DNA of 64,000 nt, taken from positions 24,163 to 88,162 of the forward strand of contig JBMNPB010000007.1 of the NCBI GenBank assembly GCA_050943375.1, in the 5' to 3' direction. The notes under the pieces were generated by a model. The model saw only the letters and a list, made by a program, of their open reading frames with translations, made no database searches and was not told the origin of the DNA. A program made the position numbers and the translations under genes. The stretch comes from a bacterium. Its GTDB lineage: Bacteria > Bacillota > SLNR01 > JBMNPB01. Positions 1 to 64,000 of the stretch are shown piece by piece. How positions within the stretch are numbered: the first letter of the stretch is position 1; the number at the start of each line of letters is the position of its first letter.

Positions 1-81
1 GACGGCTTGCCCGCCGATCGGAAGTTTTTTCTGCAATCTCAGCATCCCCTTTAGAAAAAAAGCAGAGCGGCTGCTCTGCGG

Positions 82-291
82 TTATTCGTTACTCTTGATG
101 CCATATTTTTTGTTGAACTTTTCGACGCGGCCGCCGCTGTCAACTATTCTCTGTTTTCCGGTGAAGAAGGGATGGCATTTTGAGCATATCTCAACGCGCA
201 AGTTCTTCTTCGTCGAACCGGTCGTAAAACTTTCCCCGCACGCGCAAGTTACGGTCGTTTCTTCGTAATCGGGATGAATATTTTCTTTCAC
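82..291 (-). CDS. rpmE: 50S ribosomal protein L31
   Basis: The 69-aa [12 protein letters not shown]...TCACG...[12 protein letters not shown] has the L31 zinc-ribbon signature. It sits immediately downstream of rho, as in Bacillus. Confidence 0.9.
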
Positions 292-395
292 GCATCAGCA
301 CCTCTTTCTTTCCGCCTTATCCGCATTAATTGAACCATTACATTATAGCACAAAAGGAAATCGGGCGCAATTGCCGTAGCAAAATTCACAAACCG

Positions 396-1646
396 TCAGC
401 GGATTTCTTTAGCCATCTGCTGAATGAAATCGGAATTCGCTTTCGTTTTCTTCAGCCGGTGCAGCAGCATTTCCGCTGCCTCGATATTCCCCAAGGGATA
501 AGTAAGCCGCCGGAGCGTCCACATCACATCCAGCTCCTCAGCCGAAACAAGCAACTCTTCCTTGCGGGTGCCGGAGCGCTTAATGTCGATGGCCGGGAAA
601 ATACGCTTCTCCGCCAGCTTCCGATCAAGATGCAATTCCATGTTGCCGGTGCCTTTGAATTCCTCATAGATGACGTCATCCATACGGCTGCCCGTCTCAA
701 TCAGGGTCGTCGCCAAAATGGTCAGACTGCCGCCTTCCTCGATGTTGCGGGCGGCTCCGAAAAACCGCTTTGGCTTGTGCAGAGAATTCGGATCGAGGCC
801 GCCGGAGAGCGTCCGTCCGCTCGGGGGAACGACAAGATTATGCGCCCGCGCGAGCCGCGTGATGCTGTCGAGGAGGATGACAACGTCTTTGTTCTGCTCG
901 ACAAGACGCTTCGCCCTTTCCATTACCATTTCCGCCACCTTGACATGGTTGTCCGGCAATTCGTCGAACGTCGAGCTGACGACTTCCCCGCGTACAGAGC
1001 GCTCCATATCGGTAACTTCCTCCGGCCGCTCGTCAATCAGGAGGACAATCAGATAAACATCGGGGTTATTCTCAGTCACCCCTTTGGCAATCTGTTTGAG
1101 CAAAATAGTCTTGCCCGCTTTCGGCGGCGCCACTATTAGCCCGCGCTGTCCTTTGCCGACGGGAGCGATTAAGTCAATCACGCGATTGGCGATTTCGCCG
1201 TCTTTCGTCTCCAGGCGCAACTTGTCCTGCGGATAAATCGGCGTCAGCGCATTGAAGTGAATCCGGGAAGCCGTCATTTCCGGATTGCCCCCATTGATTG
1301 CCTCCACCCGAAGCAGGGCAAAATAACGCTCGCTGTCTTTGGGGGGACGAACTTGGCCGGAGACCATGTCCCCGGTCAGCAAATTGAAGCGGCGAATTTG
1401 TGACGGCGAAACATAAATATCCTCCTGACTCGGCAGGTAATTGAACGGGCGCAGAAAACCAAAGCCATCCGTCATGATTTCAAGAATACCCTGGGCGAAC
1501 ATCAGCCCGTCCTTTTCCGTCTGCACCTTGATTATTTCGAAAATGAGTTGTTTTTTGCGCATGGTGTAATAGCCGGGGATATCCATTTTCCGGGCGATCT
1601 TGTAAAGCTCCAGCATTGTTTTTTCTTCCAGTTCCGGATAATTCAA
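396..1646 (-). CDS. rho: transcription termination factor Rho
   Basis: The 416-aa ORF has a Rho N-terminal domain ([25 protein letters not shown]), an OB fold, and a RecA-like ATPase with a Walker A motif (APPKAGKT). This is Rho-family architecture. Confidence 0.9.
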
Positions 1647-2584
1647 TCCGCCACCTACTTTGCCGTATATTTGATTGATTATTGCTGGCCGCCGTCTTCA
1701 CAAACAGAGCTTGTTGGCTATCTGATGGCAATTAAAATCAGTGGCGCCGCAAAAAAATACCGGCGGCAACCCGGCGCGGAATGCAGCACCATTTCTGCTT
1801 CCCGGTCATTTGCGACAAAAAAACGGTGCTATTCCAAAGCAAACCTGACGCAGAGCGCGGCACCGGCGGCCGCCGCCAGTGCGATGACAGGACGACCGCC
1901 CAATAATATTGGGGGAGAGACAGAAAGCAGTAAGTCGGAACGGCATCACCGCTGGCAAGAAGGTATGAACTTTAGCCCTGGCCGGCAGATTATCTTCCCG
2001 TCAGCCTGAGCACGGCGGATGATCATACCTTTACCTTCCCGGCAGCTCAGTTAATGGCAGAAACGGGAATGCTCATATAGGGAAACTGTTATTACGTCAT
2101 TGCCGGAGGCAGTATAGTTCCAAAGCATAAGAGATGAGAACGCTGATTTGCCAAGCGTTTTCCGTCATCAGGTAATGCTTTTGCTGCTTTCGCCGGCGGA
2201 GCAAACTATTGTTCATGCGAAAGACTGGAACCGCAACACGGCAATTTCTTTCATCTTGACGCATCTTGGCGGCAAATCACCATTAGGGCCGGTCCGCCCC
2301 GCCGACAACAACAATCGGGCGGCGACTACCGGCAAAGAAACAAAACGGCAAGATAAATTATTGTTAGAAGTATCGGCGGGAGGCAAACGAAGAAGTCGGG
2401 GAGAGAAAGGGAAACCCGCTTTGTATAACATACCCGGGAACCCGGCGGCCTAAACAAAAAATAAGCGGAGCCCCCATCCTACCAATTACTCATCAGATGA
2501 AGGTTCCACCTTTAACAAATGCGCAGGAGGATCTGTGCAAAGTTTTCCTTATATAGCTTATTATACCATGGCTATTCAGCAGCG

Positions 2585-3238
2585 TCAAATATTTTTGCCG
2601 CCAGAGCGCTCCCAATCGCGCAGAAATTTTTCGAGTCCCAGTTCTGTCAGCGGATGTCTTATCATCTGCTCAATCAGTTTAAATGGCACGGTGGCGATAT
2701 GAGCGCCGGCCTTGGCCGCCTCGACCACATGACGGGGATGGCGGATACTGGCCGCAATAATCTCCGCCGCGATCCCGTGCCGGGCAAAGATGGCAGCTGT
2801 ATCCCGGACGACCTCCATGCCGTCGTGGCCGATGTCATCCAGCCGGCCGATAAACGGGCTGACGTAAGTGCCGCCGGCCCGGGCGGCAAGGAGCGCCTGC
2901 GTGACCGAGAAGATCAAGGTGACATTCGTCTTGATTCCCCGGCCGGCCAGAATTTTGACCGCTTTGAGGCCTTCCAGCGTCAGCGGGATTTTGATAACCA
3001 CATTCGGAGCGACAGCGGCAAGGCGCACCGCCTCCGTGATCATTGTCTCAGTCGTCGTGCCGATGACTTCGGCGCTGACCGGCCCGTCGACCACCCCGGC
3101 AATCCGCGGCAGCAGATCAGCGAAAGCGCCGTCTTCTCGCGCCACGAGCGAGGGATTCGTCGTCACGCCGGCAATTACCCCAATCTCGGTTGCCTGCCTG
3201 ATCTCTTCCAAATTGGCCGAATCCAGAAAGAATTCCAA
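2585..3238 (-). CDS. tal: transaldolase (Tal/Fsa family, short type)
   Basis: The ORF track begins at a GTG at 3274. A strong RBS (AGGAGGGG) lies 5-6 nt before an internal TTG at 3238, which gives [32 protein letters not shown], the canonical short-transaldolase N-terminus. Synteny with glpX and fba matches Bacillus ywjH. Confidence 0.75.
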
Positions 3239-3267
3239 AGCTACCCCTCCTATCCGGATCGCTTTGC

Positions 3268-4266
3268 TCAGCACTCATTATCCCATTTCTCTTTGAACTT
3301 CGCGAGAATCGGTTTGCGGTTCAGCTGATGGACCGCCTCGATAAAACGAATCGTGCCCGTCTTAGCCCTGGTCACGACCGAATGGGTCCTGACCCCGTTG
3401 CCGGAAAAACGGACACCGCGCAGCCAGTCGCCTTCCGTGATGCCCGTTGCGGCAAAAATCACATCGTCGCCACGCACGATATCGTCCATTAGCAGGACTC
3501 TTCTTGTATCGGTTAGGCCCATCGCCCTGATCCGTTCATTTTCCGCTTCATTTTGCGGGACAAGACGGCCCTGCAGTTCGCCGCCGAGACTGCGCAGGGC
3601 GGCCGCCGCCAACACTCCTTCCGGCGCCCCGCCGATCCCCATCAGAATATCGACTCCGGTATCTTCGATGGCCGTCGCAATCGCCGCCTCGACATCCCCG
3701 TCGCTGATCAGTTTTACCCTTGCCCCGGCTTTCCTGACTTCGCCAATAATTTGCGCATGGCGGGGGCGATCGAGCAGCGTCACTGTCAGATCCCGGATGG
3801 CGCAATTCTTCGCCTTGGCCACCTGACTCAGATTATCGTAGACCGGGGCATCGATATCAATACAGCCGGCCGCCGACGGCCCGACCGCGATTTTTTCCAT
3901 ATACATATCAGGGGCGTGGAGCAGGCAGCCTCGCTCCGCTACCGCGAGCGTCGCAATTGCACCGGGCAGGCCTTTCGCCACCAAATTCGTCCCTTCCAAG
4001 GGATCGACGGCAATATCGACGAGAGGCGGCTTGCCGGAACCGACCCGCTCACCGATATACAACATCGGCGCCTCGTCAATTTCCCCTTCCCCGATGACGA
4101 CGACACCGTCAATCTGCACCGTGTCGAAAACGGCCCGCATGGCGTCAACGGCGGCACCATCGGCTGCTTCCTTATCGCCGCGGCCCATCCAGCGCGCCGC
4201 GGCGATGGCGGCCGCCTCAGTAACCCGCACAAATTCCAAGGCCAGTTCTCTTTCCAAAATCGTCAC
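3268..4266 (-). CDS. glpX: fructose-1,6-bisphosphatase class II (GlpX)
   Basis: The 332-aa ORF has a GlpX-type N-terminus ([38 protein letters not shown]). Neighbours match Bacillus. Confidence 0.85.
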
Positions 4267-4311
4267 TCCTTCTGCCGGTGTCCGATAAAGAAGAGCAGGT
4301 TTTTTTCTGCT

Positions 4312-5166
4312 CTAAGCTTTGCCGTTGCAGCCGAAAACTCCGATTTTCTGCCGGATAACGACTTTCATCGCTTCCTTGGCCGGACCCAATACTTTGCGTG
4401 GGTCGAATATTCCCGGGTCGGCGGCAAGGATCTCCCTCATTTTGTCAGTGAACGCCTGCATATTGTCGGTATTAACATTGACTTTGCGGACACCGAGCCC
4501 AATCGCACGGCGGACGCTTTCGTCCGGAATTCCTGAGCCGCCATGCAGGACAATCGGAATATTGACACGGCGGCGAATTTCGGTCAGCCGGTCAAAATCA
4601 AGTTTCGGCTCCAATTTATAGTGGCCGTGAGCCGAGCCGACCGCCACAGCAATTGAGTCGACTCCGGTCTCCCGGACAAATCTTTCTGCTTCTGCCGGGT
4701 CCGTGAAGAGAGATTCCCGCTCGCTGACGAAAACATTGTCTTCGGTCCCAGTGATTTTTCCCAACTCGCCTTCCACCGAGACACCGACGGCATGGCCAGC
4801 CTCGACCACTCTCCTGGTCAATTCAATGTTCTCATCCAGAGGATACTTGGAACCATCGACCATAACAGAGCTAAATCCGGCCCGAATGCACTGCATGGCC
4901 TGTTCGAAGCTGTGCCCGTGGTCAAGATGAATGGCCACGGGGACGGAGACCATCTCGGCGGCGATCCGGGCGATGGCAACGGCGTAATCAATGCCGACGT
5001 ATTTGATGGCGCCTTCGCTCGCCTGCAAAATTACGGGAGCGCGTTCCTCTTCCGCCGCCTCAACAACACCTTGGACAAATTCCAGATTGTTGATATTGAA
5101 AGCGCCAACGGCATAACCGCCTGCCTCCGCATCTTTGAGCATTTGCGCGACTGTCACCAATGGCAT
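4312..5166 (-). CDS. fba: fructose-bisphosphate aldolase class II
   Basis: The 284-aa ORF (MPLVTVAQMLKDAEAGGYAVGAFNINNLEFVQG...HLDHG...) has the metal-binding motifs of class II FBA. Confidence 0.9.
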   Translation of the reverse strand: MPLVTVAQMLKDAEAGGYAVGAFNINNLEFVQGVVEAAEEERAPVILQASEGAIKYVGIDYAVAIARIAAEMVSVPVAIHLDHGHSFEQAMQCIRAGFSSVMVDGSKYPLDENIELTRRVVEAGHAVGVSVEGELGKITGTEDNVFVSERESLFTDPAEAERFVRETGVDSIAVAVGSAHGHYKLEPKLDFDRLTEIRRRVNIPIVLHGGSGIPDESVRRAIGLGVRKVNVNTDNMQAFTDKMREILAADPGIFDPRKVLGPAKEAMKVVIRQKIGVFGCNGKA

Positions 5167-5193
5167 TTCGCTACCCCTTCTTCCATATCATTG

Positions 5194-5844
5194 TCAATGC
5201 TTCCGCCGGCGCAACGGCCGGAAATTGCTCGCATCCAGATACGCAAAACCATGTTCGACCATTTCAATATTCTCAAACTTCTGCACCACCCGCAAATCGT
5301 CGTCCGTTTCCGCGTAGATGATGCTGCAGCTGTTGCACTGCGGGCAACGCAACTCCAACCGTTCCGGATACAACTCCACTTCAATTTTCCGGTTCCCGCA
5401 CTGACAATATAACCCCTTCTTTTCAGCGATATCATGCAGATGATTGAGAATTTCGAACATTATTCCCGGGTTAACGAAATAATCGTCAAAACCGGCGGTG
5501 GTCTCGTCATCCCAAAACTCGGCTGCTGCCCGTACTTGCGATTCGCTGCCGAGAAAGCCCAATTCCTGGCCGGAGCCCGGACAAAGCATGTCTTCCAGTT
5601 CGCTCGTCCACAGCTCTTCGCCCGTGAACCGAAAAAGATGATCCGTCTCGCAAACAACGCAGGGAATCTGTAGCCAGAAATTTTTGTGGTCTTTAGTGCC
5701 GACAATTGCTTTCCGAAAACCGCATTGGCAGTGAATGTGGTGCGTTTTCTTCCCCGAGAAGGAAAAAAGCGAGAGAACGTGATAATCAAGTTTGCCGCAT
5801 AATGAACAACGGAGCGCCAAATACTTTTCTGCCAACAGCTTCAA
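5194..5844 (-). CDS. hypothetical multi-CxxC zinc-ribbon protein (occupies the ywjG position between fba and spo0F)
   Basis: The 216-aa ORF has at least four CxxC pairs (CSLCGK, CQCG, CVVCE, CQCGN...CPQCNSC). No catalytic motif was recognised. Its position matches B. subtilis ywjG, which is a synteny inference only. Confidence 0.5.
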   Translation of the reverse strand: MKLLAEKYLALRCSLCGKLDYHVLSLFSFSGKKTHHIHCQCGFRKAIVGTKDHKNFWLQIPCVVCETDHLFRFTGEELWTSELEDMLCPGSGQELGFLGSESQVRAAAEFWDDETTAGFDDYFVNPGIMFEILNHLHDIAEKKGLYCQCGNRKIEVELYPERLELRCPQCNSCSIIYAETDDDLRVVQKFENIEMVEHGFAYLDASNFRPLRRRKH

Positions 5845-5906
5845 ACACCATCCCCCCTCACGACGTAGTATTTCGGCACGGTCAGGAAATATCCTCTCAG
5901 CCTAAT

Positions 5907-6293
5907 TTATTCTTTCTCCCTTTGCTCCGCCACCAGCCGGCCGACCAAATCTTTCAGTTCGTTCACGTCGAAAGGCTTTGTGATATGTGCGCGCGCGCCG
6001 AGCGACATCGCTTCCTTAACTATCTCCAGCTCGCCGTAAGCGGTCATCAGGATGACGCAGATTTGCAGCCCGTGCTGCCGAAGCTCCCGCAGCGTAGCCA
6101 GACCGTCCATGCCGGGCATTTTCATATCAAGCAGCATGATGTCCGGATTGAACTGCTGCACCTGTCTTATCGCCTCGCGGCCATCAGCGGCAAGATGGAC
6201 AATGTATTCATCGCGCCTGAATACTTCCGACAACAATCTTCTTACACCTTTTTGGTCATCCGCCACAAGAATGGTGATTTGACTTTTTGCCAC
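5907..6293 (-). CDS. spo0F: sporulation initiation phosphotransferase Spo0F (single-domain response regulator)
   Basis: The 128-aa stand-alone receiver (ILVADDQKGVRRLL...DIMLLDMKMPGMDGLATL...MTAYGELE...KPFDVNEL) closely resembles B. subtilis Spo0F. It sits next to fba, as in Bacillus. Confidence 0.8.
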   Translation of the reverse strand: MAKSQITILVADDQKGVRRLLSEVFRRDEYIVHLAADGREAIRQVQQFNPDIMLLDMKMPGMDGLATLRELRQHGLQICVILMTAYGELEIVKEAMSLGARAHITKPFDVNELKDLVGRLVAEQREKE

Positions 6294-6629
6294 GTTCCTT
6301 CCCCCTCAAGCGTTACTTCTGCGGCTTTGTCCCGACGCAATATTCCGACGGGATAGTGCCGCGGCAGCATCAGTCTCCGCTCCGCTCAAATCAAGTCTCC
6401 GCCGGCCGCTCCTTGGCTGAACCGTTCCCTGTATTGCTAGTGTAGCTTTCGACAATGAGAAAATTTTTCCTTCTCCCGCCCAAAATGGACATGTTAATAC
6501 TGAGCCGGAAGAAAGAGTTACCATTGCGCGGGCGAAGCAGGTGCGATAGAATCATTATGCCAGATATTTCGACATTATTCGATTTATTATGATTCTCAGC
6601 TTCTTTTTCAAAAGGAGTAGCCAAAAATA

Positions 6630-6678
6630 TATCGAATTGATATAATCGTTGTCGTCATTATATTTAATTCAAGGAGGC
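6630..6678 (+). promoter_or_regulatory. putative sigma-A extended -10 promoter (TGATATAAT) plus RBS AAGGAGG for the MFS gene
   Basis: An AT-rich 200-bp block precedes the gene. TGnTATAAT lies at about 6634-6642, AAGGAGG at 6672-6678 and the ATG at 6686. Confidence 0.35.
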
Positions 6679-6685
6679 GTTTTTT

Positions 6686-8017
6686 ATGTCCCGCACCGCA
6701 GAAATTACCGCCGAAAAAAGCTTGGTCCAAAAAATGCTGTCATATCGGTGGGTGATTTTCGGCGTCCTGGCGACAGGCTATATGTTTTCTATTTTCCATC
6801 GCCTGTCCCCGTCCATCATGACGACGGATCTGATGAATACGTTCGGCATTAACGCGGCCGCCATGGGCATCCTTGGCTCCATGTATTTCTATCCATATTC
6901 TCTGATGCAGTTGCCGGCCGGAGTCCTCGCCGATACCGTCGGTCCGCGCAAAATGGCGACGCTGTCGATGGCCCTCGCAGGTACAGGAGCGATTTTGTTC
7001 GCCGTTTCGCCCAATTTTCAGGTGCTCCTCGTTGCCCGTCTGCTGATTGGGCTCGGTCTCTCCCTCATCTATGTGCCGACGCTGAAAATTTTCGCCGTCT
7101 GGTTCCGGCCGAATGAATTTGCGACGGCTACGGGAATGCTCGTCTCGGCCGGTAATATCGGCGGTCTCGTTGCCTCCACGCCGCTCGCCCTCATGCTCGT
7201 CGCTTTCGGCTGGCGGTGGTCTGTTGGCGTCATCGGTATCATCTCCGTCGCCCTCGCCTTCCTGGTTTACGCCGTCGTGCGGAACTCCCCGCGCGATATG
7301 GGCTACCCAACTCTCGACGAAATCGACAATGTGCCCGAAGATCAGCGCGCGGCGGAAAAACCCCCTTCCATCTCCGCGGCCATCAAAACTGTCCTCGGCA
7401 ACAAATATTTCTGGCCGATGGCCATCCGGAGTTTCTCGTCGTACGGAGTATTGATGTCGCTGCAGAGCCTTTGGGGCGCGCCTTTCCTGCAGCAAATCGT
7501 CGGCGTCGATACCATCCGGGCCGGGAATATTCTGATGATGGTCGCGCTCGGAGGTATTGTCACACCGGCTATCGGCGGCTACCTCTCCGACAAAGTGTTC
7601 CGCTCCCGCAAAGGTATCACCATTTTCGCCGCCACTCTGAGCACGTTGGGTTACATTCCTCTCGCTTTCATGACCGGAACCGTCACTCCCGCTTTTCTCT
7701 ATGTCTGGTTCTTCCTCCTTGGGGCTTCGGGGGGTCTGGGCATGGCCGGTCTCGCCATGGTTAAGGAGCTTTTCCCGCCTACCCTCACCGGGACAGTGAA
7801 CGGCATCAACAACTTCTTCGTTATGTTCGGCGGAGCCATCTATCAGGTCATCACCGGCATGATTATCAATAGTTATCAACAAATCGGCCCCAACATTTAC
7901 CCGGTAGAAGCGTACTCGGCCTGCTTTAAATTCCTCTTCTGCAGCATGGTTGTCGGGACCGTCGCCCTCTGCTTCGCAAAAGAAACGATGGGCAAAAATA
8001 AGAAAGCGGCCGCATAA
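6686..8017 (+). CDS. MFS transporter
   Basis: The 443-aa ORF is hydrophobic with about 12 predicted TM segments and MFS-like loops (GPRKMATLSMA, RSRKGITIF). Confidence 0.8.
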   Translation: MSRTAEITAEKSLVQKMLSYRWVIFGVLATGYMFSIFHRLSPSIMTTDLMNTFGINAAAMGILGSMYFYPYSLMQLPAGVLADTVGPRKMATLSMALAGTGAILFAVSPNFQVLLVARLLIGLGLSLIYVPTLKIFAVWFRPNEFATATGMLVSAGNIGGLVASTPLALMLVAFGWRWSVGVIGIISVALAFLVYAVVRNSPRDMGYPTLDEIDNVPEDQRAAEKPPSISAAIKTVLGNKYFWPMAIRSFSSYGVLMSLQSLWGAPFLQQIVGVDTIRAGNILMMVALGGIVTPAIGGYLSDKVFRSRKGITIFAATLSTLGYIPLAFMTGTVTPAFLYVWFFLLGASGGLGMAGLAMVKELFPPTLTGTVNGINNFFVMFGGAIYQVITGMIINSYQQIGPNIYPVEAYSACFKFLFCSMVVGTVALCFAKETMGKNKKAAA

Positions 8018-8032
8018 TAAATCAGGTTGAGA

Positions 8033-8060
8033 CATCCGGGCAAACGCCCGGATGTTTTTT
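8033..8060 (+). terminator. rho-independent terminator after the MFS gene
   Basis: catccgggc-aaac-gcccggatg is followed by TTTTTT. Confidence 0.65.
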
Positions 8061-8328
8061 CGGACAAAACAACAAGGGGAGCGTCGCACGCGAAGCACTC
8101 CCCTTGCTGTCTCTGATAACATCGGAAAACCGATATTAAATGGGAATAATATTCGCTACATTCTTTCCCTTTCCTCCCAAATCGGCAAAAAACCGTCCTT
8201 TTTTTGAAAAAATAACGCCGGGCCGGCTGAGCGGCCGCCCGCCTGGCAGGTATTTGGCGATCACCGCCGAATTATTCAGCAATACAATTATGGTAAATTT
8301 GCCGCTGACAGGCTGGAGGTCGGATGCC

Positions 8329-9342
8329 ATGTCCCGTTCCGGTTCGCCCCGTGGGGCGCAAAAAGCCGCCATATTGATGATTTCACTCGGCCCGGAAGTT
8401 TCGGCTCGCATTTTCAGGTATCTTCGGGATGACGAAATCGAGCGGATTACGCTGGAGATCGCCAATCAACGCCGGGTCGCCCCGGAAACAAAAGAAAAAA
8501 TTCTCGAGGAATTCCATAGCATGTGCTTGGCCCAGAACTATATCGCACAGGGCGGTGTCGAATATGCCAAGGAAGTCCTGGAAAAAGCCCTGGGCGAAAA
8601 CAAGGCTGTTGATATTATCAACCGCCTGACCACGTCGCTTCAAGTGCGGCCATTCGATTTCGCCCGGCGGACTGATCCGGGCCAGCTTCTGAACTTCATC
8701 CAGAATGAGCATCCTCAGACCATCGCCCTCGTCATGGCACATTTGAACCCGGAGCAGGCAGCGGCGATTCTTTCCTCCCTGGCACCGGAAATCCAGATCG
8801 ATGTCACCAAACGCATCGCTATGATGGACCGGACTTCACCGGAAATAATCCGTGAAGTCGAAAGAGTGCTCGAAGACAAAGTCGCCTCCCTCGCCCCGCA
8901 AGATTTCACGGCAACTGGCGGTGTCGGCTCCGTCGTCGACATTCTGAACCGGGTCGATCGCGGCACGGAGCGGACGATCATGAATGTCCTGGAAGTGCGG
9001 GATCCGGGCCTGGCCGAGGAAATCAAGCGGCGGCTGTTCGTTTTCGAGGATATCGTCACCCTGGACGATCGCTCCATCCAGCGCGTCCTGCGGGAAATCG
9101 ATCTGTTGAAGGATTTGCCGCTCGCGCTCAAGACGGCAAGCGAGGATGTCAGAGAAATAATTACGCGGAATCTCTCCAAACGCGCCGTCGAAACTCTGGA
9201 CGAGAATATCAGTTTTCTCGGACCGGTCCGGCTGCGTGACATTGAGGACGCCCAGCAGAAAATCGTCAATATCATTCGCAAGCTGGAAGAACAAAACGAA
9301 ATTATTATCGCCCGCGGCGGCGGCGACGAACTGATTGTCTGA
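8329..9342 (+). CDS. fliG: flagellar motor switch protein FliG (orphan copy)
   Basis: The ORF track begins at 8140, but GGAGG at 8313-8317 precedes the ATG at 8329, giving MSRSGSPRGAQKAAILMISLGPE, a typical FliG start. The middle domain (EHPQTIALVMAHLNPEQAAAILSSLAPEIQIDVTKRIAMMD) and the C-terminal torque domain support the call. No other flagellar gene is in the window. Confidence 0.8.
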   Translation: MSRSGSPRGAQKAAILMISLGPEVSARIFRYLRDDEIERITLEIANQRRVAPETKEKILEEFHSMCLAQNYIAQGGVEYAKEVLEKALGENKAVDIINRLTTSLQVRPFDFARRTDPGQLLNFIQNEHPQTIALVMAHLNPEQAAAILSSLAPEIQIDVTKRIAMMDRTSPEIIREVERVLEDKVASLAPQDFTATGGVGSVVDILNRVDRGTERTIMNVLEVRDPGLAEEIKRRLFVFEDIVTLDDRSIQRVLREIDLLKDLPLALKTASEDVREIITRNLSKRAVETLDENISFLGPVRLRDIEDAQQKIVNIIRKLEEQNEIIIARGGGDELIV

Positions 9343-9343
9343 G

Positions 9344-9373
9344 AAAACCGGGGAGCCTTCGCTCTCCGGTTTT
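9344..9373. terminator. bidirectional rho-independent terminator between fliG and ctpA
   Basis: AAAA-ccgggga-gccttcgc-tctccgg-TTTT. The hairpin carries a G.U pair and has an A-tract 5' and a T-tract 3'. It overlaps the ctpA stop codon. Confidence 0.5.
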
Positions 9374-10478
9374 AGTTCAGCAATGCTTCAATTGCGGCGA
9401 TTCCCGCCGCGAGTTGTCTGTCCCCGGACTCGCCCGATCCAGCCGGGACAAACCGGTCCGGCTTGATTCCTTCTCTTTCGATGCGCCGCCCGTCCGGCGT
9501 CAGATAACTGGCAACAGTCACTCTCAGCCCGCCGTCCCCCAATCCGTACAGAGTCTGAATGGTTCCTTTGCCGAACGTCCGGGTGCCAACGAGAAGACCG
9601 GCGCCGCTATCCTGTACTGCCCCGGCTACAATCTCGGCCGTACTGGCCGTCCTGCCGTCGACGAGGATAACGAGCGGCAGCGCCAGCCCTTCCCCTTCCG
9701 CCCGCAGTGTTTCCCGCTGCCCGTTCCGGCTGAGGATGTGTACGATCGGTCCGGCCGGCAGCAAGGCGTCGGCGACAGCCACTCCCTGCCCGAGGAGCCC
9801 GCCGGGATTGCCCCGCAGGTCCAAGATGATTCCCTTCACCCCGCCCGCCTGAAATTCGTTCAGTTCCCGGACGAAATTCACTTGGGCGTGCTCATTGAAC
9901 GAGGCGATGGACACATATCCAATATCGCCGCCGATAATTCTGGCCTCCACCGGGTTGATCCGGATGATTTCCCGGCCGAGGACGAGGGGACCAATTACCA
10001 CCCCGTTCCGCTCCAGCCCGAGGACGACCGGCGTGCCTGTCTCGCCTTGCAGCAGATCGGCCGCAGTAGCAAAAGAACCGACAGCGTCTTGCCCGTCAAT
10101 CGTCATAATCACGTCGCCGGGTCGGATGCCGGCCCGGGCGGCCGGGCTGTCTGGGTAGACCGCCGCAATCAGGGTATTAGTGCCGTCTTCCTGTATCACA
10201 ACTCCGATACCGCCGTAAGTGCCGAGCGTCTCAGTCAGGAAAGTTGCGTATTCCTCGCTGTCCATGTACATGGTGTAAGGATCACCCAGCGCCTGCGCCG
10301 AACGGCGCAAAAGGAACTCGGCGAGACAGCCGGCCGCCTGTAGCGGATCGGCCTGCATCACAGTCCGCCAGATTCCAGTTGCCGGCAAGGCGGTCAACGC
10401 CGCAAATTCAGCTGCGGCGCTCGCCCCGGCAATGAACAGAAGCAGGAGGACCGCCAAAGTTTTCTTCATCCGGCGCAT
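9372..10478 (-). CDS. ctpA: carboxyl-terminal processing protease (S41 family, PDZ-containing)
   Basis: The 368-aa ORF has a signal peptide, a PDZ region (GIRPGDVIMTIDGQDAVG) and an S41 catalytic region (LVDGRTASTAEIVAGA...GTRTFGKGTIQT). Confidence 0.85.
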   Translation of the reverse strand: MRRMKKTLAVLLLLFIAGASAAAEFAALTALPATGIWRTVMQADPLQAAGCLAEFLLRRSAQALGDPYTMYMDSEEYATFLTETLGTYGGIGVVIQEDGTNTLIAAVYPDSPAARAGIRPGDVIMTIDGQDAVGSFATAADLLQGETGTPVVLGLERNGVVIGPLVLGREIIRINPVEARIIGGDIGYVSIASFNEHAQVNFVRELNEFQAGGVKGIILDLRGNPGGLLGQGVAVADALLPAGPIVHILSRNGQRETLRAEGEGLALPLVILVDGRTASTAEIVAGAVQDSGAGLLVGTRTFGKGTIQTLYGLGDGGLRVTVASYLTPDGRRIEREGIKPDRFVPAGSGESGDRQLAAGIAAIEALLN

Positions 10479-10576
10479 AGCGCCTCACCACCTTCGGCGA
10501 AGGCTTTGGTCCGTAAGTAATCCTATCTTTGATTTATTCCACACGCCGGTGCGCTATCCCTTTTAACCCGATACAG

Positions 10577-10615
10577 CCAAAAGGCGGGAGCCATTCTCGG
10601 GAGCCTCCCGCCTTT
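10577..10615 (-). terminator. putative terminator downstream of the 63-aa ORF
   Basis: The 10-bp stem aaggcgggag/ctcccgcctt has a 14-nt loop. A short T-run follows on the minus strand. Confidence 0.35.
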
Positions 10616-10631
10616 GCCGGACAGATTGCCG

Positions 10632-10823
10632 CTAAACTGATTTAAGGTTGGTCGGTCTGGCCCGGACCGATTCTCTCCACGGACCGTTATCCCTCAGGTA
10701 CTCCCGGGCAGAAACGGCGGACGAATCAGGCCGCACTTCACTCAGCAGATAATGGTTTTCCGCCAGGTACAATTTCCCCAGCTTCTTCATTTCCTGCGTA
10801 TGTTTATAGACCATTTGTCCCAC
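10632..10823 (-). CDS. hypothetical small protein (63 aa)
   Basis: The start is GTG, preceded by GAAGGAGGG 7 nt upstream. No family was recognised. It lies just downstream of the tandem P-loop ATPase, so co-transcription is possible. Confidence 0.4.
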   Translation of the reverse strand: MGQMVYKHTQEMKKLGKLYLAENHYLLSEVRPDSSAVSAREYLRDNGPWRESVRARPTNLKSV

Positions 10824-10981
10824 TCTGGCACCCTCCTTCTCCGCTTTTTGACCCCTGTATCATTACATTCTATGATTATCGCCACAAGATGCTGAAAGAC
10901 TTATGTCCTAATTCCGCTGGGATATTATCACAATTTCCCCCGGACAGGGAAGAAGCCGCCGCGGCGGCTTCTTCCCTGTCC

Positions 10982-12088
10982 TTATCTGAACGCCTTGACG
11001 TCGGCGAAAATACGGTCCAATGTCTTCTCGCGCAGCGCGCCGATGGCGGCAAAATCCATATGGGGGACATAATATGCCTCCAGGACGTCGTGGAGCTTTT
11101 TCGCCTGCGCCACGGCCTCTACCGCCCGGTCGATCAGTTCAGAGCAAAGGCGCCGATTGTCCGAAAGGAGATCGGCCGTCTGCTCCGCCGCTTCCATGTC
11201 GATACAATCATTCATATTAATGACCCGCCGAACGTTCGTCACCGGTGCAATGTGCGGCTCCGCCGCCACCGTCACTCCCACGCCAAGTTCCCCGATGGCG
11301 AGATGCTCAATTCGCCGCGGGTCGAGGGAGCAATGGAACATTTCCACGTCGTACCCTTTCGCGACGGCCGCCGCCGCCACCTTGACAAGCAGAGTAGATT
11401 TACCGGTGCCCGGCTCACCCTTGAGTACGTATTTTGCAGCCAACGGTTCAATAAGGGTATCCAGAAAATTGACCGGTCCGTCCGGGGTGATGGCGCTCCC
11501 GAACAAATGGCGCTCTTTGCCGGCGACGCCCGGCTTTCCGGCCGCCGGGATAATCTCTTCGATCAGTGCCGCCGCCTTTGCGTTCGCGACCGCCGGGTTC
11601 AGATTCTCAGTGTAGACGGACTCCCAGTCGTCGTGCACCGCCTTCGCCGCCCGCAGATAACGGTAAGCCCGGGCGAAGGAGCGTCCGACTTCTCGGGTAA
11701 CCCGAAGAATTCGGGCCTTTCCGGCCCGCAGCTCCGCCTCATCCCAGTAGTCGCCGAGATTAATGATCTCATCGACACAACCCGGATACTTCGGATCAAC
11801 CACATGAGGGGCTGTACCGTCGACTAATGCCACCCTAATCGCCGGGATGGCCACACCGTCGAGAGAGCCGCTATCCGAGGAACAATGATGCGCCTCCACA
11901 TCGTAGCCCCGCTCCAGCATCGTTTCAGCGATTCGGCGCATGAAAAAGGATTTGCCGACTCCCGGTCCTCCCTTCAATACCAAAATACGCGCCGCATCCG
12001 GTTCAATAAGATAATTGAAGAACGAGAAAAAGCCCTCTGCCGTATTCCCGCCCAGGAACATCCTGCGAATTGAACCTTTTAGTGCCAC
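10982..12088 (-). CDS. tandem double P-loop NTPase (two Walker-A ATPase domains)
   Basis: The ORF track over-extends to 12373. AAGGAGG lies 9 nt upstream of the GTG at 12088, giving a 368-aa product. It has two homologous halves, each with a Walker A motif (LKGGPGVGKSFF and LKGEPGTGKSTL) followed by GYDVE..HCS.D. Confidence 0.7.
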   Translation of the reverse strand: MALKGSIRRMFLGGNTAEGFFSFFNYLIEPDAARILVLKGGPGVGKSFFMRRIAETMLERGYDVEAHHCSSDSGSLDGVAIPAIRVALVDGTAPHVVDPKYPGCVDEIINLGDYWDEAELRAGKARILRVTREVGRSFARAYRYLRAAKAVHDDWESVYTENLNPAVANAKAAALIEEIIPAAGKPGVAGKERHLFGSAITPDGPVNFLDTLIEPLAAKYVLKGEPGTGKSTLLVKVAAAAVAKGYDVEMFHCSLDPRRIEHLAIGELGVGVTVAAEPHIAPVTNVRRVINMNDCIDMEAAEQTADLLSDNRRLCSELIDRAVEAVAQAKKLHDVLEAYYVPHMDFAAIGALREKTLDRIFADVKAFR

Positions 12089-12161
12089 GTATCCCTGCCT
12101 CCTTATACTATAATCGTTAAAGCGTAGTGCATTGTCCTGAATTATAGTATTGGAGTTGGGA

Positions 12162-12213
12162 CAAAAAGGTGCAGGAGCGAGGCACGGGTTTTCCCCGTGC
12201 TCACTCCTGCACC
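12162..12213 (-). terminator. rho-independent terminator after the selenoprotein peroxiredoxin
   Basis: A long imperfect hairpin (gtgcaggagcgaggcacggg-ttttcc-cccgtgctcactcctgcac) is followed on the minus strand by TTTTTG. Confidence 0.5.
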
Positions 12214-12320
12214 TGAATACCGGAAATAGATCTTCGAATCTCGAATTGACCTCCGCGGTTAAGTATTGTCTTTCAATACAGCAGACAAATACCCAAGATC
12301 TCACCAATCTCCAACATATT

Positions 12321-12911
12321 CTATTTTTCCGGCTTCCACTGCCGCCAGACATTACCGGCGAGTCCCGGCACAACCTTAAGCGTCGGTTTCCCTTCCTCCC
12401 AGCCTGACGGCATTACTTCGCCGGTAGCCTGGTGATGCTGATATGCTTTCAGCTGCCGCAGCAATTCACGCGGGTTCCTCCCAACCGGCGGGGTTAAAGC
12501 CTCCGCCGCCTGGATGATTCCATTCGGATCAATCAGGAAACGCCCCCGAATATTAACTCCGGCTTCTTCATCGTACACTCCATACAAGGATCCGATTTTC
12601 CCGCCCTGATCCGAAAGCATTGGGTAAGGAATACCGCCCTCAACCATATGCGATAATTCTGTTTCATTCCAAATCTTGTGCGAGTAAACACTGTCAGTAC
12701 TGACCGAAAGAACTTCGGCGTTCAGTTTCTGCAGCTCATCATAGCCAACGGCTATGCCTGATAACTCCGTCGGTCAGACAAAGGTGAAGTCACCAGGGTA
12801 AAAACAGACGATTACCCATTTGCCTTCGTAGTCTTCAAGAGATACTGTCTTGAATTCGCCTTTGTGGAATGCTTTAGCCTTAAACGACGGCGCTTTGTTG
12901 CCAACCAGCAT
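12321..12911 (-). CDS. selenocysteine-containing peroxiredoxin (AhpC/Prx family); in-frame UGA at 12776..12774 encodes Sec at the peroxidatic position
   Basis: The ORF track reports only the C-terminal 108 aa. Translating upstream from the ATG at 12911 (RBS GAGGAGG) gives [103 protein letters not shown]..., which stays in frame. The TGA replaces the Cys of the universal Prx motif FTFVCPTE. The full length is 196 aa. Confidence 0.8.
12740..12773 (-). promoter_or_regulatory. candidate bacterial SECIS hairpin(s) immediately 3' of the UGA
   Basis: mRNA: UGA-CCGACGG-aguuaucaggcauag-CCGUUGG gives a 7-bp stem with one G.U pair. An alternative fold is CAUAGCC-GUU-GGCUAUG, a perfect 7-bp stem starting 17 nt after the UGA with a G/U-containing apical loop. 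Confidence 0.45.
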
Positions 12912-12994
12912 TAATTACCCCTCCTCTATCTTTAATGAGTAATTGGTAGCTGAACATTGAATTCTTCAATTTCATTAGGAATCCTTTCAATCTA

Positions 12995-13027
12995 AATGAT
13001 AATAAGTATTATTTCTGCATTGTCAAA
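12995..13027 (-). promoter_or_regulatory. putative sigma-A promoter (TTGACA-16-TATTAT) overlapped by a Fur-family (PerR-like) AT-rich palindrome, ATAATAcTTATTAT
   Basis: On the minus strand the sequence reads TTGACAatgcagaaataatactTATTATca, about 85 nt upstream of the peroxiredoxin ATG. The palindrome covers the -10 and spacer, which is the usual PerR/Fur operator arrangement. Confidence 0.4.
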
Positions 13028-13040
13028 ATTCAGTACCCTG

Positions 13041-14114
13041 TTATATTGACCCATATCTTCTCCGCATTGAAGCCATTTTAACAATGCTGTCCACATTCAC
13101 CCGCAGCCAGTGTAAAGCACTGCCACGGGTTGCTTCATCCGGATGGTCGTAGCGCAGTTGCTTGATCCACTCCCAGATATCCTCCAGCTCACGGCGGATT
13201 GTATAGAACTCGAGCAGCCTCTCGCTGACACAGTATTCGGGCATGTATCTGCGGTATGCGCCCATAAAATCCTGCACGTATGGCCGTGGCAGGAGCATAT
13301 ACAAATCGTGCTCCGGCGGCGCCAGTTTCAGGTTCTCCCAGTCAACCAAGATCAGACGATCGCTAACCATCAGATTCCAGCCGTGAATATCAGTATGACA
13401 CAGCACAAAGCGATGTGCTTCGGCTTTGGTACTGTCGGTCAATTGTTTTACCCGCCCGCTCATTTTCAAAATTGAATCGATATTTGGTTCGATGACTACC
13501 CGGATATCTTCCGGCGCATCACTTAATTCAAGTTCTAAGTAAGCATCCAGCCCGCAAAACGGCAAAGTATAGTCCTCGGATAAACCGCCGGCCGGAAGCG
13601 GTACATTGGGTGTGGCGCTATGCAAGCGACCAACTACTTCTCCCAGATCCGCCATCTGGTCTGCACTAAGCCGGTTGTCACCAACCGTGACCCCTTCGAT
13701 ATAGTCGAAGAGCATGTAGTAATAGGCATCGTCTTCGCAGATGTATTTCCCATCAACCGTAACAACTGGGTTGACGATTCTCCCCTGAAGAGAAGTGTGG
13801 TCATGCAGCCATTTGGCAACAGGAAGATAGAACTGCGCCGGGGCAGTGAGTCTGGCCGTAGAGCTCTTTTCTTTGCTGTATGCTTTCAGGAAATACATAC
13901 CGTCGAAAGTCTCCAGCCGGAAGGCCAGAGCCGACCACCCGCCCGGCTGCGGAACAATCTTTAACGGAGTAATTCTGTAATATTTCTCTGCGCTGCCAGA
14001 TGAGCAGCGTAGTTCTCTCCCATTTCGGCACCTTCTCTTCATAAGATTTGTGTCAGGTATTGAGCAATTTGCAAGCAAGGATAAACTCCGGCAAAAGTCA
14101 GGTGACTTTGCCAA
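13041..14114 (-). CDS. phosphotransferase-family kinase (APH/CotS-like, PF01636-type)
   Basis: The ORF has a Gly-rich loop and catalytic Lys (PQPGGWSALAFRLETFDGMYFLKAY), a Brenner motif (HTDIHGWNLMV) and an IDWE-like metal-binding motif (LILVDWENL). The start is uncertain: the ORF begins at TTG, and an internal ATG at 14042 lacks an RBS. The family is common among spore-coat proteins. Confidence 0.6.
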   Translation of the reverse strand: MAKSPDFCRSLSLLANCSIPDTNLMKRRCRNGRELRCSSGSAEKYYRITPLKIVPQPGGWSALAFRLETFDGMYFLKAYSKEKSSTARLTAPAQFYLPVAKWLHDHTSLQGRIVNPVVTVDGKYICEDDAYYYMLFDYIEGVTVGDNRLSADQMADLGEVVGRLHSATPNVPLPAGGLSEDYTLPFCGLDAYLELELSDAPEDIRVVIEPNIDSILKMSGRVKQLTDSTKAEAHRFVLCHTDIHGWNLMVSDRLILVDWENLKLAPPEHDLYMLLPRPYVQDFMGAYRRYMPEYCVSERLLEFYTIRRELEDIWEWIKQLRYDHPDEATRGSALHWLRVNVDSIVKMASMRRRYGSI

Positions 14115-14597
14115 TATTCACACACCATAAGCTCGATGCATACTAAGAATATCGGTAAATTTACTGGCGCCAAGTAAACAAGGACCGCTGGCAAACATAC
14201 TCCCACGGTCTTTCCTTTCTTTCAAACCTTTGCCACCGCATAACGAAAACCGTGAACAAAATTGCCGCAGCCGGAAATGCATATATTCAAGATGCCATAT
14301 GTTCTTAACGCATGCCCGTCGGCAAGCTTAAACAAGCAGACCAATACGCCTTGTAAAGCCGCTTCCGGTCTTCAGTTGGGTTATGTGCCAGGAAGAGATC
14401 TCTGCATTAGACCACCCTTCGCCAATATCATACGCCGGTGATGACCAACCTGTCAACAATTGTAAGTTTAAATCAAACTTTCATGAATATCTAGCCTGCT
14501 CCTTTGCCGTACTGTCGGTAGGATACGCCGATACCGCCCAAATTAATAGAGAGACACCTTTCCGGGATGTCTCTCCTACTTCCGCTGTCTCTTGCCA

Positions 14598-15374
14598 CTA
14601 ACTCACCTTCAGCTGCATCCGCAACTTGTCAGCAGCGGTAGCGATGAACTCGGAATTGGTCGGCTTGTTCTGCCGCATCCTCTGCTGCCCGAACAACGCC
14701 CTGAGTAAATCGGCGTTACCACGGTCGCAGGCAACCTCGATGGCGTGACGAATCGCCCGTTCCACCCGTTCAGGAGTCGTCGCGAAGCGTTTAGCGACAG
14801 ACGGGTACAGTTCCTTCGTCACCGCCCCCATGATTTCCATGTCCTCCAAAGCGAGCAGGATGGCCGCCCGCAGATACTGATAACCTTTAATATGGGCCGG
14901 CACGCCGATATCGCGAATTAGATTGGTCACCTCTTCACCTGGGTCACGGCGCCCGTCCGGGAGCGGCGCGGGAGCATAACTGCAAGGTGCCTGGCCGCTG
15001 CTGATCTGGCGAATCCGGTGCGCGAGAGTATCGAGACTAAACGGCTTCATGATATAATAATCCGCCCCCGTCGCCATGACCTGCCGGGCAACATTCTCCT
15101 GACCGAAAGCGGTGAGCATGATAACTTTCGGCCGGTGCGGCAATTGCATCTGCTGCATTCTCTCCAGCACCCCGATGCCATCGAGGTGCGGCATGATATT
15201 GTCGAGCAGCAGCACGTCCGCGTCCGCGCCGGGCAGGATTTCCACCGCCTCGGCCCCGTTGCCGGCAACGCCGGTCACTTCCATGTCCGGCTGCCGGCAA
15301 AGATAATCTTTGAGAACCTGCCGGAATTCCTGACTGTCGTCGGCAATAACGATTCGTACTTTCTTTTCCCCCAT
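14598..15374 (-). CDS. spo0A: stage 0 sporulation protein A (Spo0A)
   Basis: The ORF track over-extends upstream. The true start, MGEKKVRIVIADD at 15374, is preceded by GAGGAGG. The protein has a receiver domain plus the Spo0A-specific C-terminal DNA-binding domain (YPSVAKRFATTPERVERAIRHAIEVA). Its length is 258 aa. Confidence 0.9.
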   Translation of the reverse strand: MGEKKVRIVIADDSQEFRQVLKDYLCRQPDMEVTGVAGNGAEAVEILPGADADVLLLDNIMPHLDGIGVLERMQQMQLPHRPKVIMLTAFGQENVARQVMATGADYYIMKPFSLDTLAHRIRQISSGQAPCSYAPAPLPDGRRDPGEEVTNLIRDIGVPAHIKGYQYLRAAILLALEDMEIMGAVTKELYPSVAKRFATTPERVERAIRHAIEVACDRGNADLLRALFGQQRMRQNKPTNSEFIATAADKLRMQLKVS

Positions 15375-15489
15375 GCGCCTTCCTCCTCTGTTTCGTCCAA
15401 TGATGCCGCCCCGCCGCTTGCGCCGGACGGTCGTTTCCGACACTTTTTTAACTTCTTTCCGCGCCGAAAACTGGCGGGTGCAAGTCAGC

Positions 15490-15590
15490 ACATGTAATAT
15501 TATACAGGCATGTCCCGGGGATATTATGCTGCAATGTGTCGAGACCACCCTGTTTCGCAAAAAATTTATCCGGGCATTACACCCGGATAA
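15490..15590 (-). promoter_or_regulatory. spo0A upstream region with an extended -10 (TGTATAAT), a 0A-box-like CTCGACA and a perfect inverted repeat ATCCGGG-N7-CCCGGAT
   Basis: All motifs were read on the minus strand. The -10 is at about 15505..15498, the 0A-like box at about 15542..15536 and the inverted repeat at 15568..15588. Confidence 0.3.
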
Positions 15591-15663
15591 AGAAGTCGCC
15601 CGCCCCAGCACTCCGGCACCGACCGCCGGCCGGGCAGTTACGCATCAACACCGGGGCCACAAG

Positions 15664-15695
15664 CAAAAACAAAAGGAGGACGGCCAGCGTCCTCC
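15664..15695 (-). terminator. rho-independent terminator after the P-type ATPase gene
   Basis: The hairpin ggaggacg-gccag-cgtcctcc sits 5 nt after the stop codon. The T-rich tail TTTTGTTTTTG follows on the minus strand. Confidence 0.55.
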
Positions 15696-15699
15696 CGGA

Positions 15700-18102
15700 T
15701 TAGGTTAGTTCAGCCTTTCCTGGCCGGAGCACCCGCATGGCGTTCAGAATGGCGAGCACGGCCACACCGACATCGGCGAAAACCGCCTCCCACAATGTCG
15801 CGATGCCGCCGGCGCCAAGCGCCAGCACAGCGCCTTTGACGGTGAGTGTCAGAATAATATTCTGCCAGACGATGGCGCGTGTCCGGCCGGCGAGCCGCAT
15901 CGCTTCGGCCAGTTTCGACGGCTCATCCGTCATAATTACCACGTCGGCCGCTTCAATGGCGGCGTCGGAACCGAGCCCGCCCATCGCCACCCCGACGTCG
16001 GCCCGGGCGAGCACAGGAGCATCGTTGATGCCGTCGCCGACGAAGATGAGATGGCCTTTGCCTTTCGTCCCGGCGATTTCCTCCAGCTTCGCCACTTTCT
16101 CATGGGGCAGGACTCCGGCGAAATATCCGTCCAACGCCAATTTCCCGGCGACGCGAGCCGCGACGGCCGGACTGTCGCCCGTGAGCATCAGGACTCGTTT
16201 TACCCCGCGGCGGCGCAGCTCCCGCACGGCCGCGGCGCTGTCCGCCTTGATCTCGTCGGCGATGAGAAGGTGACCGGCGTAACTTCCGTTCACCGCCACA
16301 TGGACAATCGTCCCCGCCGGCTCCGCCGCCGCCAAAGAAACCCCGGCCTGCTCAAGCAAGGCCCGGCTGCCGGCAAGGATAATGCCTTCCTCCGTCATCG
16401 CCCGGACACCCTGCCCCGCGACGTCCTCATAAGCAGTAACCTTCACCGGCGGGATTTCCCCGTCGTATGCTTCCCGGATTGACTTCGCAATCGGATGACC
16501 GGAATGAGCCTCCGCGAGCGCGGCCGCCGCCAGAAGGTTCTCCCGGGTCATCCCCGGAGCCGGAACAACCGCCGTCACTTTGAATACACCGCGGGTTAAT
16601 GTGCCCGTCTTGTCAAAAACAACCGTGTCAACATCGTTCAAAGCCTCCAGATAATTGCCGCCCTTGATCAGGATGCCCCGGCGGGAGGCGCCGCCAAGAC
16701 CGCCGAAGAAGCCGAGGGGAATGGAAATCACCAAGGCACAGGGACAGGAAATGACCAGAAAAACAAGGCCGCGGTACAGCCATTCGGCAAAATCCGCGCC
16801 GGGGAGAACCAAGGGAGGAATGACCGCCAGCGCCGCGGCAATCCCGACGACGGCCGGGGTGTAATAACGGGCAAACTTGGTAATGAAGTTCTCTGTCGGC
16901 GCCTTCTTGCTGCCGGCATTCTGTACCAGATCAAGGATTTTGGCCACGGCCGAGTCGCTGTACTCCCTTGTTACCGTCGCCAGGAGGACGCCGCCGGCAT
17001 TTATCGAACCGCCCAGAATCTCGTCCCCCGGTCCCACGGCCCGCGGGACTGACTCTCCGGTCAAAGCGGAAGTATCGACGAAGGACGTCCCCGTCCGGAT
17101 TATCCCGTCAAGGGGCACCTTTTCCCCCGGCCGGACGATAATTGCCGCGCCGACGGCAACCGCCTCGGGACTGACCCGGACGATCGCCCCGTCCTGCTCC
17201 AAATTGGCGTAATCAGGCCGGATATCGAGAAGGGCCCGGATGGAGCGGCGGGAACGATCCACCGCTGCCGCCTGGAACATTTCGCCAATCTGGTAGAAGA
17301 GCATCACGGCGACACCTTCCGGGTATTCCCGGATGGCAAAGGCGCCGACGGTGGCGACGGCCATCAGGAAATTCTCGTCGAGGAATTGCCCGCGGGCAAG
17401 GTTGCGGACCGCCCGGAGCAAAACGCCGCCGCCCGTCAACAGATAACTGAGACTGAAGAACCCGATTTGGACAGCGGCAGGCAGAGGCAGAACAAGCGCG
17501 GCGAAATAGACGAGGACGCCGAGTCCCAAACGGTACAAACTCCCTTTGCCGCCCGTTTCTGCCGCCGGGGCGGCGTCCTTCTCCCGGTCCGCCCGGACGA
17601 CGGTCACCACCGGCTCAAAACGGGCAACAACCCGGCGAATCTCACCTTCCAGCACTGCCGGGTCCCGTCGTGATCCCACCCGCAGCTCGCGGGTCATGAA
17701 AGCAAGCGCGGCATCTTCCACTCCGGGCAGTTCCCGAACCGCAGCTTCGATTTTGGCGGCGCAATGGGCGCAGTCAAGATTTGTCAGCCGATAAACGTGC
17801 CGGGGGGCTTGCGTCGGCGTTTTCTCCCGGACAGTCACTCCCGGCTCAATCTCGGCGATAAGTTCCTTAAGCGCAGCCGTGACGGCTCCGGGCTCAGCGC
17901 CGTCCGCTTCGACCGTGAGCGTCCCGGCCCCGAAATTCAGGTCCGCCCGACTGACGCTTGGCAATGCCTTAATTTGCGCTTCAATTTCGGCCGCACAACC
18001 GGCGCAGTGCAGCCCGCCCAAAGCATATTCCCTTCTGCCCGCCATTGCGTCATCTCCTTCGAATAAAGTTGGTTTTGTTGCCCCCTCCGGCTGCTTATGC
18101 AT
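15700..18102 (-). CDS. heavy-metal translocating P1B-type ATPase (Cd/Zn/Co-type, CadA-like)
   Basis: The 800-aa ORF has two N-terminal HMA domains (GLHCAGCAAEIE and LDCAHCAAKIE), the CPC transmembrane motif (SCPCALVISIP), the DKTGT phosphorylation site and GDGINDAP. Confidence 0.85.
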   Translation of the reverse strand: MHKQPEGATKPTLFEGDDAMAGRREYALGGLHCAGCAAEIEAQIKALPSVSRADLNFGAGTLTVEADGAEPGAVTAALKELIAEIEPGVTVREKTPTQAPRHVYRLTNLDCAHCAAKIEAAVRELPGVEDAALAFMTRELRVGSRRDPAVLEGEIRRVVARFEPVVTVVRADREKDAAPAAETGGKGSLYRLGLGVLVYFAALVLPLPAAVQIGFFSLSYLLTGGGVLLRAVRNLARGQFLDENFLMAVATVGAFAIREYPEGVAVMLFYQIGEMFQAAAVDRSRRSIRALLDIRPDYANLEQDGAIVRVSPEAVAVGAAIIVRPGEKVPLDGIIRTGTSFVDTSALTGESVPRAVGPGDEILGGSINAGGVLLATVTREYSDSAVAKILDLVQNAGSKKAPTENFITKFARYYTPAVVGIAAALAVIPPLVLPGADFAEWLYRGLVFLVISCPCALVISIPLGFFGGLGGASRRGILIKGGNYLEALNDVDTVVFDKTGTLTRGVFKVTAVVPAPGMTRENLLAAAALAEAHSGHPIAKSIREAYDGEIPPVKVTAYEDVAGQGVRAMTEEGIILAGSRALLEQAGVSLAAAEPAGTIVHVAVNGSYAGHLLIADEIKADSAAAVRELRRRGVKRVLMLTGDSPAVAARVAGKLALDGYFAGVLPHEKVAKLEEIAGTKGKGHLIFVGDGINDAPVLARADVGVAMGGLGSDAAIEAADVVIMTDEPSKLAEAMRLAGRTRAIVWQNIILTLTVKGAVLALGAGGIATLWEAVFADVGVAVLAILNAMRVLRPGKAELT

Positions 18103-18454
18103 GCCGGAGATGCTCGAGCCCCTGGGCGAAAAGGCTGTGGATATGGTCGTCGTCCAGGGAATAGAAGACGCTCTTCCCTTCCTTGCGGTATTTAACGAGG
18201 CGGAAACTGCGCAACAGCCGCAGTTGGTGCGATATCGCCGATTGGCTCATATCCAGCGCAGCAGCAATATTGCAGACGCACATCTCCTGCAGCGACAGTA
18301 AATGGATAATCCGAATGCGGGTCGGGTCGCCCAGCACCTTGAATAATTCCGCCAGCCCGAGGACCGTCCCGGCAGGCAGCAGGCAACGCCGGACATTCCC
18401 GACCAGCGCCGGGTCGACCGCGATGACTTCGCATCTGTCTTCCCTGGCCATCAC
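18095..18454 (-). CDS. ArsR/SmtB-family metalloregulator (CadC-like)
   Basis: The 119-aa ORF has an ArsR HTH (LGDPTRIRIIHLLSLQEMCVCNIAAALDMSQSAISHQLRLL). It overlaps the ATPase start by 8 nt, which suggests a cadC-cadA operon. Confidence 0.8.
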   Translation of the reverse strand: MMAREDRCEVIAVDPALVGNVRRCLLPAGTVLGLAELFKVLGDPTRIRIIHLLSLQEMCVCNIAAALDMSQSAISHQLRLLRSFRLVKYRKEGKSVFYSLDDDHIHSLFAQGLEHLRHA

Positions 18455-18585
18455 ACAACCCCCTTTATTATATATGAATAATTGCTCATATGTTTAATTA
18501 CATTATATAGTTCAGGCGGGAAATTGTCCATAAAAAAAGGAAGATTGCCGTTTTTCCGGCAATCTTCCTTCTGGCCATAACCGCC

Positions 18586-19155
18586 TCAGCGCAGCCCATT
18601 GATGATCGTGTCGACGAGCCCCGCATAATCGGCCGCCCCGTCGGCGTCGATAAGAACTTTTTTGGCGCTGTGCAGGCCAACCGTACCAACGATAACCAGA
18701 ACGGCCGCCTCCCGGTCGACGTCGGCGCGAAGCTGGCCGCTCGCGACGCCTTCCTCCACCAACTCCGCCAGCTGCCGGAACACAAGAATTTGCTGCTCCA
18801 GCAGAAAACGCCGGGTCGTCTCCGAAAAGAAATTGAATTGCGAGAAGAGCAGCAGCGTGTCGATCTGGTCATTCAGGAACCGGTGATGAAAGCGGGCATA
18901 AGCAAGGAGCTTCGCCCGGAAGTCAGCGCCGGCGGCGAGCGCTTCCTCCATTCCCGCCCGCAGGCGCGCGATGCTGACGCGGAGCATTTCGGCGAACAAT
19001 TCTTCCTTGCTGGCGAAATATTCGTAAATCGTTCCCTTCCCGATTCCAGCCGCCCGCGCAATATCCCTAACCTTGGCGCGCTCAAAGCCCTGCTCGGCGC
19101 AGACCTTGAGCGCCGCCTCGATAATCTCGTTCCTTTTTTTGTCGCTCAGCGTCAT
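18586..19155 (-). CDS. TetR/AcrR-family transcriptional regulator
   Basis: The ORF has an N-terminal TetR HTH (RNEIIEAALKVCAEQGFERAKVRDIARAAGIGKGTIYEYFASKEELF). It is the last gene of the efflux operon. Confidence 0.8.
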   Translation of the reverse strand: MTLSDKKRNEIIEAALKVCAEQGFERAKVRDIARAAGIGKGTIYEYFASKEELFAEMLRVSIARLRAGMEEALAAGADFRAKLLAYARFHHRFLNDQIDTLLLFSQFNFFSETTRRFLLEQQILVFRQLAELVEEGVASGQLRADVDREAAVLVIVGTVGLHSAKKVLIDADGAADYAGLVDTIINGLR

Positions 19156-19173
19156 CTTAGCGCCTCCGTCCGC

Positions 19174-22100
19174 TCAGATCTGCCGCCCGGTCGGACGCAA
19201 CCGCGCCAGCCCGGCCCGGAAATAACCGCCGCAGTCTTCCACAATGGTGTAGATAACCGGGATATAGACGAGGGTCAGCAACGTCGACAGCAGCAATCCC
19301 CCGATAACAACCACCGCCATCGGTGTACCCATTTCCGCCCCTTCCCCGCGCGCGAACGCCTGCGGGAAAAGAGCGAGAACTGTTGTCAGGGTAGTCATCA
19401 AGATCGGCCGCAGCCTGATTGGGCCGGCCTGCATAATAGCCTCCTTGCGGCTTTCGCCCTGCTGCCGCCGAATATTGATGTAATCGATAAGAACGATTGC
19501 ATTGTTGACGACGATGCCGGCCAGGACAATGAGGCCGATGAAGGCCGGTACGCTCAGGGATTTACCAGTCAGGAAAAGACCCAGTATCCCCCCGGAAAAC
19601 CCCAGCGGCATCGAGAACATGATGACGAAGGGGTGAAGCAGATTTTCGAACTGGGACGCCATGATCATATACACCAGAATGACAGCCAGCGCCAAAGCGA
19701 GCAGAAGATCCGAAAAAGCGTCCGTAAGTTCTTTCTGCTCACCGCCGAAGGAGTAATCGTACCCCTGGGGCATTTCATATTCAGCCAGCCGGGCGGCAAT
19801 ATCCCGGGAAACACTCTGCAAATCACGGCCGAAAATCTGGCTTGTCACCGTCACGACCCGGGACTGTTTCTCGCGGCTGATGGTGATCGGCCCGCGGGAA
19901 ACGGTAATCTCCGCCACCTGATCCAAAGGAACGCTCACACCGAGAGGAGTCGAAACCGGCGTCTGGCCGAGATTGGCGATGCTGTTGCTGTAAGTGGCGT
20001 CACCGCTGACTACGATGTTTATTTCTTCCCCTTCGTATTTGAAACGGCTGGCAGTTACCCCGCTCAGAACGCCTCTGATTTCCCCGGCAATTTGGCCGGC
20101 CGTGAGGCCGTATTGGGAAGCGGCCTTCCGGTCAACCGCGATCTGGACTTCCGGCACCCCTTCCGCAAGACTCGTCTCAACTTCCCGGGTCCCCGCCACA
20201 TCTTCGACGACGGCCCGGAAGTCGTCACTGATCTGCTGCAGAACGGCAATGTCGTCACCGCGGATGCTGATGCTGACCGGAGCGCCGGCCATGCCGCCGA
20301 AAGCGAAGAATGACATCGGCTGGACATTGATTTCCGCGCCGGGAACATCCCGGACGATGCTCCGGATTTCATCGGCCAGTTCGGCGCTGCTCCGGCTGCG
20401 TCCGGACAAAGGTTTCAACTTGTAATAGATCATTCCGGTGTTCGTTGCCCCGCCGCCGAACATTGCCGCGTCACCGCCCGATCCGACGGTGACAAAGACG
20501 TTATCGACTTCGGGAATCCCTTCCGTCTTCGTTTCAATCATCCGCATCAGGGCATCCGTCTCTTCCAGTTCCGAGCCGGCCGGCAGGCTGACGTCGGCCG
20601 TCACCCAGCCTTGGTCCATACTGGGAAAGAACTCGGCGCCGACGAAGACAATCGAAGCTATCGACACTGCAAACGTCACGACGCCGATAACCACCGTCGC
20701 TTTGCGGTGCGCCAGAGCCCAGGCCAGAACGCGCCGATAAGCGTCCAGCAAACGGCCGAAGAGCCGTTCAAAGCCGTCCAGGAAGCGGCCGAAAAGGCGG
20801 GGGTTGGCCGTCGGGCCGTTTTGGCCGTTAATTTTCAACAGTTTGGCGGAGAGCATCGGCACGAGTGTCAGCGAGACAATGAGGGATGTCAGCAGCGACA
20901 TGGTCACCGTAAGCGCCAGTTCCTTGAAGACAGTCGCGGTGATACCCTCAACGAAGACAATCGGCAGAAAGACAGCCACCGTCGTCAGAGTGGAAGCGGT
21001 CACGGCCATGGCGACTTCGGCTCCCCCTTTGACCGCAGCCTCGGCCCGGGAATGTCCTTCTTGCCGGAAGCGGAAGATGTTCTCCAGGACGACGATTGAG
21101 TTGTCAACCAGCATGCCGATGCCGAGGGCGAGCCCGCCGAGAGTCATCATGTTCAAGGTAACTCCGTTGAAATAAAGAAGGGTAAACGTCCCGATTATCG
21201 ATATGGGTATCGACACCCCGATAATGAGAGTCGTCCGGGCGTTGCGCAAAAACAGATACAAGATGAGCACAGCCAGAAGGCCGCCGACAAAGGCGTTGTC
21301 GAAAACGCCGCCGATGGCGAGCTTAATGAAATAAGCCTGGTCAAAAATACTGTCAATCCCCAGGCCGGGGTTTTCTTTCTGCAGTTGGGCGATTTCCGCG
21401 TTTACCGCTTCCGCCACCCGGACCGAGTTTTCTCCCGACTGTTTCATGACGTCAATAATGATGCTGGTCTTGCCGTTCGTCCGGCCCAAAGTCCTCTGTT
21501 CCCCCGGCTGCAACTGCACATCGGCCAGATCGGCCAGAGTGACGATGCCGCCGGCGGGGAGAGGGATGGTCAGCTGCCGGATATCGTCAAGAGACGCAAA
21601 CTCGCCCATCGTCCGAATGGTCAGAGACTGCTGTCCTTTTTCCACCTCTCCGCCGGGGAGGTTAAGGTTCTCCGCCCCGATAATCTGGGCCACGTAACCT
21701 ACCGATATCCCGTAACCCTGCAGTTTCAGCTGGTTAATCCGCACGGAAACTTCATTTTCGTAGCCGCCGTAAACACTGACAGCCGCTACCCCTTCCAATC
21801 TTTCCAGCCGCGGCTTGACTATATCCTCCGCCACCGCCTGGAGCTTGCCCAGATCACCCGAATTGGAAAGAGCCACCTCGACGACCGGCATGGCCGTCAT
21901 ATCCATTTTGAGAACGTTCGGCGTTTTGGCGTCGGCCGGGAGAAAACCTTTGACCAAGTCAATTTTCTCCCGCAAGTCCAAAGCGGCAAAATTCATGTCC
22001 GTTCCGAACCCGAATTGGGCGATAATAATCGAGCTGCCCTCCGACGACATTGAGTTTATCGACTCAATGCCTTCCGCCCGCGCCACCGCCTCTTCCAGCG

Positions 22101-22296
22101 GCCGGGTAATCAGTTTTTCCACTTCCTGCGGCCCCATCCCGGAACATGTTGTCTGGATGACGGCAATCGGGAGTTCTATCGCCGGCAGCATGTCAATCGG
22201 CAGCCGCCCGAGCGAAACCACCCCCAGAAGAACAATGACCAGCATCAGCATCAGAACCGTTACCGGTCTTTTAACCGAAAACTCCGACAGATTCAT
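19174..22296 (-). CDS. RND efflux permease (AcrB/AcrD/AcrF family)
   Basis: The 1040-aa ORF has 12 TM segments and two large periplasmic loops, with typical HAE1 family motifs. Confidence 0.9.
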   Translation of the reverse strand: MNLSEFSVKRPVTVLMLMLVIVLLGVVSLGRLPIDMLPAIELPIAVIQTTCSGMGPQEVEKLITRPLEEAVARAEGIESINSMSSEGSSIIIAQFGFGTDMNFAALDLREKIDLVKGFLPADAKTPNVLKMDMTAMPVVEVALSNSGDLGKLQAVAEDIVKPRLERLEGVAAVSVYGGYENEVSVRINQLKLQGYGISVGYVAQIIGAENLNLPGGEVEKGQQSLTIRTMGEFASLDDIRQLTIPLPAGGIVTLADLADVQLQPGEQRTLGRTNGKTSIIIDVMKQSGENSVRVAEAVNAEIAQLQKENPGLGIDSIFDQAYFIKLAIGGVFDNAFVGGLLAVLILYLFLRNARTTLIIGVSIPISIIGTFTLLYFNGVTLNMMTLGGLALGIGMLVDNSIVVLENIFRFRQEGHSRAEAAVKGGAEVAMAVTASTLTTVAVFLPIVFVEGITATVFKELALTVTMSLLTSLIVSLTLVPMLSAKLLKINGQNGPTANPRLFGRFLDGFERLFGRLLDAYRRVLAWALAHRKATVVIGVVTFAVSIASIVFVGAEFFPSMDQGWVTADVSLPAGSELEETDALMRMIETKTEGIPEVDNVFVTVGSGGDAAMFGGGATNTGMIYYKLKPLSGRSRSSAELADEIRSIVRDVPGAEINVQPMSFFAFGGMAGAPVSISIRGDDIAVLQQISDDFRAVVEDVAGTREVETSLAEGVPEVQIAVDRKAASQYGLTAGQIAGEIRGVLSGVTASRFKYEGEEINIVVSGDATYSNSIANLGQTPVSTPLGVSVPLDQVAEITVSRGPITISREKQSRVVTVTSQIFGRDLQSVSRDIAARLAEYEMPQGYDYSFGGEQKELTDAFSDLLLALALAVILVYMIMASQFENLLHPFVIMFSMPLGFSGGILGLFLTGKSLSVPAFIGLIVLAGIVVNNAIVLIDYINIRRQQGESRKEAIMQAGPIRLRPILMTTLTTVLALFPQAFARGEGAEMGTPMAVVVIGGLLLSTLLTLVYIPVIYTIVEDCGGYFRAGLARLRPTGRQI

Positions 22297-22297
22297 T

Positions 22298-23434
22298 TCA
22301 GTTACCTCCGACTACCCTTACTTTTTCCCCGTCGCTGACATAATCCTGGCCTTTTACGATAACCATTTCCTCCGGTTCAAGGCCTGCAGTGATCTCGACG
22401 TAGTTCCCTTCATCCAGACCGGTCGTGACGACCCGTTCTGCGGCCGCGCCATCCAAGGCGACGAAGACGACCGTCTTCCCGTCCTTCATCAGCACCGCTT
22501 CGCTGGGAACAGCGATAACGTCCTCCCTAACATCGGTGTAGAACTCCATCCGGGCAAACATCCCGGGCTTCAGAACATGGTCGGGATTGCCGACAACTAT
22601 CCGCACCGGATAGAGCTGGGTCCTCATGTCGGCGGCCGGACCGATGCTGTCGATCTTCCCGGCGAAGGGCGCATCGGCCGCGGCCGGGACGACGACTCCG
22701 ACGTCCCGGCCGGGTGAGAGGACGTTAACAATGTTCTCCGACACAGCGACATCGGCGTAAACCTTATCAATATCAACGACCGCAGCCACCGGCTGGGCAC
22801 TTGAAACCATGGCGCCGGGCGTCGCATTCAGGAGGGAGACATAACCGCTGACCGGAGCGGTGATATTCATGTCGGCCCGGAGCTCAGCCGCCTGTTCATA
22901 GGCCACCTTGGCTTGATTGAGCTGAGCCTCTGCCGTCGCGAGATTGGCCGGGGAGGCCATCATCTCCGCCTGCTCCAACTCGGCCTGGGAGATGGCGCCC
23001 TCGGCGTACAGCGCCTGCAGCCGCGCCAAATTCGTTTGCGCATTTTCAATATTCTGCCGGGTTAGGGAATATCCCGCCTCGGCCATCTGGAGCGCGGCCG
23101 CCGCCTGCTCAACCTGGCGGTCGACATCGGCCGGATCGAGAGCAACCAGCAGTTCTCCCGCCCGGATATGGTCGCCGACTTTGACCGGTGTCCGGAGCAC
23201 TTTGCCCGGCATCTTGGGCAAAACCATGACATCTTTGTCCGCCGCGAGTTTCCCGCTCAGCGTGACCGTGAGCGAAACCGTCCGCCGGGCGGCCGGTTCG
23301 ACCGTGACCGGCACGCCGGCCGCCGCTTCATCTTCCGCGCCGGCGGCGGGTGTCCCCGGACGCGCCATTCCCCGGACGACTCCGAAGCCAGCCAAGAGTA
23401 CCAGGATGATGATAATTCCGATTCGCTTTTTCAT
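22298..23434 (-). CDS. RND efflux periplasmic adaptor (membrane fusion protein, HlyD-like)
   Basis: The 378-aa ORF has a signal/anchor sequence, a coiled-coil hairpin and a beta-barrel region. It is adjacent to the RND pump. Confidence 0.85.
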   Translation of the reverse strand: MKKRIGIIIILVLLAGFGVVRGMARPGTPAAGAEDEAAAGVPVTVEPAARRTVSLTVTLSGKLAADKDVMVLPKMPGKVLRTPVKVGDHIRAGELLVALDPADVDRQVEQAAAALQMAEAGYSLTRQNIENAQTNLARLQALYAEGAISQAELEQAEMMASPANLATAEAQLNQAKVAYEQAAELRADMNITAPVSGYVSLLNATPGAMVSSAQPVAAVVDIDKVYADVAVSENIVNVLSPGRDVGVVVPAAADAPFAGKIDSIGPAADMRTQLYPVRIVVGNPDHVLKPGMFARMEFYTDVREDVIAVPSEAVLMKDGKTVVFVALDGAAAERVVTTGLDEGNYVEITAGLEPEEMVIVKGQDYVSDGEKVRVVGGN

Positions 23435-23470
23435 TCTCTTACCTCCAAACCAATCGTTTCCATCGGCAGG

Positions 23471-24754
23471 TTAGAACGCCGCCCCGCCGGCAGCGGCCGG
23501 CGCGAGTCCTTTGCACAGCCAATTATATTCGCTCTCCGCCTGCAGCAGCGCCCATTCCGCCGCTTGCGCCTTTCTCGCTTGTGCCGCGTGCCCGGATTTG
23601 ACTCCTTCCAGGGCGAGAGAGGACAGGAGCCCCAGTTCGCAGCGCAGCGTCATCTGCGCCAGCTTCCTCGTTTCCTGCTCATATTTCATCTTCTCCAGCT
23701 CCAGCGCCGCCGTCTTGTCGGCAATGGTCTGGGCTGCCTGGGCAAGTCCGGAATGATAACTCCGAATTATCTCGTTCAATTTTTCCTCTTCGCTCCGCAA
23801 TTCGGATAACAACTGCCGCGCCGTGTTGTACCAGCGCTCATCATCGTTGTCCTCGTCTTCGATGTCACTGTCCCGGATCCCGTTCTCCGACTTAAGCCGC
23901 CGCAAGGCAACTTTCTTGTCCCCGAGGCGGTATTTCTGCAGACGGATCTCGTAGCAATCCGCCTCGGCCGCCGCCGGATCCGGCGCGCTGCCGTTGTCCT
24001 CTTCACTCTCCGACACCCGGGCCGGCGGCGCTGCCAATTCCAGCGGCGCGTCGTACGGCCGTCCGAGCAGGAGATTGAAGTTCTTCACGACGTTATCAGT
24101 CTGTTTAGTTAAAAAATCAAGGCCATTGGCAGCTTCTTTCGCCTGCGCCGCGGCAGCAAGGACATCGTAATCAGCGGCGAGGCCAAGCTCGCGGCGCAGG
24201 CGGGTTACGCTCAGCTGCCGCTCCGCCATGGCCAGGCCATCAGTCAGATCCGCCTGCTGCAGCCGCAGAGTGTGATATGTAAAATAAAGATTCTCCGCCG
24301 CCCGGATAATCTGCAGATTCGCCGCTTCCATCTGCAGTTTCGTCCGCCCGATCGTTCTCTCCATGTCTTCCCGCGTGTCGAGAATCCCGACGGCCGAGTT
24401 GACCATCGCCGCTTCCTGGCCGGTGAAGTATTCCTTCAGAATGAATGAATTGAGGTCGCCAGGGTCGACAACGATACGGTCGGCCATCTCGCCGAAAGCC
24501 CGGGCCGACATGCTCGCGAGAGCAAGGCCGTCTTCCAGCGACTCATAGCCGTATTCCATGGCCCGCAGAGCTTCGGCGTTGCTCCGAATCACCGGGTTGC
24601 GCTCCGCCACCAGTCCGGCGATGTCTTCGTATCCGACCACCAGCGCCGCCTCCGTTGCCGGGACAGTCGCCCCGGCCGCTGCGATCTCCGCCGCCACAAC
24701 CGGGCCCGGCAGCAGCAGGAGCAGGAACAGACAGGCTGCGATAAGTTTTCTCAT
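23471..24754 (-). CDS. TolC-like outer-membrane efflux protein (OEP family)
   Basis: The start was moved to MRKLIAACLFLLLLLPG at 24754, which has the RBS GAGGAAGGGG and a signal peptide. Two coiled-coil/beta repeat halves are typical of TolC-family proteins. It is the first gene of the OMF-MFP-RND-TetR operon. Confidence 0.75.
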   Translation of the reverse strand: MRKLIAACLFLLLLLPGPVVAAEIAAAGATVPATEAALVVGYEDIAGLVAERNPVIRSNAEALRAMEYGYESLEDGLALASMSARAFGEMADRIVVDPGDLNSFILKEYFTGQEAAMVNSAVGILDTREDMERTIGRTKLQMEAANLQIIRAAENLYFTYHTLRLQQADLTDGLAMAERQLSVTRLRRELGLAADYDVLAAAAQAKEAANGLDFLTKQTDNVVKNFNLLLGRPYDAPLELAAPPARVSESEEDNGSAPDPAAAEADCYEIRLQKYRLGDKKVALRRLKSENGIRDSDIEDEDNDDERWYNTARQLLSELRSEEEKLNEIIRSYHSGLAQAAQTIADKTAALELEKMKYEQETRKLAQMTLRCELGLLSSLALEGVKSGHAAQARKAQAAEWALLQAESEYNWLCKGLAPAAAGGAAF

Positions 24755-25384
24755 TCTAATACCCCTTCCTCGGAATTTTGGTTCGGACAAGCCAGAACCG
24801 ACCGGTCGGTCGGTGATTGTATTATATATCCCGGACCCTCCCCCGTCAATCCCTTCTGCCCAAATCTGGCAGATTTATTTTTTCCCGGACAAGCTGGCAA
24901 TTCATTCCCTTGTCTCCCAACTCTTTCAATGATTGTCTGCGCCGGCCCGGCGGCAGGAAGAAACGACAATAATTCCGGGGAGATGCCAAAGCCATATCCT
25001 TGCAGTCGCTCATCATTGATGAGTATTTGGAAGCAAAAAGGTTCGGTTCTGTCCCCGCCGATAACGTGGGGCAAAACCGGAACAGCACCGGGAAAAGAAG
25101 AAACGGACCAGTTTAAAATTCTCTTTGCAGACAGGAAAACTTCGTTCAACTTGGCATTATGTATACTGTTTATTCTGCCCCTGTCGCAGTATAAATCATA
25201 TAAATGTCATTGTCAATATATATTAACAAAAAAGAAGCCCTTTTTGGGTCTCTTCCCTCTTGCCTTTCTCACCATTCTTGCTCTTTTCCTGCGTTTTCGG
25301 CGCGGCCCTCCGTTTCCGGCGAAAGCAGGCCGTTCTTCAAGCAAAGTTCGGAAGGAAAACGCTGTCCAATCCCGTCAATTCCAA

Positions 25385-26518
25385 TTAGCGCTTATTCGGC
25401 CGCTGTTCAGCCAGCAGCCCGGCCGCGAGCAGAGCATTTTCCTCCGCCTGCTCCGCCATGGCGGCGGCAGCGACGCCCAGCCGCCCCACTGCCGTTTCAT
25501 AATCTTCCCACAACGCGCAGACCCGCTCCGCCAGCCCCCCGGCGGCAAGGCGGCTGAAATCACAGAGATAATCGCCCAGTCCGGCGCGCCGCGCGAAATT
25601 GGCCACCTTGGGATCATAGATGATCCCTACGCACGGAACGCCCTGCCCGGCCGCCAGAATCAGCGAATGGAGACGCATTCCGACCACAATTTTCATCTGC
25701 CCCAGGACGGCGGCAATCTCCATCGGCTCCGGCTGCCCGGCCAGGACGAAAGCTGCCTCCCGCCGCTCCATGGCGTCACGAACGTCCGCCGCCACCGCAG
25801 TGTCACCCGGCGCCTGCAGCGGGATAAACACGACCCGGGCGCCGAGCCGTTCAACGACAGCGTCGGCTGCAGCCGCGAGGGCCGCTGTCCGCTCCGCGAT
25901 CCCGGGCCAGGGACGAAGAGAGAATCCTACCAGCGGCGCATCGCCCGCCGTTGCCCCGGCGAGGGCGAGGAGCCGTTCGCCGGTCCCGGCCGGCGGGCGC
26001 TCCAGGCAGAGCGCCGGGTCGGCAGTAACAAGAACGGGCGGACGGATGACGCCAATCTCCCGCAGGAGCTGCTTTGACTCCTCATCCCGCACCGTAATCA
26101 GATCGACACGGTTGGCGACGAGACGCACCAAAGCTTTCCCCAGGCCTGTCGTCAGAGGCCCGATTCCCTGAGCATAAAACATCACTTTCTTCCCGAGCAG
26201 GCGCGCCAGGCCGACCCGGCTCAGCCAGTAAGGGACGATGCGGCGTTCCCGGTCCTGCAGCAAGCCGCCGCCGCCCAGGATGAACAGGTCGCTGCGGCCT
26301 ATCGCTTGTGCGATAGCCCCAAGCCCGTCCAGACGCCGTCCCGCATATACTGCCGTCACGCCGTAGCGGGCGGCCGTCTGGGCCGGGTCGGCCGAAAGCA
26401 CCGTGATCTCCACGCCCGGTATTTGCCGCCGCAGGCTGGCGATGATACCGGCCAGAATAAGATCATCGCCGGTGTTGTTGTAGCCGTAAAAACCTGAAAC
26501 CATTACCCGCTTGCTCAT
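25385..26518 (-). CDS. csaB: polysaccharide pyruvyl transferase CsaB
   Basis: The 377-aa ORF starts MSKRVMVSGFYGYNNTGDDLILAGII, which is the CsaB/PS-pyruvyl-transferase signature. Its ATG overlaps the stop of the upstream glycosyltransferase (ATGA), consistent with translational coupling. Confidence 0.8.
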   Translation of the reverse strand: MSKRVMVSGFYGYNNTGDDLILAGIIASLRRQIPGVEITVLSADPAQTAARYGVTAVYAGRRLDGLGAIAQAIGRSDLFILGGGGLLQDRERRIVPYWLSRVGLARLLGKKVMFYAQGIGPLTTGLGKALVRLVANRVDLITVRDEESKQLLREIGVIRPPVLVTADPALCLERPPAGTGERLLALAGATAGDAPLVGFSLRPWPGIAERTAALAAAADAVVERLGARVVFIPLQAPGDTAVAADVRDAMERREAAFVLAGQPEPMEIAAVLGQMKIVVGMRLHSLILAAGQGVPCVGIIYDPKVANFARRAGLGDYLCDFSRLAAGGLAERVCALWEDYETAVGRLGVAAAAMAEQAEENALLAAGLLAEQRPNKR

Positions 26519-27693
26519 TTCAACCTCTCCCCTGCGGCTCGCCCGGCCAAAGCCGCCGCCAGATAGTCAGCCATCTCCCGGCAGCGGCCGTCCCAGGAAT
26601 TCGCCGCCGCCGCCGTGAAGCGCCGCTCCCGCCGTTCCGGGCCATCTTCCGCGATAGCCTTCTCCACCGCCGCCCGGAAACTCTCCGGATCGCCGGCCCG
26701 GTAAATAATGCCGGCGAACGGCGCCAGTTCCGGCAGGGGAGTAGCCACGACCGGTTTCCCGGCCGCCAAATATTCGTACAACTTGACCGGATTTACATTG
26801 ACCGTCAGCTCATTGATTTTGAAAGGAATTAAGGCGACCGTGAATTGCCGCACATAGGCCGGCACTTCCCGATAAGGGCGGCTGCCCAGAAAGCGGACAT
26901 TCGGCAATGCCGCAAGGGGCGCCGTGTCCGTATTGACCGGGCCGATGAAGACAAAATTCCATTCCGGTTTCGCCGCCGCCACAGCCCGGAGCAGCGCCAG
27001 ATCCAGCCAATCGTGCACCCCGCCGACGAAACCGAGCACCGGTCCGGTCATTTCCGCCATCTCCGGCGGGCACGGCAGTTCCTCCGCCGTCGCCCGGCGG
27101 AAAGGCTCCACATCAGCCGCGTTGGGCAGGAGATGAATAGAGGGCGCCTTCGCTTTTTTCGCCTCGTACAGAGTCCGGGCGGAGGCAAAAACGACATCGG
27201 CTTTCGCCAGCAGCTCATCTTCCATGGCCCGGACAACGGCACGGCTGAAGCCCGTGAATTCGGCGTGTTCGTCGACGCAGTCATAGCAGAGGAGTTCCGC
27301 CGGCAGATGACCCAGCAAATCGGCCGTGTTCGGCAGATACGTCCAGAGCAGCGGCCGCTCCATCCCCAGCCCGGCCAGGACACGCCGCAGACTGCGGGCG
27401 AGAAGCCGCTGATTAATCCGGTTGACGGCCCGGTAACGGCTGCCGAAAGGCAGGAACACGGGCGGCGTCCAGACGAAGATATTGTCAGCCGCCGGCCGCG
27501 GGCCCCGCCGCGCGGCGCCGAAGCGCCGCCACAAAGCCCGATTCTTCAGCGGGGAGAGGAATGTCACCGGCGGCTCCACATAGAGCACCCGGTTCATCCG
27601 GGCGAAGCGGGACATCAGCTGCTGCGGCCGCGCCCAGATCGCGCCCGACCAGTCGACGGCCGAGAGACAGACAATCGTTTTTCCATCCAGCAT
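26515..27693 (-). CDS. glycosyltransferase (GT-B fold, family 1/4-like)
   Basis: The start was moved to MLDGKTIVCLSAVDW at 27693. The C-terminal half has GT-B motifs (EYLAAGKPVVATPLPE). Confidence 0.7.
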   Translation of the reverse strand: MLDGKTIVCLSAVDWSGAIWARPQQLMSRFARMNRVLYVEPPVTFLSPLKNRALWRRFGAARRGPRPAADNIFVWTPPVFLPFGSRYRAVNRINQRLLARSLRRVLAGLGMERPLLWTYLPNTADLLGHLPAELLCYDCVDEHAEFTGFSRAVVRAMEDELLAKADVVFASARTLYEAKKAKAPSIHLLPNAADVEPFRRATAEELPCPPEMAEMTGPVLGFVGGVHDWLDLALLRAVAAAKPEWNFVFIGPVNTDTAPLAALPNVRFLGSRPYREVPAYVRQFTVALIPFKINELTVNVNPVKLYEYLAAGKPVVATPLPELAPFAGIIYRAGDPESFRAAVEKAIAEDGPERRERRFTAAAANSWDGRCREMADYLAAALAGRAAGERLK

Positions 27694-27706
27694 GACCTTC
27701 CCCCCT

Positions 27707-28621
27707 TCAGTCTTCCCGGAAACTCCGGACCGTCCGGCGCAGGCCGGCCGCAAGAGAAACGCGCGGCTGCCAGCCAAGGTCGGCGGCCGCCCTGGCGGCG
27801 GCGAGACGGCTGTGCCGGATATCGCCCGGCTGCGGCGCCGAAAAAGCGATTTTCGCCGTCTGGCCGGCCGCCTCGCCCAGTTCCGCCGCCAGGCGGTTTA
27901 GAGAAATACTGCTGCCGGTGCCGATATTGTAAACAGCGTTGTCGCCCCGGGTCAGGGCTAGAACATTGGCCGCCGCGACATCTTCTACGTAGACGAAGTC
28001 GCGTGTCTGTTCACCATCCCCGTGCACCGTCAGCTTCCGGCCGGCAAGCAGCTCGCCGGTGAAGATGGTGACAACTCCTCCTTCGCCGTCCCGTACCTGG
28101 CGCGGGCCGTAGACGTTCGCGTAGCGGAGGGCGGTATAGCTGAGACCGTAATTGGCCGCGTAAACAGCAAGATAATATTCGCCCGCCAGCTTCGACGCAC
28201 CGTAAGGCGAGAGCGGACGGCAGGCAGCCGTTTCCGTCAGCGGCAGCTCGGCCGGATTCCCGTACACGGCGGCGGAAGAAGCGTAGACAATCTTCCGGAC
28301 CCCGGCGCGCCGGGCGTGCTCCAGCAGATTAATTGTCCCGGCGATGTTAATTGCCGCATCCCCGGCCGGGTCGGCGAGGGATTTGGCGACACTGACCTGG
28401 GCGGCCTGATGGATGATGCATTCCGGCTTCTCCCGGGCCAGGATTGCGCCGCAGGCGGCCGAACGGATATCGTCCTGATATAGTGCAACCCCGGCCGGGA
28501 CGTTCTCCGGCCGCCCCGTGCTCAGATTGTCGAGAACGGCGACGGCATGGCCCCCTGCCAGCAGGGCATCAACGATATGGGAACCGATAAAGCCGGCGCC
28601 GCCGGTTACGAGAATTCTCAT
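27707..28621 (-). CDS. NAD-dependent epimerase/dehydratase (UDP-sugar 4-epimerase-like)
   Basis: The ORF has a Rossmann motif (MRILVTGGAGFIGSH) and the YxxxK catalytic motif (YGASKLAGE). Confidence 0.85.
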   Translation of the reverse strand: MRILVTGGAGFIGSHIVDALLAGGHAVAVLDNLSTGRPENVPAGVALYQDDIRSAACGAILAREKPECIIHQAAQVSVAKSLADPAGDAAINIAGTINLLEHARRAGVRKIVYASSAAVYGNPAELPLTETAACRPLSPYGASKLAGEYYLAVYAANYGLSYTALRYANVYGPRQVRDGEGGVVTIFTGELLAGRKLTVHGDGEQTRDFVYVEDVAAANVLALTRGDNAVYNIGTGSSISLNRLAAELGEAAGQTAKIAFSAPQPGDIRHSRLAAARAAADLGWQPRVSLAAGLRRTVRSFRED

Positions 28622-28749
28622 CTTGCTTCACCTGCTTCGCTAAAATCATCTTGGCCTGCTCTGAAAACAGGCTGACTGACAAAACACCAAGCCGGATTAA
28701 ACTCGTCTTCTCCGTTGCCTTGCCATGGATTCCCTCAGGAACAATCTTC

Positions 28750-30405
28750 TTACGCGCCGCGCCGGCCCGGCCGCCGCTGCCGCAGCAGCGCCAGCAGCCA
28801 CGCCAATTCCTCCACCCGCAGCAGGAGCAAGGCGAGAAAATAAGTGAACCCGCCGGCAGCGATAAGCAAGACTGTCCCGGCCAGCGGCCCGGCCGCCAGG
28901 AGCCGGGCAACCGGCGGCGTCAGCGCCAGTCCGCTCACAGCGCCGCCCATCAGCAGGGAAGCAAGACCGATTTTCCCCAGGGAATAGAGCAAACCCCGGC
29001 TGTCCAACTGCGGCAGCAGCCGTTTCAGATTATAATAGAGGAGGCCGGTCGCCGTCAGAACCCCGAGGGAATTGGCCAGAGCCAGGCCGCCGTGCTGCAG
29101 CGGCCGGACCAGAATGACGGCGGCGACGGCCGTCATTCCCGTCGTTGCAAAACTCAATTTGAGCGGAGTCATCGTATCGTGCAGGGCAAAGAAAGCCCGG
29201 GTCAGCACAAGATTGCCGGCGTGACCGGCAAGGCCCAAAGAGTAATAAAGCAAAGCCGCGGCCGTCGCCTGCGTCGCGGCGGCGTCAAAAGCACCCTGTT
29301 CGAAGACGAGGCGGACGATCGGTACCCGCAGGACGATTAGTCCCACCATCGCCGGCAGGATGATGAGAGCGACAGTCCGGACGCCGTGGAGAAGCGTCCC
29401 GGCCATCTCCTCCTTGGCATCCCGCGCCGCCTGCTCCGATAATGTCGGGAAAATAGCGGTGGTGACGGCGGTGGCAAAGACGCCGTAAGGCAGCTGCATC
29501 AGTTTATTGGCGAAATTCAGGGAAGCGATGCTGCCGGCCGCGAGGCCGGAAGCCAGCATCCTCTCCACCAGCGTATACGCCTGCATCACCAGCGTCCGCC
29601 CGACGACGGGCAGACTGAGCCGGCCGACCTCGCGCACCTGCGGGTCCGCCGCCTTTAATGCGAAGGGAATCCCGCGCTGCCGCATCAGCCGCAAGAGCTG
29701 CGGCAGCTGGATGGCCGCCTGCAGCCCCATCCCCAGCAGAGTGCCAAAGGCGAGGCTCACCCCGCCGTAACGGCTGCCGCCGAGGGCGACGACCGCGATA
29801 ATCGCCGCATTCATCGCCAGGGGCGCCAGCGCCGGGACGGTGAAATGCTGCAGCGATTGGAGGGTTACGGTAAAGACAGCCCCCAGGCTCATAAAGAAAA
29901 TTACCGGGAAGATAATCCGGCTGAGATAAACAGCCGCCGCCGCCGCGTCCGGCGTAAAATTAGGCGCCACCAGACGGACAAGCGCCGGGGCGAGAATTAT
30001 TCCGGTAAGGCTCAGCCCGGCGAGAAGAACAGCCGTGATTGCCGTCAGTGAGCCGGCGACACGTCCCGCCTCCTTCTCCCGCCGCCGGGCGAGCAGCGAG
30101 GCGAAGACGGGCAGATAACCGGCCGTGACCGCTTCGGTTGCCAGGAGAATGATGATATTGGGAATGGTCAGGGCGACAAGGTACGCGTCGGTGACCATCC
30201 CGGCGCCGAAATTGACCGCGATGACTCTCTCCCGGACGACTCCGAGCAATTTGCTGATAATGGAGGCGGCGACGATGATGCCGGCCGCCCGGGTAATTCT
30301 GCCTTGTGCCAATATCTCCACGCTCCGTTCGCAAGCCTGCCTTTTGTTCCGCCCGGACAAGAGAAATGAGGCGGCGGCAAATGAATGTCCGATCCCTGTC
30401 TTCAC
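28750..30405 (-). CDS. MurJ/MviN-family flippase (lipid II or wall-polysaccharide flippase, CsaA-like context)
   Basis: The 551-aa ORF has about 14 TM segments and a MurJ N-terminal signature (IISKLLGVVRERVIAVNFGAGMVTDAY). Confidence 0.75.
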   Translation of the reverse strand: MKTGIGHSFAAASFLLSGRNKRQACERSVEILAQGRITRAAGIIVAASIISKLLGVVRERVIAVNFGAGMVTDAYLVALTIPNIIILLATEAVTAGYLPVFASLLARRREKEAGRVAGSLTAITAVLLAGLSLTGIILAPALVRLVAPNFTPDAAAAAVYLSRIIFPVIFFMSLGAVFTVTLQSLQHFTVPALAPLAMNAAIIAVVALGGSRYGGVSLAFGTLLGMGLQAAIQLPQLLRLMRQRGIPFALKAADPQVREVGRLSLPVVGRTLVMQAYTLVERMLASGLAAGSIASLNFANKLMQLPYGVFATAVTTAIFPTLSEQAARDAKEEMAGTLLHGVRTVALIILPAMVGLIVLRVPIVRLVFEQGAFDAAATQATAAALLYYSLGLAGHAGNLVLTRAFFALHDTMTPLKLSFATTGMTAVAAVILVRPLQHGGLALANSLGVLTATGLLYYNLKRLLPQLDSRGLLYSLGKIGLASLLMGGAVSGLALTPPVARLLAAGPLAGTVLLIAAGGFTYFLALLLLRVEELAWLLALLRQRRPGRRGA

Positions 30406-30419
30406 CCGGTGCGCCCCGC

Positions 30420-31562
30420 CTAAGAACGCTCTGCCTGGCCGATAACGTCCCGGTACAGCTCTTCCAGCGCCGCGGCCTGCCCGGCGGCGTCAAACCGCTC
30501 CCGCACCGCCGTTCTCGCCCGAGTCCCGAGGGACCGGGCCAATTCCGCGTCCGCCAAAACCGTGAGCACTTTGGCGGCGATGGCCGCCGGGTCGCGGGCC
30601 GGGACGAGCAGCCCGTTTTCACCATCCGTCACCACTTCCGGAATTCCGCCTACCGCCGTGCAAACGACCGGACGGCCGGCGGCCATCGCTTCCAGAAGAA
30701 CAAGAGGCAATCCTTCCGAAACAGAGGAAATTACGAAGACGTCAAGCCCGGCCAGAAGCAGCGGAACATCCCGCCGGAAACCGGCGAAGACGACCCGCCC
30801 GGTAATGCCGAGGGCCCGGGCCTGCTCGCGCAGGGCTTCCTCCCCCGGACCGTCACCGGTGACGAGGAATTTCACGTCCGCCCGGACGGCGCCAATCCGG
30901 GCAGCCGCCGTCAGAAAATCGTCGTATGCTTTCACCGGCACCAGACGGCCCACAACGCCGACGAGACGCTCCGCCGGCGTGATTCCAAGGCTTAGCCGGA
31001 CCGCGGCGACGGCCGCAGAGTCAGGCGATCGGCCCACGCCGGTATCGATGCCGTTACGGATGACAGCGATCTTACGCGACGGGGTGCCTCCTTGCGTCAG
31101 CTTCTGTCGCAAAGCGTCGGAGACGGCGATGAACCGGTCCGTCAGCGGCGCCGTTATTTTCTCCGCCAGCCCGGAGAGCGCATTTTGCCATCCCGTCTGA
31201 TAATCGAGACTCACCAGACTGTGCACGGTAGTCAGCACGTGGGGAACCCGGGCATGGCGGGCGGCCAGCCGCCCGCAAAAATTGGCCCTGACGCCGTGGG
31301 TGTGGACGATATCGACCTTTTCCCGCCGCATCGCCGCGGCCAGACGGAAGATTACGGATAAGTCCCACGCGCCGGCCATCGGATAGATATCAACCGCAAG
31401 GCCTCTTTCCCCGGCTTCCGCGGCAAGCGGCCCGCCGTTCAGGCAGATGAGTTTGACGCGGCACCGCTCTGAATTAAGCCGGGGCAGCAGCGTCAGGAGA
31501 TGGGTCTTCGCCCCGCCGCGGTCGCCGCCGGTAGTGATATGCCAGATCAATGTCTCCCGCAA
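30420..31562 (-). CDS. glycosyltransferase family 4 (GT-B)
   Basis: The 380-aa ORF has the E-x7-E-type C-terminal motif (SSVSEGLPLVLLEAMAAGRPVVCTAVGGIPE). Confidence 0.8.
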   Translation of the reverse strand: MRETLIWHITTGGDRGGAKTHLLTLLPRLNSERCRVKLICLNGGPLAAEAGERGLAVDIYPMAGAWDLSVIFRLAAAMRREKVDIVHTHGVRANFCGRLAARHARVPHVLTTVHSLVSLDYQTGWQNALSGLAEKITAPLTDRFIAVSDALRQKLTQGGTPSRKIAVIRNGIDTGVGRSPDSAAVAAVRLSLGITPAERLVGVVGRLVPVKAYDDFLTAAARIGAVRADVKFLVTGDGPGEEALREQARALGITGRVVFAGFRRDVPLLLAGLDVFVISSVSEGLPLVLLEAMAAGRPVVCTAVGGIPEVVTDGENGLLVPARDPAAIAAKVLTVLADAELARSLGTRARTAVRERFDAAGQAAALEELYRDVIGQAERS

Positions 31563-32825
31563 CTACTGCCCCTCCCGCTCCAGGCGGTCGATGCGCCCGA
31601 CCGCCGCCTGCACTCCCGCCAGAAACCACCAATAAGCGCCGACAATCAGGACTTCCCAGATGCTGGCCGTTAAATTCTGCACGCTGACGGCCACCAGCCC
31701 GGCTGTAATCCCGGTCAGCAATGAGCGATAATAATCATTCCGCACTTCCCGCCGCCCGATCCAGCCGGTCCGGACAGCCTCTCCCGTCAGCCAGAGAAAA
31801 GCCGCGAGGCCAGGCAAACCCATTTCCGCCCCCAGCTTCAGATAATGATTGTCCACCCAGATGGCGCCCGGCAGATTGTGCCGCATCGCCACCGTATCGC
31901 CAAATGTCCCGAGGCCGACTCCGAACAGAGGATGGCGCCTGATTTTCTCCAGAGCCGTCAGCCAAAACCGGAGACGGCCCCACGTGTAGCTCATCCGGAG
32001 ATACTCCGGGCTGAAAATGAAGAGCATCCGGCTGACGACGGCCGGCATCAGCACCGGCAGCAGCAGCAGTCCGACGCCGAGCGCGAGCAGGATGCGGCGG
32101 TCCTTCCAGACCGCCAGAAGGACGAGGGAGGCGAGAAAACCGACCCAGGCGCCCCGGGAAAACGTGAACAGAAGACAGAAAAACATGATGGCCGCCGCGC
32201 CGCCGCAGAGAAGACGCGGCAGTCTTTCCTTCGCGTCGAGGGCGAAGGTCAGCGCCAGCGGCAGGAAGAGGACGAGATACCCGCCGAGAGCGTTCGGATT
32301 GCCAATGGTGGAAAAGACCCGCGTCTTGATCAGCGTCTCAAACTCGCTGACTACCCAGCGTTTCGGCGTTTCCACACCGACCGCGTATTGAAATACTCCA
32401 TACGCGGCGACGATAGTGACGGCGACCAGCATAACAGTCACCAACTGCCGCAGCTGCCGGCCGTCCCGGATGCAGTTGGCGGCGACCAGATAGAAAATCG
32501 CCGCCTGCAGCAGGACGCGCATAGCCTCAAAGCCGATGGCAGGCGGCACCCGGTTGACCGCCAGCGATAGGAGGGCCGTAACCGCTACCGCTGCCAGCGC
32601 CCGGTTCACCCGCGGCGCCGCCAGGGAGAGACGGCGCTGCGCCGCCGCCCGCACCAGCCAGGCGCCGAGCAGGATAATCAGCAGGATCTCGTCCCAGCCA
32701 GCGGCCAGCGCCGGCGGCAGTCCGAGACGCCGGATCACAAAATCAGCCAGGGAAAAGGCGGCGGTAATCAACAGTCCGGTTTCGAGGATATTATCAGCAT
32801 AATTTCCAATATTCTTCGCCGTCAT
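31563..32825 (-). CDS. O-antigen ligase/polymerase-like membrane protein (Wzy/WaaL family)
   Basis: The start was moved to MTAKNIGNY at 32825, which has the RBS AAGGAG. The protein has about 10-12 TM segments and a central loop (FTFSRGAWVGFLASL) typical of the O-antigen ligase domain. Confidence 0.65.
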   Translation of the reverse strand: MTAKNIGNYADNILETGLLITAAFSLADFVIRRLGLPPALAAGWDEILLIILLGAWLVRAAAQRRLSLAAPRVNRALAAVAVTALLSLAVNRVPPAIGFEAMRVLLQAAIFYLVAANCIRDGRQLRQLVTVMLVAVTIVAAYGVFQYAVGVETPKRWVVSEFETLIKTRVFSTIGNPNALGGYLVLFLPLALTFALDAKERLPRLLCGGAAAIMFFCLLFTFSRGAWVGFLASLVLLAVWKDRRILLALGVGLLLLPVLMPAVVSRMLFIFSPEYLRMSYTWGRLRFWLTALEKIRRHPLFGVGLGTFGDTVAMRHNLPGAIWVDNHYLKLGAEMGLPGLAAFLWLTGEAVRTGWIGRREVRNDYYRSLLTGITAGLVAVSVQNLTASIWEVLIVGAYWWFLAGVQAAVGRIDRLEREGQ

Positions 32826-32948
32826 TATTTTCGCTCCTTGCCTTGCAATATGAAATGCCGCGGCACTGAACTTTGCAACGCCGCACCGGACACAAATCTG
32901 CGTTTTCCCGGCGGAAGCCTTTGGCATCCGCTGCCGATCACCGCCCGG

Positions 32949-34955
32949 CTAATGCCGCTTCCTTCCGGCCCGGCCGCGCTCATACCCGGCGACGAGCCAA
33001 TTCCAGAGCAGAATCGCCGCCACGCCGACGAGGGCACCCAGCCATAGTCCGTTCAGCGTCCGGATGGCGGACAGCAGCAGCGGCGTCTTAATATGGACGA
33101 AGGTGTTCAGAATGGACAATTGCCCGACGGTGCCGAGCAGGAAAAGCGGCAGCAGCCAGCGCCGGTGCCCGCGGACAGCCAGGGCAACCGCGAGAAGCAA
33201 GGCCGGATGGCCGAACAGGAATTCCTTCGTGCGCGGCCGGGCGATAAGAAGATTGTCCAGGAGAGTACGGAACTCCCACTCCCACTGCGATATCGCCGCC
33301 ACATTGCCGGAACGGACGATATAGATAGCGCCCACGGCGGCAACAGCCGCGGCGGCCAGAAGTCCCCGCACGGTAACCCGGCTGTAATAGAAGTCCCGCA
33401 GTTCTGCGCCGATATTCCCTTTCCTCTCCCGGGCGAAAACGCTGAACCAAAGGTATCCGACCGCGACGATCGCCAGCGGGAGCACATACAGGACTTTGAC
33501 GCCCCGAAAGAATTCCAGCTCCAGAATATAACGGATGTCGCCCAGCATCCCTGCCGCCAGAATTGCCCCGGTTAACGCGGTGGCGACAGCGCCGAGCCAA
33601 AGGCGCAAGGCGAAGATGACCTGCGCCCGGACCGAATTGGTCCGGCCGGCCGTCAGCCACGGATTCTGCAGCACGCCCGTCACGGCGAGGGCGGCGAAGA
33701 TGACGGCGCCGGCAACGGCGGCAATTGTCCGGAACAGATCCAGATACCCGAGACGCCGGGCGGCGAAACAAGCGAAGACGGCAAGGGCAAGGATGCCTAA
33801 TGTGAAGCGCAGGCTGCCCCGATAAACCGGACGGAGAAGAAGCACCCCGCCGGCGGCGATGCCGAGGGTAAGCAACAGCAGATAAGTCAGCGGCACGAAA
33901 TACGGCGCGAACGGAACGGCCGGCCCGACCGCGTACCCGGCCGTCTCCAGGCGGGCCGCGAGGTCGCGGACATAGTTGAGATTGCGCCAGACCTCTTCCT
34001 CTTCGCTCGTCGGCAGATAAAACGGCCGCAGGTAAAGAACGCGGACGTTCGATTCCTTCACGGCGCTGAGCCAGCGCTCGATCATATCCACCTCGCGGAT
34101 ATTGTTAGTCTCTTTGCGGGATACCATGTACACCCGCGCCGCCCGGTAATCAAGACGCCGGAGCAGCTGCTCGCTGCCGGCGAGACCGACGTAGCCCCGC
34201 AGCGTCCCCGGCGCCTGCACCATGGCGAAGACGGCGCCCCGGGACTCCATGGCGGCGGCTGTCGTCTCCAGGTGCTGCGGATAGCCGAGGACTTCCCGTC
34301 CGTCAAAGAGGACCGCCCGGACGGCACCGGCTCCGTCGACAATATCAAACATGGCCGTAATTTCCTCCGGCGTAATCAGGTCGTAGTCGGCAAAGACCGG
34401 CACGACTCCGAGTCCGGACGCCCGAATGGCCGCAATATCAGCTGCGGCGAAGCCCAGGCGGAATTCCAGCACCCCTTCCCGGGCGGCGGCAAGTTCGAGA
34501 ATATTCCCGGCCGGCTCCGCCACCCGGTCCGGTCCCAGCCGTTTTGTAAACTCGGTGCGCAGCCAGGCATGAGTTTCTGCTGTGTCGGTCAGGATATAAG
34601 TATTTCCCGACCGGATCGTCTCCGGCGCAAGGCCTCCCGCGGCCGCACCGCCCAGGCGCAGCGCGTCGGCAATCTCTGTCCCGGTCAGAACGGTAGCCTG
34701 CCCGGCGTCAACCAGCTCCTGCAATGTCCGCTCCCGCAAGGCGACGGACTGAAGCCCGTTCTCCTTCAGCTTGGTCAGGAAATAATTCAGATTGTAGCGT
34801 CGCTCGGCCGCCCGGTCCCGGATGTCGGCGTAATCCATGACCAGCTGGACGGTATTCGCCGCCGACTCCACGCCCACCCGGCCGGCGGACACCAGGAGAC
34901 CGGCGAAGAGCGAGATGAGCAGGATCAAACTGAGCAGTTTGCTGTTTCTGTCCAT
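32949..34955 (-). CDS. large membrane protein of unknown function (N-terminal extracytoplasmic domain plus C-terminal polytopic domain)
   Basis: The 668-aa ORF has an N-terminal signal/anchor, a soluble domain of about 330 aa, then about 8 TM helices. It is the last gene of the csaB-containing envelope cluster. Confidence 0.55.
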   Translation of the reverse strand: MDRNSKLLSLILLISLFAGLLVSAGRVGVESAANTVQLVMDYADIRDRAAERRYNLNYFLTKLKENGLQSVALRERTLQELVDAGQATVLTGTEIADALRLGGAAAGGLAPETIRSGNTYILTDTAETHAWLRTEFTKRLGPDRVAEPAGNILELAAAREGVLEFRLGFAAADIAAIRASGLGVVPVFADYDLITPEEITAMFDIVDGAGAVRAVLFDGREVLGYPQHLETTAAAMESRGAVFAMVQAPGTLRGYVGLAGSEQLLRRLDYRAARVYMVSRKETNNIREVDMIERWLSAVKESNVRVLYLRPFYLPTSEEEEVWRNLNYVRDLAARLETAGYAVGPAVPFAPYFVPLTYLLLLTLGIAAGGVLLLRPVYRGSLRFTLGILALAVFACFAARRLGYLDLFRTIAAVAGAVIFAALAVTGVLQNPWLTAGRTNSVRAQVIFALRLWLGAVATALTGAILAAGMLGDIRYILELEFFRGVKVLYVLPLAIVAVGYLWFSVFARERKGNIGAELRDFYYSRVTVRGLLAAAAVAAVGAIYIVRSGNVAAISQWEWEFRTLLDNLLIARPRTKEFLFGHPALLLAVALAVRGHRRWLLPLFLLGTVGQLSILNTFVHIKTPLLLSAIRTLNGLWLGALVGVAAILLWNWLVAGYERGRAGRKRH

Positions 34956-35724
34956 CGTCGTACCTCCGGTTTATGAAGGATAATGTCCGGGCGGCGACCG
35001 CCCGGAAACACTGACCACAAGCGATATCTTGCTGCCGCGGCGCGGAATTATCGGCGACACGGGTTAGAATATTCCGCACCGCAGTGCGGATAAGGTGCGC
35101 GGCAGGATTGCCGCCACAGCGTGTTCTCCGGGACAGGGCGGCTTTGGTGATAATACCATGCTGATTTTGATTCATCTGCCCGGATTCTCCCCGGCAGGAC
35201 AATAACCCGCCGCCGCCAAAGCGCATTTCCCTTTGGTTTACCGCCGTTACCTCTGCGGGAGGGAACGACGGAAGCGTCGTTCCCTCCGAAAACAAACGCC
35301 GGGTTACTCAGGGTAGCTTTCATGATAAGCAAATTATTCCCTGCTATGATTGGGCGTAAGCAGAACAAGTCCGTCTCAGTATCTTCACCCGATTCGTTGT
35401 TCCCGCGCCAACATGGCCTGATCCGGATGACGCGGAAGCAGCAGCTTCCCCTACACGTCACCTGATTTCCCGCCTGAGTGTATGTTGCATGTATTGACTA
35501 ATTAACATCCCGGCCGGGAGCAATCATAGTCCTCTCATTTTAGCTGCTTTCTCCGGGGGAAATTGCCCATTTCCCCCTCCGGTTTCGATAACAGTTTGCC
35601 TCCCGCCGCACATATCTATCCATAAAATGGCACCCAACGGCGGAGACTTTCCTGCGCCGCAAATAATTGAAGCAACGGCAGCTCTGCGGGCAACACTCTC
35701 GGTATGTTAATAGCTTTCCCAAAC

Positions 35725-36468
35725 TTAGTCGGTCCGGCCCGGCCAATATTTGCTGGACAGGAAGCCGGCGAATTCCCCCGTCAGGCGGGCGTCAAACTGC
35801 GTCCCGGCGCCTTTTTCCAGTTCCCGCAGAGCGGCCTGGACCGAAATGTCGCTTCGGTACGGCCGCCCGGTCGTCATGGCGTCAAAGGCGTTCGCGATGG
35901 CGAGAATCCGGCCGCCCGCCGTGATCGCCTCCCCCGTCAGACCGGCCGGGTATCCGGCACCGTCGCTTCGTTCATGGTGATGCAGGACCGGCAGCTTAAT
36001 ATCGCCGCAGAAGTCAAGGATATCGAGGATGCGGTAACTCAGGAGAGGGTGCAGCGTAACTATCTTTTGTTCCAGAACGGTCAGAGCTTCCGCTTTTTGG
36101 CGCGTCTCACGGCCAACCGCCAGCATGCCGAGGTCATGCAGGGCCGCGGCGCATTCCATAAATTCCTTCTCCTTCGCCGTCATCCCCAGATAATCGGCGA
36201 AACGGGCGGTGATTTTCTGGACGCGCAGACTGTGCTTGTAAATATCCACATCGCCGGGAATCATGATGTTCAGCAAAGCGAAGACGATGCTCCGGCTGTC
36301 GATCAGCGAACCGGCCACATCCAGATGCGGCATGACGAGAAGAACGGCGTCGGCCAGTTCGTCCAGGGTTCCCCCGTCGAGTCCGGCGGCGACTTCCTCG
36401 CTGTCGATGGCGGCAAAGGCGATATCGGCGATTTTGGTATCTTTGATTTTCACCAGGTAATCAGACAT
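35725..36468 (-). CDS. stand-alone HD-GYP domain phosphohydrolase (putative c-di-GMP phosphodiesterase)
   Basis: The start was moved to MSDYLVKIKD at 36468. The HD motif (AAALHDLGM) and the HD-GYP signature (HHERSDGAGYPAGL) are both present. The 247-aa product has no sensor domain. Confidence 0.75.
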   Translation of the reverse strand: MSDYLVKIKDTKIADIAFAAIDSEEVAAGLDGGTLDELADAVLLVMPHLDVAGSLIDSRSIVFALLNIMIPGDVDIYKHSLRVQKITARFADYLGMTAKEKEFMECAAALHDLGMLAVGRETRQKAEALTVLEQKIVTLHPLLSYRILDILDFCGDIKLPVLHHHERSDGAGYPAGLTGEAITAGGRILAIANAFDAMTTGRPYRSDISVQAALRELEKGAGTQFDARLTGEFAGFLSSKYWPGRTD

Positions 36469-36589
36469 TGTCCTCACTCCCCCGGCCGCATTTTCGCTAA
36501 TAGGTAATAATTCTCGACAATTGCGATTATTCCTCCGCCGCGCCGAAAGTCGATCAATCGGCAACAAAGCAGCCGAAGAATTCAGGCGA

Positions 36590-37640
36590 CGTAACGTAGG
36601 GAACGACGTCCCTGTCGTTCCGGGCGGCAGCGCCGGTGTAAGCGCGTCCGGTCGAATAATGGAACAGCACCGGAAGGGAATTGAAACGGTGCCAGAGACT
36701 GCCGCGTCGCCGCAAAACGCAGCTCCTCGCAGTGACAATGGCTTTGCGATGCATGAAACAAAGGAGCGAATCCCGCGCCCGGTCAGGTCGCCGCCCGGTA
36801 CATCCCCAAAAGCAACGAAAATGCAGGCACAACGTAGGGAGCGACGCCCCGTCGTTCCGGGCAGTAGTACCGGTGAGGGGAAAACCGGCAAAGCGGTGGG
36901 GGTACTTATTAGGCGGGAGAGATTGCCGCGTCGCCGGAAGAGCGCCGGCTCCTCGCAATGACAAAAGTAAGGCTACGCGGGCTTTGGAAACCGGCGGCCG
37001 GGGCCCCGCGAGTTCCTGCGCCGCCACCTTTCCCTTGATAAGGGAGAGGGTACTGGCTCTCAGATATTGCCGGCTATTTGTTAAATTGCCCCTTTTTAAC
37101 AAGGGAGGTGTCCGGGGAACCCTTGCTTTCGGACATTGCCGCCTCATTTTTACGTTGTCCCCCTTGTCAAAGGGGGATGTCGCCGAATGGCGACAGGGGG
37201 ATTTGTTGGATTGGATGCTCCAAGGATTAGGCAGAGTGGTCGATTGCTGCCTATGGGGGATACAGGGACGGTGTTTCGGCAGGACAGCGGGCCGGGCGGG
37301 CATGGAAACCCGCCCCTACCGAGGAAAACGCGGAACGGTGGGGTCACCGTTCCTTACAACCGGGCGGGACAGCAGGTCGGCTGGGCGTTCGCCCGCTTCT
37401 CCGCCCAAACCGTGACGTAGGGAACCCCGTCGTTCCGGGCGGCAGTACCGGTGAGGGAAAAACCGGCAAAGCGGTGGTGGCACTTACTAGGCGGGAGAGA
37501 TTGCCGCGTCGCCGGAAGAGCGCCGGCTCCCCGCAATGACAAAAGTAAGGCTACGCGGGCTTTGGAAACCGGCGGCCGGGGCCCCGCGAGTTCCCGCGCC
37601 GCCCCATTGAAGAGGCCCGGGGCCTGCGCCCCGGGCTTGC
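36590..37640. repeat. non-coding island with at least four copies of repeat family A (GAGATTGCCGCGTCGCCGG..CCGGCTCCTCGCAATGACA..GGCTACGCGGG) plus a family B element (CCCCCTTGTCAAAGGGGG...TGTCGCCGAATGGCGACA)
   Basis: Family A cores lie at about 36695-36745, 36921-36965 and 37499-37545. Near-identical 150-bp units occur at 36825-36975 and 37419-37570. Family B lies at 37155-37205. Only repeat-derived ORFs are present. Confidence 0.8.
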
Positions 37641-37645
37641 CGGTA

Positions 37646-40447
37646 TTATCCGTTCTGCTCGACTATCACAATGTAGTTGTCGTAATCGTAATCCACATAA
37701 GCCCCCAAGGCCTCAGCGCAGAACCGGAAAGGAATCATTGTCCGGCTGTTCAAGATCTCCGGCGCCGTGTCGGACGTAACCCGGACCCCGTTCCGGTAAG
37801 CTGCCTTGTCGCCGATGTACAGGACGATCGTATTGCCGCCGAGCGTCGCCGTAATCTTCTGCCGCGCCGGATTGGAAGCATCATATTCCACATAAGCTCC
37901 CATCGCCTCCGCGAGAGCGCGGTAAGGAATCATTGTCCGGCCGGCAGTGATGTACGGGTGAACATCGGTGAAATCGATATATTTACCGTTGCACCGGACG
38001 AGCGGCCGGGTCGCCGTACCCTTGCGGGCGGTTTCGGCTGCCGTCGTGAAGGAATAAGTCGCCGCCTCGACCGCGTAGCCGTCCGCATCTTCCACATCAT
38101 CGGTGATGTACAGATAATACTTGGTTCCGTATTTCAAGTTGTTGTCGGGATCCACCGTCACCGTCCGGGTCGAGGAAGAGTAATCCACATCGGCCGCGAC
38201 TTTGGCACTGCTGCCGGCTTCTTTCAGATAAATATTGTCGTCATCAATGGTGGAGGACTTCATCGCCCGGGAGAACTTGAACGTAATCTCCTTTTCCACC
38301 GGCACTTTCGTCGCGCCGTCCGCCGGGCTGAGGGAAGATATTTTCGCCTTCTCCGGCGCTGTTCTGAACGTCCAGTTGGAGGCGTATACCGCTGTCCCGT
38401 ACTTGTCCTGGACGCCGGTGGTGACATAGACGGTGTATTCGGTGTCGTACGCGAGGGCGCTCTTCGGCTTCAGCGTTGCCATCCGATCTCCCGAGTCATA
38501 ATCGACCGTGGCGCTGATCTTGGTCGAGGAGCCGGCCTTGCGCAGGCAGATATTCGTCGTATTGATGGTGCTGGATTTCATCGCCGTGGAAAAGGTCATC
38601 TCGATCGTCCCGTCGACCGGGAAGCCGGAACTGCCCGGCGCCGGGGTGCGCTTGATGATGTGCGGGTAATCGTCGTCCATCGTCGTGAAGGACCACTCCA
38701 CCGCCTCTATCTCGTCGCCGTGTTCGTCTTCGACCTCATCGGTCACATAGACGGTGTAGCTCTCATTGTAGCGCAGGTTGCTCTTCGGAGTCAGTGTCAC
38801 CACCCGGGTCGACTCGTTGTACTCGACCGTGGCGGAAATCTTGCTGCTGTACCCGTCCCGGCGCAGAAATACGCTGCCGCTGTCAATCGTATCCTCGTCC
38901 ATATCATCGGAGAATTTGAACGTAATTCGCGTGTCCACCGGGACGTTCGTCGCGTCTTCGGCCGGATATTTATCCTGGACGCGGACATAGTCGGGGCTGG
39001 TCGTGAAATACCAGTTTTCCGCCGTTACCCGATTACCGCTGGTATCCTTCACGTTGTTAGTGATGTAAACATAATAAGTGGTGCTTGACTGCAGTTCGGC
39101 TTTCGGTGTCAGTATTACCGTCTTATTGGAATTGCTGAAGGAAAGCGTTGCACTTATCTTCGTGGAGGAGCCGGACTTCCGCAAATACACCGTGCTGCTC
39201 GTTACTGTTGAGGTGTTGAGCGGCTTATTGAAATCGATAATAATCGGCTGGTCAAACAGAACCCCGCTATCCTTGGCGTCCGGCTCCCGGTCGACAATCA
39301 CCGGCAGTGAGCCCGCCTCGGTGGTGAAAGACCAGGAGGTCGCGCCGACCGAGCGGCCGTTCACATCTTTAAGACGGTTGCTGCCGATAGACACCGTGTA
39401 GGTCGAACTGGCATCGAGAGCGGCCAGGGGTGTCAGGGTAATCTCGCAGCGGCCGTTCACGTTAACCGGCACCACCGAAGCCGCCACAACAGCGGTTCCT
39501 TTTTTCAGAGCGACACCGGCAGTAGTGAAATCGGAGGCCGCCAAATCAAGTTCTTTGTCAAAAATCATCTCGATATCGGAGTCCACATCCACGTTCTTCG
39601 CCCCGCTGCCCGGATTGCGGCTGACTACCGCCGCGGCTGTACTTGGGTTGCCTTGGGTGGTGAAGGTGTAGCTGGCTGCCGCCGCGGCGTTGCCGGCGAG
39701 ATCCTTGATGCCGCCCGCCGCCACCCAGACCTTGTATGTAGTGCTGTAAGCCAAATCACTGGCCGGGTCGAGAATTACCGTGTCACCGCCGGCCACACTC
39801 AGGGCGGCGCTGATCTTGGTGGAACTGCCGTCCTTGGTGAGGTAGATGCTGCTGCTGTTTACCGACCCGGGCAGGATATCCTCACTGAAGGCGACTTCGA
39901 TGTTGCGATTAATCGAAACATTATATTCGCTCCCCGCCGGATCGCAATCTTTGCCGACCAGTTGCGGCGCAGTGCTGTCCTTGGTGATTCCGTGAATGTC
40001 AAACCTGACCGAGCGCAGTGCCACCGACGTATCAGTATCCAGCAGCTGCAGATTCACGGTATATGTCTTGCTGGCCGAAGGTAAGCTGATGGTATTCAAG
40101 GTCGAAGCGGAGCCCGAAGTAATCCCGTCCGGATCGTAAAGCGGGTAATAATACCCGTCCGTGAATATCTCGCCCGTCAGCCGGTAATGCCCCCCCGGCC
40201 CGAGAATATGCTCGACCCTGAGCGTAAAATCGAGGTTGGCGTTCAGAGTAGGCGAATAACCGCTGCTCTCCAAAGTGGCGATGGAAGGCAGTTCAACTTC
40301 ATTCAGCCAGATTCCGGTGAATGACCCGCTCCCGGCCAGAACGGGCGCCGGAAGCGAAACTGACGCCGCGAAAACCAAGAGAGCGAGGATGGCCGCCAGG
40401 CCGGAACGGAAACTTCTTTTCAGGTAATGCATTGGATATCCCTCCAA
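37646..40447 (-). CDS. large cell-surface protein with tandem Ig-like (Big-type) repeats and a C-terminal copper-amine-oxidase-N-type wall-association domain pair
   Basis: The 933-aa ORF has a signal peptide (MHYLKRSFRSGLAAILALLVFAASVSLPAPVLA). It has at least five repeats of about 95 aa (V/IYLRKSGSSTKISATLS...TYYVYITNNVKD...W.FTT) and C-terminal TMIPYRALAEAMGAYVEYD / TMIPFRFCAEALGAYVDYD half-repeats. Confidence 0.8.
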   Translation of the reverse strand: MEGYPMHYLKRSFRSGLAAILALLVFAASVSLPAPVLAGSGSFTGIWLNEVELPSIATLESSGYSPTLNANLDFTLRVEHILGPGGHYRLTGEIFTDGYYYPLYDPDGITSGSASTLNTISLPSASKTYTVNLQLLDTDTSVALRSVRFDIHGITKDSTAPQLVGKDCDPAGSEYNVSINRNIEVAFSEDILPGSVNSSSIYLTKDGSSTKISAALSVAGGDTVILDPASDLAYSTTYKVWVAAGGIKDLAGNAAAAASYTFTTQGNPSTAAAVVSRNPGSGAKNVDVDSDIEMIFDKELDLAASDFTTAGVALKKGTAVVAASVVPVNVNGRCEITLTPLAALDASSTYTVSIGSNRLKDVNGRSVGATSWSFTTEAGSLPVIVDREPDAKDSGVLFDQPIIIDFNKPLNTSTVTSSTVYLRKSGSSTKISATLSFSNSNKTVILTPKAELQSSTTYYVYITNNVKDTSGNRVTAENWYFTTSPDYVRVQDKYPAEDATNVPVDTRITFKFSDDMDEDTIDSGSVFLRRDGYSSKISATVEYNESTRVVTLTPKSNLRYNESYTVYVTDEVEDEHGDEIEAVEWSFTTMDDDYPHIIKRTPAPGSSGFPVDGTIEMTFSTAMKSSTINTTNICLRKAGSSTKISATVDYDSGDRMATLKPKSALAYDTEYTVYVTTGVQDKYGTAVYASNWTFRTAPEKAKISSLSPADGATKVPVEKEITFKFSRAMKSSTIDDDNIYLKEAGSSAKVAADVDYSSSTRTVTVDPDNNLKYGTKYYLYITDDVEDADGYAVEAATYSFTTAAETARKGTATRPLVRCNGKYIDFTDVHPYITAGRTMIPYRALAEAMGAYVEYDASNPARQKITATLGGNTIVLYIGDKAAYRNGVRVTSDTAPEILNSRTMIPFRFCAEALGAYVDYDYDNYIVIVEQNG

Positions 40448-40899
40448 TTTTGAAATTCAAACTGCCGTTACCGGATAATGTCATCCCCCGCACCCCTCTC
40501 CGGGGCGATTCTCACCTCTGGCCATACTCCGGGCTGTGCCTCATCCACCCGCGCCGGCCGCAGGACATTGCTTGGGGCGCGGCGCGGGAACCGCAACCCT
40601 CACGCCCGCAATCGGGCGACGGGAATAATGTACTTGCCGGCAGGGCGTAAACCGCAGAAACGATCCCAGGATGACCGCCCTGACCTGAATATCCCTCATT
40701 CCCTGCCCTTCGCGTGCAACAAAAGCCGGGAGAGCCATTCCTCACCCCCTCGCTGCCTCCGCCAAAATTGGGCAAGGAGGAAAAGAAACGGGCCAAGAGC
40801 AGGCTGAGAGACGGTTAAAGACATGGCGACAAGATGAGAATGAGGACAGTAGAACGCGACATATCCGGTATTCACTTATTAATTCGGTAACCAGTCTAT

Positions 40900-41410
40900 T
40901 ATTTAGACGGAGGACGACCCTCCTTTGTTTCCTATTCTACCATTTATTTGTCGACTTTTTAAGACAAACCGGGAATTTCTCTGTCGCCGCCGGATAAAAA
41001 GCAGGAATCGCCCGGCGCATTCTTTGGAACGGGGCGACTCTTGCTGGATTTGAATGAAAGGACGCGAAAAAAGTTTGTCCGTTGACAAGGGGACAACGCA
41101 AATCTAAGCCTCCCTTGTCAAAGAGAAGTAGCGGCGCAGCCGTCGGTTTCCAATGCCCGCGTAGCCTTACTTTTGTCATTGCGAGGAGCCGGTGCTCTTC
41201 CGGCGACGCGGCAATCTCTCCCGCATAGTAAGTGCCACCACCGCTTTGCCGGATTTTTCCCTCACCGGTACTGCGGCCCGGAAAGACGAGGTTTCCTACG
41301 TAACGGTTTGAGCGGGGATGCGGGCAGGCACTCACACAGCCAATCCTCCTGTCGCCGATCGGCGCATCCCCCTTTGACAAGGGGGACAACATTAATCTAA
41401 GCCTCTCTTG
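40900..41410. repeat. repeat island: inverted family A copy (41150-41310) flanked by family B palindromes (41095-41125 and 41368-41400)
   Basis: The sequence is the reverse complement of the 37419-37570 unit. CCCCTTTGACAAGGGGGACAAC and CTTGTCAAAGAG motifs are present. Confidence 0.75.
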
Positions 41411-41789
41411 CCAATGGGAGGCGACAGCGAAGCCGGCGGAGGGACTCGGAGCACGGATTCCCTCGCCAGTAAAATCACCCGTATCGTCCCGCCTATGTCA
41501 CAATTCATGATAGAAATCCCGCCATTATCCGGCCTTTATCTGCTTTTCTCTTGCAATAACCGTTCTGACATCAATGCCCGCTTCATAATAAACCAAGGCG
41601 CTGACGTTATATCCGCGGTGTAAGTGCCGGCCTGCTTCTCTTTATGCTCGCACACCCTTCTTTTCAGGTTGTTGGTTATACCCGTGGACAGAACCGTATG
41701 AGTTTTGTTAGGCAGGTTATGACGAAATAATCCTTTGTCATTACAAGCACCTCTAAGCCAAAGATTACCGCGCCATGGGAAACAAGGGT

Positions 41790-42447
41790 TCCCGCCGCCT
41801 GAGTTTCGTTGCGAATAACTTGCTGCCGGGCAACGCGGGTACAAGAACTGATCCGGAGTTTGCCGCGTCGCCGGGAAAGCGCCGGCTCCTCGCAATGACA
41901 AGGGCCGGGCGATGCGGGTCCAAGGTTACGAAACCAAAGGGTTACATACTTCCGTGAAGGTATCTGCTCCCCAGGAAAGCTCTATCTGGACAATACGGAT
42001 TCGTGGCGCTCAGCCGGAGATTGCCGCGTCGACGGGAGAGCACCGGCTCCTCGCAATGACAGTAGTTGGGCGATGCGGGCCCAAGGTTACGAAACCTAAG
42101 GGTTACGTCCCTCAGTGAAAGTAGCAACTCTGCAAAACAAAACTATCTGGACAATGCGGGTACATGGCACTGAGCCGGAGATTGCCGCGTCGCCGGAACA
42201 GTGCCGGCTCCTCGCAATGACAGTAGTTGGGCGATGCGGGCCCAAGGTTACGAAACCTAAGGTTTACATCCTTCCGCGAAGGTATCTGCTCCCCAGGAAA
42301 GCTCTATCTGGACAATGCGGCTTCGTGGCGCTCAGCCGGAGATTGCCGCGTCGCCGGAAAAGCGCCGGCTCCTCGCAATGACAAGGGCCGGGCGATGCGG
42401 GTCCAAGGTTACGAAACCTAAGGTTTACATACTTCCGCGAAGGTATT
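41790..42447 (+). repeat. tandem array of about four units of about 160 bp, each containing a family A core
   Basis: Cores begin at about 41860, 42017, 42177 and 42339, with spacings of 157-162 bp. Each unit has the form gagattgccgcgtcgNcggRaRagcRccggctcctcgcaatgaca..gggcgatgcgggYccaaggttacgaaaccWaaggKttacRt..ggacaatRcgg..tcgtggcgctcagccg. The inter-core sequence is also conserved, so the array is not CRISPR-like. Confidence 0.8.
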
Positions 42448-42520
42448 ATGCAGGAAACTCACTCCGTACTACATACCATTCCCAATGAAGCCGGCGGCAT
42501 AGATGTGGGGTAACCCCGGA

Positions 42521-42556
42521 CGTAAAGGAAGACCCTCCATCACTGGAGGGTCTTCC
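42521..42556 (-). terminator. putative terminator after the 959-aa surface-protein gene
   Basis: A 13-bp perfect stem (ggaagaccctcca-tcac-tggagggtcttcc) sits 10 nt after the stop codon. The U-tract is weak. Confidence 0.45.
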
Positions 42557-42566
42557 GGATAGGCTG

Positions 42567-45446
42567 TTATTTCGTCAGGGTAATGACCTCGGTGCCGAAG
42601 TTGTAGTCGACATAGAACCCGAAGGCTTCACCGACGAAGCGGAGAGGCACAACGGTCCGGCCGTCAACGACCTTCGGAGCTACTTCGAGGGTCTGCTCGA
42701 CACCGTTCACCGAAGCGACGGTGGAACCGATGGTCAGCCAGACTTCGTCGACGGTATTCTCGTCAACCCGGAGCCGGTAGCAGACCTTGTCGGGAGCAAT
42801 GAACTCGACGTAGGCACCGATGGCTTCCGCGATGTAGCGGAACGGAACCAGAGTGCGGCCGTTCTCGGCGAACGGAGCAACATCGAGAGTGCTCATCGAG
42901 CCGTTGGCAACGGCGGTCTTGTTGCCGAGCTGCATGGTGATGACACCAGCGCCGGCAGCATCAAGAGAGACTTTGATTTCGCCTTCGGCATACTCATCTT
43001 TAACGTCGGTTTCGACCTTAACTGTGATCTTGCCGGTAGATACGGGCTTGATCTTGAAGGTAACCTGGCCGTTTTCGTCAGTCTCGCTCTCGGCGGTCAA
43101 AGGACCGGTGAGTTCGACATCCTTCTCAGCATACGGCTTACCATGAGCGTCAAGAACCGTAATCGTAACGGTGGACACAACGTCGACACCGATGGCCGCC
43201 GGGGAAGCGGTGATGCTCATGCCGACAACTTCGATCTCGGCAACTTCCACACGCGGGCCGTCATCGATCTCAACTTCGAAGGTCAGGAGCATCGGCTCGT
43301 CATCGTCATCCTCTTCGTAAGCGAGGATGTCGAATTCGGCCTCGCCGTCACCCATGTCGATATCGAACTCCTCCGCGTCGTCACCAATGTCTGCCAGTTT
43401 ATCGCCATCAATCGCAAGGGTGCAGTTGTCGGGAGTGATATACAGATACGCGTCTTCGATCACGCTGTCGTCCCGCGGGTCAACCAGCTTGACTTCCCAG
43501 TTTTCTTCAACCATGTAAGTCAGCTTGGTGTCTTCGTTGGGGAGAACGAGCTTCGGCGCGAGGACTTCGATAGTTGTCTTGCCGATGAACTCGCCGTTGT
43601 CGGTCTTGAAGACAAGGTCAAGCTCTTCCGCTTCGTCGTGGACAAAGGAGAAGGAGTAGACGTTACCGTCACGGTCGAGCTCGATGTCTTCGCCATCGAT
43701 GGTAACGTATGCATTGCTATCTTTCACATACGCGCCGTCCTCGTCCTTAACGGTGAATTCAACGTCTTCTTTTAGTCCGGCTACGAGCTGCTCAGGAGCG
43801 TCAACGTCGTAGACGTCCTCGCCTTCGACATCGATCTTCACGTAGGTCATTGGTGTTCCGTCAACCTTGGTCACCAGCACAAATGCGGTGCCGACTTCGT
43901 TGAAGCGGACAGTCCTTGTGTAAATGCCGTTGTTGATGTTGGTTTTGCTGGAATCGATTTCTTCGAAATCAATCCAGTCTTCGTCGTCATCATCGTACTC
44001 ATCCGCATCGTAGTCATTGATTGAGTCTGGATTAAAGACGTCATCCCAATCCCAGTCAAAATCTTCATTGTCAACTTTCAGATAGACGACCGCGTTGTTG
44101 ACCGGGGTCTCGTCGGTCTTGGTCACGACAGCCTTGAACTCGTACTTATCTTCATAAGTAGCGGTCTCCGGGGTTACAGTGACGACCCAACCGTCAACCT
44201 TGATCTTCTCGGTCTTGGTCACTTTGTCGCCGTCTACCATAGTCGCGACGGCGGTAACCAGGATCTCGCCACCGCACTCGGGAAGGAGTCCCTCAAAAGT
44301 ATATGAGTTATCGGGAATCGATTCATCATCAACTGTCGCATCTTCATCGATGCCGCAACCTTCAACTGTAATCTTAACCTTCTCGATGTTCTCGCCGATA
44401 CCGTCACCGTCGTCATCCCAGAACTCAACCTCGAGATCGAGTTCTTTGACCGCGTCGACTTCGGTGTCGCTGAGGGAAATGTTGAAGGAAGAAGGTCTGA
44501 CGACTTTGATGGTGGTTTCACCTTCGTAGTCTCCATCTTTATCCGCTGTTACCTTGGCAGTACCAGCCTTCGGGAATTTTACAGTGATAGTGACTTTGCC
44601 GCCATCGACTGTCGTCCCAGACGCTTCGTAATCACCGAGAGTGATTTCGACGTCAGCGCCAATTACCGGCTTGCTGCCGTCTTTTACAGTAACTTCAATT
44701 ACTTCCGCCCGATCTCTGATGACGGAGGACTTGTTGACTTTAACTGACAGCGTGTCTTTCGCTGCAACTTCAAATTCATCGTATTCGATTTCGTTGTCAT
44801 CGCCGTCATCGCCACCAATCCACGGGCACTCGAGCATTACCACATAGTCGCCAGCCTTATCAAACTTGGCAGCCAGAGCGAAGGAACCGTTGGAAGCCGC
44901 TCTGGTCGAGGCAATAGCGTCACCCCTGCTATCGCCGGATTTGACAATGTACACATATGGTCTGTCTTCGAGGCTGTAGCCGGCGCCGTCTTTTACAGTA
45001 CCGGTGATGGTCTTGGTGTCACCGATCTTGATTGACGGAATGGTCAAGCTCATGTCATGCTTGGTTGTGACAGTCGTTGAAGCTAATCCGTCAGGAATAG
45101 CGCTCTCTACAAGGTCTACCACATCATCATCGATTACAATTTTGTAATCCTCGTTGTGGTCATCCGCGGCATTGATTACAACATTGAAAGAACCCGAGGA
45201 GAAAGGTCCTCCATGCGCGACGCGCTTGTTACTTCCCACCTCAAACACACCGTAGTACAAATCATCTCTGTTCGCCTTATCATCTTTCAATACAGTAACA
45301 CGAACAGTATTGGTAGTGGCTGTGAGTATGTACTCGTCGGCTTCGACCTTATAGACCGGGCCGTCAGCAAAGACCGGCGCAACGACACCGAATGTGCTGA
45401 GAAGCATAGCCAATGTCACAACTATGGCTATAAGTTTCTTCTGCAT
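42567..45446 (-). CDS. large, highly acidic cell-surface protein with a C-terminal copper-amine-oxidase-N-type domain pair
   Basis: The 959-aa ORF has a signal peptide (MQKKLIAIVVTLAMLLSTFGVVAPVFA) and Asp/Glu-rich beta-type repeats. The C-terminus carries TLVPFRYIAEAIGAYVEF / RTVVPLRFVGEAFGFYVDY, matching the wall domain of the 933-aa protein. Confidence 0.8.
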   Translation of the reverse strand: MQKKLIAIVVTLAMLLSTFGVVAPVFADGPVYKVEADEYILTATTNTVRVTVLKDDKANRDDLYYGVFEVGSNKRVAHGGPFSSGSFNVVINAADDHNEDYKIVIDDDVVDLVESAIPDGLASTTVTTKHDMSLTIPSIKIGDTKTITGTVKDGAGYSLEDRPYVYIVKSGDSRGDAIASTRAASNGSFALAAKFDKAGDYVVMLECPWIGGDDGDDNEIEYDEFEVAAKDTLSVKVNKSSVIRDRAEVIEVTVKDGSKPVIGADVEITLGDYEASGTTVDGGKVTITVKFPKAGTAKVTADKDGDYEGETTIKVVRPSSFNISLSDTEVDAVKELDLEVEFWDDDGDGIGENIEKVKITVEGCGIDEDATVDDESIPDNSYTFEGLLPECGGEILVTAVATMVDGDKVTKTEKIKVDGWVVTVTPETATYEDKYEFKAVVTKTDETPVNNAVVYLKVDNEDFDWDWDDVFNPDSINDYDADEYDDDDEDWIDFEEIDSSKTNINNGIYTRTVRFNEVGTAFVLVTKVDGTPMTYVKIDVEGEDVYDVDAPEQLVAGLKEDVEFTVKDEDGAYVKDSNAYVTIDGEDIELDRDGNVYSFSFVHDEAEELDLVFKTDNGEFIGKTTIEVLAPKLVLPNEDTKLTYMVEENWEVKLVDPRDDSVIEDAYLYITPDNCTLAIDGDKLADIGDDAEEFDIDMGDGEAEFDILAYEEDDDDEPMLLTFEVEIDDGPRVEVAEIEVVGMSITASPAAIGVDVVSTVTITVLDAHGKPYAEKDVELTGPLTAESETDENGQVTFKIKPVSTGKITVKVETDVKDEYAEGEIKVSLDAAGAGVITMQLGNKTAVANGSMSTLDVAPFAENGRTLVPFRYIAEAIGAYVEFIAPDKVCYRLRVDENTVDEVWLTIGSTVASVNGVEQTLEVAPKVVDGRTVVPLRFVGEAFGFYVDYNFGTEVITLTK

Positions 45447-46454
45447 CTTACGAATTTCCCTCCCTTTGATATTTCTTCTTGCTCACGATCCTCCTGAGCC
45501 AAACACGGAAAGACAAATGAGTTTATTTTCTACCCATCCCCTCCCTTCGGAAGTTTCATATTCCTTACAAAACCGATTACCTATCTATATGCCTATACAC
45601 CTTCCGGTAAGATTGTCCGACCAAAAGACTAAATCTTACGCCGGAAGGCGTCGCAGCCTTGTGAAGCAGAGTGTCCGAAGTCCGGAGCGACGAAACCGGG
45701 AACCGGGTCCGAGGCTTCAGACTATTGACTTGATTCCTGATTTCGGTTGTCAAAGATCAGCCGCCGGGAATAAAGTGGCTTAATATGATATCTTTTCTAC
45801 ACCGCGCAGATAATTCCTGCTCCGCCGGCCGCCGCGCCGATAAGTAAGTTTTGGGGCGGCATGGATAATCTGGCAACGCATTTTCCATATATTAGTACGG
45901 AGCTGACCCCGGATATAGAACGCTGAATTGTCAAAGAGCGGAATGCGTAAACAAATTGATATCCGAGAAAGACCGGACATTTGAAACAGGGGAAAAATAA
46001 GCCAAGCATGGAGTTTACATACAATTATAGCATGCAATGGGTTAAGCGTCAACGAATTCTCTGGCGGAGAGCCGTCAGAATAATTCCCCATTATTTCCGG
46101 ACAACTCGTTTACCGGCCAGGCGCAGAAAAATTCATTTTATTCCCTGTAACTGAATACTTATTCTGGACACTGCTACCGATTCCTGCCGGATTCCGGTGG
46201 ATTCTTCAATTTTTTTACATGATACCGGGAGACAAGTTTTGTTGCTGCCTTTTATTGTCGTAAAGAGGCTGGGGGAAGTTCCCCGTAATCGCCGGATTTG
46301 TGAAAAAAATTTACGGTAAACCGGAAAGGGGTATGCAGAGAGGCATTGTTATATATTATGAAGGAACCGGCGGAAAGTACCGTCTCCTGCCGCCGGGCAT
46401 CAAGAGAAATGGCCAGGTGCATAGAGTAGTTTCCTGCATCAGAAGGGAGGAAAC

Positions 46455-46520
46455 CCGAGATTGCCGCGTCGCCTTCTTCTGAGAGTATTACTGCCGGGCG
46501 GCTCCTCGCAAAGACACAGG
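46455..46520 (+). repeat. family A repeat copy (degenerate)
   Basis: aaacccgagattgccgcgtcgcc...gctcctcgcaaagacacaggcaaggctacgctggc. Confidence 0.7.
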
Positions 46521-46783
46521 CAAGGCTACGCTGGCAAAGTAAAGGCGGGTCACCGGCCCCGACCGGTTGAACCCTGATACCCTGCCCTTCTCCAGAGATC
46601 AAGCGATAAGTGCGGGTCGCAGGGAACGACGCCCCGTCGCTCCCTGTTGCGGTGCTTGCTTGTCGGTCAAACCTGATCCATTTGTAGGGATGGCCCTCGT
46701 CGTTCCGGACCGCAGCGCCATGCCGGCAGGCGTATCCCCCGCCCGATACACCCTCTCCCCGGACGCCGTCCGTCCCTCTCCGT

Positions 46784-47485
46784 TTACGGCAATACCGGGT
46801 ATCCCGGCAAATAAGGAGCGATGCCGGCAAGCAGGAAGACGGCGATGAGCGCCACGGCGATCAGGAATACAATCAGAGCCGCAACCGGGACGAGGATAGT
46901 AAGCACGGCGCGGCCGGTGGAGAGGCCGTGCACTGCCTGGACGGCATTCACCATGAGGACAACGGACCAGATGAAGACAGCAAAAGCAAGGATATTATAT
47001 ATCCACTCCAGACGCCCCCGGGCAAGCAAGGCAGCCGGCGCGAGGAAGATGCCCGGCAGGCCGGTAAAGCCGAGAGCGACGAAAAGATGATAGCCGCGCC
47101 CGGTGCCGCCGAAGAATTCGGCCAGCAGATGCAGGACGGCCGTGCTCAGGAACCAGCCGGCGGCGCCGCCCAGCAGACTGAGCGGGAATAGGACGAAGAG
47201 CAAGACAGACCGGACCGCCGCCGGCAGTTCGTCACCCGCGACGTAGCCGGCCGAGACGGCCGAGAGAAGCTGGGTAATGAGAAAGACAAGCACGGCCGCC
47301 CCCAGGGGGTGGTCGCGGGCTATCTTCGCGAACGTCGCGGCCGGGGTGAAGAGGACGCCGTACAGGAGCTCGAAGAAGGTGTCCCGGCCGGGCGGCGGCG
47401 GATTCTCCGCCGGGGACGCCGCGGGGGCCGGCCGGTCGGCGGCCGGGGTATTCCCGGCATCGAATTGGTTTTCGTTGTCGTTCAT
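46784..47485 (-). CDS. Yip1-domain membrane protein
   Basis: The start was moved to MNDNENQFDAG at 47485, which has the RBS AAGGAGG. The product is a Pro/Ala-rich N-terminal tail followed by five TM helices of Yip1 type (FFELLYGVLFTPAATF...). Confidence 0.65.
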   Translation of the reverse strand: MNDNENQFDAGNTPAADRPAPAASPAENPPPPGRDTFFELLYGVLFTPAATFAKIARDHPLGAAVLVFLITQLLSAVSAGYVAGDELPAAVRSVLLFVLFPLSLLGGAAGWFLSTAVLHLLAEFFGGTGRGYHLFVALGFTGLPGIFLAPAALLARGRLEWIYNILAFAVFIWSVVLMVNAVQAVHGLSTGRAVLTILVPVAALIVFLIAVALIAVFLLAGIAPYLPGYPVLP

Positions 47486-47689
47486 GGTTTCAGCCTCCTT
47501 GGTGGTAAATTGCCGGACCATCGCCGCCATTGCTCCAGGCGCGCCTGATAACAGCGCCGTCCGTCTTGTTTCCGGCACGCTCCCGGGGCGTCCCGATCCT
47601 CACCCCTATCCCCTCTCCCGCATCGGGAGAGAGGAATTAGCGCAGTTGGGCGGCGGGATAACCGCATCGGGAAGGAGAAGCGGGCAGGC

Positions 47690-47830
47690 GCCCGTGCAGC
47701 CTTACTTTTGTCATTGCGAGGAGCCGGTGCTCTTCCGGCGACGCGGCAATCTCTCCCGCATAGTAAGTGCCCCCGCCGCTTTGCCGGTTTTGCCCCGGCC
47801 GCACCGCGGCCCGGAGCGGCGAGAGCGTCG
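47690..47830 (-). repeat. family A repeat unit (inverted orientation)
   Basis: ccttacttttgtcattgcgaggagccggtgctcttccggcgacgcggcaatctctcccgcatagtaagtgcc... is the reverse complement of the 37419-37570 unit. Confidence 0.75.
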
Positions 47831-47947
47831 CTCCCTACAATTACGGCCGGGTTTTGCCCTGGCCGGCACCGCGGCACGGACGGCGGGGGCAAGCCCAACG
47901 AATACGTCCCGCCGCCCAGTCCCGAAAAGAGGAGCCGGGGATGAGGG

Positions 47948-48883
47948 TTAATTCCCGAAATCCACTCCATAACCCGGCAGCAGCAAAAACCGCGCGGGGA
48001 CGATAGGCTCGGCGGCGGCCGGCAAGCCGGCCCGGCTGCCGAAGCCGGAACGGAGCATCTGCCAGATGGAAGCCCTCCCGTATTCGCGGACGGTATATCT
48101 CTCCCCGAGGCCGGCCGCCGCGGCGGCCTCGTCGATGGCGTCATAGAAATTGCCCAGCGTGTCGACGAGGCCGAGGTCAAGCGCCTGCCGGCCGGTGAGA
48201 ATCCGCCCGTCGGCGATTTCCCGCACCCGGGCCGGCTCCATCCCCCGGCCCGCGGCGACGACGTCAACGAACTGCTCGTAGACGTCGTCCACCATCGCCT
48301 GCAGCAGCTCCTTCTCCGCCTCCGTCATCTCCCGGGCCGCGGAGCCCATATCCTTGTGCGGGCCGCTCTTGATCACATGCATCTCGATGCCCGCTTTCCG
48401 GTACAATTCCTCGTAATTGGAATATTGGATGATTACCCCGATGCTGCCGGTGGTCGTCGACGGATTCGCCACGATCTTGTCAGCCAGAGCCGCCACCCAA
48501 TAGCCGCCGGAGGCGGCCGTGTCGCCCATGGAGGCGACGACTGTCTTGCCGGCTTCCCGCAGGCGGCCCACTTCCACCCCGATTTCCTGCGCGGCGGCGG
48601 AACTGCCGCCGGGGCTGTTGATGCGCAGGACAACGGCGCGCACCGCCGGATCCTCCCGCGCCTGCTTCAGCTGCGCAATGACAGTGTCGGAGCCGGCGAC
48701 AGCCCCGCCCAGCAGGCTCGAACCGCCGGGCCCGCCGAGAATCATGCCTTCAATATAGATAACGCCGACGGTGCGGCCAGCGGCGGCGCCGGCCGGGCGC
48801 CGATCCGGACGGGCCAGCAGTCCGGCGGCGGTCAGGATGATAACGGCGGCCAGGACGAGCCCGCCGAGTATTTTTTTATTCAC
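47948..48883 (-). CDS. sppA: signal peptide peptidase SppA (S49 family, 36K type)
   Basis: The 311-aa ORF has an N-terminal TM, VGVIYIEGMI..., and the serine-site region (AVVLRINSPGGSSAAAQEI). Confidence 0.85.
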   Translation of the reverse strand: MNKKILGGLVLAAVIILTAAGLLARPDRRPAGAAAGRTVGVIYIEGMILGGPGGSSLLGGAVAGSDTVIAQLKQAREDPAVRAVVLRINSPGGSSAAAQEIGVEVGRLREAGKTVVASMGDTAASGGYWVAALADKIVANPSTTTGSIGVIIQYSNYEELYRKAGIEMHVIKSGPHKDMGSAAREMTEAEKELLQAMVDDVYEQFVDVVAAGRGMEPARVREIADGRILTGRQALDLGLVDTLGNFYDAIDEAAAAAGLGERYTVREYGRASIWQMLRSGFGSRAGLPAAAEPIVPARFLLLPGYGVDFGN

Positions 48884-49142
48884 TTTCCCTTCCCTCCCGC
48901 ATCATCTTCTGCCGCGCCGGCGCGGCGCGGTCAACTGTATTATATCCGAGGCGAAAGCGGATAGTCAAAACCGGGCGGTAATTTTCCTGAGTCCATCACT
49001 CAAAAAATAAACCCGTATCCATATAGACAGTAAGGACATTTATTTATCCGTGCCCGAAAGTGAATGATCAGACAGAGCGGCAGCAACAATGAAGCGCAGG
49101 GCTACTGACCCCGCGCTCTCCCTTGGCTGACCTCAGCACCGC

Positions 49143-49517
49143 CTACTCCGCCGACCGGAAATAAATGTCCCGGCACTTACCGCAGAAAGCGCACTCCACG
49201 GCGTGGACCTTGTCCTGGGTCAGCCCCCATTCGCGCAACTCTTTCAGAACCGGCGCCAGACTCGCGCCCATCCCGCTCAGGGAATATTCGACCCGGGGCG
49301 GGACTTCCGGGAAGACCCGGCGGCGCACCAGACCGTCCGCCTCCATCTCCCGCAGCTGCTGGGTCAGGACCTTGGTGCTGACGGGCGCGATTTCCCGGGC
49401 GAGCTGGCCGTGACGCAGCGGCCCGCGGGACAGCGCTTTCATAATCAGGATTTTCCATTTGCCGCTGAGCAGCGAGAGAGTCGATTCAATGGGACATTTT
49501 CCTATCGTTTCGCGCAT
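49143..49517 (-). CDS. HxlR-family transcriptional regulator
   Basis: The 124-aa ORF has the HxlR signature (CPIESTLSLLSGKWKILIMKAL...RVEYSLSGMG). It is divergent from the racemase gene. Confidence 0.8.
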   Translation of the reverse strand: MRETIGKCPIESTLSLLSGKWKILIMKALSRGPLRHGQLAREIAPVSTKVLTQQLREMEADGLVRRRVFPEVPPRVEYSLSGMGASLAPVLKELREWGLTQDKVHAVECAFCGKCRDIYFRSAE

Positions 49518-49674
49518 GGCTGTCGCCTCCGTTTCCCCGATAGTTACCTATGGGTCGGCAAGGTTACAAAAAAGTGCCTGCTTGCCAGATTTCCCTTTTC
49601 AGTATATTTTTATCTTAGCCCGGCGTCAATCGGCAAAGCGGCGGGCGGACGAAAATCCTCAGGAGGTGCTTGCC

Positions 49675-50367
49675 ATGAAAAAAGCCGGTCTGGTCGGCGG
49701 AATCGGCCCGGCGTCAACGCTGGAGTATTACCGGGGAATCACCGAAGGTTACCGGGAGAGAGTAGGCGGCGGCAATTATCCCCCTCTCATCATCGACAGT
49801 CTTAATTTGGCCGAGATCTACGACCTCGTCGACAACAAGCAGTGGGACGAATTCGCCGCCCGTTTCGTCCGGTCGATAAAGAGTCTCGCGGCCGGCGGGG
49901 CCGAATTCGCCGCCATGGCGGCCAACACGGCCCATATCGTCTTCGACGCAGTCCGGAGTCAGTCCCCTCTGCCTCTGGTCAGCCTCGTCGAGGAAACGAG
50001 CAAAGCCGCCCGGGCCAAAGGCTGCCGGCGCATCATCGTCTTCGGCACCGGGTTCACCATGCGCAGCGGCATGTACACGGAAGCGCTGGCAGAAGCGGGA
50101 ATCGAAGCCTTCGTGCCCGAGCCGGACGAACAGTCGGCCATCCACAACATCATTTTCCCCCACCTGGAAGAGGGAATCGTCCTGCCGGAAGAGAAGGAAA
50201 CGATGCTGAATATCGCCCGCCGCCTGATCAGCGAAAAGAAGGCGGACGCGCTGCTCCTCGGCTGCACGGAACTGCCGCTGATCATCAAGCCGGAAGATCT
50301 GGCCGTCCCGGTTCTGGATACGACCCAAATCCACATTGACGCCATTTTGGACAACATCCTGGCCTGA
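49675..50367 (+). CDS. Asp/Glu/hydantoin racemase-family protein (aspartate racemase-like)
   Basis: The start was moved to MKKAGLVGGIGPASTLEYY at 49675, which has the RBS GGAGGT. Two catalytic-Cys regions typical of the family are present (GCTELPLI). Confidence 0.8.
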   Translation: MKKAGLVGGIGPASTLEYYRGITEGYRERVGGGNYPPLIIDSLNLAEIYDLVDNKQWDEFAARFVRSIKSLAAGGAEFAAMAANTAHIVFDAVRSQSPLPLVSLVEETSKAARAKGCRRIIVFGTGFTMRSGMYTEALAEAGIEAFVPEPDEQSAIHNIIFPHLEEGIVLPEEKETMLNIARRLISEKKADALLLGCTELPLIIKPEDLAVPVLDTTQIHIDAILDNILA

Positions 50368-50415
50368 ACGCCGAAGCCCGAGCGGCGGCGAAAAACCGGA
50401 CGGGGAGGAAGAAAA

Positions 50416-50856
50416 ATGTATCTTTACACTATTGGCTTTACGCAGAAGAGCGCCGCGGAGTTTTTTTCGCTCTTAACCGAAAATGATGTCGCCGTCCTGG
50501 TGGACGTCCGTCTGAACAATTCCTCCCAGCTGGCCGGGTTTTCCAAAGGCAGGGATCTGGAATATTTCCTGCGGACAATCTGCGGCTGCCGCTATGTCTA
50601 TGCGCCGGAGCTCGCGCCGGCGAAGGAGATATTCGACGCCTATAAAGGCAAAAAAATTTCCTGGCCGGAATTTGCCGACCGCTTCCGGGCGCTCATCCTG
50701 GAAAGAGGCGCCCTGGACGCTTTCCCGGCGGCGCCCGGCGGAGCGGAAAGAGTCTGTCTCCTGTGCAGCGAACCAACGCCGGAGCATTGTCACCGGCGGC
50801 TGCTGGCGGAAATGCTGCGGGAGAAACAGCCGGAGATAATCATCAACCATCTCTAG
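50416..50856 (+). CDS. DUF488-family protein
   Basis: The 146-aa ORF reads MYLYTIGFTQKSAAEFFSLL...VLVDVR...LLCSEPTPEHCHRRLLAE, the DUF488 signature. Confidence 0.7.
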   Translation: MYLYTIGFTQKSAAEFFSLLTENDVAVLVDVRLNNSSQLAGFSKGRDLEYFLRTICGCRYVYAPELAPAKEIFDAYKGKKISWPEFADRFRALILERGALDAFPAAPGGAERVCLLCSEPTPEHCHRRLLAEMLREKQPEIIINHL

Positions 50857-50913
50857 ACGGGGAATAAAAGGCGGACGGCTGCTGGCCGTCCGCCTTTCTT
50901 TTTTCACCCCTAT

Positions 50914-52203
50914 TTACTGCCAGACCGACTCGGTATATTTGTTGCTCGCGTTCCAAAGCAGGAATTCCTCCACCCCCAGTTCCGCCAAGGCCCGGATCTG
51001 GGCCTCGACTTCCGTCTTGCCGTAAGGGATCGCTCCGTCCACCCATTTCACCGCCGTGAAGTCCTGCAGCCAGGGACGGATAATAGCCTTCCGGGGCAGC
51101 GGCTCGTTCCTCTCCAGCGCGTCGGTGATGGCGTTGTGCACGGTCCCGTGGGGATGCGCGTCCGGCACCGCGTAGCCGAAATATCCTCTGCCGTAATGGC
51201 TGGGATAAACCATCGGGCAGATGTAGTCGGTGGCGGCGCTGATTGCCTCCCATTCCTGGCCGATGTCGTCCGTGTCGCCGGGCGATGTGGCGATGACCCC
51301 GAAAACGTCGGCACTGACGAAGACGCCGTAAGGAGCAAGCTCCTCCCTGGCGTAAGCAAGGAATTCGGCGACAGCCTGCGCCTTCGTCCGGTCATTCTGC
51401 TGCGGAAAGGCGGCTTCGGCGTTGACCCGTTTGGCGTTGTCCGGGAAGCGGACATAATCGAACTGAATCTCCCTGAAGCCGTTGAGGGCCGCCTCCTTGG
51501 CAATGGCAATATTGTAATCCCAGACTTTCCGGTCGAAAGGATTGACCCAGGAAATGCCGTCCTTGTCCTTCCAGACGCCGCCGCTCTTCCTCTGAATGGA
51601 AAGATCGGCCCGGTGGCTGGAAAGGTTGGGGTCCTTAAAGGCGACGATGCGGGCGATGGGATAGATTTCTTTCTCTTTCAGTACCGCCAGCAGCGCCCCT
51701 ACATCCTTAATCCGTACGTAACGATTCGCCCCGACCGCCTCGGCCATGGCGATATCGCTCCGGTACGTCATCAGGCCGTTGTCGTCTTTGACGTCAATCA
51801 CGAGAGAATTCAGGCCGGAGTTTTCGACCAGAGCAAGCAGGTGATTGAAGCGGGAAGCAAGTCCGGCGATATTGCCGGTGATGTACAGGCCTTTTGCCTT
51901 AACCGGCGGATTGTCAGGCAGGACGGCGGGCGGCAGGGGTATGTACAGATCGCCCAATTCCGCGCGCCGGCGCTCCTCCGCCTCGGCCCGCAGCCGCTCC
52001 TCTTCGGCGCGGCGCGCTTCCTCCGCCAGGCGGGCTTCTTCGGCCAGGCGCTGCTGCTCCTCGACCCGGCGCTGTTCGGCCGCCAATTTCCGGGCATCGC
52101 TGAAAGCCCGCACCTGAGTGACAGCGACAAACATCAGACAAACGAGCAGGAAGGAAGCGGCAAGGAAACGAAGACGGAAACGGGGCTTTGGCTTGGCCTG
52201 CAC
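50914..52203 (-). CDS. putative glycoside-hydrolase-like TIM-barrel protein (GHL/DUF4015-type) with an N-terminal anchor and an Arg/Glu-rich coiled segment
   Basis: The 429-aa ORF has a TM anchor, then an RRVEEQQRLAEEARLAEEARRAEEERLRAEAEERRRAEL low-complexity region, then a GHL-type domain (WVNPFDRKVWDYNIAIAKEAALNGFREIQFDYVRFP). Confidence 0.6.
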   Translation of the reverse strand: MQAKPKPRFRLRFLAASFLLVCLMFVAVTQVRAFSDARKLAAEQRRVEEQQRLAEEARLAEEARRAEEERLRAEAEERRRAELGDLYIPLPPAVLPDNPPVKAKGLYITGNIAGLASRFNHLLALVENSGLNSLVIDVKDDNGLMTYRSDIAMAEAVGANRYVRIKDVGALLAVLKEKEIYPIARIVAFKDPNLSSHRADLSIQRKSGGVWKDKDGISWVNPFDRKVWDYNIAIAKEAALNGFREIQFDYVRFPDNAKRVNAEAAFPQQNDRTKAQAVAEFLAYAREELAPYGVFVSADVFGVIATSPGDTDDIGQEWEAISAATDYICPMVYPSHYGRGYFGYAVPDAHPHGTVHNAITDALERNEPLPRKAIIRPWLQDFTAVKWVDGAIPYGKTEVEAQIRALAELGVEEFLLWNASNKYTESVWQ

Positions 52204-53149
52204 GGTATCATTCTCCTTTGCGCGATAGTGTCGGATATTAAGTAAACAATTCCGATATTACCGCCAAATCCCTGCCGTTTCGACAAAATATCGGGATGAT
52301 TTTTTTCACCGGAAAGCAAAGGTAAAGCAGGCCGGAAACAGATACCAGGACAGAGCCAGAAATAATTAATGAGGGCTGAGATTCGCGTTTCCGAAATCTT
52401 GCCGCCGGATGAGCCGAAAAAAACGCCCGGAAACAAAAAACAAAAGCCGGGACGGCAGGCAATCCGCAGGGCCGCAAGATGAAGTCATATATTCTCATTC
52501 TTGCCCCTCTCCCACATCGGGAAAGGAGATGCGGAGTTATTTCGCAGTCTTTGCGGCGGAGGTGTGACCGGCAAAGGAACGGACCACCCAGGCACTGCGT
52601 GCCGTCCCTCCGCCGGAGGGGAATGGAAAGCCGGGCAATGATTACGGTCCGCGCTTTGCGCCGCCGCTGCCGCGGAGAAAAAAATTGGCGGGCAATTAAA
52701 ACAATACCGTCAACAATTCCCCTCTTCTGGAGGGTGGCCGGAGAAGCCGGACGGGGTGGCCGCGGGCGGTGTTCCGCGCTGCCCCGCTTTTATCGATGGG
52801 AAGTAGTAAGTCAAAAGCCGCAAGCGGAACGGCGGGACGATAGCGATGGCAAAGACGGCAAACGGGTCCCGTTACAGGCCGGACTGACGGCAGGCTGCCG
52901 GCCGCCGCGTCCCCGGGCGCGCGGGCTTTGCCGCTGCTGCGGGATAATGCGGGAGCCGCCCTTCCGGTCGGCCCCCGATATATACCATAATTCCCGGCTG
53001 GTGGACGGGAAGAAACTGGGAGAGCTTCGGGAAGAAAACGGGAATGATGCGGAGAAGACGGCGGCCGGGAGAAGGCGGCTTGGGTTGAAACGTTGAGGCC
53101 GGAATGTATGAAATGCGTTCCCTCCGTAAGAAGGAGAAGGGGCAGGGCG

Positions 53150-53720
53150 CGAAACCCGAGATCGCCGCGTCGCCGCTCACGGCTCCTCGCGATGACATTT
53201 GCAGGGCAATGCTGGCCATAAGGTACAAAAGTCAAGAGTACCGTTTCGCCGCCCGCGGCTCCTCATGATGACAAGGGCTTGGCTATGCAGGCGCTAACCC
53301 TCGCTCCTGCCCGCCGTCTGCGTATGGATTGGCTTTCGGGAGCGGCGTCTCGGCCAATTCAAATCCCTCCGTCAGCTTCGCTGCCACCTCCCTTTAACAA
53401 GGGAGGCTTCTGGGGACTCTGGCTCTCAGGCATTACCTACTTCCGTTTACGTTGTCCCCCTTGTCAAAGGGGGATGTCGTCAATAGGCGACAGGGGGATT
53501 TGCTTCAACGCAAGGCTATCATCGTATCAGTATGGCACTGCCGGATGCCAAATCCCTCCGTCAGCTTCGCTGTCACCTCTATTTGACAAGGAGACTACCA
53601 AAGCCTGCGGTGGCTGTGGCAGATATGGTATTGAGAGCCGTCGCTTTTTCGGGAGAAGCAGTATCCTTGGACGTTGTCCCCCTTTGACAAGGGAGGCAGG
53701 CAAAATCCGCAAAGAGAAAC
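53150..53720. repeat. repeat island with family A (53158-53198 plus a half copy at 53245-53275) and family B (53385-53410, 53452-53500, 53585-53600, 53672-53700) elements
   Basis: gagatcgccgcgtcgcc..ggctcctcgcgatgaca; ttgtcccccttgtcaaagggggatgtcgtcaataggcgacagggggatttg. The 53395-53505 stretch is homologous to 37080-37205. Confidence 0.75.
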
Positions 53721-53760
53721 GCCCGCGCCGGTTCGCTTGGCGCGGGCGTAAAAGATCACC

Positions 53761-54396
53761 TTATTTGTAGTCCAGGACGATAACCCGGGTTTCGCCGCTC
53801 AGATCCGACGGCGTGATTTCCACTGCCGTGGCGTCCGGGGTCTCGACATTGGCGTATTTTTGGAGGAAAGGCTCCGCCGTCTCAATCGGGAAATCGATGG
53901 CCGGCGTCTTGTAGTGCATGGGGATGATGATGCCGGGGGCGAGAAGCTCCGCGACTTTCTGCGCCGCGGCGGCGTCGATGGTGTAGAACCCGCCGACCGG
54001 AAGCAGCAGGATGTCAACTTTACCGATGGCCTTAATCTGTCCGGCGTCCGGGATGTGCCCAAGGTCGCCTAAATGGCAGAGGCGCATTCCGTCGCCTTCG
54101 ATACAGAAAACGAGATTCGGACCTCTGTCTTTGCCTCCGTTCGAGTCATGGAAAGTGCTCACTCCGGTGAACTTAAGGCTTCCCGCCTTTGTTTCGCCGG
54201 GTTTGTCAACCACTTGCGGGCTGCCGGTGACCTCGCCGACGGCGTTATGGTCGTGATGCCCGTGGCTGACGGTGACGATGTCGGCCCTGACGGCGGGAGG
54301 CGGGTAGCCGATAGGACCGAACGGGTCCGTCACTACCCGGGTCCCGTCCGCATACTCCAATAAAAAGCACGCATGACCGAGCCACTTAATCCGCAT
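53761..54396 (-). CDS. MBL-fold metallo-hydrolase
   Basis: The 211-aa ORF reads MRIKWLGHACFLLE...VTVSHGHHDHNA, the HxHxDH motif. Confidence 0.8.
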   Translation of the reverse strand: MRIKWLGHACFLLEYADGTRVVTDPFGPIGYPPPAVRADIVTVSHGHHDHNAVGEVTGSPQVVDKPGETKAGSLKFTGVSTFHDSNGGKDRGPNLVFCIEGDGMRLCHLGDLGHIPDAGQIKAIGKVDILLLPVGGFYTIDAAAAQKVAELLAPGIIIPMHYKTPAIDFPIETAEPFLQKYANVETPDATAVEITPSDLSGETRVIVLDYK

Positions 54397-54420
54397 TGCT
54401 TTCCCTCCTTTGTGATGGTC

Positions 54421-54831
54421 CTACTCGTCGTAATCCTCTTCCTCATTCCCCGCAAAATCAAAGTCGTTGATAATGAAGCCCTGTTCCAATTCGTCCCCGT
54501 CTTCGTCGTCCCGTTCATCCGGGTCTTCCCGCTGCCGCTTGTGCAGCGGCGCCAGCAGCGGCACGCGCTGAGGTTTTTGCTTCGGCGACCATTCCCGCAA
54601 ACCCCAGAGACCGCCGCCGTAATGGAAGAAGCGGTTGTCGAGATTGATATCAGTCAGAATGGAAGCGATCAGCCGCTGCCGGCCTTCTTCCGGTCCGGCG
54701 TCTCCCGCCTGAAAGATCTGCTCCGCCAACTGCTTGTAATGCAGCGGTTCCCGGCGCTCCTTCAGAATGGCATAAGCGATGTCCGCTCTCTGGAGCCGCG
54801 GACGTACGGGCGGTTTTTCAGTTCGATTCAT
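54421..54831 (-). CDS. rpoE: DNA-directed RNA polymerase delta subunit (RpoE)
   Basis: The start was moved to MNRTEKPP at 54831, which has the RBS GGAGG. The N-terminus is HARE-HTH-like (IAYAILKERREPLHYKQLAEQIF) and the C-terminus is a strongly acidic tail (DERDDEDGDELEQGFIINDFDFAGNEEEDYDE). This Firmicute-specific subunit is consistent with the Firmicute assignment. Confidence 0.8.
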   Translation of the reverse strand: MNRTEKPPVRPRLQRADIAYAILKERREPLHYKQLAEQIFQAGDAGPEEGRQRLIASILTDINLDNRFFHYGGGLWGLREWSPKQKPQRVPLLAPLHKRQREDPDERDDEDGDELEQGFIINDFDFAGNEEEDYDE

Positions 54832-55834
54832 CACCACTCCTCCTGTCGTCGTTACAATGGAAGACCTTCCAGAGTTCATCGCGCTCCGGCGGCGCGAAGG
54901 CCTCGCTTTTCCCGCCCCGGACCAACGTCGTCCCCGCCGGGGTCACCCGGCCGATTACGGCGGCGGGAATGCCGGCCGCCTGCAGGGCGGCCAGAACGCG
55001 GTCGCCTTCCGGCGCCGCGATCAGCATCGCCCCGCTTGAGACGAGGGCATAGGGATCCAAATTGAAATAGGCGCAGATGGCCGTTGTTTCCGGCGCAACC
55101 GGTATTGCCTCCGCCCACAGCTCCACTCCCGCCCCGGCCGCGGCCGCCATCTCGGCCGCGGCGCCGAGAATGCCGCCTTCGGTGACATCGTGCATGGCAG
55201 TGGCGCCGCTTCGGGCGGCAATTCTGCCTTCCGGCAGCACGCTCACATGTTCCAGAAAACTGCGGGCCCGGGCCACCATGTCCTTTCCCAGATGTTCTTC
55301 CAGTTCGGCAGCGAACTCGGCGGCCAGGACAGCCGTCCCCTCGTACCCGGCGCCTTTGGTCAGCAACAGCGCATCGCCCGGCCTCGCCCCGCCGGTGATG
55401 ATGAATTCGTCCTTGGCCGCCCGGCCGACGGCGGTGGTGATAACGATGACCCGGTCGATGCCGGCCGTAATCTCGCTGTGTCCGCCCAGCACTTCGATAC
55501 CCATTTTCGCTGCTTCGGCGTTGATTTGCCCCATAATCCGGCCCAGATCGTCCGGCGTCGTGCTCTCGGGCGCCAGAATGGCGACGAGCAGTCCCACCGG
55601 TTCGGCGCCGCAGGCCGCGATATCGTTGCAGGAAATGTTGACGGCGAGACGACCGATATCCTGGATGGCGCCCGTTATCGGGTCGGTCGTCAGGACGCAG
55701 ACATACTCGCCGAAATCAATAACCGAACAGTCCTCCCCCAGAGCCGAATGAACGAGCACATCGTCCCGGCGGATGCCTAGATTGTTGAACACATATTGCC
55801 GCAATACTTCCGGCGGCACTTTTCCGACCTTCAT
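54818..55834 (-). CDS. AIR-synthase-related protein (PurM/HypE/ThiL superfamily)
   Basis: The 338-aa ORF has the PurM-like N domain (ALGEDCSVIDFG...LLVAILAP) and C domain. It lacks the SelD N-terminal Cys/Sec-Gly-Cys-Lys motif and the HypE C-terminal PRIC motif. It overlaps rpoE by 14 nt. Confidence 0.65.
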   Translation of the reverse strand: MKVGKVPPEVLRQYVFNNLGIRRDDVLVHSALGEDCSVIDFGEYVCVLTTDPITGAIQDIGRLAVNISCNDIAACGAEPVGLLVAILAPESTTPDDLGRIMGQINAEAAKMGIEVLGGHSEITAGIDRVIVITTAVGRAAKDEFIITGGARPGDALLLTKGAGYEGTAVLAAEFAAELEEHLGKDMVARARSFLEHVSVLPEGRIAARSGATAMHDVTEGGILGAAAEMAAAAGAGVELWAEAIPVAPETTAICAYFNLDPYALVSSGAMLIAAPEGDRVLAALQAAGIPAAVIGRVTPAGTTLVRGGKSEAFAPPERDELWKVFHCNDDRRSGDESN

Positions 55835-55940
55835 TTTTCCGGCCCCTTTCCGGCCAAACCAATTCTTCCTTGCCTAAGAGGAAAATATACGCCTCAGACG
55901 GACGAAATCCTCCCGGATTCGCCAAGCTTTTTCGGCGGCA

Positions 55941-56813
55941 TCACGCAAAGGACAGAAGGGCTTCCCGGACCAGCTTGGCACCCAGCATCGCTGTAATCCC
56001 GGCGTGGTCGAGATCCGGCGCGATCTCGACCAGATCGAACCCGACGACGGAAAGGCCGCTCCGCCCGATCATTTGCACCGCTGCAATGATTTCCCGGGCC
56101 GTGCAGCCCCCCGGCTCCGGCGTACCGGTACCGGGGGCATAAGCCGGGTCGACGACGTCAATGTCCAGTGAGACATAAACCGGACGCCCGGCGAGGGCAG
56201 GCAGAACGCGGCGCAGCGGTTCAATCACGTCGTACAGAAAGAGGTTGGAATGCTCCCGGCCGAAGGCGATCTCCGCCCGGTCCCCGGAGCGGATGCCGAA
56301 ATGGAAAATATGCTTCGGACGAACCGTCTCATAAGCACGGCGGAAAACAGCGGCGTGGGAATTCTTCTCACCGCAGAATTCTTCCCGCAGGTCGGCGTGA
56401 GCGTCAAAATGCAGAACTGCCACCTCCGGATATCGGGCGGCCACGGCCTGGATGGCCGGCAGGCTGACGAGATGCTCGCCGCCCAGCAGGAAAGGAATTT
56501 TTCCGTCCCGCACAATTTCGGCGACGGCCGCTTCGGTCAGGGCAAGACTCTTTTCCGCATTGCCCGGCGCTATCCAGACATTGCCGGCATCCGCGTACCG
56601 GCACTCGCTCAGGCTCCGGTCCATTTCGATACTGTATTCCTCGAGCCCGTAAGAGGCATTCCGGACGGCGAGCGGCCCGAAACGGGCCCCCGGCTTGAAA
56701 CTGACCGTGTAATCCATCGGCACGCCGAGAAGGACGACGCCGGCCGCGGCGTAATCATCGGTGCTGCCGAGATAGCCGGCGTATTTGTGCAAATTCTCTT
56801 CGTATTTATTCAT
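55941..56813 (-). CDS. speB: agmatinase (ureohydrolase/arginase family)
   Basis: The start was moved to MNKYEENLHKY at 56813. Mn-binding motifs are present (LHFDAHADL, SLDIDVVDPAYAPGTGTPEPGG). It lies downstream of speE, as in the Bacillus speEB operon. Confidence 0.85.
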   Translation of the reverse strand: MNKYEENLHKYAGYLGSTDDYAAAGVVLLGVPMDYTVSFKPGARFGPLAVRNASYGLEEYSIEMDRSLSECRYADAGNVWIAPGNAEKSLALTEAAVAEIVRDGKIPFLLGGEHLVSLPAIQAVAARYPEVAVLHFDAHADLREEFCGEKNSHAAVFRRAYETVRPKHIFHFGIRSGDRAEIAFGREHSNLFLYDVIEPLRRVLPALAGRPVYVSLDIDVVDPAYAPGTGTPEPGGCTAREIIAAVQMIGRSGLSVVGFDLVEIAPDLDHAGITAMLGAKLVREALLSFA

Positions 56814-56901
56814 ACCTGCCACCCCTTGCCGCCGCCCGGCAGAAAGCTTGCCGCTGCCATGAGAAGATTTCCCGTCCGGCGTCCGTCTTAAACCCCCGGC
56901 G

Positions 56902-57759
56902 CTAGTCCCGCAGCAGATCACTGACGAACTGCGGCAGGACAAACGCGGCTTGGTGCAATTCCGGCGTATAATAACGCAAGGCGCCGACGTCTCCGGTGTC
57001 AGGAGCGGCCGCGAGCGGGTCGTATCGTTTGGAACCGAGGACAAAGCTCCACATGCCGCTCTGGTATGTGGGAATATGGGCGAGATAAAACCGGGTGACC
57101 GGGAACGCCGTCGCGACGCTCCGGTTAATCCGCCGCAGCAATTCCTGATTGTACCAGGGGGATTCCGACTGGGCGACGAACAGGCCGTCCGGTTTCAGCG
57201 CCCGGTATACGGACCGGTAAAAATCACCGGTGAACAGCCCGGTCGCCGGGCCTTCCGGATCAGGCGCGTCAACGATAATAACATCGTATTCTCCGGCTAA
57301 TGTGCCCACATAAGCCACCCCGTCTTCGTGCCGGATATTGACCCGGGGGTCGGTAAGACCCGAGCTGGCTTCCGGCAGATACTCCCGACTGACCGCGCAC
57401 ACCCGCTCATCCAGTTCGCACAGTTCGACCTGCCGGACCGCCGGGTGCTTGAGCACTTCCCGCACCGTACCGCCGTCGCCCCCGCCGACGATGAGCACTT
57501 TCTCCGGTCGCGGGTGCGTAAACAAAGGTACATGGGAAATCATTTCGTGGTACACAAATTCATCGGCCCGGGTCAGCTGAATAACGCCGTCCAGCAGCAG
57601 CACCCGGCCGTATTCATAAGTATCAATCACCAATATGTCCTGAAATTGCGATTTCTCGCGGTGCAGGATTGCTTTGACGCGCAATCCGAGGGTAACATCC
57701 ATCCGACCGTTCTCCGACAATTGCTTTTCGGTAAACCAGATGTCCGCCAATCTCTTCAC
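56902..57759 (-). CDS. speE: spermidine synthase
   Basis: The 285-aa ORF starts MKRLADIWFTE and has VLIVGGGDGG and DVIIVDAPDPEGPA motifs. Confidence 0.85.
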   Translation of the reverse strand: MKRLADIWFTEKQLSENGRMDVTLGLRVKAILHREKSQFQDILVIDTYEYGRVLLLDGVIQLTRADEFVYHEMISHVPLFTHPRPEKVLIVGGGDGGTVREVLKHPAVRQVELCELDERVCAVSREYLPEASSGLTDPRVNIRHEDGVAYVGTLAGEYDVIIVDAPDPEGPATGLFTGDFYRSVYRALKPDGLFVAQSESPWYNQELLRRINRSVATAFPVTRFYLAHIPTYQSGMWSFVLGSKRYDPLAAAPDTGDVGALRYYTPELHQAAFVLPQFVSDLLRD

Positions 57760-57992
57760 CTCCGCTGCGGCATAACGCCATCAGTTTGTCTTCTTTTCGC
57801 TTGCATTATACCATCTTTTCCTCCGGGTCACAAGAAAGGCGCGGCGGCTGCGTCCCAGCCGGACGCCGCGGCGGCAAAAGCAGCTGTCATGCATTAACGG
57901 CGGCGGAAAGGCAATAATAAGAGTGCAATATTTGCCAATCTTCTGCTTCCGCCGCCGGCTAAGACAGCACCGAAGTTAAGGAGGTATCGACC

Positions 57993-60242
57993 GTGCCGGG
58001 CAGAAAAGAACGCAAGAATAAAACAGGGCAGCGCCGGCTGAAGGCGACGGGCCCGTTGCTTGCCGTCCTCGCGGTGGCGGCGCTCGCCGTCGTCATTGTC
58101 TCCGTCGGGCTGCTCAGCCTCGCGGCCGCACCCGAGCCGGTCGTGCCGCTGGCCTCCCGCTTCTACGACATCGATCAGAATCTGATTACGACCGTCTCCG
58201 TCGAAAACCGGATTGAACTGCCCCTGGCCAAGATTCCGCAGCAAATGCGGGACGCCGTGATTGCTATCGAGGATGAACGGTTCTACACCCATCATGGCTT
58301 CGACCTGATCGGCATCGCCCGCTCCACCGTCCGCAATCTGACGGCCGGACGCATCGTGCAGGGGGCAAGCACTATCACTCAACAGCTCGCGCGCAACGTC
58401 TTTCTCACCCACGAAGTGACCTTTACGCGCAAAATCAAGGAAATCTTCCTCGCCCTGCAGCTGGAGCGAAAGTATACGAAAGAGCAGATTCTGGAAATGT
58501 ATCTGAATACGATTTATTTCGGGCACGGCGCTTACGGCGTCGAAGTGGCCGCCCGGACATTCTTCAACGCGGGAGTGAGCGATCTCTCCCTGGCGGAGAC
58601 TGCTTTTCTGGCCGGTCTGCCCCGCGGGCCATCCTATTATTCCCCGTATTCTCATTTCGACCGGGCGAAGGAGCGACAGGAAGTCATCCTCAACCAGATG
58701 GCAGCTCTCGGCTACATCAGCCAGACGGAGGCGGACACCGCCAAAGCGGCGGAAATTGCCATTGCCGACAAACGGACCCAGGCGAAGACGGGAGCTTATT
58801 TCATTGATCACATCGTCCGCTACATTACCGACAAATATCCGGAAGGGGCGGACATGGTCTACCGGGAAGGGCTGGAAATCTACACAACAATGGATCTCGA
58901 ACTCCAGGCAGCGGCAGATAAGGCATTCGCCGCCGGCCTCCCGGCCGGCGCACCGGACGCGGCCGGCGTGGTGCAGCCGCAGGGCGCCCTCGTCGCCATC
59001 GACCCGAAGACAGGCTATGTGAAGGCGCTGATCGGCGGCCGGGATATCAACAATACCAAGCTGAACCGGGCCGTCCAGTCCTTCCGGCAGCCCGGCTCGG
59101 CTTTCAAACCTTTCGTCTATACGGCGGCCATCGACTCGGGCGCATTCACGGCCGCCACCATGTATCGCTGCGAACCGACGACCTTCACTTTCGACAATCA
59201 GATCTGGGAACCCACCGATTACGGCAGCGAGAAATTTCATTACGCCGACCTGACCTTACGGGACGCGCTGCGGATTTCCGACAATATTGTCAGCGCCAAG
59301 CTGATGCAGGCGGTCACTCCGGCCCGGGCCGTCGAATATGCCCGCCGGATGGGCATCAAGAGCGAGCTGCGGCCGCACCTTTCTCTCGTCCTCGGCACTT
59401 CGGAAGTTTCACCGCTGGAAATGGCGGCGGGGTATTGTCCTCTTGCCAACGGCGGCTACCGGGTCGAACCGCTCTTCGTGCTCCAGATCAAGAACCGGAA
59501 CGGCAAAGTTTTGGAAGATAACCATCCCCGGCTGACGAAAATACTCGATGAGCGTACGGCCTATATCGTCACCGATATGCTCAAAGGCGTCGTCCGGCCC
59601 GGCGGAACGGCCGCCGGCGTCGCCGGCCGGCTCAGCCGCCCCGCCGCCGGCAAGACCGGCTCAACGGACAATTATGTTGACGCCTGGTTCATCGGATACA
59701 CTCCCGACCTTGTCATGAGCGTCTATGCCGGCCATGACAACCCGGCGAACGCCATCGGCCGCGGCGGCGGCTCCGTCGGAGCACCGATTTTCGCGGCCGC
59801 CGTCCAGGAAGGAATGGCGGATGTGCCGGCTAACGATTTTCCCCGCCCGGCCGGTATCATCGATGTGAATATCGATCCGACCACCGGCTTCCTGGCCGGA
59901 CCTTTCTGCCCGGAAACACGGACGGAGATATTCCTCGCCGGCACCGAACCCCGGGAAGTCTGCCCTGTCCACACTATCTTCGACCTGCCCGGGCAGATTT
60001 TCGACCCGGATTTGTTAAACCGGCCCGGCTTCCAGGCGCCGCCCGAGCCGGACGGGAATGAGACGGAGACGGAAGACGAGGACGGAGAGTCCGATGAAGA
60101 CCCGGCCGCCGAACCGCCCGCTCAGGGCTTCGCCCCGGGCGAACCGCCGCTGGCGCCGGCGGCTAACCCGACGGAAGACACTGCCCGGGAAACGGAACCG
60201 GCCGAGCCGGCGGAGAACGGACAGCAGGGATTAATGGACTGA
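57993..60242 (+). CDS. class A penicillin-binding protein (PBP1A-type; glycosyltransferase plus transpeptidase)
   Basis: The start is GTG, preceded by AAGGAGG 9 nt upstream. The protein has a TM anchor, GT51 motifs (EDERFYTHHGFD, RKIKE), the transpeptidase motifs SAFKP/SDN/KTGS, and a Pro/Glu-rich acidic tail. Confidence 0.85.
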   Translation: MPGRKERKNKTGQRRLKATGPLLAVLAVAALAVVIVSVGLLSLAAAPEPVVPLASRFYDIDQNLITTVSVENRIELPLAKIPQQMRDAVIAIEDERFYTHHGFDLIGIARSTVRNLTAGRIVQGASTITQQLARNVFLTHEVTFTRKIKEIFLALQLERKYTKEQILEMYLNTIYFGHGAYGVEVAARTFFNAGVSDLSLAETAFLAGLPRGPSYYSPYSHFDRAKERQEVILNQMAALGYISQTEADTAKAAEIAIADKRTQAKTGAYFIDHIVRYITDKYPEGADMVYREGLEIYTTMDLELQAAADKAFAAGLPAGAPDAAGVVQPQGALVAIDPKTGYVKALIGGRDINNTKLNRAVQSFRQPGSAFKPFVYTAAIDSGAFTAATMYRCEPTTFTFDNQIWEPTDYGSEKFHYADLTLRDALRISDNIVSAKLMQAVTPARAVEYARRMGIKSELRPHLSLVLGTSEVSPLEMAAGYCPLANGGYRVEPLFVLQIKNRNGKVLEDNHPRLTKILDERTAYIVTDMLKGVVRPGGTAAGVAGRLSRPAAGKTGSTDNYVDAWFIGYTPDLVMSVYAGHDNPANAIGRGGGSVGAPIFAAAVQEGMADVPANDFPRPAGIIDVNIDPTTGFLAGPFCPETRTEIFLAGTEPREVCPVHTIFDLPGQIFDPDLLNRPGFQAPPEPDGNETETEDEDGESDEDPAAEPPAQGFAPGEPPLAPAANPTEDTARETEPAEPAENGQQGLMD

Positions 60243-60346
60243 TTCCGGCGGACCGGAGAAATTAGCAAATGAGAACGGGACGGAACTCCGATAAAAACCG
60301 GGCGCAGGGAACTGTTTCCAAAGCCGCGCAACGTCCAACAAGACTT

Positions 60347-60382
60347 AAAAAGAGACAGCTCTTTGCAGGCTGTCTCTTTTTC
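60347..60382. terminator. bidirectional rho-independent terminator between the PBP1A and carboxyltransferase genes
   Basis: AAAA-agagacagc-tctttgcag-gctgtctct-TTTTT. The stem is a perfect 9 bp. Confidence 0.6.
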
Positions 60383-60398
60383 GTCGTCTCAATGCGGC

Positions 60399-61802
60399 TC
60401 AGGCCGGATACCAGATGGTGTCGCCTTGAGCGGCGGCTTCGTCAACGAGACTGAAGTCGACTTCATATTTACCGGAAAGGCGCTCACGGAGAAATTTTTC
60501 GGCCACAGCCGGGAAGAGAGCGTAAGTGAGTACATCTTCATCTTTCTGGACAAAGGGAGCGGCTTCTTTCGCCGCCTGCTCCATCCCGGGCGCCAGCAAG
60601 TCGGCCGGGCGGACCGTGACCAGCGGCTCGTCGCCGATAATCTTCCGGACGATGGCCTCGTCGATGGCCGCCGGCGGCCGTCCGTACAAACCGCGCACAT
60701 ACGCTTTGACTTCGTTCGGAATCATCTTGTAGCGCTCACCCGTAATCACATTAACGACCGCCTGCGTCCCCACGATTTGGCTCGTGGGAGTAACAAGTGG
60801 CGGATAGCCGAGTTCGGCGCGCACCCGGGGCACTTCTTCCAGCACCGCGGGCAGTTTGGCAAGGGAATTGCTTTCGGACAGCTGCGAGACGAGGTTGGAG
60901 ACCATGCCGCCGGGAATCTGATAGAAAAGGACGTTAGTATCGACGCCGATGACGTCTTTCCGGTCGTACCGCCCGAGCATTTCCCGGAAATAGGCGGCGA
61001 TTTCCGCCAGTAAAGCCGGGTCAAGGCCGGTGTCATACGGCGTGTCGCGTAGCACGGCCGCCATTGTTTCCGTCGGCGGCTGGGACGTCCCCAGGGCCAG
61101 CGGTGAAAAAGCCGTGTCAAGCACATCAGCACCGGCTTCGACCGCTTTCAGATAAGCCATCGACGCCATTCCGCTCGTGTAGTGGCTGTGCACTTGAACC
61201 GGCAATCCCACTTCTTTTTTCAGACGGGAGACGAATTCCGCCGCCACCGCCGGAGTGATGAGGCCGGCCATGTCTTTGATGCAAAGAGAATCAGCTCCCA
61301 TCGCCGCGAGCGTCTTTGCCATCTCGACAAAGCTGTCGATGGCGTGGACCGGGCTGATCGTGTAAACAATACTGGCCTGGACATGAGCGCCTTGCCGTTT
61401 CGCTTCGTCCATCGAGACTTCCATGTTACGGACATCGTTCAAAGCATCGAAAATCCGTATGATATCAATGCCGTTCCGCACCGCCGCCTTGACAAATTCC
61501 CTTACCACATCGTCAGGATAATGCTTATAACCCACCAGATTCTGGCCGCGCAAAAGCATCTGGAGCGGAGTTTGCTTGAACGCCTTTTTCAGGGCCTGCA
61601 GACGCTCCCACGGGTCTTCGTCCAGAAAGCGGAGGCAGGCGTCAAATGTCGCCCCGCCCCAGACCTCCAGGGAATGGAATCCGACTTGATCGATTTTCGC
61701 CGCGATTGGCAGCATATCGGCGCTTCTCATCCGGGTGGCCAACAGTGACTGATGGCCATCCCGCAATGTGGTATCAGTAATCTTAACCGTGGATACGGAC
61801 AT
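60399..61802 (-). CDS. carboxyltransferase (5S) subunit: oxaloacetate decarboxylase alpha / pyruvate carboxylase subunit B-like, without biotinyl domain
   Basis: The 467-aa ORF reads MSVSTVKITDTTLRDGHQSLLATRM, a TIM-barrel carboxyltransferase with metal ligands. It ends ...DTIWYPA and lacks the C-terminal AMKM biotin-carrier domain. Confidence 0.8.
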   Translation of the reverse strand: MSVSTVKITDTTLRDGHQSLLATRMRSADMLPIAAKIDQVGFHSLEVWGGATFDACLRFLDEDPWERLQALKKAFKQTPLQMLLRGQNLVGYKHYPDDVVREFVKAAVRNGIDIIRIFDALNDVRNMEVSMDEAKRQGAHVQASIVYTISPVHAIDSFVEMAKTLAAMGADSLCIKDMAGLITPAVAAEFVSRLKKEVGLPVQVHSHYTSGMASMAYLKAVEAGADVLDTAFSPLALGTSQPPTETMAAVLRDTPYDTGLDPALLAEIAAYFREMLGRYDRKDVIGVDTNVLFYQIPGGMVSNLVSQLSESNSLAKLPAVLEEVPRVRAELGYPPLVTPTSQIVGTQAVVNVITGERYKMIPNEVKAYVRGLYGRPPAAIDEAIVRKIIGDEPLVTVRPADLLAPGMEQAAKEAAPFVQKDEDVLTYALFPAVAEKFLRERLSGKYEVDFSLVDEAAAQGDTIWYPA

Positions 61803-62075
61803 GTTCTACCTCCTTCTTTCTCGAAATTGTTAAGCCTTGAGCCTGATTTCAATACGGAGCATTTCGCCTGAGTGTACTTATATGTAATATTTGACATCCC
61901 GGCCGGCTTCCCTGCCACCCGCCCCGATTAATGAAACCGACCGGGACGCGATATCCACTGTCATTGTATGGACAGCGGCAGTAATTGGCGATACTCATAG
62001 CTTGCCCCGCCCCGCCGCCGCTCTATCCCGGCGGAAAATAAAGAAGCCGGCTGTCCGCCGGTCATCCTTTTCGTC

Positions 62076-63518
62076 TCAGCCTGTCTCCTCCACCGCGGTT
62101 CCCGCCGTCCGGTCCTTGTCGCGCAGACGGCTGACGGTCAGAACGCCGAGCAGGGAAACCGCTGCCACCAGAAGATACACTTCGCCGAAAGCCCGCTGCA
62201 GCGCCGCCGCTTCTCCCGCCGCCGGCAGGGCAGCCGCGTAACGGGCCGTCCGCGTCTGCAGCAGGCTGCCGAGCACGGCGGCGCTCGCCACCGAGCCGCC
62301 AAAGCGAATCATATTGTACAGGCCGGAAGAAACGCCGGTTTTTGCCGGCGGGCTCGCTTCGATAACGCCGCTTGTCAGCGGCGAGGTTATAATGCCAATG
62401 CCTAATCCGCCGATTGCCAGACGCAGAAGCAGCGACCATTCCGGTGTGGCGGAATTGATTCCGGACAGCAAGAAAAAAGCGGCGGCGGAAATGGACAGCC
62501 CGGCAACGGCCGGAGGCCGCTTGCCGAACCGGTCCGCGAGCCAGCCGCCCAAAGGGGAGGCAGCTGCCTGGGTCAGGGAATAAGCGACGAGGAAAAGGCC
62601 CGTGTTGGCCGTGGTGTATCCGCGGACGTTCTGGAGAAAAACGGGCATCAGCAAAGTGACGGCGTAAACCGAAAACATCTGGATGAAACCCCCAAAGGTT
62701 GCCGCCGTGAACGTCGGATTCGTGAACAAAGAAAGATCAACCATCGGCTGCGGGAAGCGCTTCTCCGTCCGCAAAAAGGCAAGGAAGAAAACGAGGAAAA
62801 CAGCAAGCAGAGCCCCGATCCGCGCCGACAGCAGCCCATAAGAACGTGTCTGAGTCACGGCGAGCAGAAGAGCGAACATACTGACCGTGAGAGCGGCCGC
62901 CCCCATATAGTCGAAGCGGCGCTCCCCCGCCTCCCCTTTCACCTCGCGGAGAATCAAAACCGCCGGCAGCAATCCGATGAGACCGACCGGAATATTCACA
63001 TAGAAGATCGCCCGCCAGCTGGTATATTGGACGAGGTAACCGCCGACGGTCGGGCCGATAACCGCCCCGAATGCGGCCGTCCCGCCCCAGATACCCATGA
63101 CTCGGCCGCGCTGGTTCGCCGGGAAAACGGCGTTCACGAGAGACATCCCGTTTGGCAGGATGGCCGCTGCCCCCACGGCCTGAATAACCCGGAACAAAAG
63201 CAGGGGAACGAAAGAACGGGCGAAGCCGGCGCAGCAGGCGCCGGCGATAAAGACGAGCATACCGGCGAGAAAGAGGCGCCGGCGGCCGTACAGATCGCCG
63301 AGGCGCCCGCAGATGGGCATGAGGACCGAATAAGGCAGCATATAGCCGGTCACCAGCCACGTCAGCACATCGAGGGGAAGACCGAATTCCCGCATCAGAG
63401 TCGGCAGGGCGATGTTGACCATGCTGGAATTCAGTACCGTCAGGAAAGTTCCAATAAGAGCGGTTGCGAGTACCCAATTGCCGTAAGACAACTGCTCATG
63501 CTCAGCCGCCAATACCAA
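62076..63518 (-). CDS. MFS transporter, DHA2 (EmrB/QacA) drug-efflux subfamily
   Basis: The 480-aa ORF has about 14 TM segments and DHA2 motifs (LDVLTWLVTGYMLPYSVLMPICGRLGDLYGRR). Confidence 0.8.
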   Translation of the reverse strand: MVLAAEHEQLSYGNWVLATALIGTFLTVLNSSMVNIALPTLMREFGLPLDVLTWLVTGYMLPYSVLMPICGRLGDLYGRRRLFLAGMLVFIAGACCAGFARSFVPLLLFRVIQAVGAAAILPNGMSLVNAVFPANQRGRVMGIWGGTAAFGAVIGPTVGGYLVQYTSWRAIFYVNIPVGLIGLLPAVLILREVKGEAGERRFDYMGAAALTVSMFALLLAVTQTRSYGLLSARIGALLAVFLVFFLAFLRTEKRFPQPMVDLSLFTNPTFTAATFGGFIQMFSVYAVTLLMPVFLQNVRGYTTANTGLFLVAYSLTQAAASPLGGWLADRFGKRPPAVAGLSISAAAFFLLSGINSATPEWSLLLRLAIGGLGIGIITSPLTSGVIEASPPAKTGVSSGLYNMIRFGGSVASAAVLGSLLQTRTARYAAALPAAGEAAALQRAFGEVYLLVAAVSLLGVLTVSRLRDKDRTAGTAVEETG

Positions 63519-64000
63519 TCCCCCCTTCTTCCTCCCGTTGCCTCGGTTCCCGTACCCCGGCCGCCTGATTTCTGCGAACGGACCGCAGCCATTCGCACTC
63601 CAACGTGACCGAGCGGATAATCAGGTCACGCATTGCCCAAGCGTAAAAACCGGGCTTTCCTTCGCTGTTTTTGATTTTCTCCGACCTTTCCCGCATCTCG
63701 TCCAGTTTTTTCTGCAACTGCTTCAGGCGGGAAGAAATCAGATTATCCCGCTCTTGTTCGAACAGATAGCCAAAAAAACAAATTTAAGCATAAATTCGTT
63801 CGTTGTGTTCCGGTCGACCCGGCTGGCCGTCTCCGTATCCAGCAGCCAGGCGCGCAGCACCGCCTCGCCTTTTTCCGTCAGGCGGAACGTTTTCCGCCGC
63901 GGAGCGTTCCTATTGCCGCCCTGATTAGTGCTGATGCAGCCGTTGTCCGCCAATTTGCGCAGAGCCGGATAAAGCGAACCGTAACTCACTTTCCAGAACA
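63502..64000 (-). pseudogene. PadR-family regulator split by a frameshift in a T7 (A7) homopolymer; the N-terminus lies beyond the window edge
   Basis: The 83-aa and 71-aa ORFs are adjacent in different frames. Translation across 63773-63779 (aaaaaaa) in the alternative frame joins ...TNEFMLKF with FFGYLFEQERDNLISSRLKQLQKKLDEMRE..., a continuous PadR-like C-terminus. This is either a genuine pseudogene or slippage site, or a sequencing error. Confidence 0.45.

Follow-up and report, generated by a model that had tools for sequence, protein, structure and literature searches.

Organization of the peroxiredoxin locus

The window, by which we mean the whole 64-kb stretch of DNA that was analysed, carries on its minus strand a peroxiredoxin gene whose reading frame contains a single internal TGA and which is accompanied by a candidate promoter, a ribosome binding site, a predicted terminator and, within the coding sequence, a predicted SECIS hairpin (Table 1). 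The neighbouring genes encode an APH-family kinase, the sporulation regulator Spo0A and a PRK06851-family ATPase.

The promoter candidate matches 11 of the 12 consensus positions and is the best site in the 1.3 kb that was scanned. A hairpin some 110 nt past the stop codon folds at -43.3 kcal/mol (z = -8.7; 0 of 200 shuffles as stable) and is predicted to act as an intrinsic terminator. A scan of this strand with a terminator consensus gave none, a false negative, and the hairpin was revealed by direct folding. The ATPase gene, which comes next, starts at GTG 12088 and has its own AAGGAGG. With a predicted promoter and terminator of its own, and with the next gene supplied with a separate ribosome binding site, the peroxiredoxin gene is probably a self-contained transcription unit, in agreement with an earlier note on this DNA that had assigned the gene its own promoter and terminator.

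Table 1. Positions of the features of the peroxiredoxin locus within the window.
Feature	Position	Strand	Basis or remark
SigA/sigma-70-type promoter candidate: -35 TTGACA (13026..13021), 16-nt spacer, -10 TATTAT (13004..12999)	12999..13026	-	Consensus match
Ribosome binding site AGAGGAGGGG, with its GGAGG core (12924..12920) 8 nt from the ATG	12918..12927	-	Read from the sequence
prxU-type coding sequence	12321..12911	-	AhpC-TSA domain across the TGA; NF040737 score; predicted Sec at codon 46
UGA at codon 46, predicted to encode the peroxidatic Sec of PxxxTxxU	12774..12776	-	TGA in 81/81 sequences
Extended form of the predicted SECIS, in which a GG/A internal loop is followed by a further, lower stem of 3 bp (UCA/UGA)	12736..12761	-	Folding
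Predicted SECIS core hairpin, CAUAGCC-GUU-GGCUAUG	12740..12756	-	7-bp stem, 3-nt loop; codons 52-58 (G-I-A-V-G-Y-D)
Intrinsic terminator (predicted): 22-bp GC-rich compound hairpin (12214..12167), then UUUUUGU	12161..12214	-	Folding

One reading frame across an in-frame UGA

Direct translation of the minus strand from 12911 to 12321 yielded 196 codons and a TAG stop in one frame, in which the TGA at codon 46 is the only internal stop. A mechanical list of open reading frames gives two pieces instead, one of 45 aa (12911..12774) and one of 108 aa (12647..12321). The earlier note had joined them by reading from ATG 12911 through the TGA into the 108-aa frame, and the 196 codons do run through without a frameshift. 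Its choice of start codon is supported by the spacing of the ribosome binding site, and a longer N-terminus is impossible because an in-frame TAA (12917..12915) stands two codons upstream.

When U was written as C, the Pfam AhpC-TSA domain spanned the TGA as a single domain (residues 3-135, E = 1e-39), and the FTFVCPTE segment of peroxiredoxins in the PDB aligned exactly on FTFV-U-PTE of the window protein. This alignment with solved peroxiredoxins places the TGA at the position of the peroxidatic Cys, where it had been proposed to lie. The motif PxxxTxxU, which has been given as the motif of selenocysteine-containing peroxiredoxins (Sec-Prx) (PMC13188914), is present as P39-G-D-F-T43-F-V-U46.

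Each piece is an open reading frame with an ATG start of its own, and in principle the gene could yield two products, an N-terminal peptide of 45 aa and a C-terminal fragment made by separate initiation at ATG 12647. Neither piece forms a complete thioredoxin fold, though, the Pfam domain extends over their junction, nothing like a ribosome binding site precedes ATG 12647 and the length of the open reading frame is conserved in 81 sequences, all of which makes separate translation most improbable.

Membership in the PrxU family and comparison with other peroxiredoxins

The earlier note had proposed a comparison with PrxU and AhpC. With U again read as C, the protein scored 322.3 bits (E = 1.8e-96) on the NCBIfam equivalog model NF040737 (peroxi_PrxU), above the curated cut-off of 270, whereas the next-best model, AhpC TIGR03137, gave 188.3 bits, under its cut-off of 272. 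We therefore place the window protein as a new member of the known PrxU family of selenoproteins, and this score, together with the conservation of the UGA described below, corroborates the earlier assignment to a Sec peroxiredoxin of the PrxU type. This gene leaves current understanding unchanged, as the PrxU family, the way in which Sec is inserted and the pitfall that such genes pose for annotation are already established.

PrxU was reportedly first described by Söhling et al. in 2001 (Biol Chem 382:979), from Eubacterium (Peptoclostridium) acidaminophilum. Among the prokaryotic selenoproteins with experimental verification, Sec-Prx (TxxU) is listed on the strength of Söhling et al. 2001, and it had already been counted in 12 genomes in 2006, including those of Syntrophomonas wolfei and Symbiobacterium thermophilum (PMC13188914, PMC1794560). 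Contrary to the description of Sec-peroxiredoxins as rare, the family is neither particularly rare nor particularly hidden, given that a curated NCBI model exists and that they have been counted in selenoproteome papers from 2005-2006 on.

The window protein resembles PrxU of E. acidaminophilum and the NF040737 family in its AhpC/Prx1-type fold, in the Sec at the peroxidatic position of PxxxTxxU, in the SECIS hairpin that lies in the coding sequence directly downstream, in a Cys ten residues upstream of the Sec and in the absence of a canonical C-terminal resolving Cys. This Cys, Cys36 in the window protein, is invariant among the relatives (81/81). The position of the resolving Cys is occupied by Met167, within GEVMPSGW, and holds M, L, T, I or A, never Cys, in the 81 loci and in 120 protein matches.

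The window protein differs from many PrxU members at its N-terminus. Its match to NF040737 covers model positions 38-232 of 233, leaving the N-terminal positions 1-37 unmatched, and what is absent is an extension of about 37 residues that carries the conserved Cys motif D-x-C-V-x-P-A-K-G-P-I in Chloroflexi-type and many other members. A short N-terminus, recognized where no start codon lay further than 60 codons upstream of Sec, was found in at least 50 of the 80 nearest loci. Judged by these sequences, the missing extension looks like a trait of a subfamily and not like a defining feature. A further difference is seen in one group of relatives (e.g. P0058, P0067 and P0078), which have U-A-T-E or U-G-T-E where the window protein has U-P-T-E.

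The best relatives with solved structures are typical 2-Cys peroxiredoxins of the AhpC kind, the group of TIGR03137 (E = 1e-43 to 1e-45 over residues 2-186), for example Salmonella AhpC (1yep/4ma9), Amphibacillus AhpC (1we0) and human Prx1/2. The window protein shares with them the FTFVCPTE context, the conserved arginine of RGxFxIDP and the C-terminal GEVxPxGW segment. In contrast, the peroxidatic residue is Sec instead of Cys, Met stands where GEVCPAGW has its resolving Cys, and no ahpF adjoins the gene. Two other groups of selenoproteins, the Prx-like thiol:disulfide oxidoreductases (UxxC/UxxU) and Prx-SUH (NF045827), have PF00578 in common with the window protein, but their Sec lies in a UxxC/UxxU or CxxU motif, whereas the window protein has TxxU with no partner Cys at +/-3. 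Neither the Prx-like nor the Prx-SUH family was among its NCBIfam matches.

Conservation of the UGA codon and the genetic code of the host

Relatives were obtained by scanning one genome per species in the GTDB set, and the 80 nearest loci were compared with the window, giving 81 sequences. These loci are 65-83% identical to the window protein over residues 1-196. All 80 have TGA at the same codon, each in the genome of a different species, and the surrounding residues are FTFV*PTE in 76 and FTYV*PTE in four. The loci come from Syntrophomonas, Pelotomaculum, Desulfitobacteriaceae, Atribacterota, Anaerolineae and Dehalococcoidia, and the cultured sources among them include Caloranaerobacter azorensis DSM 13643, Thermosyntropha lipolytica DSM 11003 and Alkalibacter mobilis. 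True Cys forms make up 15 of the 120 best protein-database matches and are more distant, with an identity of 66% or less.

These data bear directly on the possibility that the locus is a pseudogene, that is, an ahpC or prx gene inactivated by a nonsense mutation from TGC or TGT to TGA, or one that merely appears so through a sequencing error. In its favour, the mechanical open reading frames, IMG and Logan all give the same two fragments of 45 aa and 108 aa. Against this stand the TGA at the identical codon in every one of the 80 loci, a frame with no frameshift or further stop, protein conservation that is equal on the N-terminal and C-terminal sides of the TGA, selection on the synonymous sites of the hairpin (see below) and intact promoter, ribosome binding site and terminator signals. 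We regard inactivation as very unlikely. The earlier note had said that TGC or TGT in close relatives would suggest a nonsense mutation; the opposite was found, and from the comparison of these loci we conclude that the TGA at codon 46 is not a mutation.

A second possibility is that throughout the genome TGA stands for Trp, as in table 4, or for Gly, as in table 25. Its appeal lies in the protein databases, where W occupies the Sec site in 51 of the 120 best matches, 46 of them reading FTFVWPTE, but in these entries that same TGA has been translated wrongly, table 4 having been applied to short contigs. In the window TGA is the stop codon of 15 of the 35 genes supported by Pfam or NCBIfam, and these genes end where they are expected to end; as an ordinary stop in this genome, TGA excludes an alternative genetic code. 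Moreover, an enzyme with Trp or Gly in place of the peroxidatic residue would have no catalytic activity. The presence of Spo0A puts the host among the endospore-forming Firmicutes, and to our knowledge these are not known to reassign TGA. We accordingly give genome-wide reassignment a negligible probability. Given that TGA ordinarily ends translation here, the UGA of the peroxiredoxin gene needs a local recoding signal.

Structure of the predicted SECIS hairpin

Two alternative stem-loops had been proposed downstream of the UGA. One of them, CAUAGCC-GUU-GGCUAUG, was borne out, while the other proved to be a 3-bp stem that is not conserved. In the hairpin that stood, 24 nt (+4..+27) separate the UGA from the apical loop, which occupies +28..30. 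The 17-nt core folds at -7.9 kcal/mol and an extended 33 nt at -10.8 kcal/mol.

Beside the comparative analysis presented below, we used the rules for bacterial SECIS (bSECIS) elements of the Zhang and Gladyshev model as summarised in PMC13188914. These describe a hairpin whose upper stem of 4-16 bp carries an apical loop of 3-9 nt, with a G at loop position 1 or 2 and, as a rule, G or U after it, a distance of 16-37 nt from the UGA to the loop and an MFE of -7.5 kcal/mol or lower (PMC13188914). All four features (4/4) are found in the hairpin at 12756..12740. It is like the bacterial SECIS consensus in its small loop beginning with G-U, its 7-bp upper stem and its location within the coding sequence directly after the UGA, and it differs from the SECIS of E. 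coli fdhF in having no evident bulged U. Rfam searches of the whole window at gathering thresholds and of 12650..12850 at E <= 10 returned snoRNA-model noise only, and Rfam provided no matching bacterial SECIS family.

Synonymous-site selection and covariation in the hairpin

As a single sequence the hairpin region does not fold exceptionally well compared with dinucleotide shuffles (z = -0.2), and the case for the hairpin therefore rests on comparative data. Under a coding-aware null model, in which the peptide was kept and synonymous codons were resampled 20,000 times from the codon usage of the window, full 7/7 pairing arose in 0.7% of resamplings (p = 0.007 for the specific 7-bp stem); for the overall MFE the same null gave p = 0.13. 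The stem depends on ATA, a rare codon that accounts for 6.4% of the Ile codons in the window.

Across the 81 sequences, normalised entropy at synonymous sites is 0.91 gene-wide, which is near saturation, versus 0.66 in codons 47-58. The codon for Ile53 is ATA in 54 of 54 cases, while that for Ile50 varies freely among ATT, ATA and ATC. Other hairpin codons are similarly frozen, namely His52 as CAC (42/45), Ala54 as GCC (72/81), Gly56 as GGC (36/37) and Tyr57 as TAT (69/79).

Covariation was assessed in an alignment of the 56 sequences with a hairpin of the window type, 49 of which are distinct. The five core pairs are unbroken in the 49 distinct sequences, with three isolated G-U substitutions, and the closing pair is C-G in 36, U-A in eight and G-C in one, amounting to nine compensatory changes. 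G28 and U29 of the loop are invariant in all 56. Pairing amounts to 82% overall, against 24-47% when the partner columns were slid, and the covariation score was matched by one of 500 shuffles. The relatives have loops of 3 or 5 nt and stems of 5-7 bp. The lower stem is poorly kept (17-40 paired in 18/49, 18-39 in 22/49) and, not being conserved among relatives, may be incidental. On the evidence of this alignment and of the codon usage, the hairpin is under selection at synonymous sites.

In a sister clade of Chloroflexi type (25 loci) the hairpin is GACGGC-AGUU-GCCGUC instead, and its loop falls at +21..24, which suggests that two SECIS designs are maintained within the family. The loops of this second type are AGUU or GGUC, and the stem in the window, encoded by I-A-V-G-Y, differs from it in both register and sequence. 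Of two Cys forms that were inspected, one (L082, with TGC) retains a similar hairpin, and the other has only a 3-bp remnant; because L082 keeps one, a hairpin alone is not diagnostic of Sec. The 81 sequences and the two SECIS designs could seed a SECIS model specific to the family.

Predicted selenocysteine decoding in the host

The intact gene and its SECIS point to a host with the Sec-decoding trait. The host is an uncultured, Spo0A-bearing and presumably anaerobic Firmicute MAG, and the gene would mark it as an organism that spends selenium on peroxide defence. Within the 64-kb window, which belongs to a 93-kb contig of this MAG, we found no selA, selB, selD or tRNA-Sec, an absence that says little, as the window is a small fraction of the genome. 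The only protein with an AIR-synthase fold (AIRS/AIRS_C domains, 54818..55834) was considered as a candidate SelD and rejected; it scored 94 bits on TIGR00476, the cut-off of which is 125, had its best match to HypE, also under cut-off, and is without the N-terminal Cys/Sec-Gly-Cys-Lys motif. The search for further genes with an in-frame TGA in the window yielded nothing convincing, and the resulting list consisted mostly of the antisense and out-of-frame open reading frames that a genome with 58% GC typically has.

The gene could also be a relic, in which the coding sequence and the SECIS are intact but the Sec machinery has been lost, such that the UGA terminates translation and only the 45-aa peptide is made. 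Losses of individual selenoproteins and of the entire Sec trait have been documented in bacteria (PMC1794560), and the lack of sel genes and of tRNA-Sec in the window would be in line with such a loss. We nevertheless consider a relic unlikely, since the gene has no sign of decay: all seven hairpin pairs (7/7) are formed, the rare ATA is kept and the expression signals are intact, while the window samples only a small part of the genome.

Proposed mechanism and recycling of the enzyme

We propose, with a probability of roughly 0.9, that a functional, monocistronic gene lies at this locus and that it encodes a Sec-containing, thioredoxin-dependent peroxiredoxin of the PrxU family. Translation would begin at ATG 12911, the hairpin with its GUU loop would be bound by SelB carrying Sec-tRNA(Sec) at the UGA, and Sec would be inserted in place of termination, giving the 196-residue protein. 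Sec46 would then attack the O-O bond of the peroxide and become a selenenic acid, which would in turn be reduced by a thiol partner. The frame, the place and conservation of the UGA, the selection on the hairpin, the membership in the family and the promoter, ribosome binding site and terminator signals are seen in the sequences, whereas the insertion of Sec, the presence of selA, selB, selC and selD elsewhere in the genome, and the reductant and resolving step are inferred.

Because the canonical C-terminal resolving Cys is absent, with Met167 in its place, recycling would have to proceed either via thioredoxin directly or via the family-specific Cys36. The comparative data, with an invariant Cys36 and no canonical resolving Cys, also frame the recycling of PrxU enzymes as a question that can be tested. 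A selenenylsulfide between Cys36 and Sec46, if it forms, would represent a resolving geometry that is not known to have been described for any peroxiredoxin subfamily.

More tentatively, the short-form proteins might constitute a large, uncharacterised PrxU clade, mainly of Firmicutes and Atribacterota, in which both candidate resolving cysteines known from relatives have been lost and Cys36 has been kept. The cysteines lost would be the canonical C-terminal one and that of the N-terminal extension with its C-x-x-P motif. We consider this reading possible but rather doubtful. If it is true, the SECIS locked to I-A-V-G-Y would be a clean natural example of RNA and protein co-evolving in the same codons, next to the second SECIS of the sister clade with its different register.

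Existing annotation of the gene

In IMG and in Logan (assembly of SRR31066179), both of which contain the same sequence as the window, the gene appears as two separate 'AhpC' products of 45 aa and 108 aa, as anticipated from the claim that open reading frame callers report a split gene. A textbook selenoprotein is in this way divided into two 'AhpC' fragments by Prodigal-type pipelines or, in the database entries discussed above, mistranslated as Trp.

The earlier note had expected standard annotation to list a truncated or pseudo ahpC. This holds for the Prodigal-type calls of IMG and Logan but probably not for PGAP. A look-up of NCBI proteins found neither the 45-aa nor the 108-aa fragment, and the full-length product with X at the Sec site had no exact match in the protein collection. 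The NCBI accessions run from MGI5838844 (PRK06851 ATPase, MGI5838844.1) to MGI5838847 (Spo0A, MGI5838847.1), and the two slots between them correspond to the two intervening genes, for the peroxiredoxin and the APH-family kinase. The slot left for the peroxiredoxin gene suggests that PGAP gave it a protein entry, most probably that of the whole selenoprotein.

Variation within the PrxU family

Comparison of the PrxU-type selenocysteine peroxiredoxin with its relatives revealed two different designs of the SECIS, the UGA-recoding hairpin, within the family. In the clade of the window protein, the hairpin has the form CAUAGCC-GUN-GGCUAUG, with the loop at +28..30 counted from the UGA and a stem encoding I-A-V-G-Y. 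In contrast, the Chloroflexi-type relatives (homologous loci L048-L080, e.g. L069:3136-3195, L073 and L080) carry (U)GACGGC-AGUU-GCCGUC(A), whose stem encodes A-V-A-V-K and whose loop occupies +21..24.

A Cys-form homolog, L082:501-1103 (Logan SRR28530380 contig), has a TGC codon in place of the UGA but retains a hairpin, GACCGC-GGUC-GCGGUC, at the SECIS position, which looks like a fossil SECIS left when Sec was recently converted to Cys. In L082, moreover, Tyr stands at the position of Cys36, the Cys ten residues before Sec46, which is otherwise near-invariant.

Many relatives, including both Sec and Cys forms, have an N-terminal extension of 35-100 residues (upstream of the match in L048, L058 and L063-L077, and in the database proteins P0014, P0015, P0023 and P0025) with the conserved motif D-x-C-V-x-P-A-K/R-G-P-I; the window protein lacks both the extension and its motif. 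In proteins with the extension, its conserved Cys could serve for resolution or as a relay.

Among the best 120 database relatives, 51 (P0001-P0014 and others) have Trp entered where selenocysteine belongs (e.g. FTFVWPTE or FTFVWATE) because gene callers took translation table 4 on short contigs. These entries are a systematic mistranslation of the PrxU family.

Genomic surroundings

Features of the window
Feature	Position	Strand	Remark
PRK06851-family double P-loop ATPase gene	10982-12088	-	downstream neighbour of peroxiredoxin gene
Intrinsic terminator	12161-12214	-	-43.3 kcal/mol, then UUUUU
SECIS of peroxiredoxin gene	12740-12756	-	
Spo0A gene	14598-15374	-	few kb from RND efflux operon
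TetR-AcrB-HlyD RND efflux operon plus trailing ORF	18586-24790	-	
Trailing ORF, 439 aa	23471-24790	-	
Cell-envelope polysaccharide cluster	25385-34955	-	
Ig-like-repeat protein, 933 aa	37646-40447	-	
Ig-like-repeat protein, 959 aa	42567-45446	-	
AIR-synthase-fold protein, 338 aa	54818-55834	-	domains AIRS + AIRS_C

The intrinsic terminator is very strong and was missed by the consensus terminator scan, which made no call there, probably because its long stem with a one-base bulge lies beyond the limits of the pattern. Against NF005320 the ATPase reached 336 bits, short of the cut-off (556), and its start is the GTG at 12088; the mechanical ORF from the TTG at 12373 is too long, running into the peroxiredoxin gene.

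The AIR-synthase-fold protein fell below the cut-offs of three families (HypE, 115/252; ThiL, 96/184; SelD, 94/125 bits). Its identity as SelD was therefore rejected.

Spo0A is a marker of endospore-forming Firmicutes. The 439-aa ORF, which had no Pfam match, follows the RND operon at the place of an outer-membrane factor, and this arrangement near Spo0A is a hint that the lineage may be a diderm or otherwise atypical Firmicute one.

The two very large proteins combine repeats of bacterial Ig-like domains (Big_5 x6, Big_1) with Cu_amine_oxidN1 domains at the C-terminus, as is typical of Firmicute cell-surface proteins. The polysaccharide cluster encodes a pyruvyl transferase, two or three GT4 glycosyltransferases, an NAD-epimerase, a MurJ-type flippase, a Wzy_C O-antigen ligase-like protein and a 668-aa DUF5693 protein.

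Follow-up and report, generated by a model that had tools for sequence, protein, structure and literature searches.

The five gene-free islands located between positions 36469 and 53760 of the window (the whole stretch of 64,000 nucleotides analysed) are genuine non-coding spacers in the genome of a spore-forming member of the Bacillota. The favoured reading, to which a probability of about 0.78 is given, is that these spacers were enlarged by clusters of hairpin repeats of the Ssn class, and include in addition long regions lying upstream of envelope-protein genes. The low coding density of the segment is explainable, and only moderately unusual.

Extent and gene content of the islands

Islands and the two surface-protein genes interposed are the following.

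36469-37645 (1177 bp), island 1, from the stop of the 928-aa surface-protein gene to the start of the HD-GYP gene; repeats fill more than half of it
37646-40432, minus strand, gene for the 928-aa surface protein, with signal peptide, six Big_5 domains and a C-terminal Cu_amine_oxidN1 domain
40433-42566 (2134 bp), island 2, from the stop of the 959-aa gene to the start of the 928-aa gene; it contains a unique upstream part (40433-41100), repeats, an ssn-like pseudogene and a tandem array
42567-45446, minus strand, gene for the 959-aa surface protein, paralogue of the former, with Ig-like domains and a C-terminal Cu_amine_oxidN1 domain; GC 0.52
45447-46783 (1337 bp), island 3, AT-rich and unique in the part upstream of the 959-aa gene (45447-46440), then occupied by diverged repeat copies
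47486-47947 (462 bp), island 4, spanning from the stop of the S49 peptidase gene to the start of the Yip1 gene; it hosts one family-A repeat copy
52204-53760 (1557 bp), island 5, beginning with a unique region ahead of the DUF4015 gene (52204-53140) and continuing with repeats located downstream of the MBL-fold gene

Non-coding DNA in the five islands amounts to 6,667 bp, start codons being read from sequence, in line with the approximately 6.5 kb within 17 kb estimated in the first-pass annotation. For the 928-aa gene, the ATG at 40432 is the true start codon; it follows a GGAGGG ribosome-binding site. The AT-rich stretch noticed upstream of the 959-aa gene is real, the GC content of 45447-46250 being 0.459 versus 0.583 for the window. 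According to a crude gene caller, the coding fraction is 59% in the interval 36470-53760 and 84% in the remaining window. To this extent the rest of the DNA is tightly packed, as had been proposed, but gaps of 420-938 bp are present elsewhere in the window too, and one of these (34956-35724, 769 bp) adjoins the low-density region.

No intact gene was found in any of the five islands. None of the island ORFs of at least 30 aa has a gene-like codon score (the top LLR is 9.4, for an ORF of 49 aa; accepted genes of similar or greater length score about 26-430), and codon bias is absent in every frame. Six-frame Pfam scans of all the islands gave zero matches, the only one being obtained by stitching a GIY-YIG pseudogene, and stop-free translations of at least 28 aa from the unique island parts matched nothing at E<=1e-3 among 5.8 billion proteins. 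These searches bear out the absence of genes originally claimed: bona fide protein genes did not emerge in the islands, which host one pseudogene only. The latter (41528-41745, minus strand) had been overlooked, all the island ORFs having been regarded as either repeat-derived or antisense.

The presence of a pseudogene, and the lower GC of the 959-aa gene (0.52) and its upstream region (0.46), a hint of foreign origin, would fit the notion that decayed protein genes fill the islands, left for example by a larger mobile element or by lost surface-protein paralogues. The empty Pfam scans, the lack of protein matches to the unique parts and the lack of codon bias in all frames make this notion most improbable. 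As for the integrity of the sequence, the contig from which the window was taken is metagenome-assembled, and the islands might partly result from repeat-induced chimeric joins or wrong copy numbers. The copy number of the tandem array is difficult to assemble, and an independent short-read assembly (Logan) breaks exactly at the repeat edge at 47850. The same Logan contig, however, is 100% identical to the window over 2,435 bp. Every island has unique flanks, gene order and strand are consistent, and the unique island parts could not be produced by repeat collapse. Hence the odds that assembly artefacts account for part of the islands are slim. Exact-match look-ups retrieved only two short contigs, both from the organism of the window. 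No close relative covering the islands was found among the GTDB and Logan matches; for the S49 peptidase, identity to the best relative in GTDB reaches only 64%, and a Logan relative (82% nucleotide identity) ends at about 55.3 kb, short of the islands, and has zero copies of the hairpin motif described below.

Hairpin repeats and a decayed nuclease gene

Repeats sit in the islands, as the first-pass annotation had stated; dispersed repeats were found nowhere else in the window, and the other self-match detected (10942-10981) is a local palindrome. An SRM-like hairpin motif of 40-60 nt, TGTC-ATTGCGAGGAGCCGG-loop-CCGGCGACGCGGCAAT-CTC, also written TGTCATTGCGAGG...GCAATCTC, is found in 11 full copies and one half copy, all in the islands, versus 0.06-0.33 copies expected by chance. 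It features a 5-bp stem, an internal loop, a further 4-5 bp and a CTC tail. All 11 copies read TGTC-(A/C/T)T(T/C)GC...GC(A/G)A(T/A)-CTC, with a TGTC tag and a C right after the palindrome; all are intergenic and flank the 928-aa and 959-aa surface-protein genes, in about 69 kb of genome covered. Repeats and associated elements are listed below; the strand of a hairpin copy is the one reading TGTC...GCAATCTC.

36695-36737, minus strand, SRM-like hairpin copy 1
36809-37025, plus strand, family-A mosaic unit, made of a GTAG-tagged hairpin, a spacer, an SRM-like hairpin and a tail
36919-36963, minus strand, SRM-like hairpin copy 2
37145-37205, plus strand, family-B double hairpin, TCCCCCTTGTCAAAGGGGGA + TGTCGCCGAATGGCGACA
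37391-37603 (plus strand), 41139-41325 (minus strand) and 47690-47838 (minus strand), further family-A copies
37497-37541, minus strand, SRM-like hairpin copy 3
41174-41218, plus strand, SRM-like hairpin copy 4, downstream of the pseudogene, with the tag facing away from the gene
41338-41395 (minus strand) and 53442-53502 (plus strand), further family-B copies
41528-41745, minus strand, decayed ssn-like GIY-YIG nuclease gene, in island 2
41853-42446, tandem array of 3.7 units of 161 nt, each with one SRM-like hairpin and a spacer of about 116 nt
41856-41900, 42017-42061, 42178-42222 and 42339-42383, SRM-like hairpin copies 5-8, in the tandem array
46457-46516, minus strand, SRM-like hairpin copy 9, in which the central insert is enlarged
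47709-47753, plus strand, SRM-like hairpin copy 10
53158-53197, minus strand, SRM-like hairpin copy 11
53257-53273, right-half hairpin relic, after copy 11
53360-53402 and 53549-53591, family-B half-copies

The GIY-YIG gene is a pseudogene. Two frameshifts interrupt it, about 15 codons are missing from its interior, and another residue stands in place of the tyrosine of the YIG motif (LYTG to LSTG). Stitched across the two frameshifts, it matches PF01541 (E 2.7e-9, 37.6 bits), is 51-65% identical to 95-aa proteins of many phyla, and is 33% identical (E 1e-12) to an N. gonorrhoeae ORF flanked by NTS repeats. The bracketing arms (41156-41218 and 41856-41918) are inverted, 83% complementary, and have tags pointing outward; the upstream bracket coincides with the first unit of the 161-nt tandem array. 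Island 2 retains a dead nuclease gene set between inverted hairpins, one of which has been amplified into the array. No intact copy of the gene was found within the window and 4.9 kb beyond (about 69 kb); an active one, if existing, would lie outside this tract.

Family-A copies are 92-95% alike across 106-122 nt. Such similarity, combined with the confinement of the copies to 17 kb, suggests recent local duplication or gene conversion. GTAG-tagged hairpins, GTAG-GGAACGACG..CGTCGTTCC, are also present in the islands (fold z -2.1). By self-BLAST, only about 30-35% of the island DNA is recognised as repeated; short palindromic modules make up roughly a third to half of it. The idea that the region is a hotspot for repeat proliferation is thus supported by clusters of Ssn-related (CGTC/TGTC-tagged), GTAG-tagged REP-like and double-hairpin elements, and by the dead ssn-like gene. 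Like MITEs, these elements are short, non-coding, multi-copy and intergenic. In contrast to MITEs, their boundaries are ragged and mosaic, the similarity between copies ending at different points on either side, and neither clean terminal inverted repeats nor target-site duplications were detected at repeat edges. Because copies lack clean ends, a MITE origin was rejected.

Long ORF-free regions that are partly structured, and in which the family-B double hairpin folds with a z of -5.5, could in principle hide non-coding RNA genes, another suggestion of the first-pass annotation. Rfam gave no match at gathering thresholds in the whole window, and nothing credible at E<=5 in the interval 35.5-54.5 kb. 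The best hit, RT-3 RNA in the tandem array, was rejected as chance (20 bits versus a gathering score of 40.5). tRNA and tmRNA scans found no genes in the islands. The structured pieces are multi-copy palindromes found in both orientations, and so DNA repeats fit better than RNA genes. The suggestion found no support, and RNA genes are an improbable content of the islands.

Relation to Ssn nucleases and other repeat systems

Ssn nucleases and the associated NTS/SRM hairpin repeats have been described by Chenal et al. (2025, Nat Commun 16:2388, PMC11893778). Ssn are single-domain GIY-YIG proteins of about 94-100 aa, belonging to the cd10448 clade. They are encoded in NTS-ssnA-NTS arrangements, repeat clusters lie beside membrane-protein genes, and cleavage is site-specific, restricted to single-stranded DNA and to one strand only, just upstream of the hairpin (PMC11893778). 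In pathogenic Neisseria, NTS repeats bracket surface-antigen genes, and homologues described so far are mostly from Gram-negative bacteria (PMC11893778). The window resembles this system in several respects. Inverted, oriented hairpin repeats stand on both sides of a small GIY-YIG gene, putatively single-domain; repeats are almost wholly intergenic and clustered beside surface- or membrane-protein genes; the tag is (C/T)GTC and a C comes after the palindrome; and the 95-aa protein family can be aligned to the NTS-flanked Neisseria ORF. Window hairpins probably belong to the repeat class which brackets small single-domain GIY-YIG Ssn nucleases (SRM/NTS; CGTC-tagged REPs). By analogy, an active homologue would bind the hairpin in single-stranded DNA and cut a few nt upstream of the tag.

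Differences also emerge. In the window motif the closing stem is ATTGC/GCAAT, the internal loop is asymmetric and the inner stem varies. The bacterium itself belongs to the Bacillota and encodes Spo0A, and its local gene is a pseudogene. Moreover, the motif fails the published SRM pattern HGTCWYN(0-2)YYVSBRHN(0-5)WNVSBRGN(0-2)RNCYNB (PMC11893778), which hits none of the 11 hairpins, and just 4 of the 80 related loci; positive controls (Azospirillum, Neisseria, Rhizobium, Sinorhizobium) match. Two window segments that fit the pattern (47562-47595 and 53878-53911) have nothing to do with the repeat family, and are probably fortuitous (2 found versus 0.33 expected in shuffles). Since the pattern was built by hand from 29 genomes (PMC11893778), the mismatch argues for a variant motif, and not against the kind of element.

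The association of gene and hairpin was analyzed in metagenome loci encoding intact 95-aa homologues. Motifs in the ATTGC...GCAAT frame are found beside the gene in 72 of the 80 loci, mostly as copies inverted relative to each other on the two sides. Within 100 nt of the gene there are 7-8 motifs per kb; more than 1 kb away, the figure is about 0.1 per kb. Inverted copies prevail on the upstream side (45 versus 12), and direct copies on the downstream side (44 versus 18). In 31 of 54 loci, the distance between the first base of the stop codon and the beginning of the motif is 3-12 nt. As single-stranded DNA, the window hairpin is thermodynamically weak (z from -1.0 to +0.1 versus shuffles); support for the structure comes from the conserved architecture and from the variable inner stems at other loci, where stems of at least 5 bp are found in 32% of cases, versus 14% of shuffles. 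When the profile of the 95-aa family is compared by hhalign with the NTS-flanked N. gonorrhoeae ORF, the two align at a probability of 99.7% and 48% identity, and six proteobacterial homologues are flanked on both sides by CGTC REPs with tags outward. No Rfam family was found on the motif in 20 related loci, and no NCBIfam model for the 95-aa protein; the only solved structures are the UPF0213 entries 1zg2 and 1ywl. The gene-hairpin association has been already described (Chenal et al. 2025, PMC11893778), and the ATTGC-type motif is a variant missed by the SRM pattern.

CGTC-tagged REPs were described by Di Nocera, De Gregorio and Rocco (2013, PMC3733652), who found no dedicated enzyme for them. 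These elements feature a CGTC or TGTC tag, a perfect 8-9 bp stem starting with A-T, a loop of 4-5 nt and a CCA-like tail. Compared with this description, window hairpins similarly have a terminal CGTC/TGTC tag, a stem starting with A-T, a short 3' tail, and are frequently paired head-to-head; unlike in CGTC REPs, the stem is interrupted (5 bp, internal loop, 4-5 bp), and the tail is CTC.

As in REP/RAYT systems, REPINs and BIMEs of Proteobacteria, and in neisserial NIMEs, inverted palindromic repeats lie on both sides of a nuclease- or transposase-like gene, and isolated repeats are grouped with other short modules into mosaic intergenic clusters. Window clusters are mosaic and partly tandem, and resemble in this BIMEs and NIMEs. 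The GTAG-tagged hairpins may be a further point of contact with REP/RAYT systems. The enzyme, however, is a GIY-YIG protein, not a HUH tyrosine transposase, and a scan of 40 called genes of the window revealed neither a RAYT gene nor a Y1 transposase domain.

Upstream regions and possible role of the clusters

Unique sequences immediately 5' of the 928-aa, 959-aa and DUF4015 genes total about 2.6 kb, and account for about 40% of the islands. Three features of potential regulatory interest were noted.

40934-40962, minus strand, weaker promoter candidate (9/12, extended -10), a consensus match only
42527-42556, minus strand, G+C-rich hairpin read from sequence directly after the stop of the 959-aa gene, terminator-like, with a weak T tract
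46024-46052, minus strand, sigma-70-like promoter candidate (TTGACG-17-TGnTATAAT, 11/12), a consensus match only

Promoters at these sites would generate predicted leaders of about 490 nt for the 928-aa gene and about 570 nt for the 959-aa gene. The unique upstream DNA probably corresponds to promoters plus leaders of about 0.5 kb. The long regulatory leaders proposed in the first-pass annotation are plausible for these 2.6 kb, on the basis of consensus promoter matches and weak folding z-scores.

Whether the islands chiefly serve the regulation of highly expressed envelope genes, with long promoters and 5' leaders controlling or stabilising the mRNAs and repeats being incidental, is doubtful, though not far-fetched. 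The three unique stretches (40433-41100, 45447-46440, 52204-53140) are directly upstream of minus-strand genes, two are provided with the sigma-70-like matches described, and the putative 928-aa leader has a fold z of -2.56, better than all 100 shuffles. On the other hand, the promoter scan yields consensus matches only, the other two putative leaders have unremarkable folds (z -1.4), no sequence common to the three upstream stretches was found on comparison, and Rfam cis-regulatory matches are zero. Furthermore, what islands 1 and 4 contain are repeats lying downstream, not upstream, of genes, and the same holds for the distal half of each of islands 2, 3 and 5. Spacers enlarged by hairpin clusters, with upstream regions as a second component, remain the preferred explanation.

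The clusters may have themselves a function. ATTGC-type Ssn-related hairpins would bracket two S-layer-like genes in a repeat-gene-repeat arrangement, as NTS do in Neisseria, and a Ssn nuclease encoded elsewhere might cut them on single-stranded DNA, tuning recombination or replacement of the genes. The hypothesis is speculative and rather unlikely. If true, Ssn-based control of gene flow would extend beyond Gram-negative bacteria, and the variant motif would represent a new enzyme/site pair, common in Planctomycetota, Chloroflexota, Nitrospirota and Deltaproteobacteria.

For annotation purposes, no hypothetical ORFs should be placed in the islands, and 41528-41745 should be marked as pseudogene. 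The SRM pattern overlooks a large subfamily, the ATTGC type being found in 72 of the 80 loci and the pattern in 4, and censuses based on it therefore undercount Ssn/repeat pairs. A region of unexplained low coding density has now a name and can be tested, as a set of Ssn-type hairpin clusters in a Gram-positive-type lineage. The placement of the clusters around surface-protein genes recalls Neisseria and, if functional, would suggest that such repeats are generally connected with the dynamics of surface-antigen loci.

Gene-poor islands around the surface-protein genes

The five gene-free islands of the window are clusters of palindromes, partly REP-like and partly related to the repeats of Ssn (small GIY-YIG nuclease) proteins, arranged around two surface-protein genes. 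Much of the remaining island sequence consists of long upstream regions. The window has a GC content of about 58% (mean 0.583), and nearly all of its genes are encoded by the minus strand. Island limits were drawn after the start codons of flanking genes had been refined from the sequence, and the islands add up to 6,667 bp.

Islands, adjoining genes and major island components
35725-36468, HD-GYP gene, refined start
36469-37645, island 1
37646-40432, minus strand, first large surface-protein gene (928 aa), start read from the sequence as an ATG preceded by GGAGGG
40433-42566, island 2
40433-41100, unique stretch upstream of the 928-aa gene
41853-42446, array of 161-nt tandem repeats, with four signature copies
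45447-46783, island 3
45447-46440, unique stretch upstream of the paralogous 959-aa gene
46784-47485, Yip1 gene, refined start
47486-47947, island 4
52204-53760, island 5
52204-53140, unique stretch upstream of the DUF4015 gene

A codon-usage caller, with the window's own long genes as its training set, called no gene in any of the five islands, and the coding fraction was 59% in the interval 36470-53760 versus 84% elsewhere, which confirms the low coding density that the first-pass annotation had reported around the surface-protein genes. The best intra-island ORF (49 aa, LLR 9.4) scores far below accepted genes of similar or greater length, and four of the five largest gaps of the window are located within these 17 kb. 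The accompanying description of the rest as tightly packed is only partly right: gaps of 420-938 bp are found there too, and a 769-bp gap adjoins the islands. The latter (34956-35724), between the DUF5693 and HD-GYP genes, contains a GGGAACGACG-GAAG-CGTCGTTCCC hairpin that is related to the islands' GTAG-type module and, on the minus strand, a 137-aa ORF (35048-35461) that scores low for coding and matches no Pfam family.

Pfam scans in all six frames gave no match in any island, and none of the stop-free translations of at least 28 aa from the unique parts matched any of 5.8 billion proteins at E<=1e-3. The absence of genuine protein-coding genes was thus upheld, the only find being a pseudogene. 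Unrecognised ncRNA loci, also suggested at first pass, did not emerge: the Rfam search returned nothing at gathering thresholds in the whole window and just sub-threshold noise at E<=5, and a tRNA/tmRNA scan found neither.

The host belongs to the Bacillota. Spo0A is encoded in the window, and the best named relatives of PBP1A, about 50% identical, are from Thermincola, Gelria and Desulforamulus. A cell-wall polysaccharide cluster at 25-35 kb encodes a CsaB-type pyruvyl transferase, glycosyltransferases, MurJ, a Wzy-like protein and DUF5693. The two large proteins combine Ig-like domains with a C-terminal copper-amine-oxidase-N1 domain, so that surface-protein genes is a fair label. Elsewhere, a low-GC patch (10982-14600, 0.47-0.51) hosts a STAND/AAA NTPase-like gene, an aminoglycoside-phosphotransferase-family gene and three gaps of 260-700 bp, all free of island repeats. 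At 19174-24754, an AcrB-type RND pump and a HlyD-type adaptor precede a 427-aa protein that matches no Pfam family; it could be an outer-membrane channel, unexpected for a classical monoderm Bacillota.

Repeats and unique upstream stretches

Self-comparison located the dispersed repeats of the window in the islands only, the sole other self-match (10942-10981) being a local palindrome. The most frequent module, TGTC-ATTGCGAGGAGCCGG-(loop)-CCGGCGACGCGGCAAT-CTC, is present in 11 full copies and one half copy, with at least one in every island, while dinucleotide shuffles predict 0.06-0.33 copies. The proposal of a repeat hotspot was right. Of the 11 signature copies, four lie in the 161-nt tandem array and four others in family A, a unit of about 190 nt also carrying a GTAG-tagged hairpin; its copies are 92-95% alike across 106-122 nt and vary at their ends. 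The double hairpin of family B is strong (z -5.5) and found in three full and several half copies, and G+C-rich C5 hairpins of this type are likewise restricted to the islands. An independent Logan contig from the same organism is 100% identical to 47850-50284 and ends exactly at a repeat edge, as expected for multi-copy sequence. Folded as ssDNA, the window version of the signature repeat is weak (z -1.0 to +0.1); the case for a hairpin hence rests on architecture, not stability. In 9 of 11 hairpins the TGTC orientation is on the minus strand, probably the leading-strand sequence (lagging-strand template) as judged from gene orientation and GC skew, but the bias is not significant because several copies are tandem or segmental duplicates.

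Unique sequence amounts to about 2.6 kb and lies directly upstream of three genes. Comparison of the three stretches revealed no common sequence, and their folding z-scores are -1.4, -2.6 and -1.4. A near-consensus extended -10 match marks a promoter candidate at 46052-46024, from which a leader of about 570 nt would result; with the weaker candidate at 40962-40934, the leader would measure about 490 nt. It is reasonable to regard these stretches as including putative leaders. The 800 bp upstream of the 959-aa gene are AT-rich as first noted (GC 0.459, under the window mean), and the gene itself is also below the mean (0.52; 0.57 in the 928-aa paralogue). These values are compatible with a foreign origin, and gene and control region (42567-46250) may have been acquired jointly by horizontal transfer.

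A dead ssn-like gene and its intact relatives

The sole exception to the absence of genes is found at about 41528-41745 (minus strand), where three joined reading frames encode a small GIY-YIG protein. The stitched 73-aa sequence matches PF01541 above the curated cut-off (E 2.7e-9), and is 51-65% identical to 95-aa GIY-YIG proteins whose named sources include Planctomycetota (Jettenia, Kuenenia), Chloroflexota, Nitrospirota, Deltaproteobacteria and Poribacteria. Compared with intact relatives, it has two frameshifts, lacks about 15 codons near the C-terminus, and has the second catalytic tyrosine changed (LYTG to LSTG). Judged by its sequence this is a pseudogene, and the islands include a dead ssn-like gene. 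Its bracket (arms 41156-41218 and 41856-41918) is the same as at loci of intact homologues.

Four genomes retrieved by exact protein have GAGATTGC..CTCGCAATGAC directly flanking the intact gene. Scanning metagenomes with the aligned 95-aa family yielded 80 loci, 72 of which contain the ATTGC-type motif. Its density is 7-8 per kb up to 100 nt from the gene and about 0.1 per kb at distances above 1 kb. Most copies upstream of the gene are inverted (45 versus 12 direct) and most of those downstream direct (44 versus 18 inverted), so that the (T/C)GTC tags point outward. In 31 of 54 loci the motif starts 3-12 nt from the stop codon, counted from the first base of that codon, typically as TGAGATTGC; in this subfamily (L015-L094) the stop codon is frequently inside the conserved repeat. 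The centre is variable: inner stems of at least 5 bp occur in about a third of instances versus 14% in shuffles, and dozens of different sequences form them. Some loci (e.g. L072, L089, L064) feature arrays of 4-5 hairpins, or one hairpin pair duplicated at both gene sides.

The Candidatus Jettenia contig L012 hosts, near an ssn-like gene, a c-di-GMP-I riboswitch (12-98, 81.9 bits) and an IS110-family transposase gene (3453-4463). L002, from a MAG labelled Sumerlaeota, bears the closest S49 peptidase relative (64% identity) and three ATTGC-type hairpins within 3.4 kb (317-450, 1770-1810); the motif thus occurs in at least one related lineage.

Relation to CGTC REPs and Ssn/SRM systems

CGTC-tagged REPs consist of a CGTC/TGTC tag, a stem starting with A-T pairs and a short tail, and 'apparently lack a dedicated transposase' (Di Nocera et al. 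2013, PMC3733652). A tblastn search of plasmid records with the 95-aa protein matched 32, many from genera with CGTC REPs listed in that study. In all six loci fetched (Azospirillum lipoferum, Neisseria gonorrhoeae, Sinorhizobium meliloti, Novosphingobium, Rhizobium, Sphingobium), canonical CGTC REPs with outward tags stand on both sides of the GIY-YIG gene.

The link between this gene and these repeats is already published (Chenal et al. 2025, PMC11893778). Ssn proteins consist of a single GIY-YIG domain and are about 94 aa long (cd10448); they bind the NTS/SRM hairpin solely as single-stranded DNA and cleave one strand only, a few nucleotides upstream of it. The gene layout is NTS-ssnA-NTS, and in Neisseria the NTS repeats are clustered next to genes for membrane proteins and influence natural transformation (same study). 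Alignment of the 95-aa profile with the N. gonorrhoeae ORF that NTS repeats flank gave 99.7% probability and 48% identity, and the window element is accordingly filed under the Ssn/SRM kind. The island repeat clusters also resemble BIMEs and NIMEs.

In one defining test the element fails: none of the 11 window copies matches the published degenerate SRM pattern, though proteobacterial controls do, and the pattern is matched in only 4 of the 80 related loci versus 72 with the ATTGC-type hairpin. In terms of sequence pattern, the window motif is a variant outside the published one. Most critical for activity were the bases immediately preceding the palindrome and the C that directly follows it (Chenal et al. 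2025, PMC11893778), and the window motif has both.

The Ssn kind was described only recently, and the window element carries a variant motif. The chief use of the analysis lies in two side results, the pseudogene call and evidence of a large ATTGC-type subfamily, which censuses based on the SRM pattern would miss.

Follow-up and report, generated by a model that had tools for sequence, protein, structure and literature searches.

Family A, an intergenic repeat of the window (the whole 64,000-nt stretch of contig JBMNPB010000007.1 analyzed here), is probably a DNA-level hairpin repeat of the class that comprises the Ssn-related motifs (SRM) and the CGTC/TGTC-tagged REPs, and by analogy with that class it would work with an Ssn-type nuclease. 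Ssn/SRM pairs and CGTC-tagged REPs are known, and family A is a variant of them with a bipartite stem. Ssn is a family of GIY-YIG nucleases, reported in 2025, that bind and cut NTS/SRM motifs as single-stranded DNA (ssDNA) only (Chenal et al., Nat Commun 2025, PMC11893778), and the CGTC/TGTC-tagged REPs were described with stems starting with AT and, at that time, no known transposase (Di Nocera et al., BMC Genomics 2013, PMC3733652). The proposed assignment would explain a large class of intergenic repeats, together with spurious "hypothetical proteins" (...RLLAMT, ...APRNDK), in the genomes and metagenomes of many phyla, and would tie these repeats to a nuclease family under development as site-specific ssDNA-cutting tools.

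Family A copies in the window

A covariance model (R1), trained on 13 sequences all from other organisms, was used to search the 64 kb with filters off. It recovered 11 clear copies (E 3.6e-13 to 1.7e-5) and one degenerate copy (E 0.036), and the structured repeat of at least 12 copies, in both orientations and in tandem, that the initial annotation had proposed is therefore real, with coordinates that were correct to within a few bases. The copies are confined to 36.7-53.3 kb, everything else in the 64 kb scoring no better than E 1.5. Each half of the core had 11 matches in 36.6-53.2 kb, for chance expectations of 0.1 and 0.01. A three-mismatch match at 16827-16845 was not recovered by R1 and was attributed to chance. 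All copies had been called intergenic, and each indeed sits between Pfam-supported genes; the peptides RLLAMT and DCRVAGRAPAPRNDK, read straight from the sequence, are translations of the core, as had also been noted.

Copy 1 (36694-36737, plus strand; R1 48 bits, E 2.6e-11, also found by the tagged-hairpin scan) presents the GAGACTGC...GCAGTGAC form on the plus strand, so that its YGTC-tagged strand is the minus strand, and its outer stem is the compensated variant ACTGC/GCAGT. Copies 2 (36918-36963, plus; 54.5 bits, repeat-family search and alignment) and 3 (37496-37541, plus; 49.5 bits, in a repeat family of 95% identity) each lie within a composite unit of ~184 nt. Copy 9 (46456-46516, plus; 38.6 and 27.5 bits in two covariance model runs) has a 27-nt apical insert and a GCAAAGAC end, and copy 10 (47709-47754, minus; 54.5 bits, repeat family) is part of a composite unit that lies between the genes for SppA and Yip1. 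The outer stem of copy 11 (53157-53197, plus; 50.5 bits, tagged-hairpin scan) is another compensated variant, ATCGC/GCGAT. The degenerate 12th copy (53233-53273, plus; 15.8 bits, and the sequence itself) has lost its 5′ arm and accounts for the "half copy" annotated near 53245. The remaining five copies are described below with the tandem array and the nuclease pseudogene.

The tag is on the minus strand in 10 of the 12 copies, and the negative GC skew suggests that this strand is the lagging-strand template. The largest clusters flank two large Big_5/Cu_amine_oxidN1 surface proteins. The repeats also break short-read assemblies, and contigs from the same strain terminate at them.

Composite units and the tandem array

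The repeat had been given a size of 70-150 bp. The conserved unit is only ~45 nt long (42-60 nt), while the longer units exist as local mosaics. Their near identity was borne out, with 184 nt at 95% identity (36847/37425) and 107 nt at 93% (41155/47690). At 41853-42446 (plus strand), 3.7 units with a period of 161 bp form a tandem array (TRF, 84% matches, score 845; repeat-family search) that contains copies 5 (its first unit, 41855-41900; 44.4 bits and sequence), 6 (42016-42061; 42.8 bits), 7 (42177-42222; 53.2 bits), and 8 (42338-42383; 53.2 bits), all on the plus strand. Each 161-bp array unit consists of one hairpin and ~115 nt of other sequence, and the 150-161 bp units are local mosaics of family A with other repeats.

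One of these other repeats is a GTAG-tagged hairpin (GTAGGGAACGACG..CGTCGTTCC; 36596-36621, plus strand; tagged-hairpin scan and alignment), a separate REP-like module that precedes the family A hairpin in the composite units, with related copies near 36838, 37417, 41290 (minus), and 47813-47838 (minus). As GTAG is the RAYT-type tag and lies ~60 nt from family A in these units, family A could be a module of a mosaic driven by RAYT, that is, a classical REP/BIME mobilized by an IS200/IS605-like tyrosine transposase. The BIME-like mosaic organization of these regions and the lack of target-site duplications point the same way. However, the tag of family A is YGTC, and its hairpin occurs without the GTAG module outside the source genome. 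Moreover, no transposase-like ORF is present among the genes annotated in the window, and the ORF associated with the motif across genomes codes for a GIY-YIG protein rather than a Y1 transposase, which makes RAYT-driven mobilization a quite improbable origin for family A.

Hairpin structure and covariation

The family A unit is a hairpin of 42-60 nt that reads RGATTGC-CGCGTC-GCC-(variable apical stem-loop)-GGC-TCCTC-GCAATGAC-R, with YGTC-ATTGC...GCAAT-C on the opposite strand. In full, the tagged strand is 5′-YGTC-ATTGC-GAGGA-GCC-(variable apical stem-loop)-GGC-GACGCG-GCAAT-C-Y-3′. It comprises an outer stem of 5 bp, a conserved asymmetric internal loop (GAGGA/GACGCG), and an inner stem variable in both length and sequence, flanked by conserved unpaired tags at both ends, the C-Y tail being kept. 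Of 121 instances, 60 have G and 58 have A as the base that follows GAC, which gives YGTC before the stem.

Both stems show compensatory changes, almost all of them Watson-Crick. The outer-stem triplets across genomes are ATT/AAT (93), ATC/GAT (10), and ACT/AGT (4), and 103 distinct apical inserts have a mean of 4.39 consecutive Watson-Crick pairs, compared with 2.44 after shuffling. The inner CCGG...CCGG hairpin seen in the window is real and corresponds across genomes to the variable, self-complementary apical stem. In 121 aligned matches, 97.3% of the cells are paired, in a structural alignment that was itself fitted to the model, and double changes occur in 7 of the 10 pairs; none of 500 shuffles got this far. 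Although the minimum-energy DNA fold of a single copy is the expected two-stem hairpin, its folding energy is no better than that of shuffled sequences (z about -0.4), so that the support for the hairpin is evolutionary and not thermodynamic.

The conserved partner of the 5′ end of the hairpin is found within the unit (ATTGC/GCAAT) and not in downstream segments. The initial annotation had instead paired GCCGCGUCGCC with a downstream GGCGAUGCGGG or GGCUACGCGGG, and this long-range pairing did not hold: outside the source genome, the complementarity of the downstream 45 nt is 7.23/11, compared with 7.18/11 for shuffled sequences, and within the window the 5′ segment never varies to compensate.

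The interpretation preferred at the outset was a structured RNA, co-transcribed with the neighboring genes and serving, for example, as a 3′UTR element that stabilizes or regulates, or as a small RNA. The covarying hairpin would fit such a role, as would the orientation of 10 of the 12 copies, which lie downstream of coding regions in the direction of the mostly minus-strand genes, and REPs are known from a preprint abstract to act in 3′UTRs (bioRxiv 10.64898/2026.03.23.713779). Yet the pairing is almost purely Watson-Crick, with G-U in only 2 of 830 aligned cells, as expected of a signal read on DNA, and around ssn the units form inverted ends, one in each orientation. The long-range pairing is not conserved, and Ssn acts on ssDNA and does not bind RNA (PMC11893778). 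No Rfam family reached its gathering threshold anywhere in the 64 kb, the best match in E-value mode being RT-3 (20 bits for a threshold of 40.5, E 0.47), and the promoter and terminator scan found no family A copy to be terminator-like, as none has a T tract. An RNA as the primary function thus seems unlikely, and the hairpins may still have a secondary effect on mRNA.

The annotation had left the choice between a structured RNA and a REP/MITE-like element, as opposed to random similarity. A structured, REP-like intergenic repeat is what was found; an RNA role is not needed to account for it, and a classical MITE is unlikely because target-site duplications, the check proposed for a MITE, are absent. 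We searched 122 instances at all boundaries for duplications of 2 to 6 nt, and at most 3 of the 122 flanks match. Many short, palindromic copies between genes would suit a MITE, a non-autonomous element derived from a DDE-type insertion sequence and ending in terminal inverted repeats, and the hairpin of copy 10 (SppA-Yip1 spacer) is absent from the orthologous spacer of a relative (L203), where the spacers are too diverged for insertion boundaries to be set. Nevertheless, no DDE transposase is associated with the repeat, and the conserved unit spans only ~45 nt with a conserved, asymmetric interior, leaving a MITE origin with very little probability.

Distribution and association with a GIY-YIG protein

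At least 119 genome loci, spread over many phyla, contain the core pattern with hardly a base changed, and its flanks beyond RGATT...ATGACR are unconserved across genomes. Among the matches listed, the carriers include Alpha- and Gammaproteobacteria, Bacteroidota isolates, Patescibacteria, Verrucomicrobiota, Chloroflexota, Spirochaetes, Planctomycetes, and Clostridia, and Mucilaginibacter and Roseiarcus are examples of cultivable ones. When the literature was searched for the motif strings themselves, the only matches were primers with no relation to the repeat.

The sole ORF family common to the motif neighborhoods, among the matches listed, codes for a GIY-YIG protein of ~95 aa (PF01541, E 1e-11 to 1e-19) whose only domain is PF01541 and whose ORF lies 16-43 nt from the motif. 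NCBIfam holds no specific family for these proteins, and their match to UPF0213 structures is weak (1zg2, E 1e-7). An ssn-like ORF occurs within the 8-kb block in only 8 of the 119 motif-anchored loci (among the matches listed), and hence most copies are orphans. The association was also seen from the protein side. In 80 metagenome loci found via the protein, a tagged hairpin precedes the gene in forward orientation in 46 of 78 and follows it in reverse orientation in 49 of 76, and 35 of 74 loci have one at each end of the gene, inverted with respect to each other. The chance rate is 0.5%. Subtypes of the flanking hairpin include ATTGC, ATTCT, ATCCT, and ATTCCC. One protein, P0143, was considered as a multi-copy mobile gene, being found on 30 contigs, but these are one conserved gyrB-ssn-gyrA locus sampled repeatedly.

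At one of the 80 loci, L194, the canonical NTS TGTCATTCCCGCGAAGGCGGGAATCCAG is present on both sides of the GIY-YIG gene, and the L194 protein is 59% identical to that of L051 over query residues 4-95. Judged by this similarity, the ~95-aa protein associated with family A has a homologue whose gene sits between two canonical Neisseria-type NTS, and it is a candidate member of the Ssn clade (CDD cd10448), that of N. meningitidis SsnA.

The window itself contains a decayed copy of the gene for this small GIY-YIG nuclease, an ssn pseudogene at 41495-41740 on the minus strand, identified by tblastn (E 3e-13, split over two frames), HMM matches, and alignment. It has 56% identity to L051 and matches the NTS-flanked L194 protein with E 2e-17. 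The reading frame is truncated and shifted at least twice, it stops after ..IKAG, ~15 aa are deleted, and Ser replaces the Tyr of the YTG motif. The pseudogene is bracketed by family A in the expected orientations. Copy 5, whose minus strand reads TGTCATTGCGAGG..GCGGCAAAC, lies ~115 nt upstream of the pseudogene ATG in the tag, or "left end," orientation, and copy 4 (41174-41219, minus strand; R1 54.5 bits, supported by its sequence and by the architecture of related loci), whose minus strand reads GAGATTGC..GCAATGACA, lies ~280 nt downstream in the opposite, or "right end," orientation. The same GATTGCCGCG subtype surrounds the closest intact relatives (~60% identity), one of them in a Clostridia MAG. 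Intact proteins of this group include the 93-aa P0122 protein of Clostridia MAG GCA_017462505.1 and the L210 protein.

Proposed mode of action and spread

From the biochemistry of Ssn (PMC11893778), we infer that the family A hairpin would form in ssDNA, for example in the lagging-strand template or in incoming transforming or conjugating DNA, and that an Ssn-type nuclease is predicted to bind it strand-specifically and to nick the DNA immediately 5′ to the YGTC tag. On this view, an SRM-ssn-SRM element would have given rise, by spread or amplification, to the dispersed and tandem copies as orphan units, which would now sit in mosaic intergenic regions with GTAG-tagged hairpins and other repeats. 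Since the ssn gene of this locus is inactive, either an intact paralogue elsewhere in the genome would serve the repeats or they would be relics.

A bolder proposal, which we consider doubtful, is that SRM-ssn-SRM units are autonomous mobile elements of an unrecognized kind, whose hairpin-ended DNA is moved via single-stranded intermediates by a minimal GIY-YIG nuclease. Among their ends, the ATTGC-type hairpin would be the most widely distributed, having passed horizontally through more than 12 phyla and seeding orphan REPIN-like copies and tandem arrays. If true, SRM-ssn-SRM would match RAYT/REPIN and IS200/IS605 in function while using an unrelated chemistry, and the near identity of the 34-nt recognition core from Patescibacteria to Bacillota would reflect recent horizontal spread and tight co-evolution with the nuclease.

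Comparison with known systems

Like the motifs of NTS/SRM-Ssn (PMC11893778), family A is a hairpin with a direction, having a (C/T)GTC tag on its 5′ side, a stem that begins with AT, and a 3′ ...AATC-Y tail, and it likewise has many intergenic, locally clustered copies and a wide spread across phyla. The NTS-ssnA-NTS architecture is known (PMC11893778), and in family A loci two inverted units likewise bracket a ~94-aa single-domain GIY-YIG gene. Neisseria NTS clusters adjoin surface-protein genes, and the Big_5/Cu_amine_oxidN1 proteins are the corresponding neighbors here. No follow-up papers on Ssn were found in a literature search.

The differences lie in the stem, which is bipartite in family A (5-bp ATTGC/GCAAT, internal loop, variable apical stem) and a continuous 8 bp in NTS, and in the unit length (42-60 nt compared with about 28 nt). 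In addition, family A occurs here in a spore-forming Bacillota MAG whose local ssn is a pseudogene. An SRM is described as a hairpin inverted repeat of 20-50 nt with an unpaired upstream (C/T)GTC tag (PMC11893778), and family A, with its unit of 42-60 nt, is a hairpin of this kind. However, the published SRM pattern, HGTCWYN(0-2)YYVSBRHN(0-5)WNVSBRGN(0-2)RNCYNB, matches 0 of 11 copies in the window, where its two matches are unrelated, and only 1 of 80 ssn-anchored loci; the family A stem is longer and interrupted. Hence, surveys that use this definition may undercount Ssn-motif pairs. With its conserved internal loop and freely variable apical stem, the subtype represents a new candidate enzyme and site specificity.

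Like family A, the CGTC-tagged REPs (PMC3733652) have a terminal CGTC/TGTC tag, a stem that opens with complementary A-T residues, and a short unpaired tail and form head-to-head dimers, but their stems are continuous over 8-9 bp, their loops measure 4-5 nt, and they were found mostly in Alphaproteobacteria; neither ATTGC nor GCAAT appears in the running text of that article. RAYT systems differ by their HUH tyrosine transposase and GTAG tag, compared with GIY-YIG and YGTC here, and the mobility of SRM-ssn-SRM is putative. REP/REPIN-RAYT and IS200/IS605 nevertheless share with Ssn/SRM hairpins that are recognized as ssDNA by a small single-domain nuclease with a repeat-flanked gene, and with family A a mosaic, BIME-like organization free of target-site duplications.

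Copies of family A in the window

Both halves of the family A core, the intergenic hairpin repeat under study, occur 11 times each between 36.6 and 53.2 kb, where 0.1 and 0.01 occurrences would be expected by chance. The recurrence claimed in the initial annotation is thus borne out, and the repeat is real. A covariance model trained on 13 sequences, all from other organisms, and run on the entire window with filters off recovered 11 strong copies and a degenerate one (53233-53273), previously described as a half copy. Beyond these 12, the model found no match better than E 1.5 in the 64 kb, and a core match with three mismatches at 16827-16845 was therefore dismissed as chance. All copies lie outside Pfam-supported genes, as had been proposed, and the recurring peptides, rightly suspected to be spurious, arise from translation of the core.

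A repeat finder gave longer units as well, 184 nt at 36847/37425 (95% identity) and 107 nt at 41155/47690 (93% identity), and Tandem Repeats Finder delimited an array of 3.7 copies of a 161-bp unit (41853-42446). The 150-184-nt units have a mosaic make-up, combining a GTAG hairpin with a CCGG hairpin, the SRM-like hairpin of family A and a tail. The GTAG-tagged hairpins (GTAGGGAACGACG..CGTCGTTCC and GTAGGGGCGGG..CCCGCCC), of a type linked to RAYT transposases, are located at 36596-36621(+), ~36838, ~37417, ~41290(-), 47813-47838(-) and 37294-37319(-), and in five composite units the distance to the family A hairpin is ~60 nt. That family A itself consists of RAYT-type REPs is nevertheless quite improbable: although the GTAG-tagged hairpins adjoin it in these units, they are separate modules, and neither a RAYT gene nor any other transposase was seen among the annotated genes of the window.

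A conserved hairpin unit across bacteria

A pattern derived from the window core was scanned against one genome per species and matched at least 119 loci, the matches listed including Alpha- and Gammaproteobacteria, Patescibacteria, Verrucomicrobiota, Chloroflexota, Spirochaetes, Planctomycetes, Omnitrophota, Rickettsiales, Clostridia and isolates of Bacteroidota (Mucilaginibacter, Algoriphagus). The conserved unit measures 42-60 nt rather than the 70-150 bp first proposed, because conservation in 122 instances extends no further than R-G-ATT at one end and GAC-R at the other, around a centre of variable sequence and 6-32 nt. Read on the opposite strand, the unit is YGTC-ATTGC-GAGGA-GCC...GGC-GACGCG-GCAAT-C-Y.

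Pairing is maintained in both stems. With the 103 distinct apical inserts, the GCC/GGC stem grows by 4.39 consecutive Watson-Crick pairs on average, against 2.44 when they are shuffled (highest of 200 shuffle means, 2.61). In the outer stem, the triplet preceding GCCGCG pairs with the one following CTCGC; these triplets, which lay outside the search pattern, are fully complementary in 107 of 121 cases (ATT/AAT 93, ATC/GAT 10, ACT/AGT 4), and the window itself holds one ACTGC/GCAGT and one ATCGC/GCGAT copy. Across 121 hits in an alignment fitted to the covariance model itself, 97.3% of cells were paired and 7 of 10 pairs showed changes on both sides, which none of 500 shuffles equalled. The two-stem hairpin is also the fold of single copies, although at energies no better than in shuffles. 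The long-range pairing to GCCGCGTCGCC suggested earlier was rejected for the family as a whole: outside this genome, complementarity of the downstream 45 nt to this segment is 7.23 of 11, against 7.18 in shuffles, and among the window copies the 3' segment comes in two variants without any compensating change in the 5' segment, which is invariant.

G-U pairs make up only 2 of 830 cells, which suggests to us that selection for pairing acts on the DNA. This almost purely Watson-Crick pairing, the absence of any Rfam hit in the window and the lack of a terminator-like copy make an RNA element unlikely, though a side effect on mRNA stability may occur. A MITE is hardly credible, since target-site duplications were looked for and none was found. 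From the earlier proposal of a structured RNA or REP/MITE-like element, a structured, REP-like repeat is what stands.

In several Mucilaginibacter species (L016 3608-3653, L119 2480-2525, L018, L022, L070), the conserved arms enclose an 18-20-nt non-hairpin insert in which only the 2 fixed pairs form; the downstream flanks of at least L016 and L119 are alike, as if the site were orthologous and possibly used differently. A 10-kb contig from a viral collection (IMGVR_UViG_3300031753_000062) carries two strong copies (4980-5024, 8710-8751) and one weaker (4936-4972(-)).

An associated GIY-YIG gene

When the ORFs lying up to 1.5 kb from the motif were all clustered, the sole shared family abutting it comprised proteins of ~95 aa with GIY-YIG as their only Pfam hit, whose stop codon precedes the motif by 16-43 nt on the same strand in 4 of 5 loci. 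Conversely, among 80 metagenome loci fetched via this protein, a YGTC-tagged hairpin lay upstream in forward orientation in 46 of 78, immediately 3' of the stop codon in reverse orientation in 49 of 76, and on both sides in 35 of 74, compared with a rate of 0.5% in shuffled flanks. ATTGC arms dominate (35/46), with ATTCT, ATCCT or ATTCC in other loci; one locus, L194, carries TGTCATTCCCGCGAAGGCGGGAATCCAG on both flanks.

Within the window, tblastn with these GIY-YIG proteins located a minus-strand homologue (41740-41495). This is a pseudogene, probably of ssn, the gene of a small single-domain GIY-YIG ssDNA nuclease: it is split over frames, a stop follows ..IKAG, ~15 residues are missing and Ser replaces the Tyr of the YTG motif. 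One family A copy (41855-41900) lies ~115 nt upstream in tag orientation and another (41174-41219) ~280 nt downstream, facing the opposite way; further repeats have inserted in between. In the 161-bp array, the upstream hairpin was amplified along with ~115 nt of other sequence. The nearest intact relatives, ~60% identical and one from a Clostridia MAG, sit within clusters of the GATTGCCGCG subtype, as in the window.

An intact homologue, P0143 (55% identity to the pseudogene), lies between gyrB and gyrA in 10 of 10 places displayed (L210-L219, gene at 1501-1785 in most; 24 contigs encoding it were examined), and 80 nt upstream there is a perfect family A core (L210 1386-1421). As a fixed single-copy locus, it was rejected as a mobile copy.

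Genomic setting

The window comes from the chromosome of a spore-forming Bacillota and carries Spo0A, FliG, Rho and glycolytic and envelope polysaccharide genes. Pfam assigns the genes around the copies to an HD-domain protein, Yip1, SppA (nearest named relatives, in Heliobacteria, Negativicutes and others, at 55-60% identity), HxlR, a racemase, DUF488, DUF4015, an MBL hydrolase and two large Big_5/Cu_amine_oxidN1 surface proteins (37646-40447 and 42567-45446, both minus strand). The latter are paralogues with multiple Big_5/Big_1 Ig-like domains and a C-terminal Cu_amine_oxidN1; the densest repeat clusters bracket both genes, recalling the NTS clusters near surface-protein genes of Neisseria. 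GC skew is negative over the whole plus strand (1-64000) and most genes lie on the minus strand, which is also the YGTC-tagged strand in 10 of 12 hairpins and would be the lagging-strand template, a sample too small, and too confounded by the tandem array, for a bias to be called.

The SppA-Yip1 spacer spans 370 bp and includes a composite unit, versus 140 bp and no family A hairpin in the relative L203 (SppA 79% identical), the spacers being too diverged to define insertion boundaries. In independent short-read assemblies of this strain, contigs stop in the repeat-filled intergenic regions (L120 at a point matching about window position 53450, L206 at about 47850), which fits with repeats that are multi-copy genome-wide. 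A third family of two nested hairpins (GTTGTCCCCCTTGTCAAAGGGGGATGTCGCC..GGCGACAGGGGGATTTG; 37115-37205, 53412-53502, 53664-53693, 41089-41146, 41382-41439) shares these regions with family A, and a fourth (CAAATCCCTCCGTCAGCTTCGCTG.CACCTC) occurs at 53360 and 53549. The hairpin CCCCTCTCCCG-CATC-GGGAGAGAGG, directly upstream of Yip1 (47600-47640), has two tandem copies in the orthologous L203 spacer (3095-3185).

Comparison with known systems

CGTC/TGTC-tagged REPs were defined as a class in 2013, with no transposase known then (Di Nocera et al., PMC3733652). The gene ssnA, whose product is a single-domain GIY-YIG protein of 94 aa, is flanked by the Neisseria repeat NTS (CGTCATTCCCGCGMAVGCGGGAATCYRG) and related hairpins termed SRM. 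Ssn proteins recognise the hairpin by binding and cleave immediately upstream, on the tagged strand of single-stranded DNA only, leaving duplex DNA and RNA uncut (PMC11893778). NTS-ssnA-NTS resembles an insertion sequence, and NTS clusters adjoin surface-protein genes (PMC11893778, Chenal et al. 2025).

Homology to the NTS-flanked L194 protein suggests that the GIY-YIG proteins of the window and its relatives belong with Ssn. The published degenerate SRM pattern matched 0 window copies and 1 of 80 ssn loci. Family A is best explained, and probably correctly so, as an Ssn-cognate ssDNA hairpin motif of a bipartite-stem variant around a dead ssn gene, a kind of motif first characterised in 2025; any role of its copies in this genome, and any mobility of such units, is inference. 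It resembles NTS/SRM in its tag, AT-starting stem, C-Y tail, bracketing of ssn and clustering, the largest clusters here surrounding two surface-protein genes. What sets it apart is a bipartite stem in which an asymmetric internal loop is conserved and the apical stem is free.

Follow-up and report, generated by a model that had tools for sequence, protein, structure and literature searches.

A dispersed intergenic repeat with a covarying mirror arm and the layout of an intrastrand DNA triplex

Results

Family B repeats in the spacers of the window

The stretch of DNA analysed here (64,000 nucleotides, hereafter the window) carries, among others, genes for SppA, Yip1, an MBL protein, DUF4015 and two large surface proteins, and a frameshifted GIY-YIG pseudogene in the spacer at 40.4-42.6 kb. 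The spacers also hold short repeats, among them families A and B. The 18-mer head of family B, CCCCCTTGTCAAAGGGGG, was matched five times at up to three mismatches as compared to 0.10 expected, and none of 100 shuffles reached five. The repeats described in an earlier note on this DNA are present at the coordinates given there. The matches at 37159 and 53456 (plus strand) and at 41368 (minus strand) were exact, while those at 53678 and 53388 (both minus strand) had one and three mismatches, respectively. A looser head pattern, CCYTTKWYAARGG, gave 10 strand-matches in the window (0.02 expected).

These analyses revealed four complete elements of about 46 nt, a further full-length copy that has decayed, and six remnants consisting of heads or partial copies. 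All are located in spacers, and some are arranged as head-to-head dimers (Table 1). Both copies previously regarded as full are real, but the complete copies number four. The sequence at 41368-41400, taken to be partial, belongs to a complete minus-strand copy with its own hairpin and tail (GGAGGATT), and that at 53385-53410 forms the head of another complete copy, which represents a sister subfamily (B2) with the layout CCTCCC TTGTTAAA GGGAGG, hairpin, GGAGGGATTT. The other partial copies (37080-37110, 41095-41125, 53585-53600 and 53672-53700) are, as described, incomplete, being decayed heads or decayed B2 copies. The consensus given for the second hairpin holds approximately: 4 of its 18 positions are not the same in both copies, and the stem of the second has a T.G.

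As the earlier note had described, family B is a dispersed palindromic repeat that builds composite modules together with family A; its copies also combine among themselves. An identity of 81% over 91 nt (37115-37205 compared to 53412-53502) upholds the homology claimed between 37080-37205 and 53385-53505, and 41089-41146 is 76% identical to 41382-41439. The complete B2 copy was 80-92% identical by blastn to B2 copies in more than 30 foreign loci, and the B2/B1 dimer layout also occurs in loci L038 and L057 (Parcubacteria), L062 and L117. The statement that family B always lies beside family A is true of the window, where the two are 15-125 nt apart, and only partly true elsewhere; the family A core, GCAATGAC, occurred 53 times (about 25 expected) across 119 loci bearing family B, and was present in 37 of them.

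Table 1. Family B elements and a BoxC-like repeat in the window. Computed folds consider Watson-Crick pairing only; "mirror" gives the matching positions of the third arm.
Feature	Position	Strand	Composition	Fold and third arm
Complete B1	37158..37203	+	Y arm TCCCCCTT 37158-37165; loop GTCA 37166-37169; R arm AAGGGGGA 37170-37177; linker mini-hairpin TGTCGCC-GAAT-GGCGACA 37178-37195; third (mirror) arm AGGGGGAT(T) 37195-37203	Two hairpins (DNA), -17.1 kcal/mol, z = -5.6; mirror 7/7
Complete B1	53455..53500	+	Arms as in the 37158 copy; linker TGTCGTC-AATA-GGCGACA; tail GGGGGATT 53493-53500	DNA fold -13.6 kcal/mol, z = -4.5; mirror 7/7
Complete B1	41342..41386	-	TCCCCCTT GTCA AAGGGGGA - TGCGCCGATCGGCGACA - GGAGGATT; one mismatch in third arm	z = -3.4; mirror 6/7
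Complete B2	53362..53406	-	CCTCCCTT GTTA AAGGGAGG - T GGCAGC GAA GCTGAC - GGAGGGATTT	z = -4.3; mirror 7/7 (direct repeat 5-6/7)
Head-to-head dimer	53362..53500		B2 (-), 48-nt spacer, B1 (+); tails also able to pair with each other	Fold of 53358-53506: -31.4 kcal/mol, z = -5.3, tails AAATCCCTCC/GGGGGATTT paired
Decayed B2	41402..41446	+	CCTCTC TTGCCAAT GGGAGG - linker - GGAGGG ACT; head-to-head dimer with 41342-41386	
Decayed B2	53550..53595	-	Tail AAATCCCTCC and linker intact, head stem broken; blastn matches to foreign B2	
Head-only remnant	53678..53696		CCCCC TTTGACAA GGGAG(G); B1 left flank ACGTTGT kept, loop inverted, without tail	
B2 head remnant	37089..37108	-	GCCCC TTTTTAACAA GGGAGG; within the 37080-37205 module	
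B2-like head remnant	37026..37050	-	CCACCTTTCCC TTGATAA GGGAGAGGG; directly after family A module	
Decayed head pair	41077..41128		GTCCGTTGACAAGGGGAC, spacer, CCTCCCTTGTCAAAGAGAAG; decayed head-to-head dimer	
Second triplex-type repeat (BoxC/TM_ECO-like)	47598..47634	-	CCTCTCTCCC GATGC GGGAGAGGGG ATA GGGGTGAGG	z = -3.5

Distribution, boundaries and linker

The earlier note had named a motif confined to the window as the outcome that would tell against its proposal. This was clearly not found, as the exact 18-mer was present in at least 119 loci from many phyla, the hosts being Clostridia, Beta- and Deltaproteobacteria, Elusimicrobia, candidate-phyla-radiation bacteria, Chlorobi relatives and cyanobacteria. 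In 104 of about 137 occurrences, GGGGGAT followed at most 60 nt downstream. Conservation of the head and loop comes partly from the choice of loci, because these were picked by the exact 18-mer head; the tail and the linker were no part of that selection. The flank profile of the foreign loci showed sharply ending elements, with WWGS before them, ATT after them (T in 99%) and conservation stopping beyond. The constant parts of the family are the three arms, including the sharply ending GGGGGATT, while the hairpin in the middle is variable.

The hairpin character of the linker is nevertheless conserved: 61 of 62 distinct linkers folded better than their own shuffles (-6.9 compared to -2.2 kcal/mol, DNA parameters), and 30 of the 62 had C(GNA)G triloops, which are typical of stable DNA hairpins, against 3 with GNRA loops. 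Some lineages (Geomonas, Woesebacteria, Chlorobiales and Parcubacteria) had linkers of only 2-5 nt, resembling designed triplex oligonucleotides.

Copies are numerous in some genomes. One betaproteobacterial metagenome-assembled genome had at least 16, among them inverted pairs bracketing about 140 nt of variable DNA, and a Vescimonas stretch of 250 kb had 10 intergenic elements at 9 sites. In Vescimonas fastidiosa the loop GCCTA occurs on both B1 and B2, which represents homogenisation within the genome. The 9 annotated sites lay between convergent (4), co-directional (5) and divergent (0) genes, and crude gene calls placed 13 of 60 copies between divergent genes. The GC skew of the linear 861-kb Vescimonas replicon, on which family B was surveyed in 250 kb, showed no clear origin or terminus. 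A phage origin was rejected, with only 8 matches in 2.9 million viral contigs, and a literal search of 8 million papers for the element sequence returned irrelevant primer matches only. A lineage-specific 26-mer was found at three loci, which belong to unrelated organisms, and the source genome is otherwise represented by short Logan contigs alone, broken at the repeats.

A third arm co-varies as the mirror of the purine arm

The sequence described as a GGGGGA flank is in fact a third arm, which co-varies as the mirror of the purine arm of the first hairpin. The conserved parts of family B are three arms on one strand: (T)CCCCCTT, its Watson-Crick purine partner AAGGGGG(A), and a 3' mirror (A)GGGGGAT(T). 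The first two are complementary in all four complete copies (TCCCCCTT/AAGGGGGA, 8 bp, at 37158, 53455 and 41386(-); CCTCCCTT/AAGGGAGG at 53406(-)), the third arm mirrors the second at 7/7, 7/7, 7/7 and 6/7 positions, and the hairpin z scores range from -3.4 to -5.6 for Watson-Crick pairing. Inspection by hand of the copy at 37158 showed that each of its 8 triplets is of a permitted type (G opposite G-C, A or T opposite A-T), the series being T-A·A, five C-G·G, T-A·A and T-A·T.

For asymmetric 7-nt arms in the 119 loci, a perfect mirror lay downstream in 345 cases as compared to 88 direct repeats, and upstream counts were 47-48. The excess of mirror over direct repeats was seen for AAGGGAG (49 and 0), AGGGAGG (39 and 1), AGGGGAG (11 and 2), GAGGGGG (12 and 4), GGGGAGG (3 and 0) and GGGGGAG (3 and 0). 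The third arm mirrors the purine arm in at least six arm variants, for example AAGGGGG to GGGGGAT, AAGGGAGG to GGAGGGAT, and GAGGGGG to GGGGGAG. The three arms change jointly between subfamilies, for example to CCTCCC/GGGAGG/GGAGGG in B2, TCTCCC/GGGAGA/AGAGGG in B3 and CCCCCTC/GAGGGGG/GGGGGAG in B4. Covariation extends to the sixth triplet, with C-G·G in 36 of 37 cases, T-A·A in 6 of 8 and G-C·T in 30 of 32. This triplet-by-triplet covariation, found at four different positions, rests on about 6-8 independent subfamily events, each amplified to many copies. Moreover, the length of the third arm follows that of the stem, and the AT of the tail stands opposite AA, which agrees with the purine motif but not with a pyrimidine motif formed by the opposite strand. 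Since a G5 run reads identically in mirror image, only the flanking A/T and the sixth position carry information in most B1 copies.

A switch or attenuator, in which the C arm would pair by Watson-Crick rules with the tail, was rejected, as the tail mirrors the G arm instead of repeating it (direct 0-1 compared to mirror 39-49 for the B2 arms).

The few independent subfamilies, the self-mirroring G5 run and dependence of most B1 copies on the flanking and sixth positions, and the frequency of 7-nt triplex motifs in scrambled genomes (PMC4666352) could also be accommodated by two neighbouring hairpins and a G-rich sequence whose mirror tail is a frozen accident of a few founders without structural meaning. 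We regard this as quite improbable, given that for the two CTCCC-type arms together mirrors outnumber direct repeats 88 to 1, that mirrors also lead in four other asymmetric arm types, and that covariation at four positions is accompanied by a third arm tracking the stem. The same Y-R-R logic (pyrimidine, purine and mirror purine arm) is furthermore seen in published TM_ECO sequences and in a BoxC-like element of the window (47598-47634), which is unrelated to family B and fits the TM_ECO pattern bar about 2 mismatches.

Search for linked genes

The non-coding, intergenic, multi-copy, clustered and alternating arrangement of family B is REP/BIME-like, in agreement with the earlier note. It would suit a miniature mobile element of the REP/REPIN type, moved in trans by a single-copy transposase encoded elsewhere in the genome (a RAYT, another HUH or a GIY-YIG enzyme), with the hairpins and tail serving protein recognition and cleavage instead of a triplex. 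The sharp ends of the dispersed copies, the head-to-head dimers and alternating clusters as in BIMEs and REPINs, the loop homogenised inside one genome and the C(GNA)G loops, of a DNA type suited to enzymes acting on single-stranded DNA, agree with such an element, as do the GIY-YIG pseudogene sharing a spacer with family B, the position of the annotated replicon copies at gene 3' sides, and the GTAG-tagged hairpins adjoining family B in the window and in Clostridia metagenome-assembled genomes. However, these tagged hairpins are separate neighbours, and family B itself has WWGS upstream and ATT downstream, with neither a GTAG nor a CGTC tag.

The proposed link to a REP-associated tyrosine transposase found no support in the window ORFs and loci covered here. 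No transposase, RAYT or Y1 domain was detected in the Pfam scan of 40 of the 57 window ORFs (at least 90 amino acids), nor a transposase by ORF clustering of the 119 loci. All-against-all clustering of 4801 locus ORFs returned housekeeping families only (TctC, ABC transporters, two-component systems), and no protein recurred in the 832 kb around the 119 copies. An association with GIY-YIG was rejected, since tblastn detected none in any of the 119 loci. As to MITEs, the flank profile showed no target-site duplication, and the betaproteobacterial inverted pairs bracket variable DNA. Finally, the arms of family B are common across phyla, unlike REP sequences, which as a rule are specific to a lineage, and recognition by a protein does not predict arms that are mirrored and non-complementary. 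We therefore consider a mobile element of this kind unlikely.

Family B is not a gene-expression signal

A role as terminator or stabiliser, suggested earlier, was not supported by the data: none of the four complete copies was terminator- or promoter-like, no conserved U-tract (T-tract) was present, and both orientations were equally frequent relative to the flanking genes. An RNA-level element (intrinsic terminator, 3'-end stabiliser or small RNA) would account for stable GC-rich hairpins, for the T-rich sequence after ATT in some lineages and for the location of 9 of 9 annotated Vescimonas sites downstream of at least one gene. We give it very little credence, as the MBL gene already has a canonical terminator distinct from family B downstream of it (53708-53745), C(GNA)G triloops prevail over GNRA or UNCG, and none of 4227 Rfam models matched at the gathering threshold, with E-value scans giving only chance-level matches elsewhere in the spacers. 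In addition, PIT elements have no terminator or promoter activity, and the purine-motif arm logic fails in RNA (PMC4666352).

The loop contains TTGACA, the sigma-70 -35 hexamer, and a TTGACA/TTGTCA loop is common across phyla in a near-palindromic element, as a double-stranded DNA site for a regulator or nucleoid protein might have it. No -10 element was found at 16-18 nt on either strand, which led us to reject a promoter. The loop varies (GTTA, GTGA, GATA, GCCA, GCCTA) while the arms are kept, compensatory changes preserve an intrastrand pairing that duplex recognition does not need, and mirror repeats do not match the symmetry of a dimeric protein, making such a site highly improbable.

Rearranged spacers compared to a relative

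In a relative with about 80% nucleotide identity the gene order is MBL-pyrG-DUF4015, while in the window 1.47 kb of A/B repeats stand where pyrG would be. The SppA-Yip1 spacer measures 140 nt and contains two BoxC-like motifs in the relative, as compared to 369 nt in the window, where it holds an inserted A module as well as two copies, one decayed and one inverted; the two BoxC-like copies of the relative have the opposite orientation to 47598-47634 in the same spacer. The evidence that ties family B to rearrangement is associative and comes from two spacers in which family A repeats are present too, and the comparison covers spacers, at which the contigs of the relative end, rather than empty sites of single family B copies.

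Discussion

The arms of family B are ordered as in a class II purine-motif intrastrand DNA triplex (Y-R-R), the class of the E. coli BoxC/PIT/TM_ECO repeats, and the reading that we consider probable, judging by the sequence, is that of a triplex-type repeat acting as an obstacle and rearrangement hotspot. If the G-rich strand becomes unpaired, be it at a replication fork, in an intermediate of repair or recombination or within a transcription bubble, its first two arms would close an 8-bp hairpin and the variable middle segment would fold into its own mini-hairpin, serving as a compact linker. The 3' arm could then lie antiparallel to the purine arm in the major groove through G·G-C, A·A-T and T·A-T reverse-Hoogsteen triplets. 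Such a fold would be formed in DNA rather than RNA, consistent with the statement that purine-motif triplexes cannot form in RNA (PMC4666352). Seven to eight triplets are short for a triplex, and in the head-to-head dimers a tail-to-tail duplex competes with it.

The class is known. In vitro, BoxC/PIT/TM_ECO repeats (Hoyne and Maher 2000, as cited; Holder et al. 2015, PMC4666352) fold into triplexes that CD and NMR show to be stable, and they block DNA polymerase. They lack promoter and terminator activity and occupy loci that vary more between strains (PMC4666352). On the other hand, Holder et al. detected the TM_ECO triplex neither in vivo by DMS footprinting nor in duplex DNA, and placed 7-nt stems near chance level (PMC4666352). 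Family B shares with these repeats the order of pyrimidine arm, loop, purine arm, loop and mirror purine arm on one strand, the G/C-rich, multi-copy, intergenic and orientation-independent occurrence, at times as inverted pairs, the lack of a linked gene and the variable loci.

It differs from them in its arms, C5TT/AAG5/G5ATT compared to CCCTCNCCC/GGGNGAGGG/GGGNGAGGG, which do not fit the TM_ECO/BoxC pattern CCCTCNCCC N3-6 GGGNGAGGG N3 GGGNGAGGG; in having 7-8 triplets instead of 9; in a second loop that is usually a mini-hairpin of 16-27 nt instead of 3 nt; and in a distribution reaching far beyond Proteobacteria and cyanobacteria. Its Watson-Crick arms reach the at least 6-7 nt of the ITxF/PIT definitions and its third arm is an antiparallel mirror as these describe. 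Loop 1, with 4 nt, is also within the limits of the triplex definitions (1-6 nt for ITxF, 0-10 nt for Hoyne et al.), while loop 2, a hairpin of 17-19 nt in all window copies and usually of 16-27 nt in the family, lies outside them. The family B sequence is absent from the supplement of PMC4666352, and the variant with a hairpin linker and mirror covariation appears to be new within the class, with the fold itself predicted from sequence.

Other known repeats are less similar. REP/BIME/REPIN sequences (PMC3733652, PMC2817692, PMC3116915) are likewise short extragenic hairpin repeats in alternating clusters and inverted doublets, mostly at gene 3' sides, but family B is without their GTAG/CGTC tag, has no RAYT detected nearby, keeps its arms across phyla and adds a third, non-complementary mirror arm. 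H-DNA resembles family B in its homopurine mirror repeat, from which R·R-Y triplets can arise; in contrast, family B has short arms with a structured linker between them, and its own pyrimidine arm lies on the same strand, so that the whole fold is possible from one strand without unpairing a long duplex tract. Family B resembles MITEs (Correia, RUP, Nezha) in being small, non-coding, multi-copy and hairpin-forming, but its unit is about 35-50 nt, with no terminal inverted repeats of known insertion sequences and no target-site duplication seen.

By analogy with TM_ECO, the likely effect of family B is that of a structural obstacle and local rearrangement hotspot, which may also multiply copies, head-to-head dimers and composite A+B modules. 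A further proposal, which we put forward only tentatively, is that the mirror arm is under selection in more than 10 phyla and that the triplex with its hairpin linker is functional, either as the recognition module of a widely transferred mobilisation system (a "triplex REP") or as a conserved cellular signal on single-stranded DNA at replication forks.

BoxC/PIT/TM_ECO triplex repeats have been known for 25 years, and we know of no in vivo evidence that the triplex matters. Family B supplies the natural covariation that the work in E. coli was without, in which a base-pair change is accompanied by the matching third-arm triplet, across several positions and subfamilies and among distant phyla. 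Bacterial selection for DNA triple helices thereby becomes open to testing, both by means of a 46-nt oligonucleotide and by comparative genomics; if a selected triplex is confirmed, it would be an evolutionarily validated structure and not an accidental non-B-DNA hazard. Published searches, restricted to loops of at most 10 nt, would overlook a large class, the repeats that have a mini-hairpin as their second loop. For the genomes concerned, family B repeats would explain bloated, assembly-breaking spacers and mark places where gene order differs between close relatives, which here include the position of the lost pyrG and the spacers adjoining the two large surface-protein genes.

Family B Copies and Element Boundaries

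Both strands of the window were re-read for family B, a dispersed repeat of about 46 nt, and the sequences that the earlier note reported for it were confirmed. The core CCCCCTTGTCAAAGGGGG has three exact matches, 37159(+), 53456(+) and 41368(-), plus one match with a single mismatch at 53678(-) and one with three at 53388(-), giving five in the window vs 0.10 expected. The homology claimed between two composite modules also held, with 81% identity between 37115-37205 and 53412-53502. The two copies listed as full are indeed complete, but the total is four, comprising three elements of subfamily B1 and one of its sister subfamily B2 (CCTCCC-TTGTTAAA-GGGAGG-hairpin-GGAGGGATTT); of the remaining sites, one is a full-length copy that has decayed and the others are remnants, either heads or partial. 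Head-to-head pairs are found at 53362-53500 and 41342-41446.

Coordinates of repeat features in the window
Feature	Position	Strand
Complete B1 element	37158-37203	+
Complete B1 element	53455-53500	+
Complete B1 element	41342-41386	-
Complete B2 element	53362-53406	-
BoxC/TM_ECO-like triplex motif	47598-47634	-
B-bearing spacer	36.5-37.6 kb	
B-bearing spacer	40.4-42.6 kb	
B-bearing spacer	47.6-47.9 kb	
B-bearing spacer	52.3-53.8 kb	
Family A module	36847-37030	+
Family A module	37425-37608	+
Family A module	41139-41325	-
Family A module	47690-47796	-
161-bp tandem repeat	41847-42445	
GIY-YIG nuclease pseudogene	~41536-41760	-
GTAG-tagged hairpin, REP-type, adjoining B	36833-36858	
GTAG-tagged hairpin, REP-type, adjoining B	37300-37355	

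The head of the element, hairpin 1, pairs CCCCCTT with AAGGGGG across a loop of 4-5 nt, and its sixth pair co-varies as G-C, C-G or T-A. Among the matches listed, GGGGGAT follows within 60 nt after the head in 104 of ~137 occurrences; T comes next in 99%, and conservation ends there; upstream, WWGS alone is conserved. The flank profile revealed neither a GTAG or CGTC tag nor a target duplication. Head and tail are separated by 2-6 nt or, more often, by a 16-27-nt linker whose sequence differs in almost every copy. Of 62 distinct linkers, 61 fold as hairpins (-6.9 vs -2.2 kcal/mol for shuffles, DNA parameters). Half carry a C(GNA)G triloop, a hyper-stable type of DNA mini-hairpin, and only three carry a GNRA loop.

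The Tail Mirrors the Purine Arm

Hairpin 1 and the 3' tail co-vary, the tail as a mirror and not as a copy: purine arm AAGGGGG is accompanied by tail GGGGGAT, AAGGGAGG (B2) by GGAGGGAT, AAGGGAGA by AGAGGGAT, GAGGGGG (loop TCTGACGA) by GGGGGAG, AGGGGAG by GAGGGGT, and GGGGAGG by GGAGGGG. The 119 loci listed were surveyed for every pyrimidine/purine hairpin whose 7-nt arms are asymmetric. Downstream of these, a perfect mirror arm was counted 345 times and a direct repeat 88 times, and upstream each type occurs 47-48 times; the two B2 arm registers gave 88 mirror vs 1 direct. The base preceding the G-run of the tail tracks the sixth pair, being G with C-G (36/37), A with T-A (6/8) and T with G-C (30/32). 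Neither Watson-Crick pairing nor a symmetric DNA-binding protein gives meaning to a mirror purine arm; an antiparallel purine-motif triple helix (G*G-C, A*A-T, T*A-T) needs such an arm. The AT of the tail opposite AA is compatible with the purine motif on the G-rich strand and incompatible with a pyrimidine motif on its complement.

The class II intrastrand triplex motif of Holder et al. 2015 (PMC4666352), known from earlier descriptions as BoxC and PIT elements, has this pyrimidine-purine-purine layout. The E. coli motif TM_ECO, CCCTCNCCC-N3-6-GGGNGAGGG-N3-GGGNGAGGG, forms a triplex that is stable in vitro by CD and NMR and was undetected in duplex DNA and by in vivo DMS footprinting; its loci show no pattern in orientation or neighbouring genes and vary more among strains than control loci. 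For PIT elements, the paper reports a block to DNA polymerase in vitro and neither promoter nor terminator activity (PMC4666352). Holder et al. searched with loops of 1-6 nt and set 7-nt stems aside, and Hoyne et al. allowed loops of 0-10 nt (PMC4666352); B copies with a hairpin linker lie beyond the reach of both searches. The B sequence is absent from the supplement of that paper, no description was found in the later papers searched, and Rfam gave no match. Judged from its sequence, family B is a variant of this known repeat class that is new in both sequence and architecture. A TM_ECO-like motif, CCTCTCTCCC GATGC GGGAGAGGGG ATA GGGGTGAGG, is also present in the window, in a Firmicute.

Distribution Across Bacteria

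Far from being confined to the window, the exact 18-mer core was found in at least 119 loci elsewhere when each species was represented by one genome. The matches listed include Oscillospiraceae and other Clostridia, Geomonas, Elusimicrobia, Parcubacteria, Woesebacteria, Chlorobiales, Ignavibacteria, Dehalococcoidia and cyanobacteria; only eight viral contigs carry it. One betaproteobacterial metagenome-assembled genome has at least 16 copies, and 37 places match B on the annotated 861-kb replicon of Vescimonas fastidiosa. In the 250 kb examined of the latter, 10/10 elements are intergenic, at nine sites (four between convergent genes, five co-directional, none divergent), and B1 and B2 have a common lineage-specific loop, GCCTA, which indicates homogenisation or recent within-genome spread. 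The population behaviour of family B is that of REP/BIME elements.

Several local arrangements were observed. The Vescimonas replicon (NZ_AP023416.1, labelled plasmid; 1-250000 examined) carries dnaK, groEL, fusA, ftsH, topoisomerase and sporulation genes, and so resembles part of a chromosome or a chromid; some of its B heads are flanked on each side by a third arm (69513-69572, 181970-182035, 198359-198421). The betaproteobacterial genome (CANJJT01; L002, L003, L008, L024, L027) has inward-facing inverted B pairs with a spacing of about 230 nt; a second pair, formed by a variant repeat (TTAACCCCCTTGTCAAAGGTTCTTCG..TTCCGGGGA), encloses them, and they are often upstream of TctC-family (Bug) transporter genes. 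Locus L056 carries a diversity-generating retroelement (1166-7940) with an LGNLTSQ-motif reverse transcriptase and two 325-aa target genes, which diverge from each other in the C-terminal ~40 residues; both predicted target ORFs have a B copy inside their 5' end. Family-A-like hairpins, GTCATTC(T/C)...GGAATCC, lie ~100 nt upstream of B in unrelated organisms (metagenome contigs L129-L131), indicating that the association recurs outside the genome of the window, with an overall enrichment of only about 2-fold.

Genomic Setting and Rearranged Spacers

The window is a chromosome piece of a spore-forming Firmicute, encoding Spo0A, Rho and FliG, and every B copy in it lies within four unusually long non-coding spacers, which also contain family A modules (106-184 nt, 92-95% identity), GTAG-tagged hairpins, a 161-bp tandem repeat (about 3.7 copies, 83-88% identity) and a GIY-YIG pseudogene. 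The latter is split over three reading frames, its two larger pieces joined matching Pfam PF01541 (E = 3.6e-8). The family A core GAGATTGCCGCGTCGCCGG...CTCGCAATGAC is present in each tandem-repeat unit. The tagged hairpins read GTAGGGAGCGACG...CGTCGTTCC, GGGCGGG...CCCGCCCCTAC and GGAACGGTG...CACCGTTCC, and in metagenome-assembled genomes of Clostridia from rabbit gut, B is preceded by similar GTAGGGGCG hairpins. Two B-bearing spacers flank the genes for 933-aa and 959-aa Ig-like/Cu_amine_oxidN1 surface proteins; an inverted family A pair (37455-37576/41139-41260) encloses the 933-aa Big_5/Cu_amine_oxidN1 gene, and this segment could therefore invert by homologous recombination.

Comparison with a relative (~80% nucleotide identity in flanking genes) revealed structural divergence of the spacers. 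The gene order of the relative is HARE-HTH, MBL, pyrG, DUF4015, with pyrG (CTP synthase) between the MBL-fold and DUF4015 genes (L132 10630-12423); where it has 1.8 kb with pyrG, the window has 1.47 kb of A/B repeats (52297-53767) with no detectable pyrG remnant. The SppA-Yip1 spacer of the relative (L135 3074-3213) measures 140 nt and holds two BoxC-like motifs in tandem, in the opposite orientation to the window motif. In the window, this spacer measures 369 nt and holds one decayed copy, a family A module that has inserted, and one copy in inverted orientation. The assemblies of both organisms break at these spacers.

Roles and Proposed Fold

A terminator role, raised in the earlier note, was not borne out: complete window copies had no terminator-like or promoter-like calls, and orientation relative to neighbouring genes is even, both with crude gene calls and in the annotated Vescimonas 250 kb. 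The proposed link to a REP-associated transposase likewise found no support, with no transposase among 40 window ORFs scanned and no recurrent protein family, GIY-YIG included, near B copies of the 119 loci listed.

When single-stranded, the G-rich strand of B would adopt a hairpin-hairpin-triplex fold. Such folding would occur in DNA; RNA cannot form purine-motif triplexes (PMC4666352). The fold may in turn lead to local rearrangement and copy turnover.
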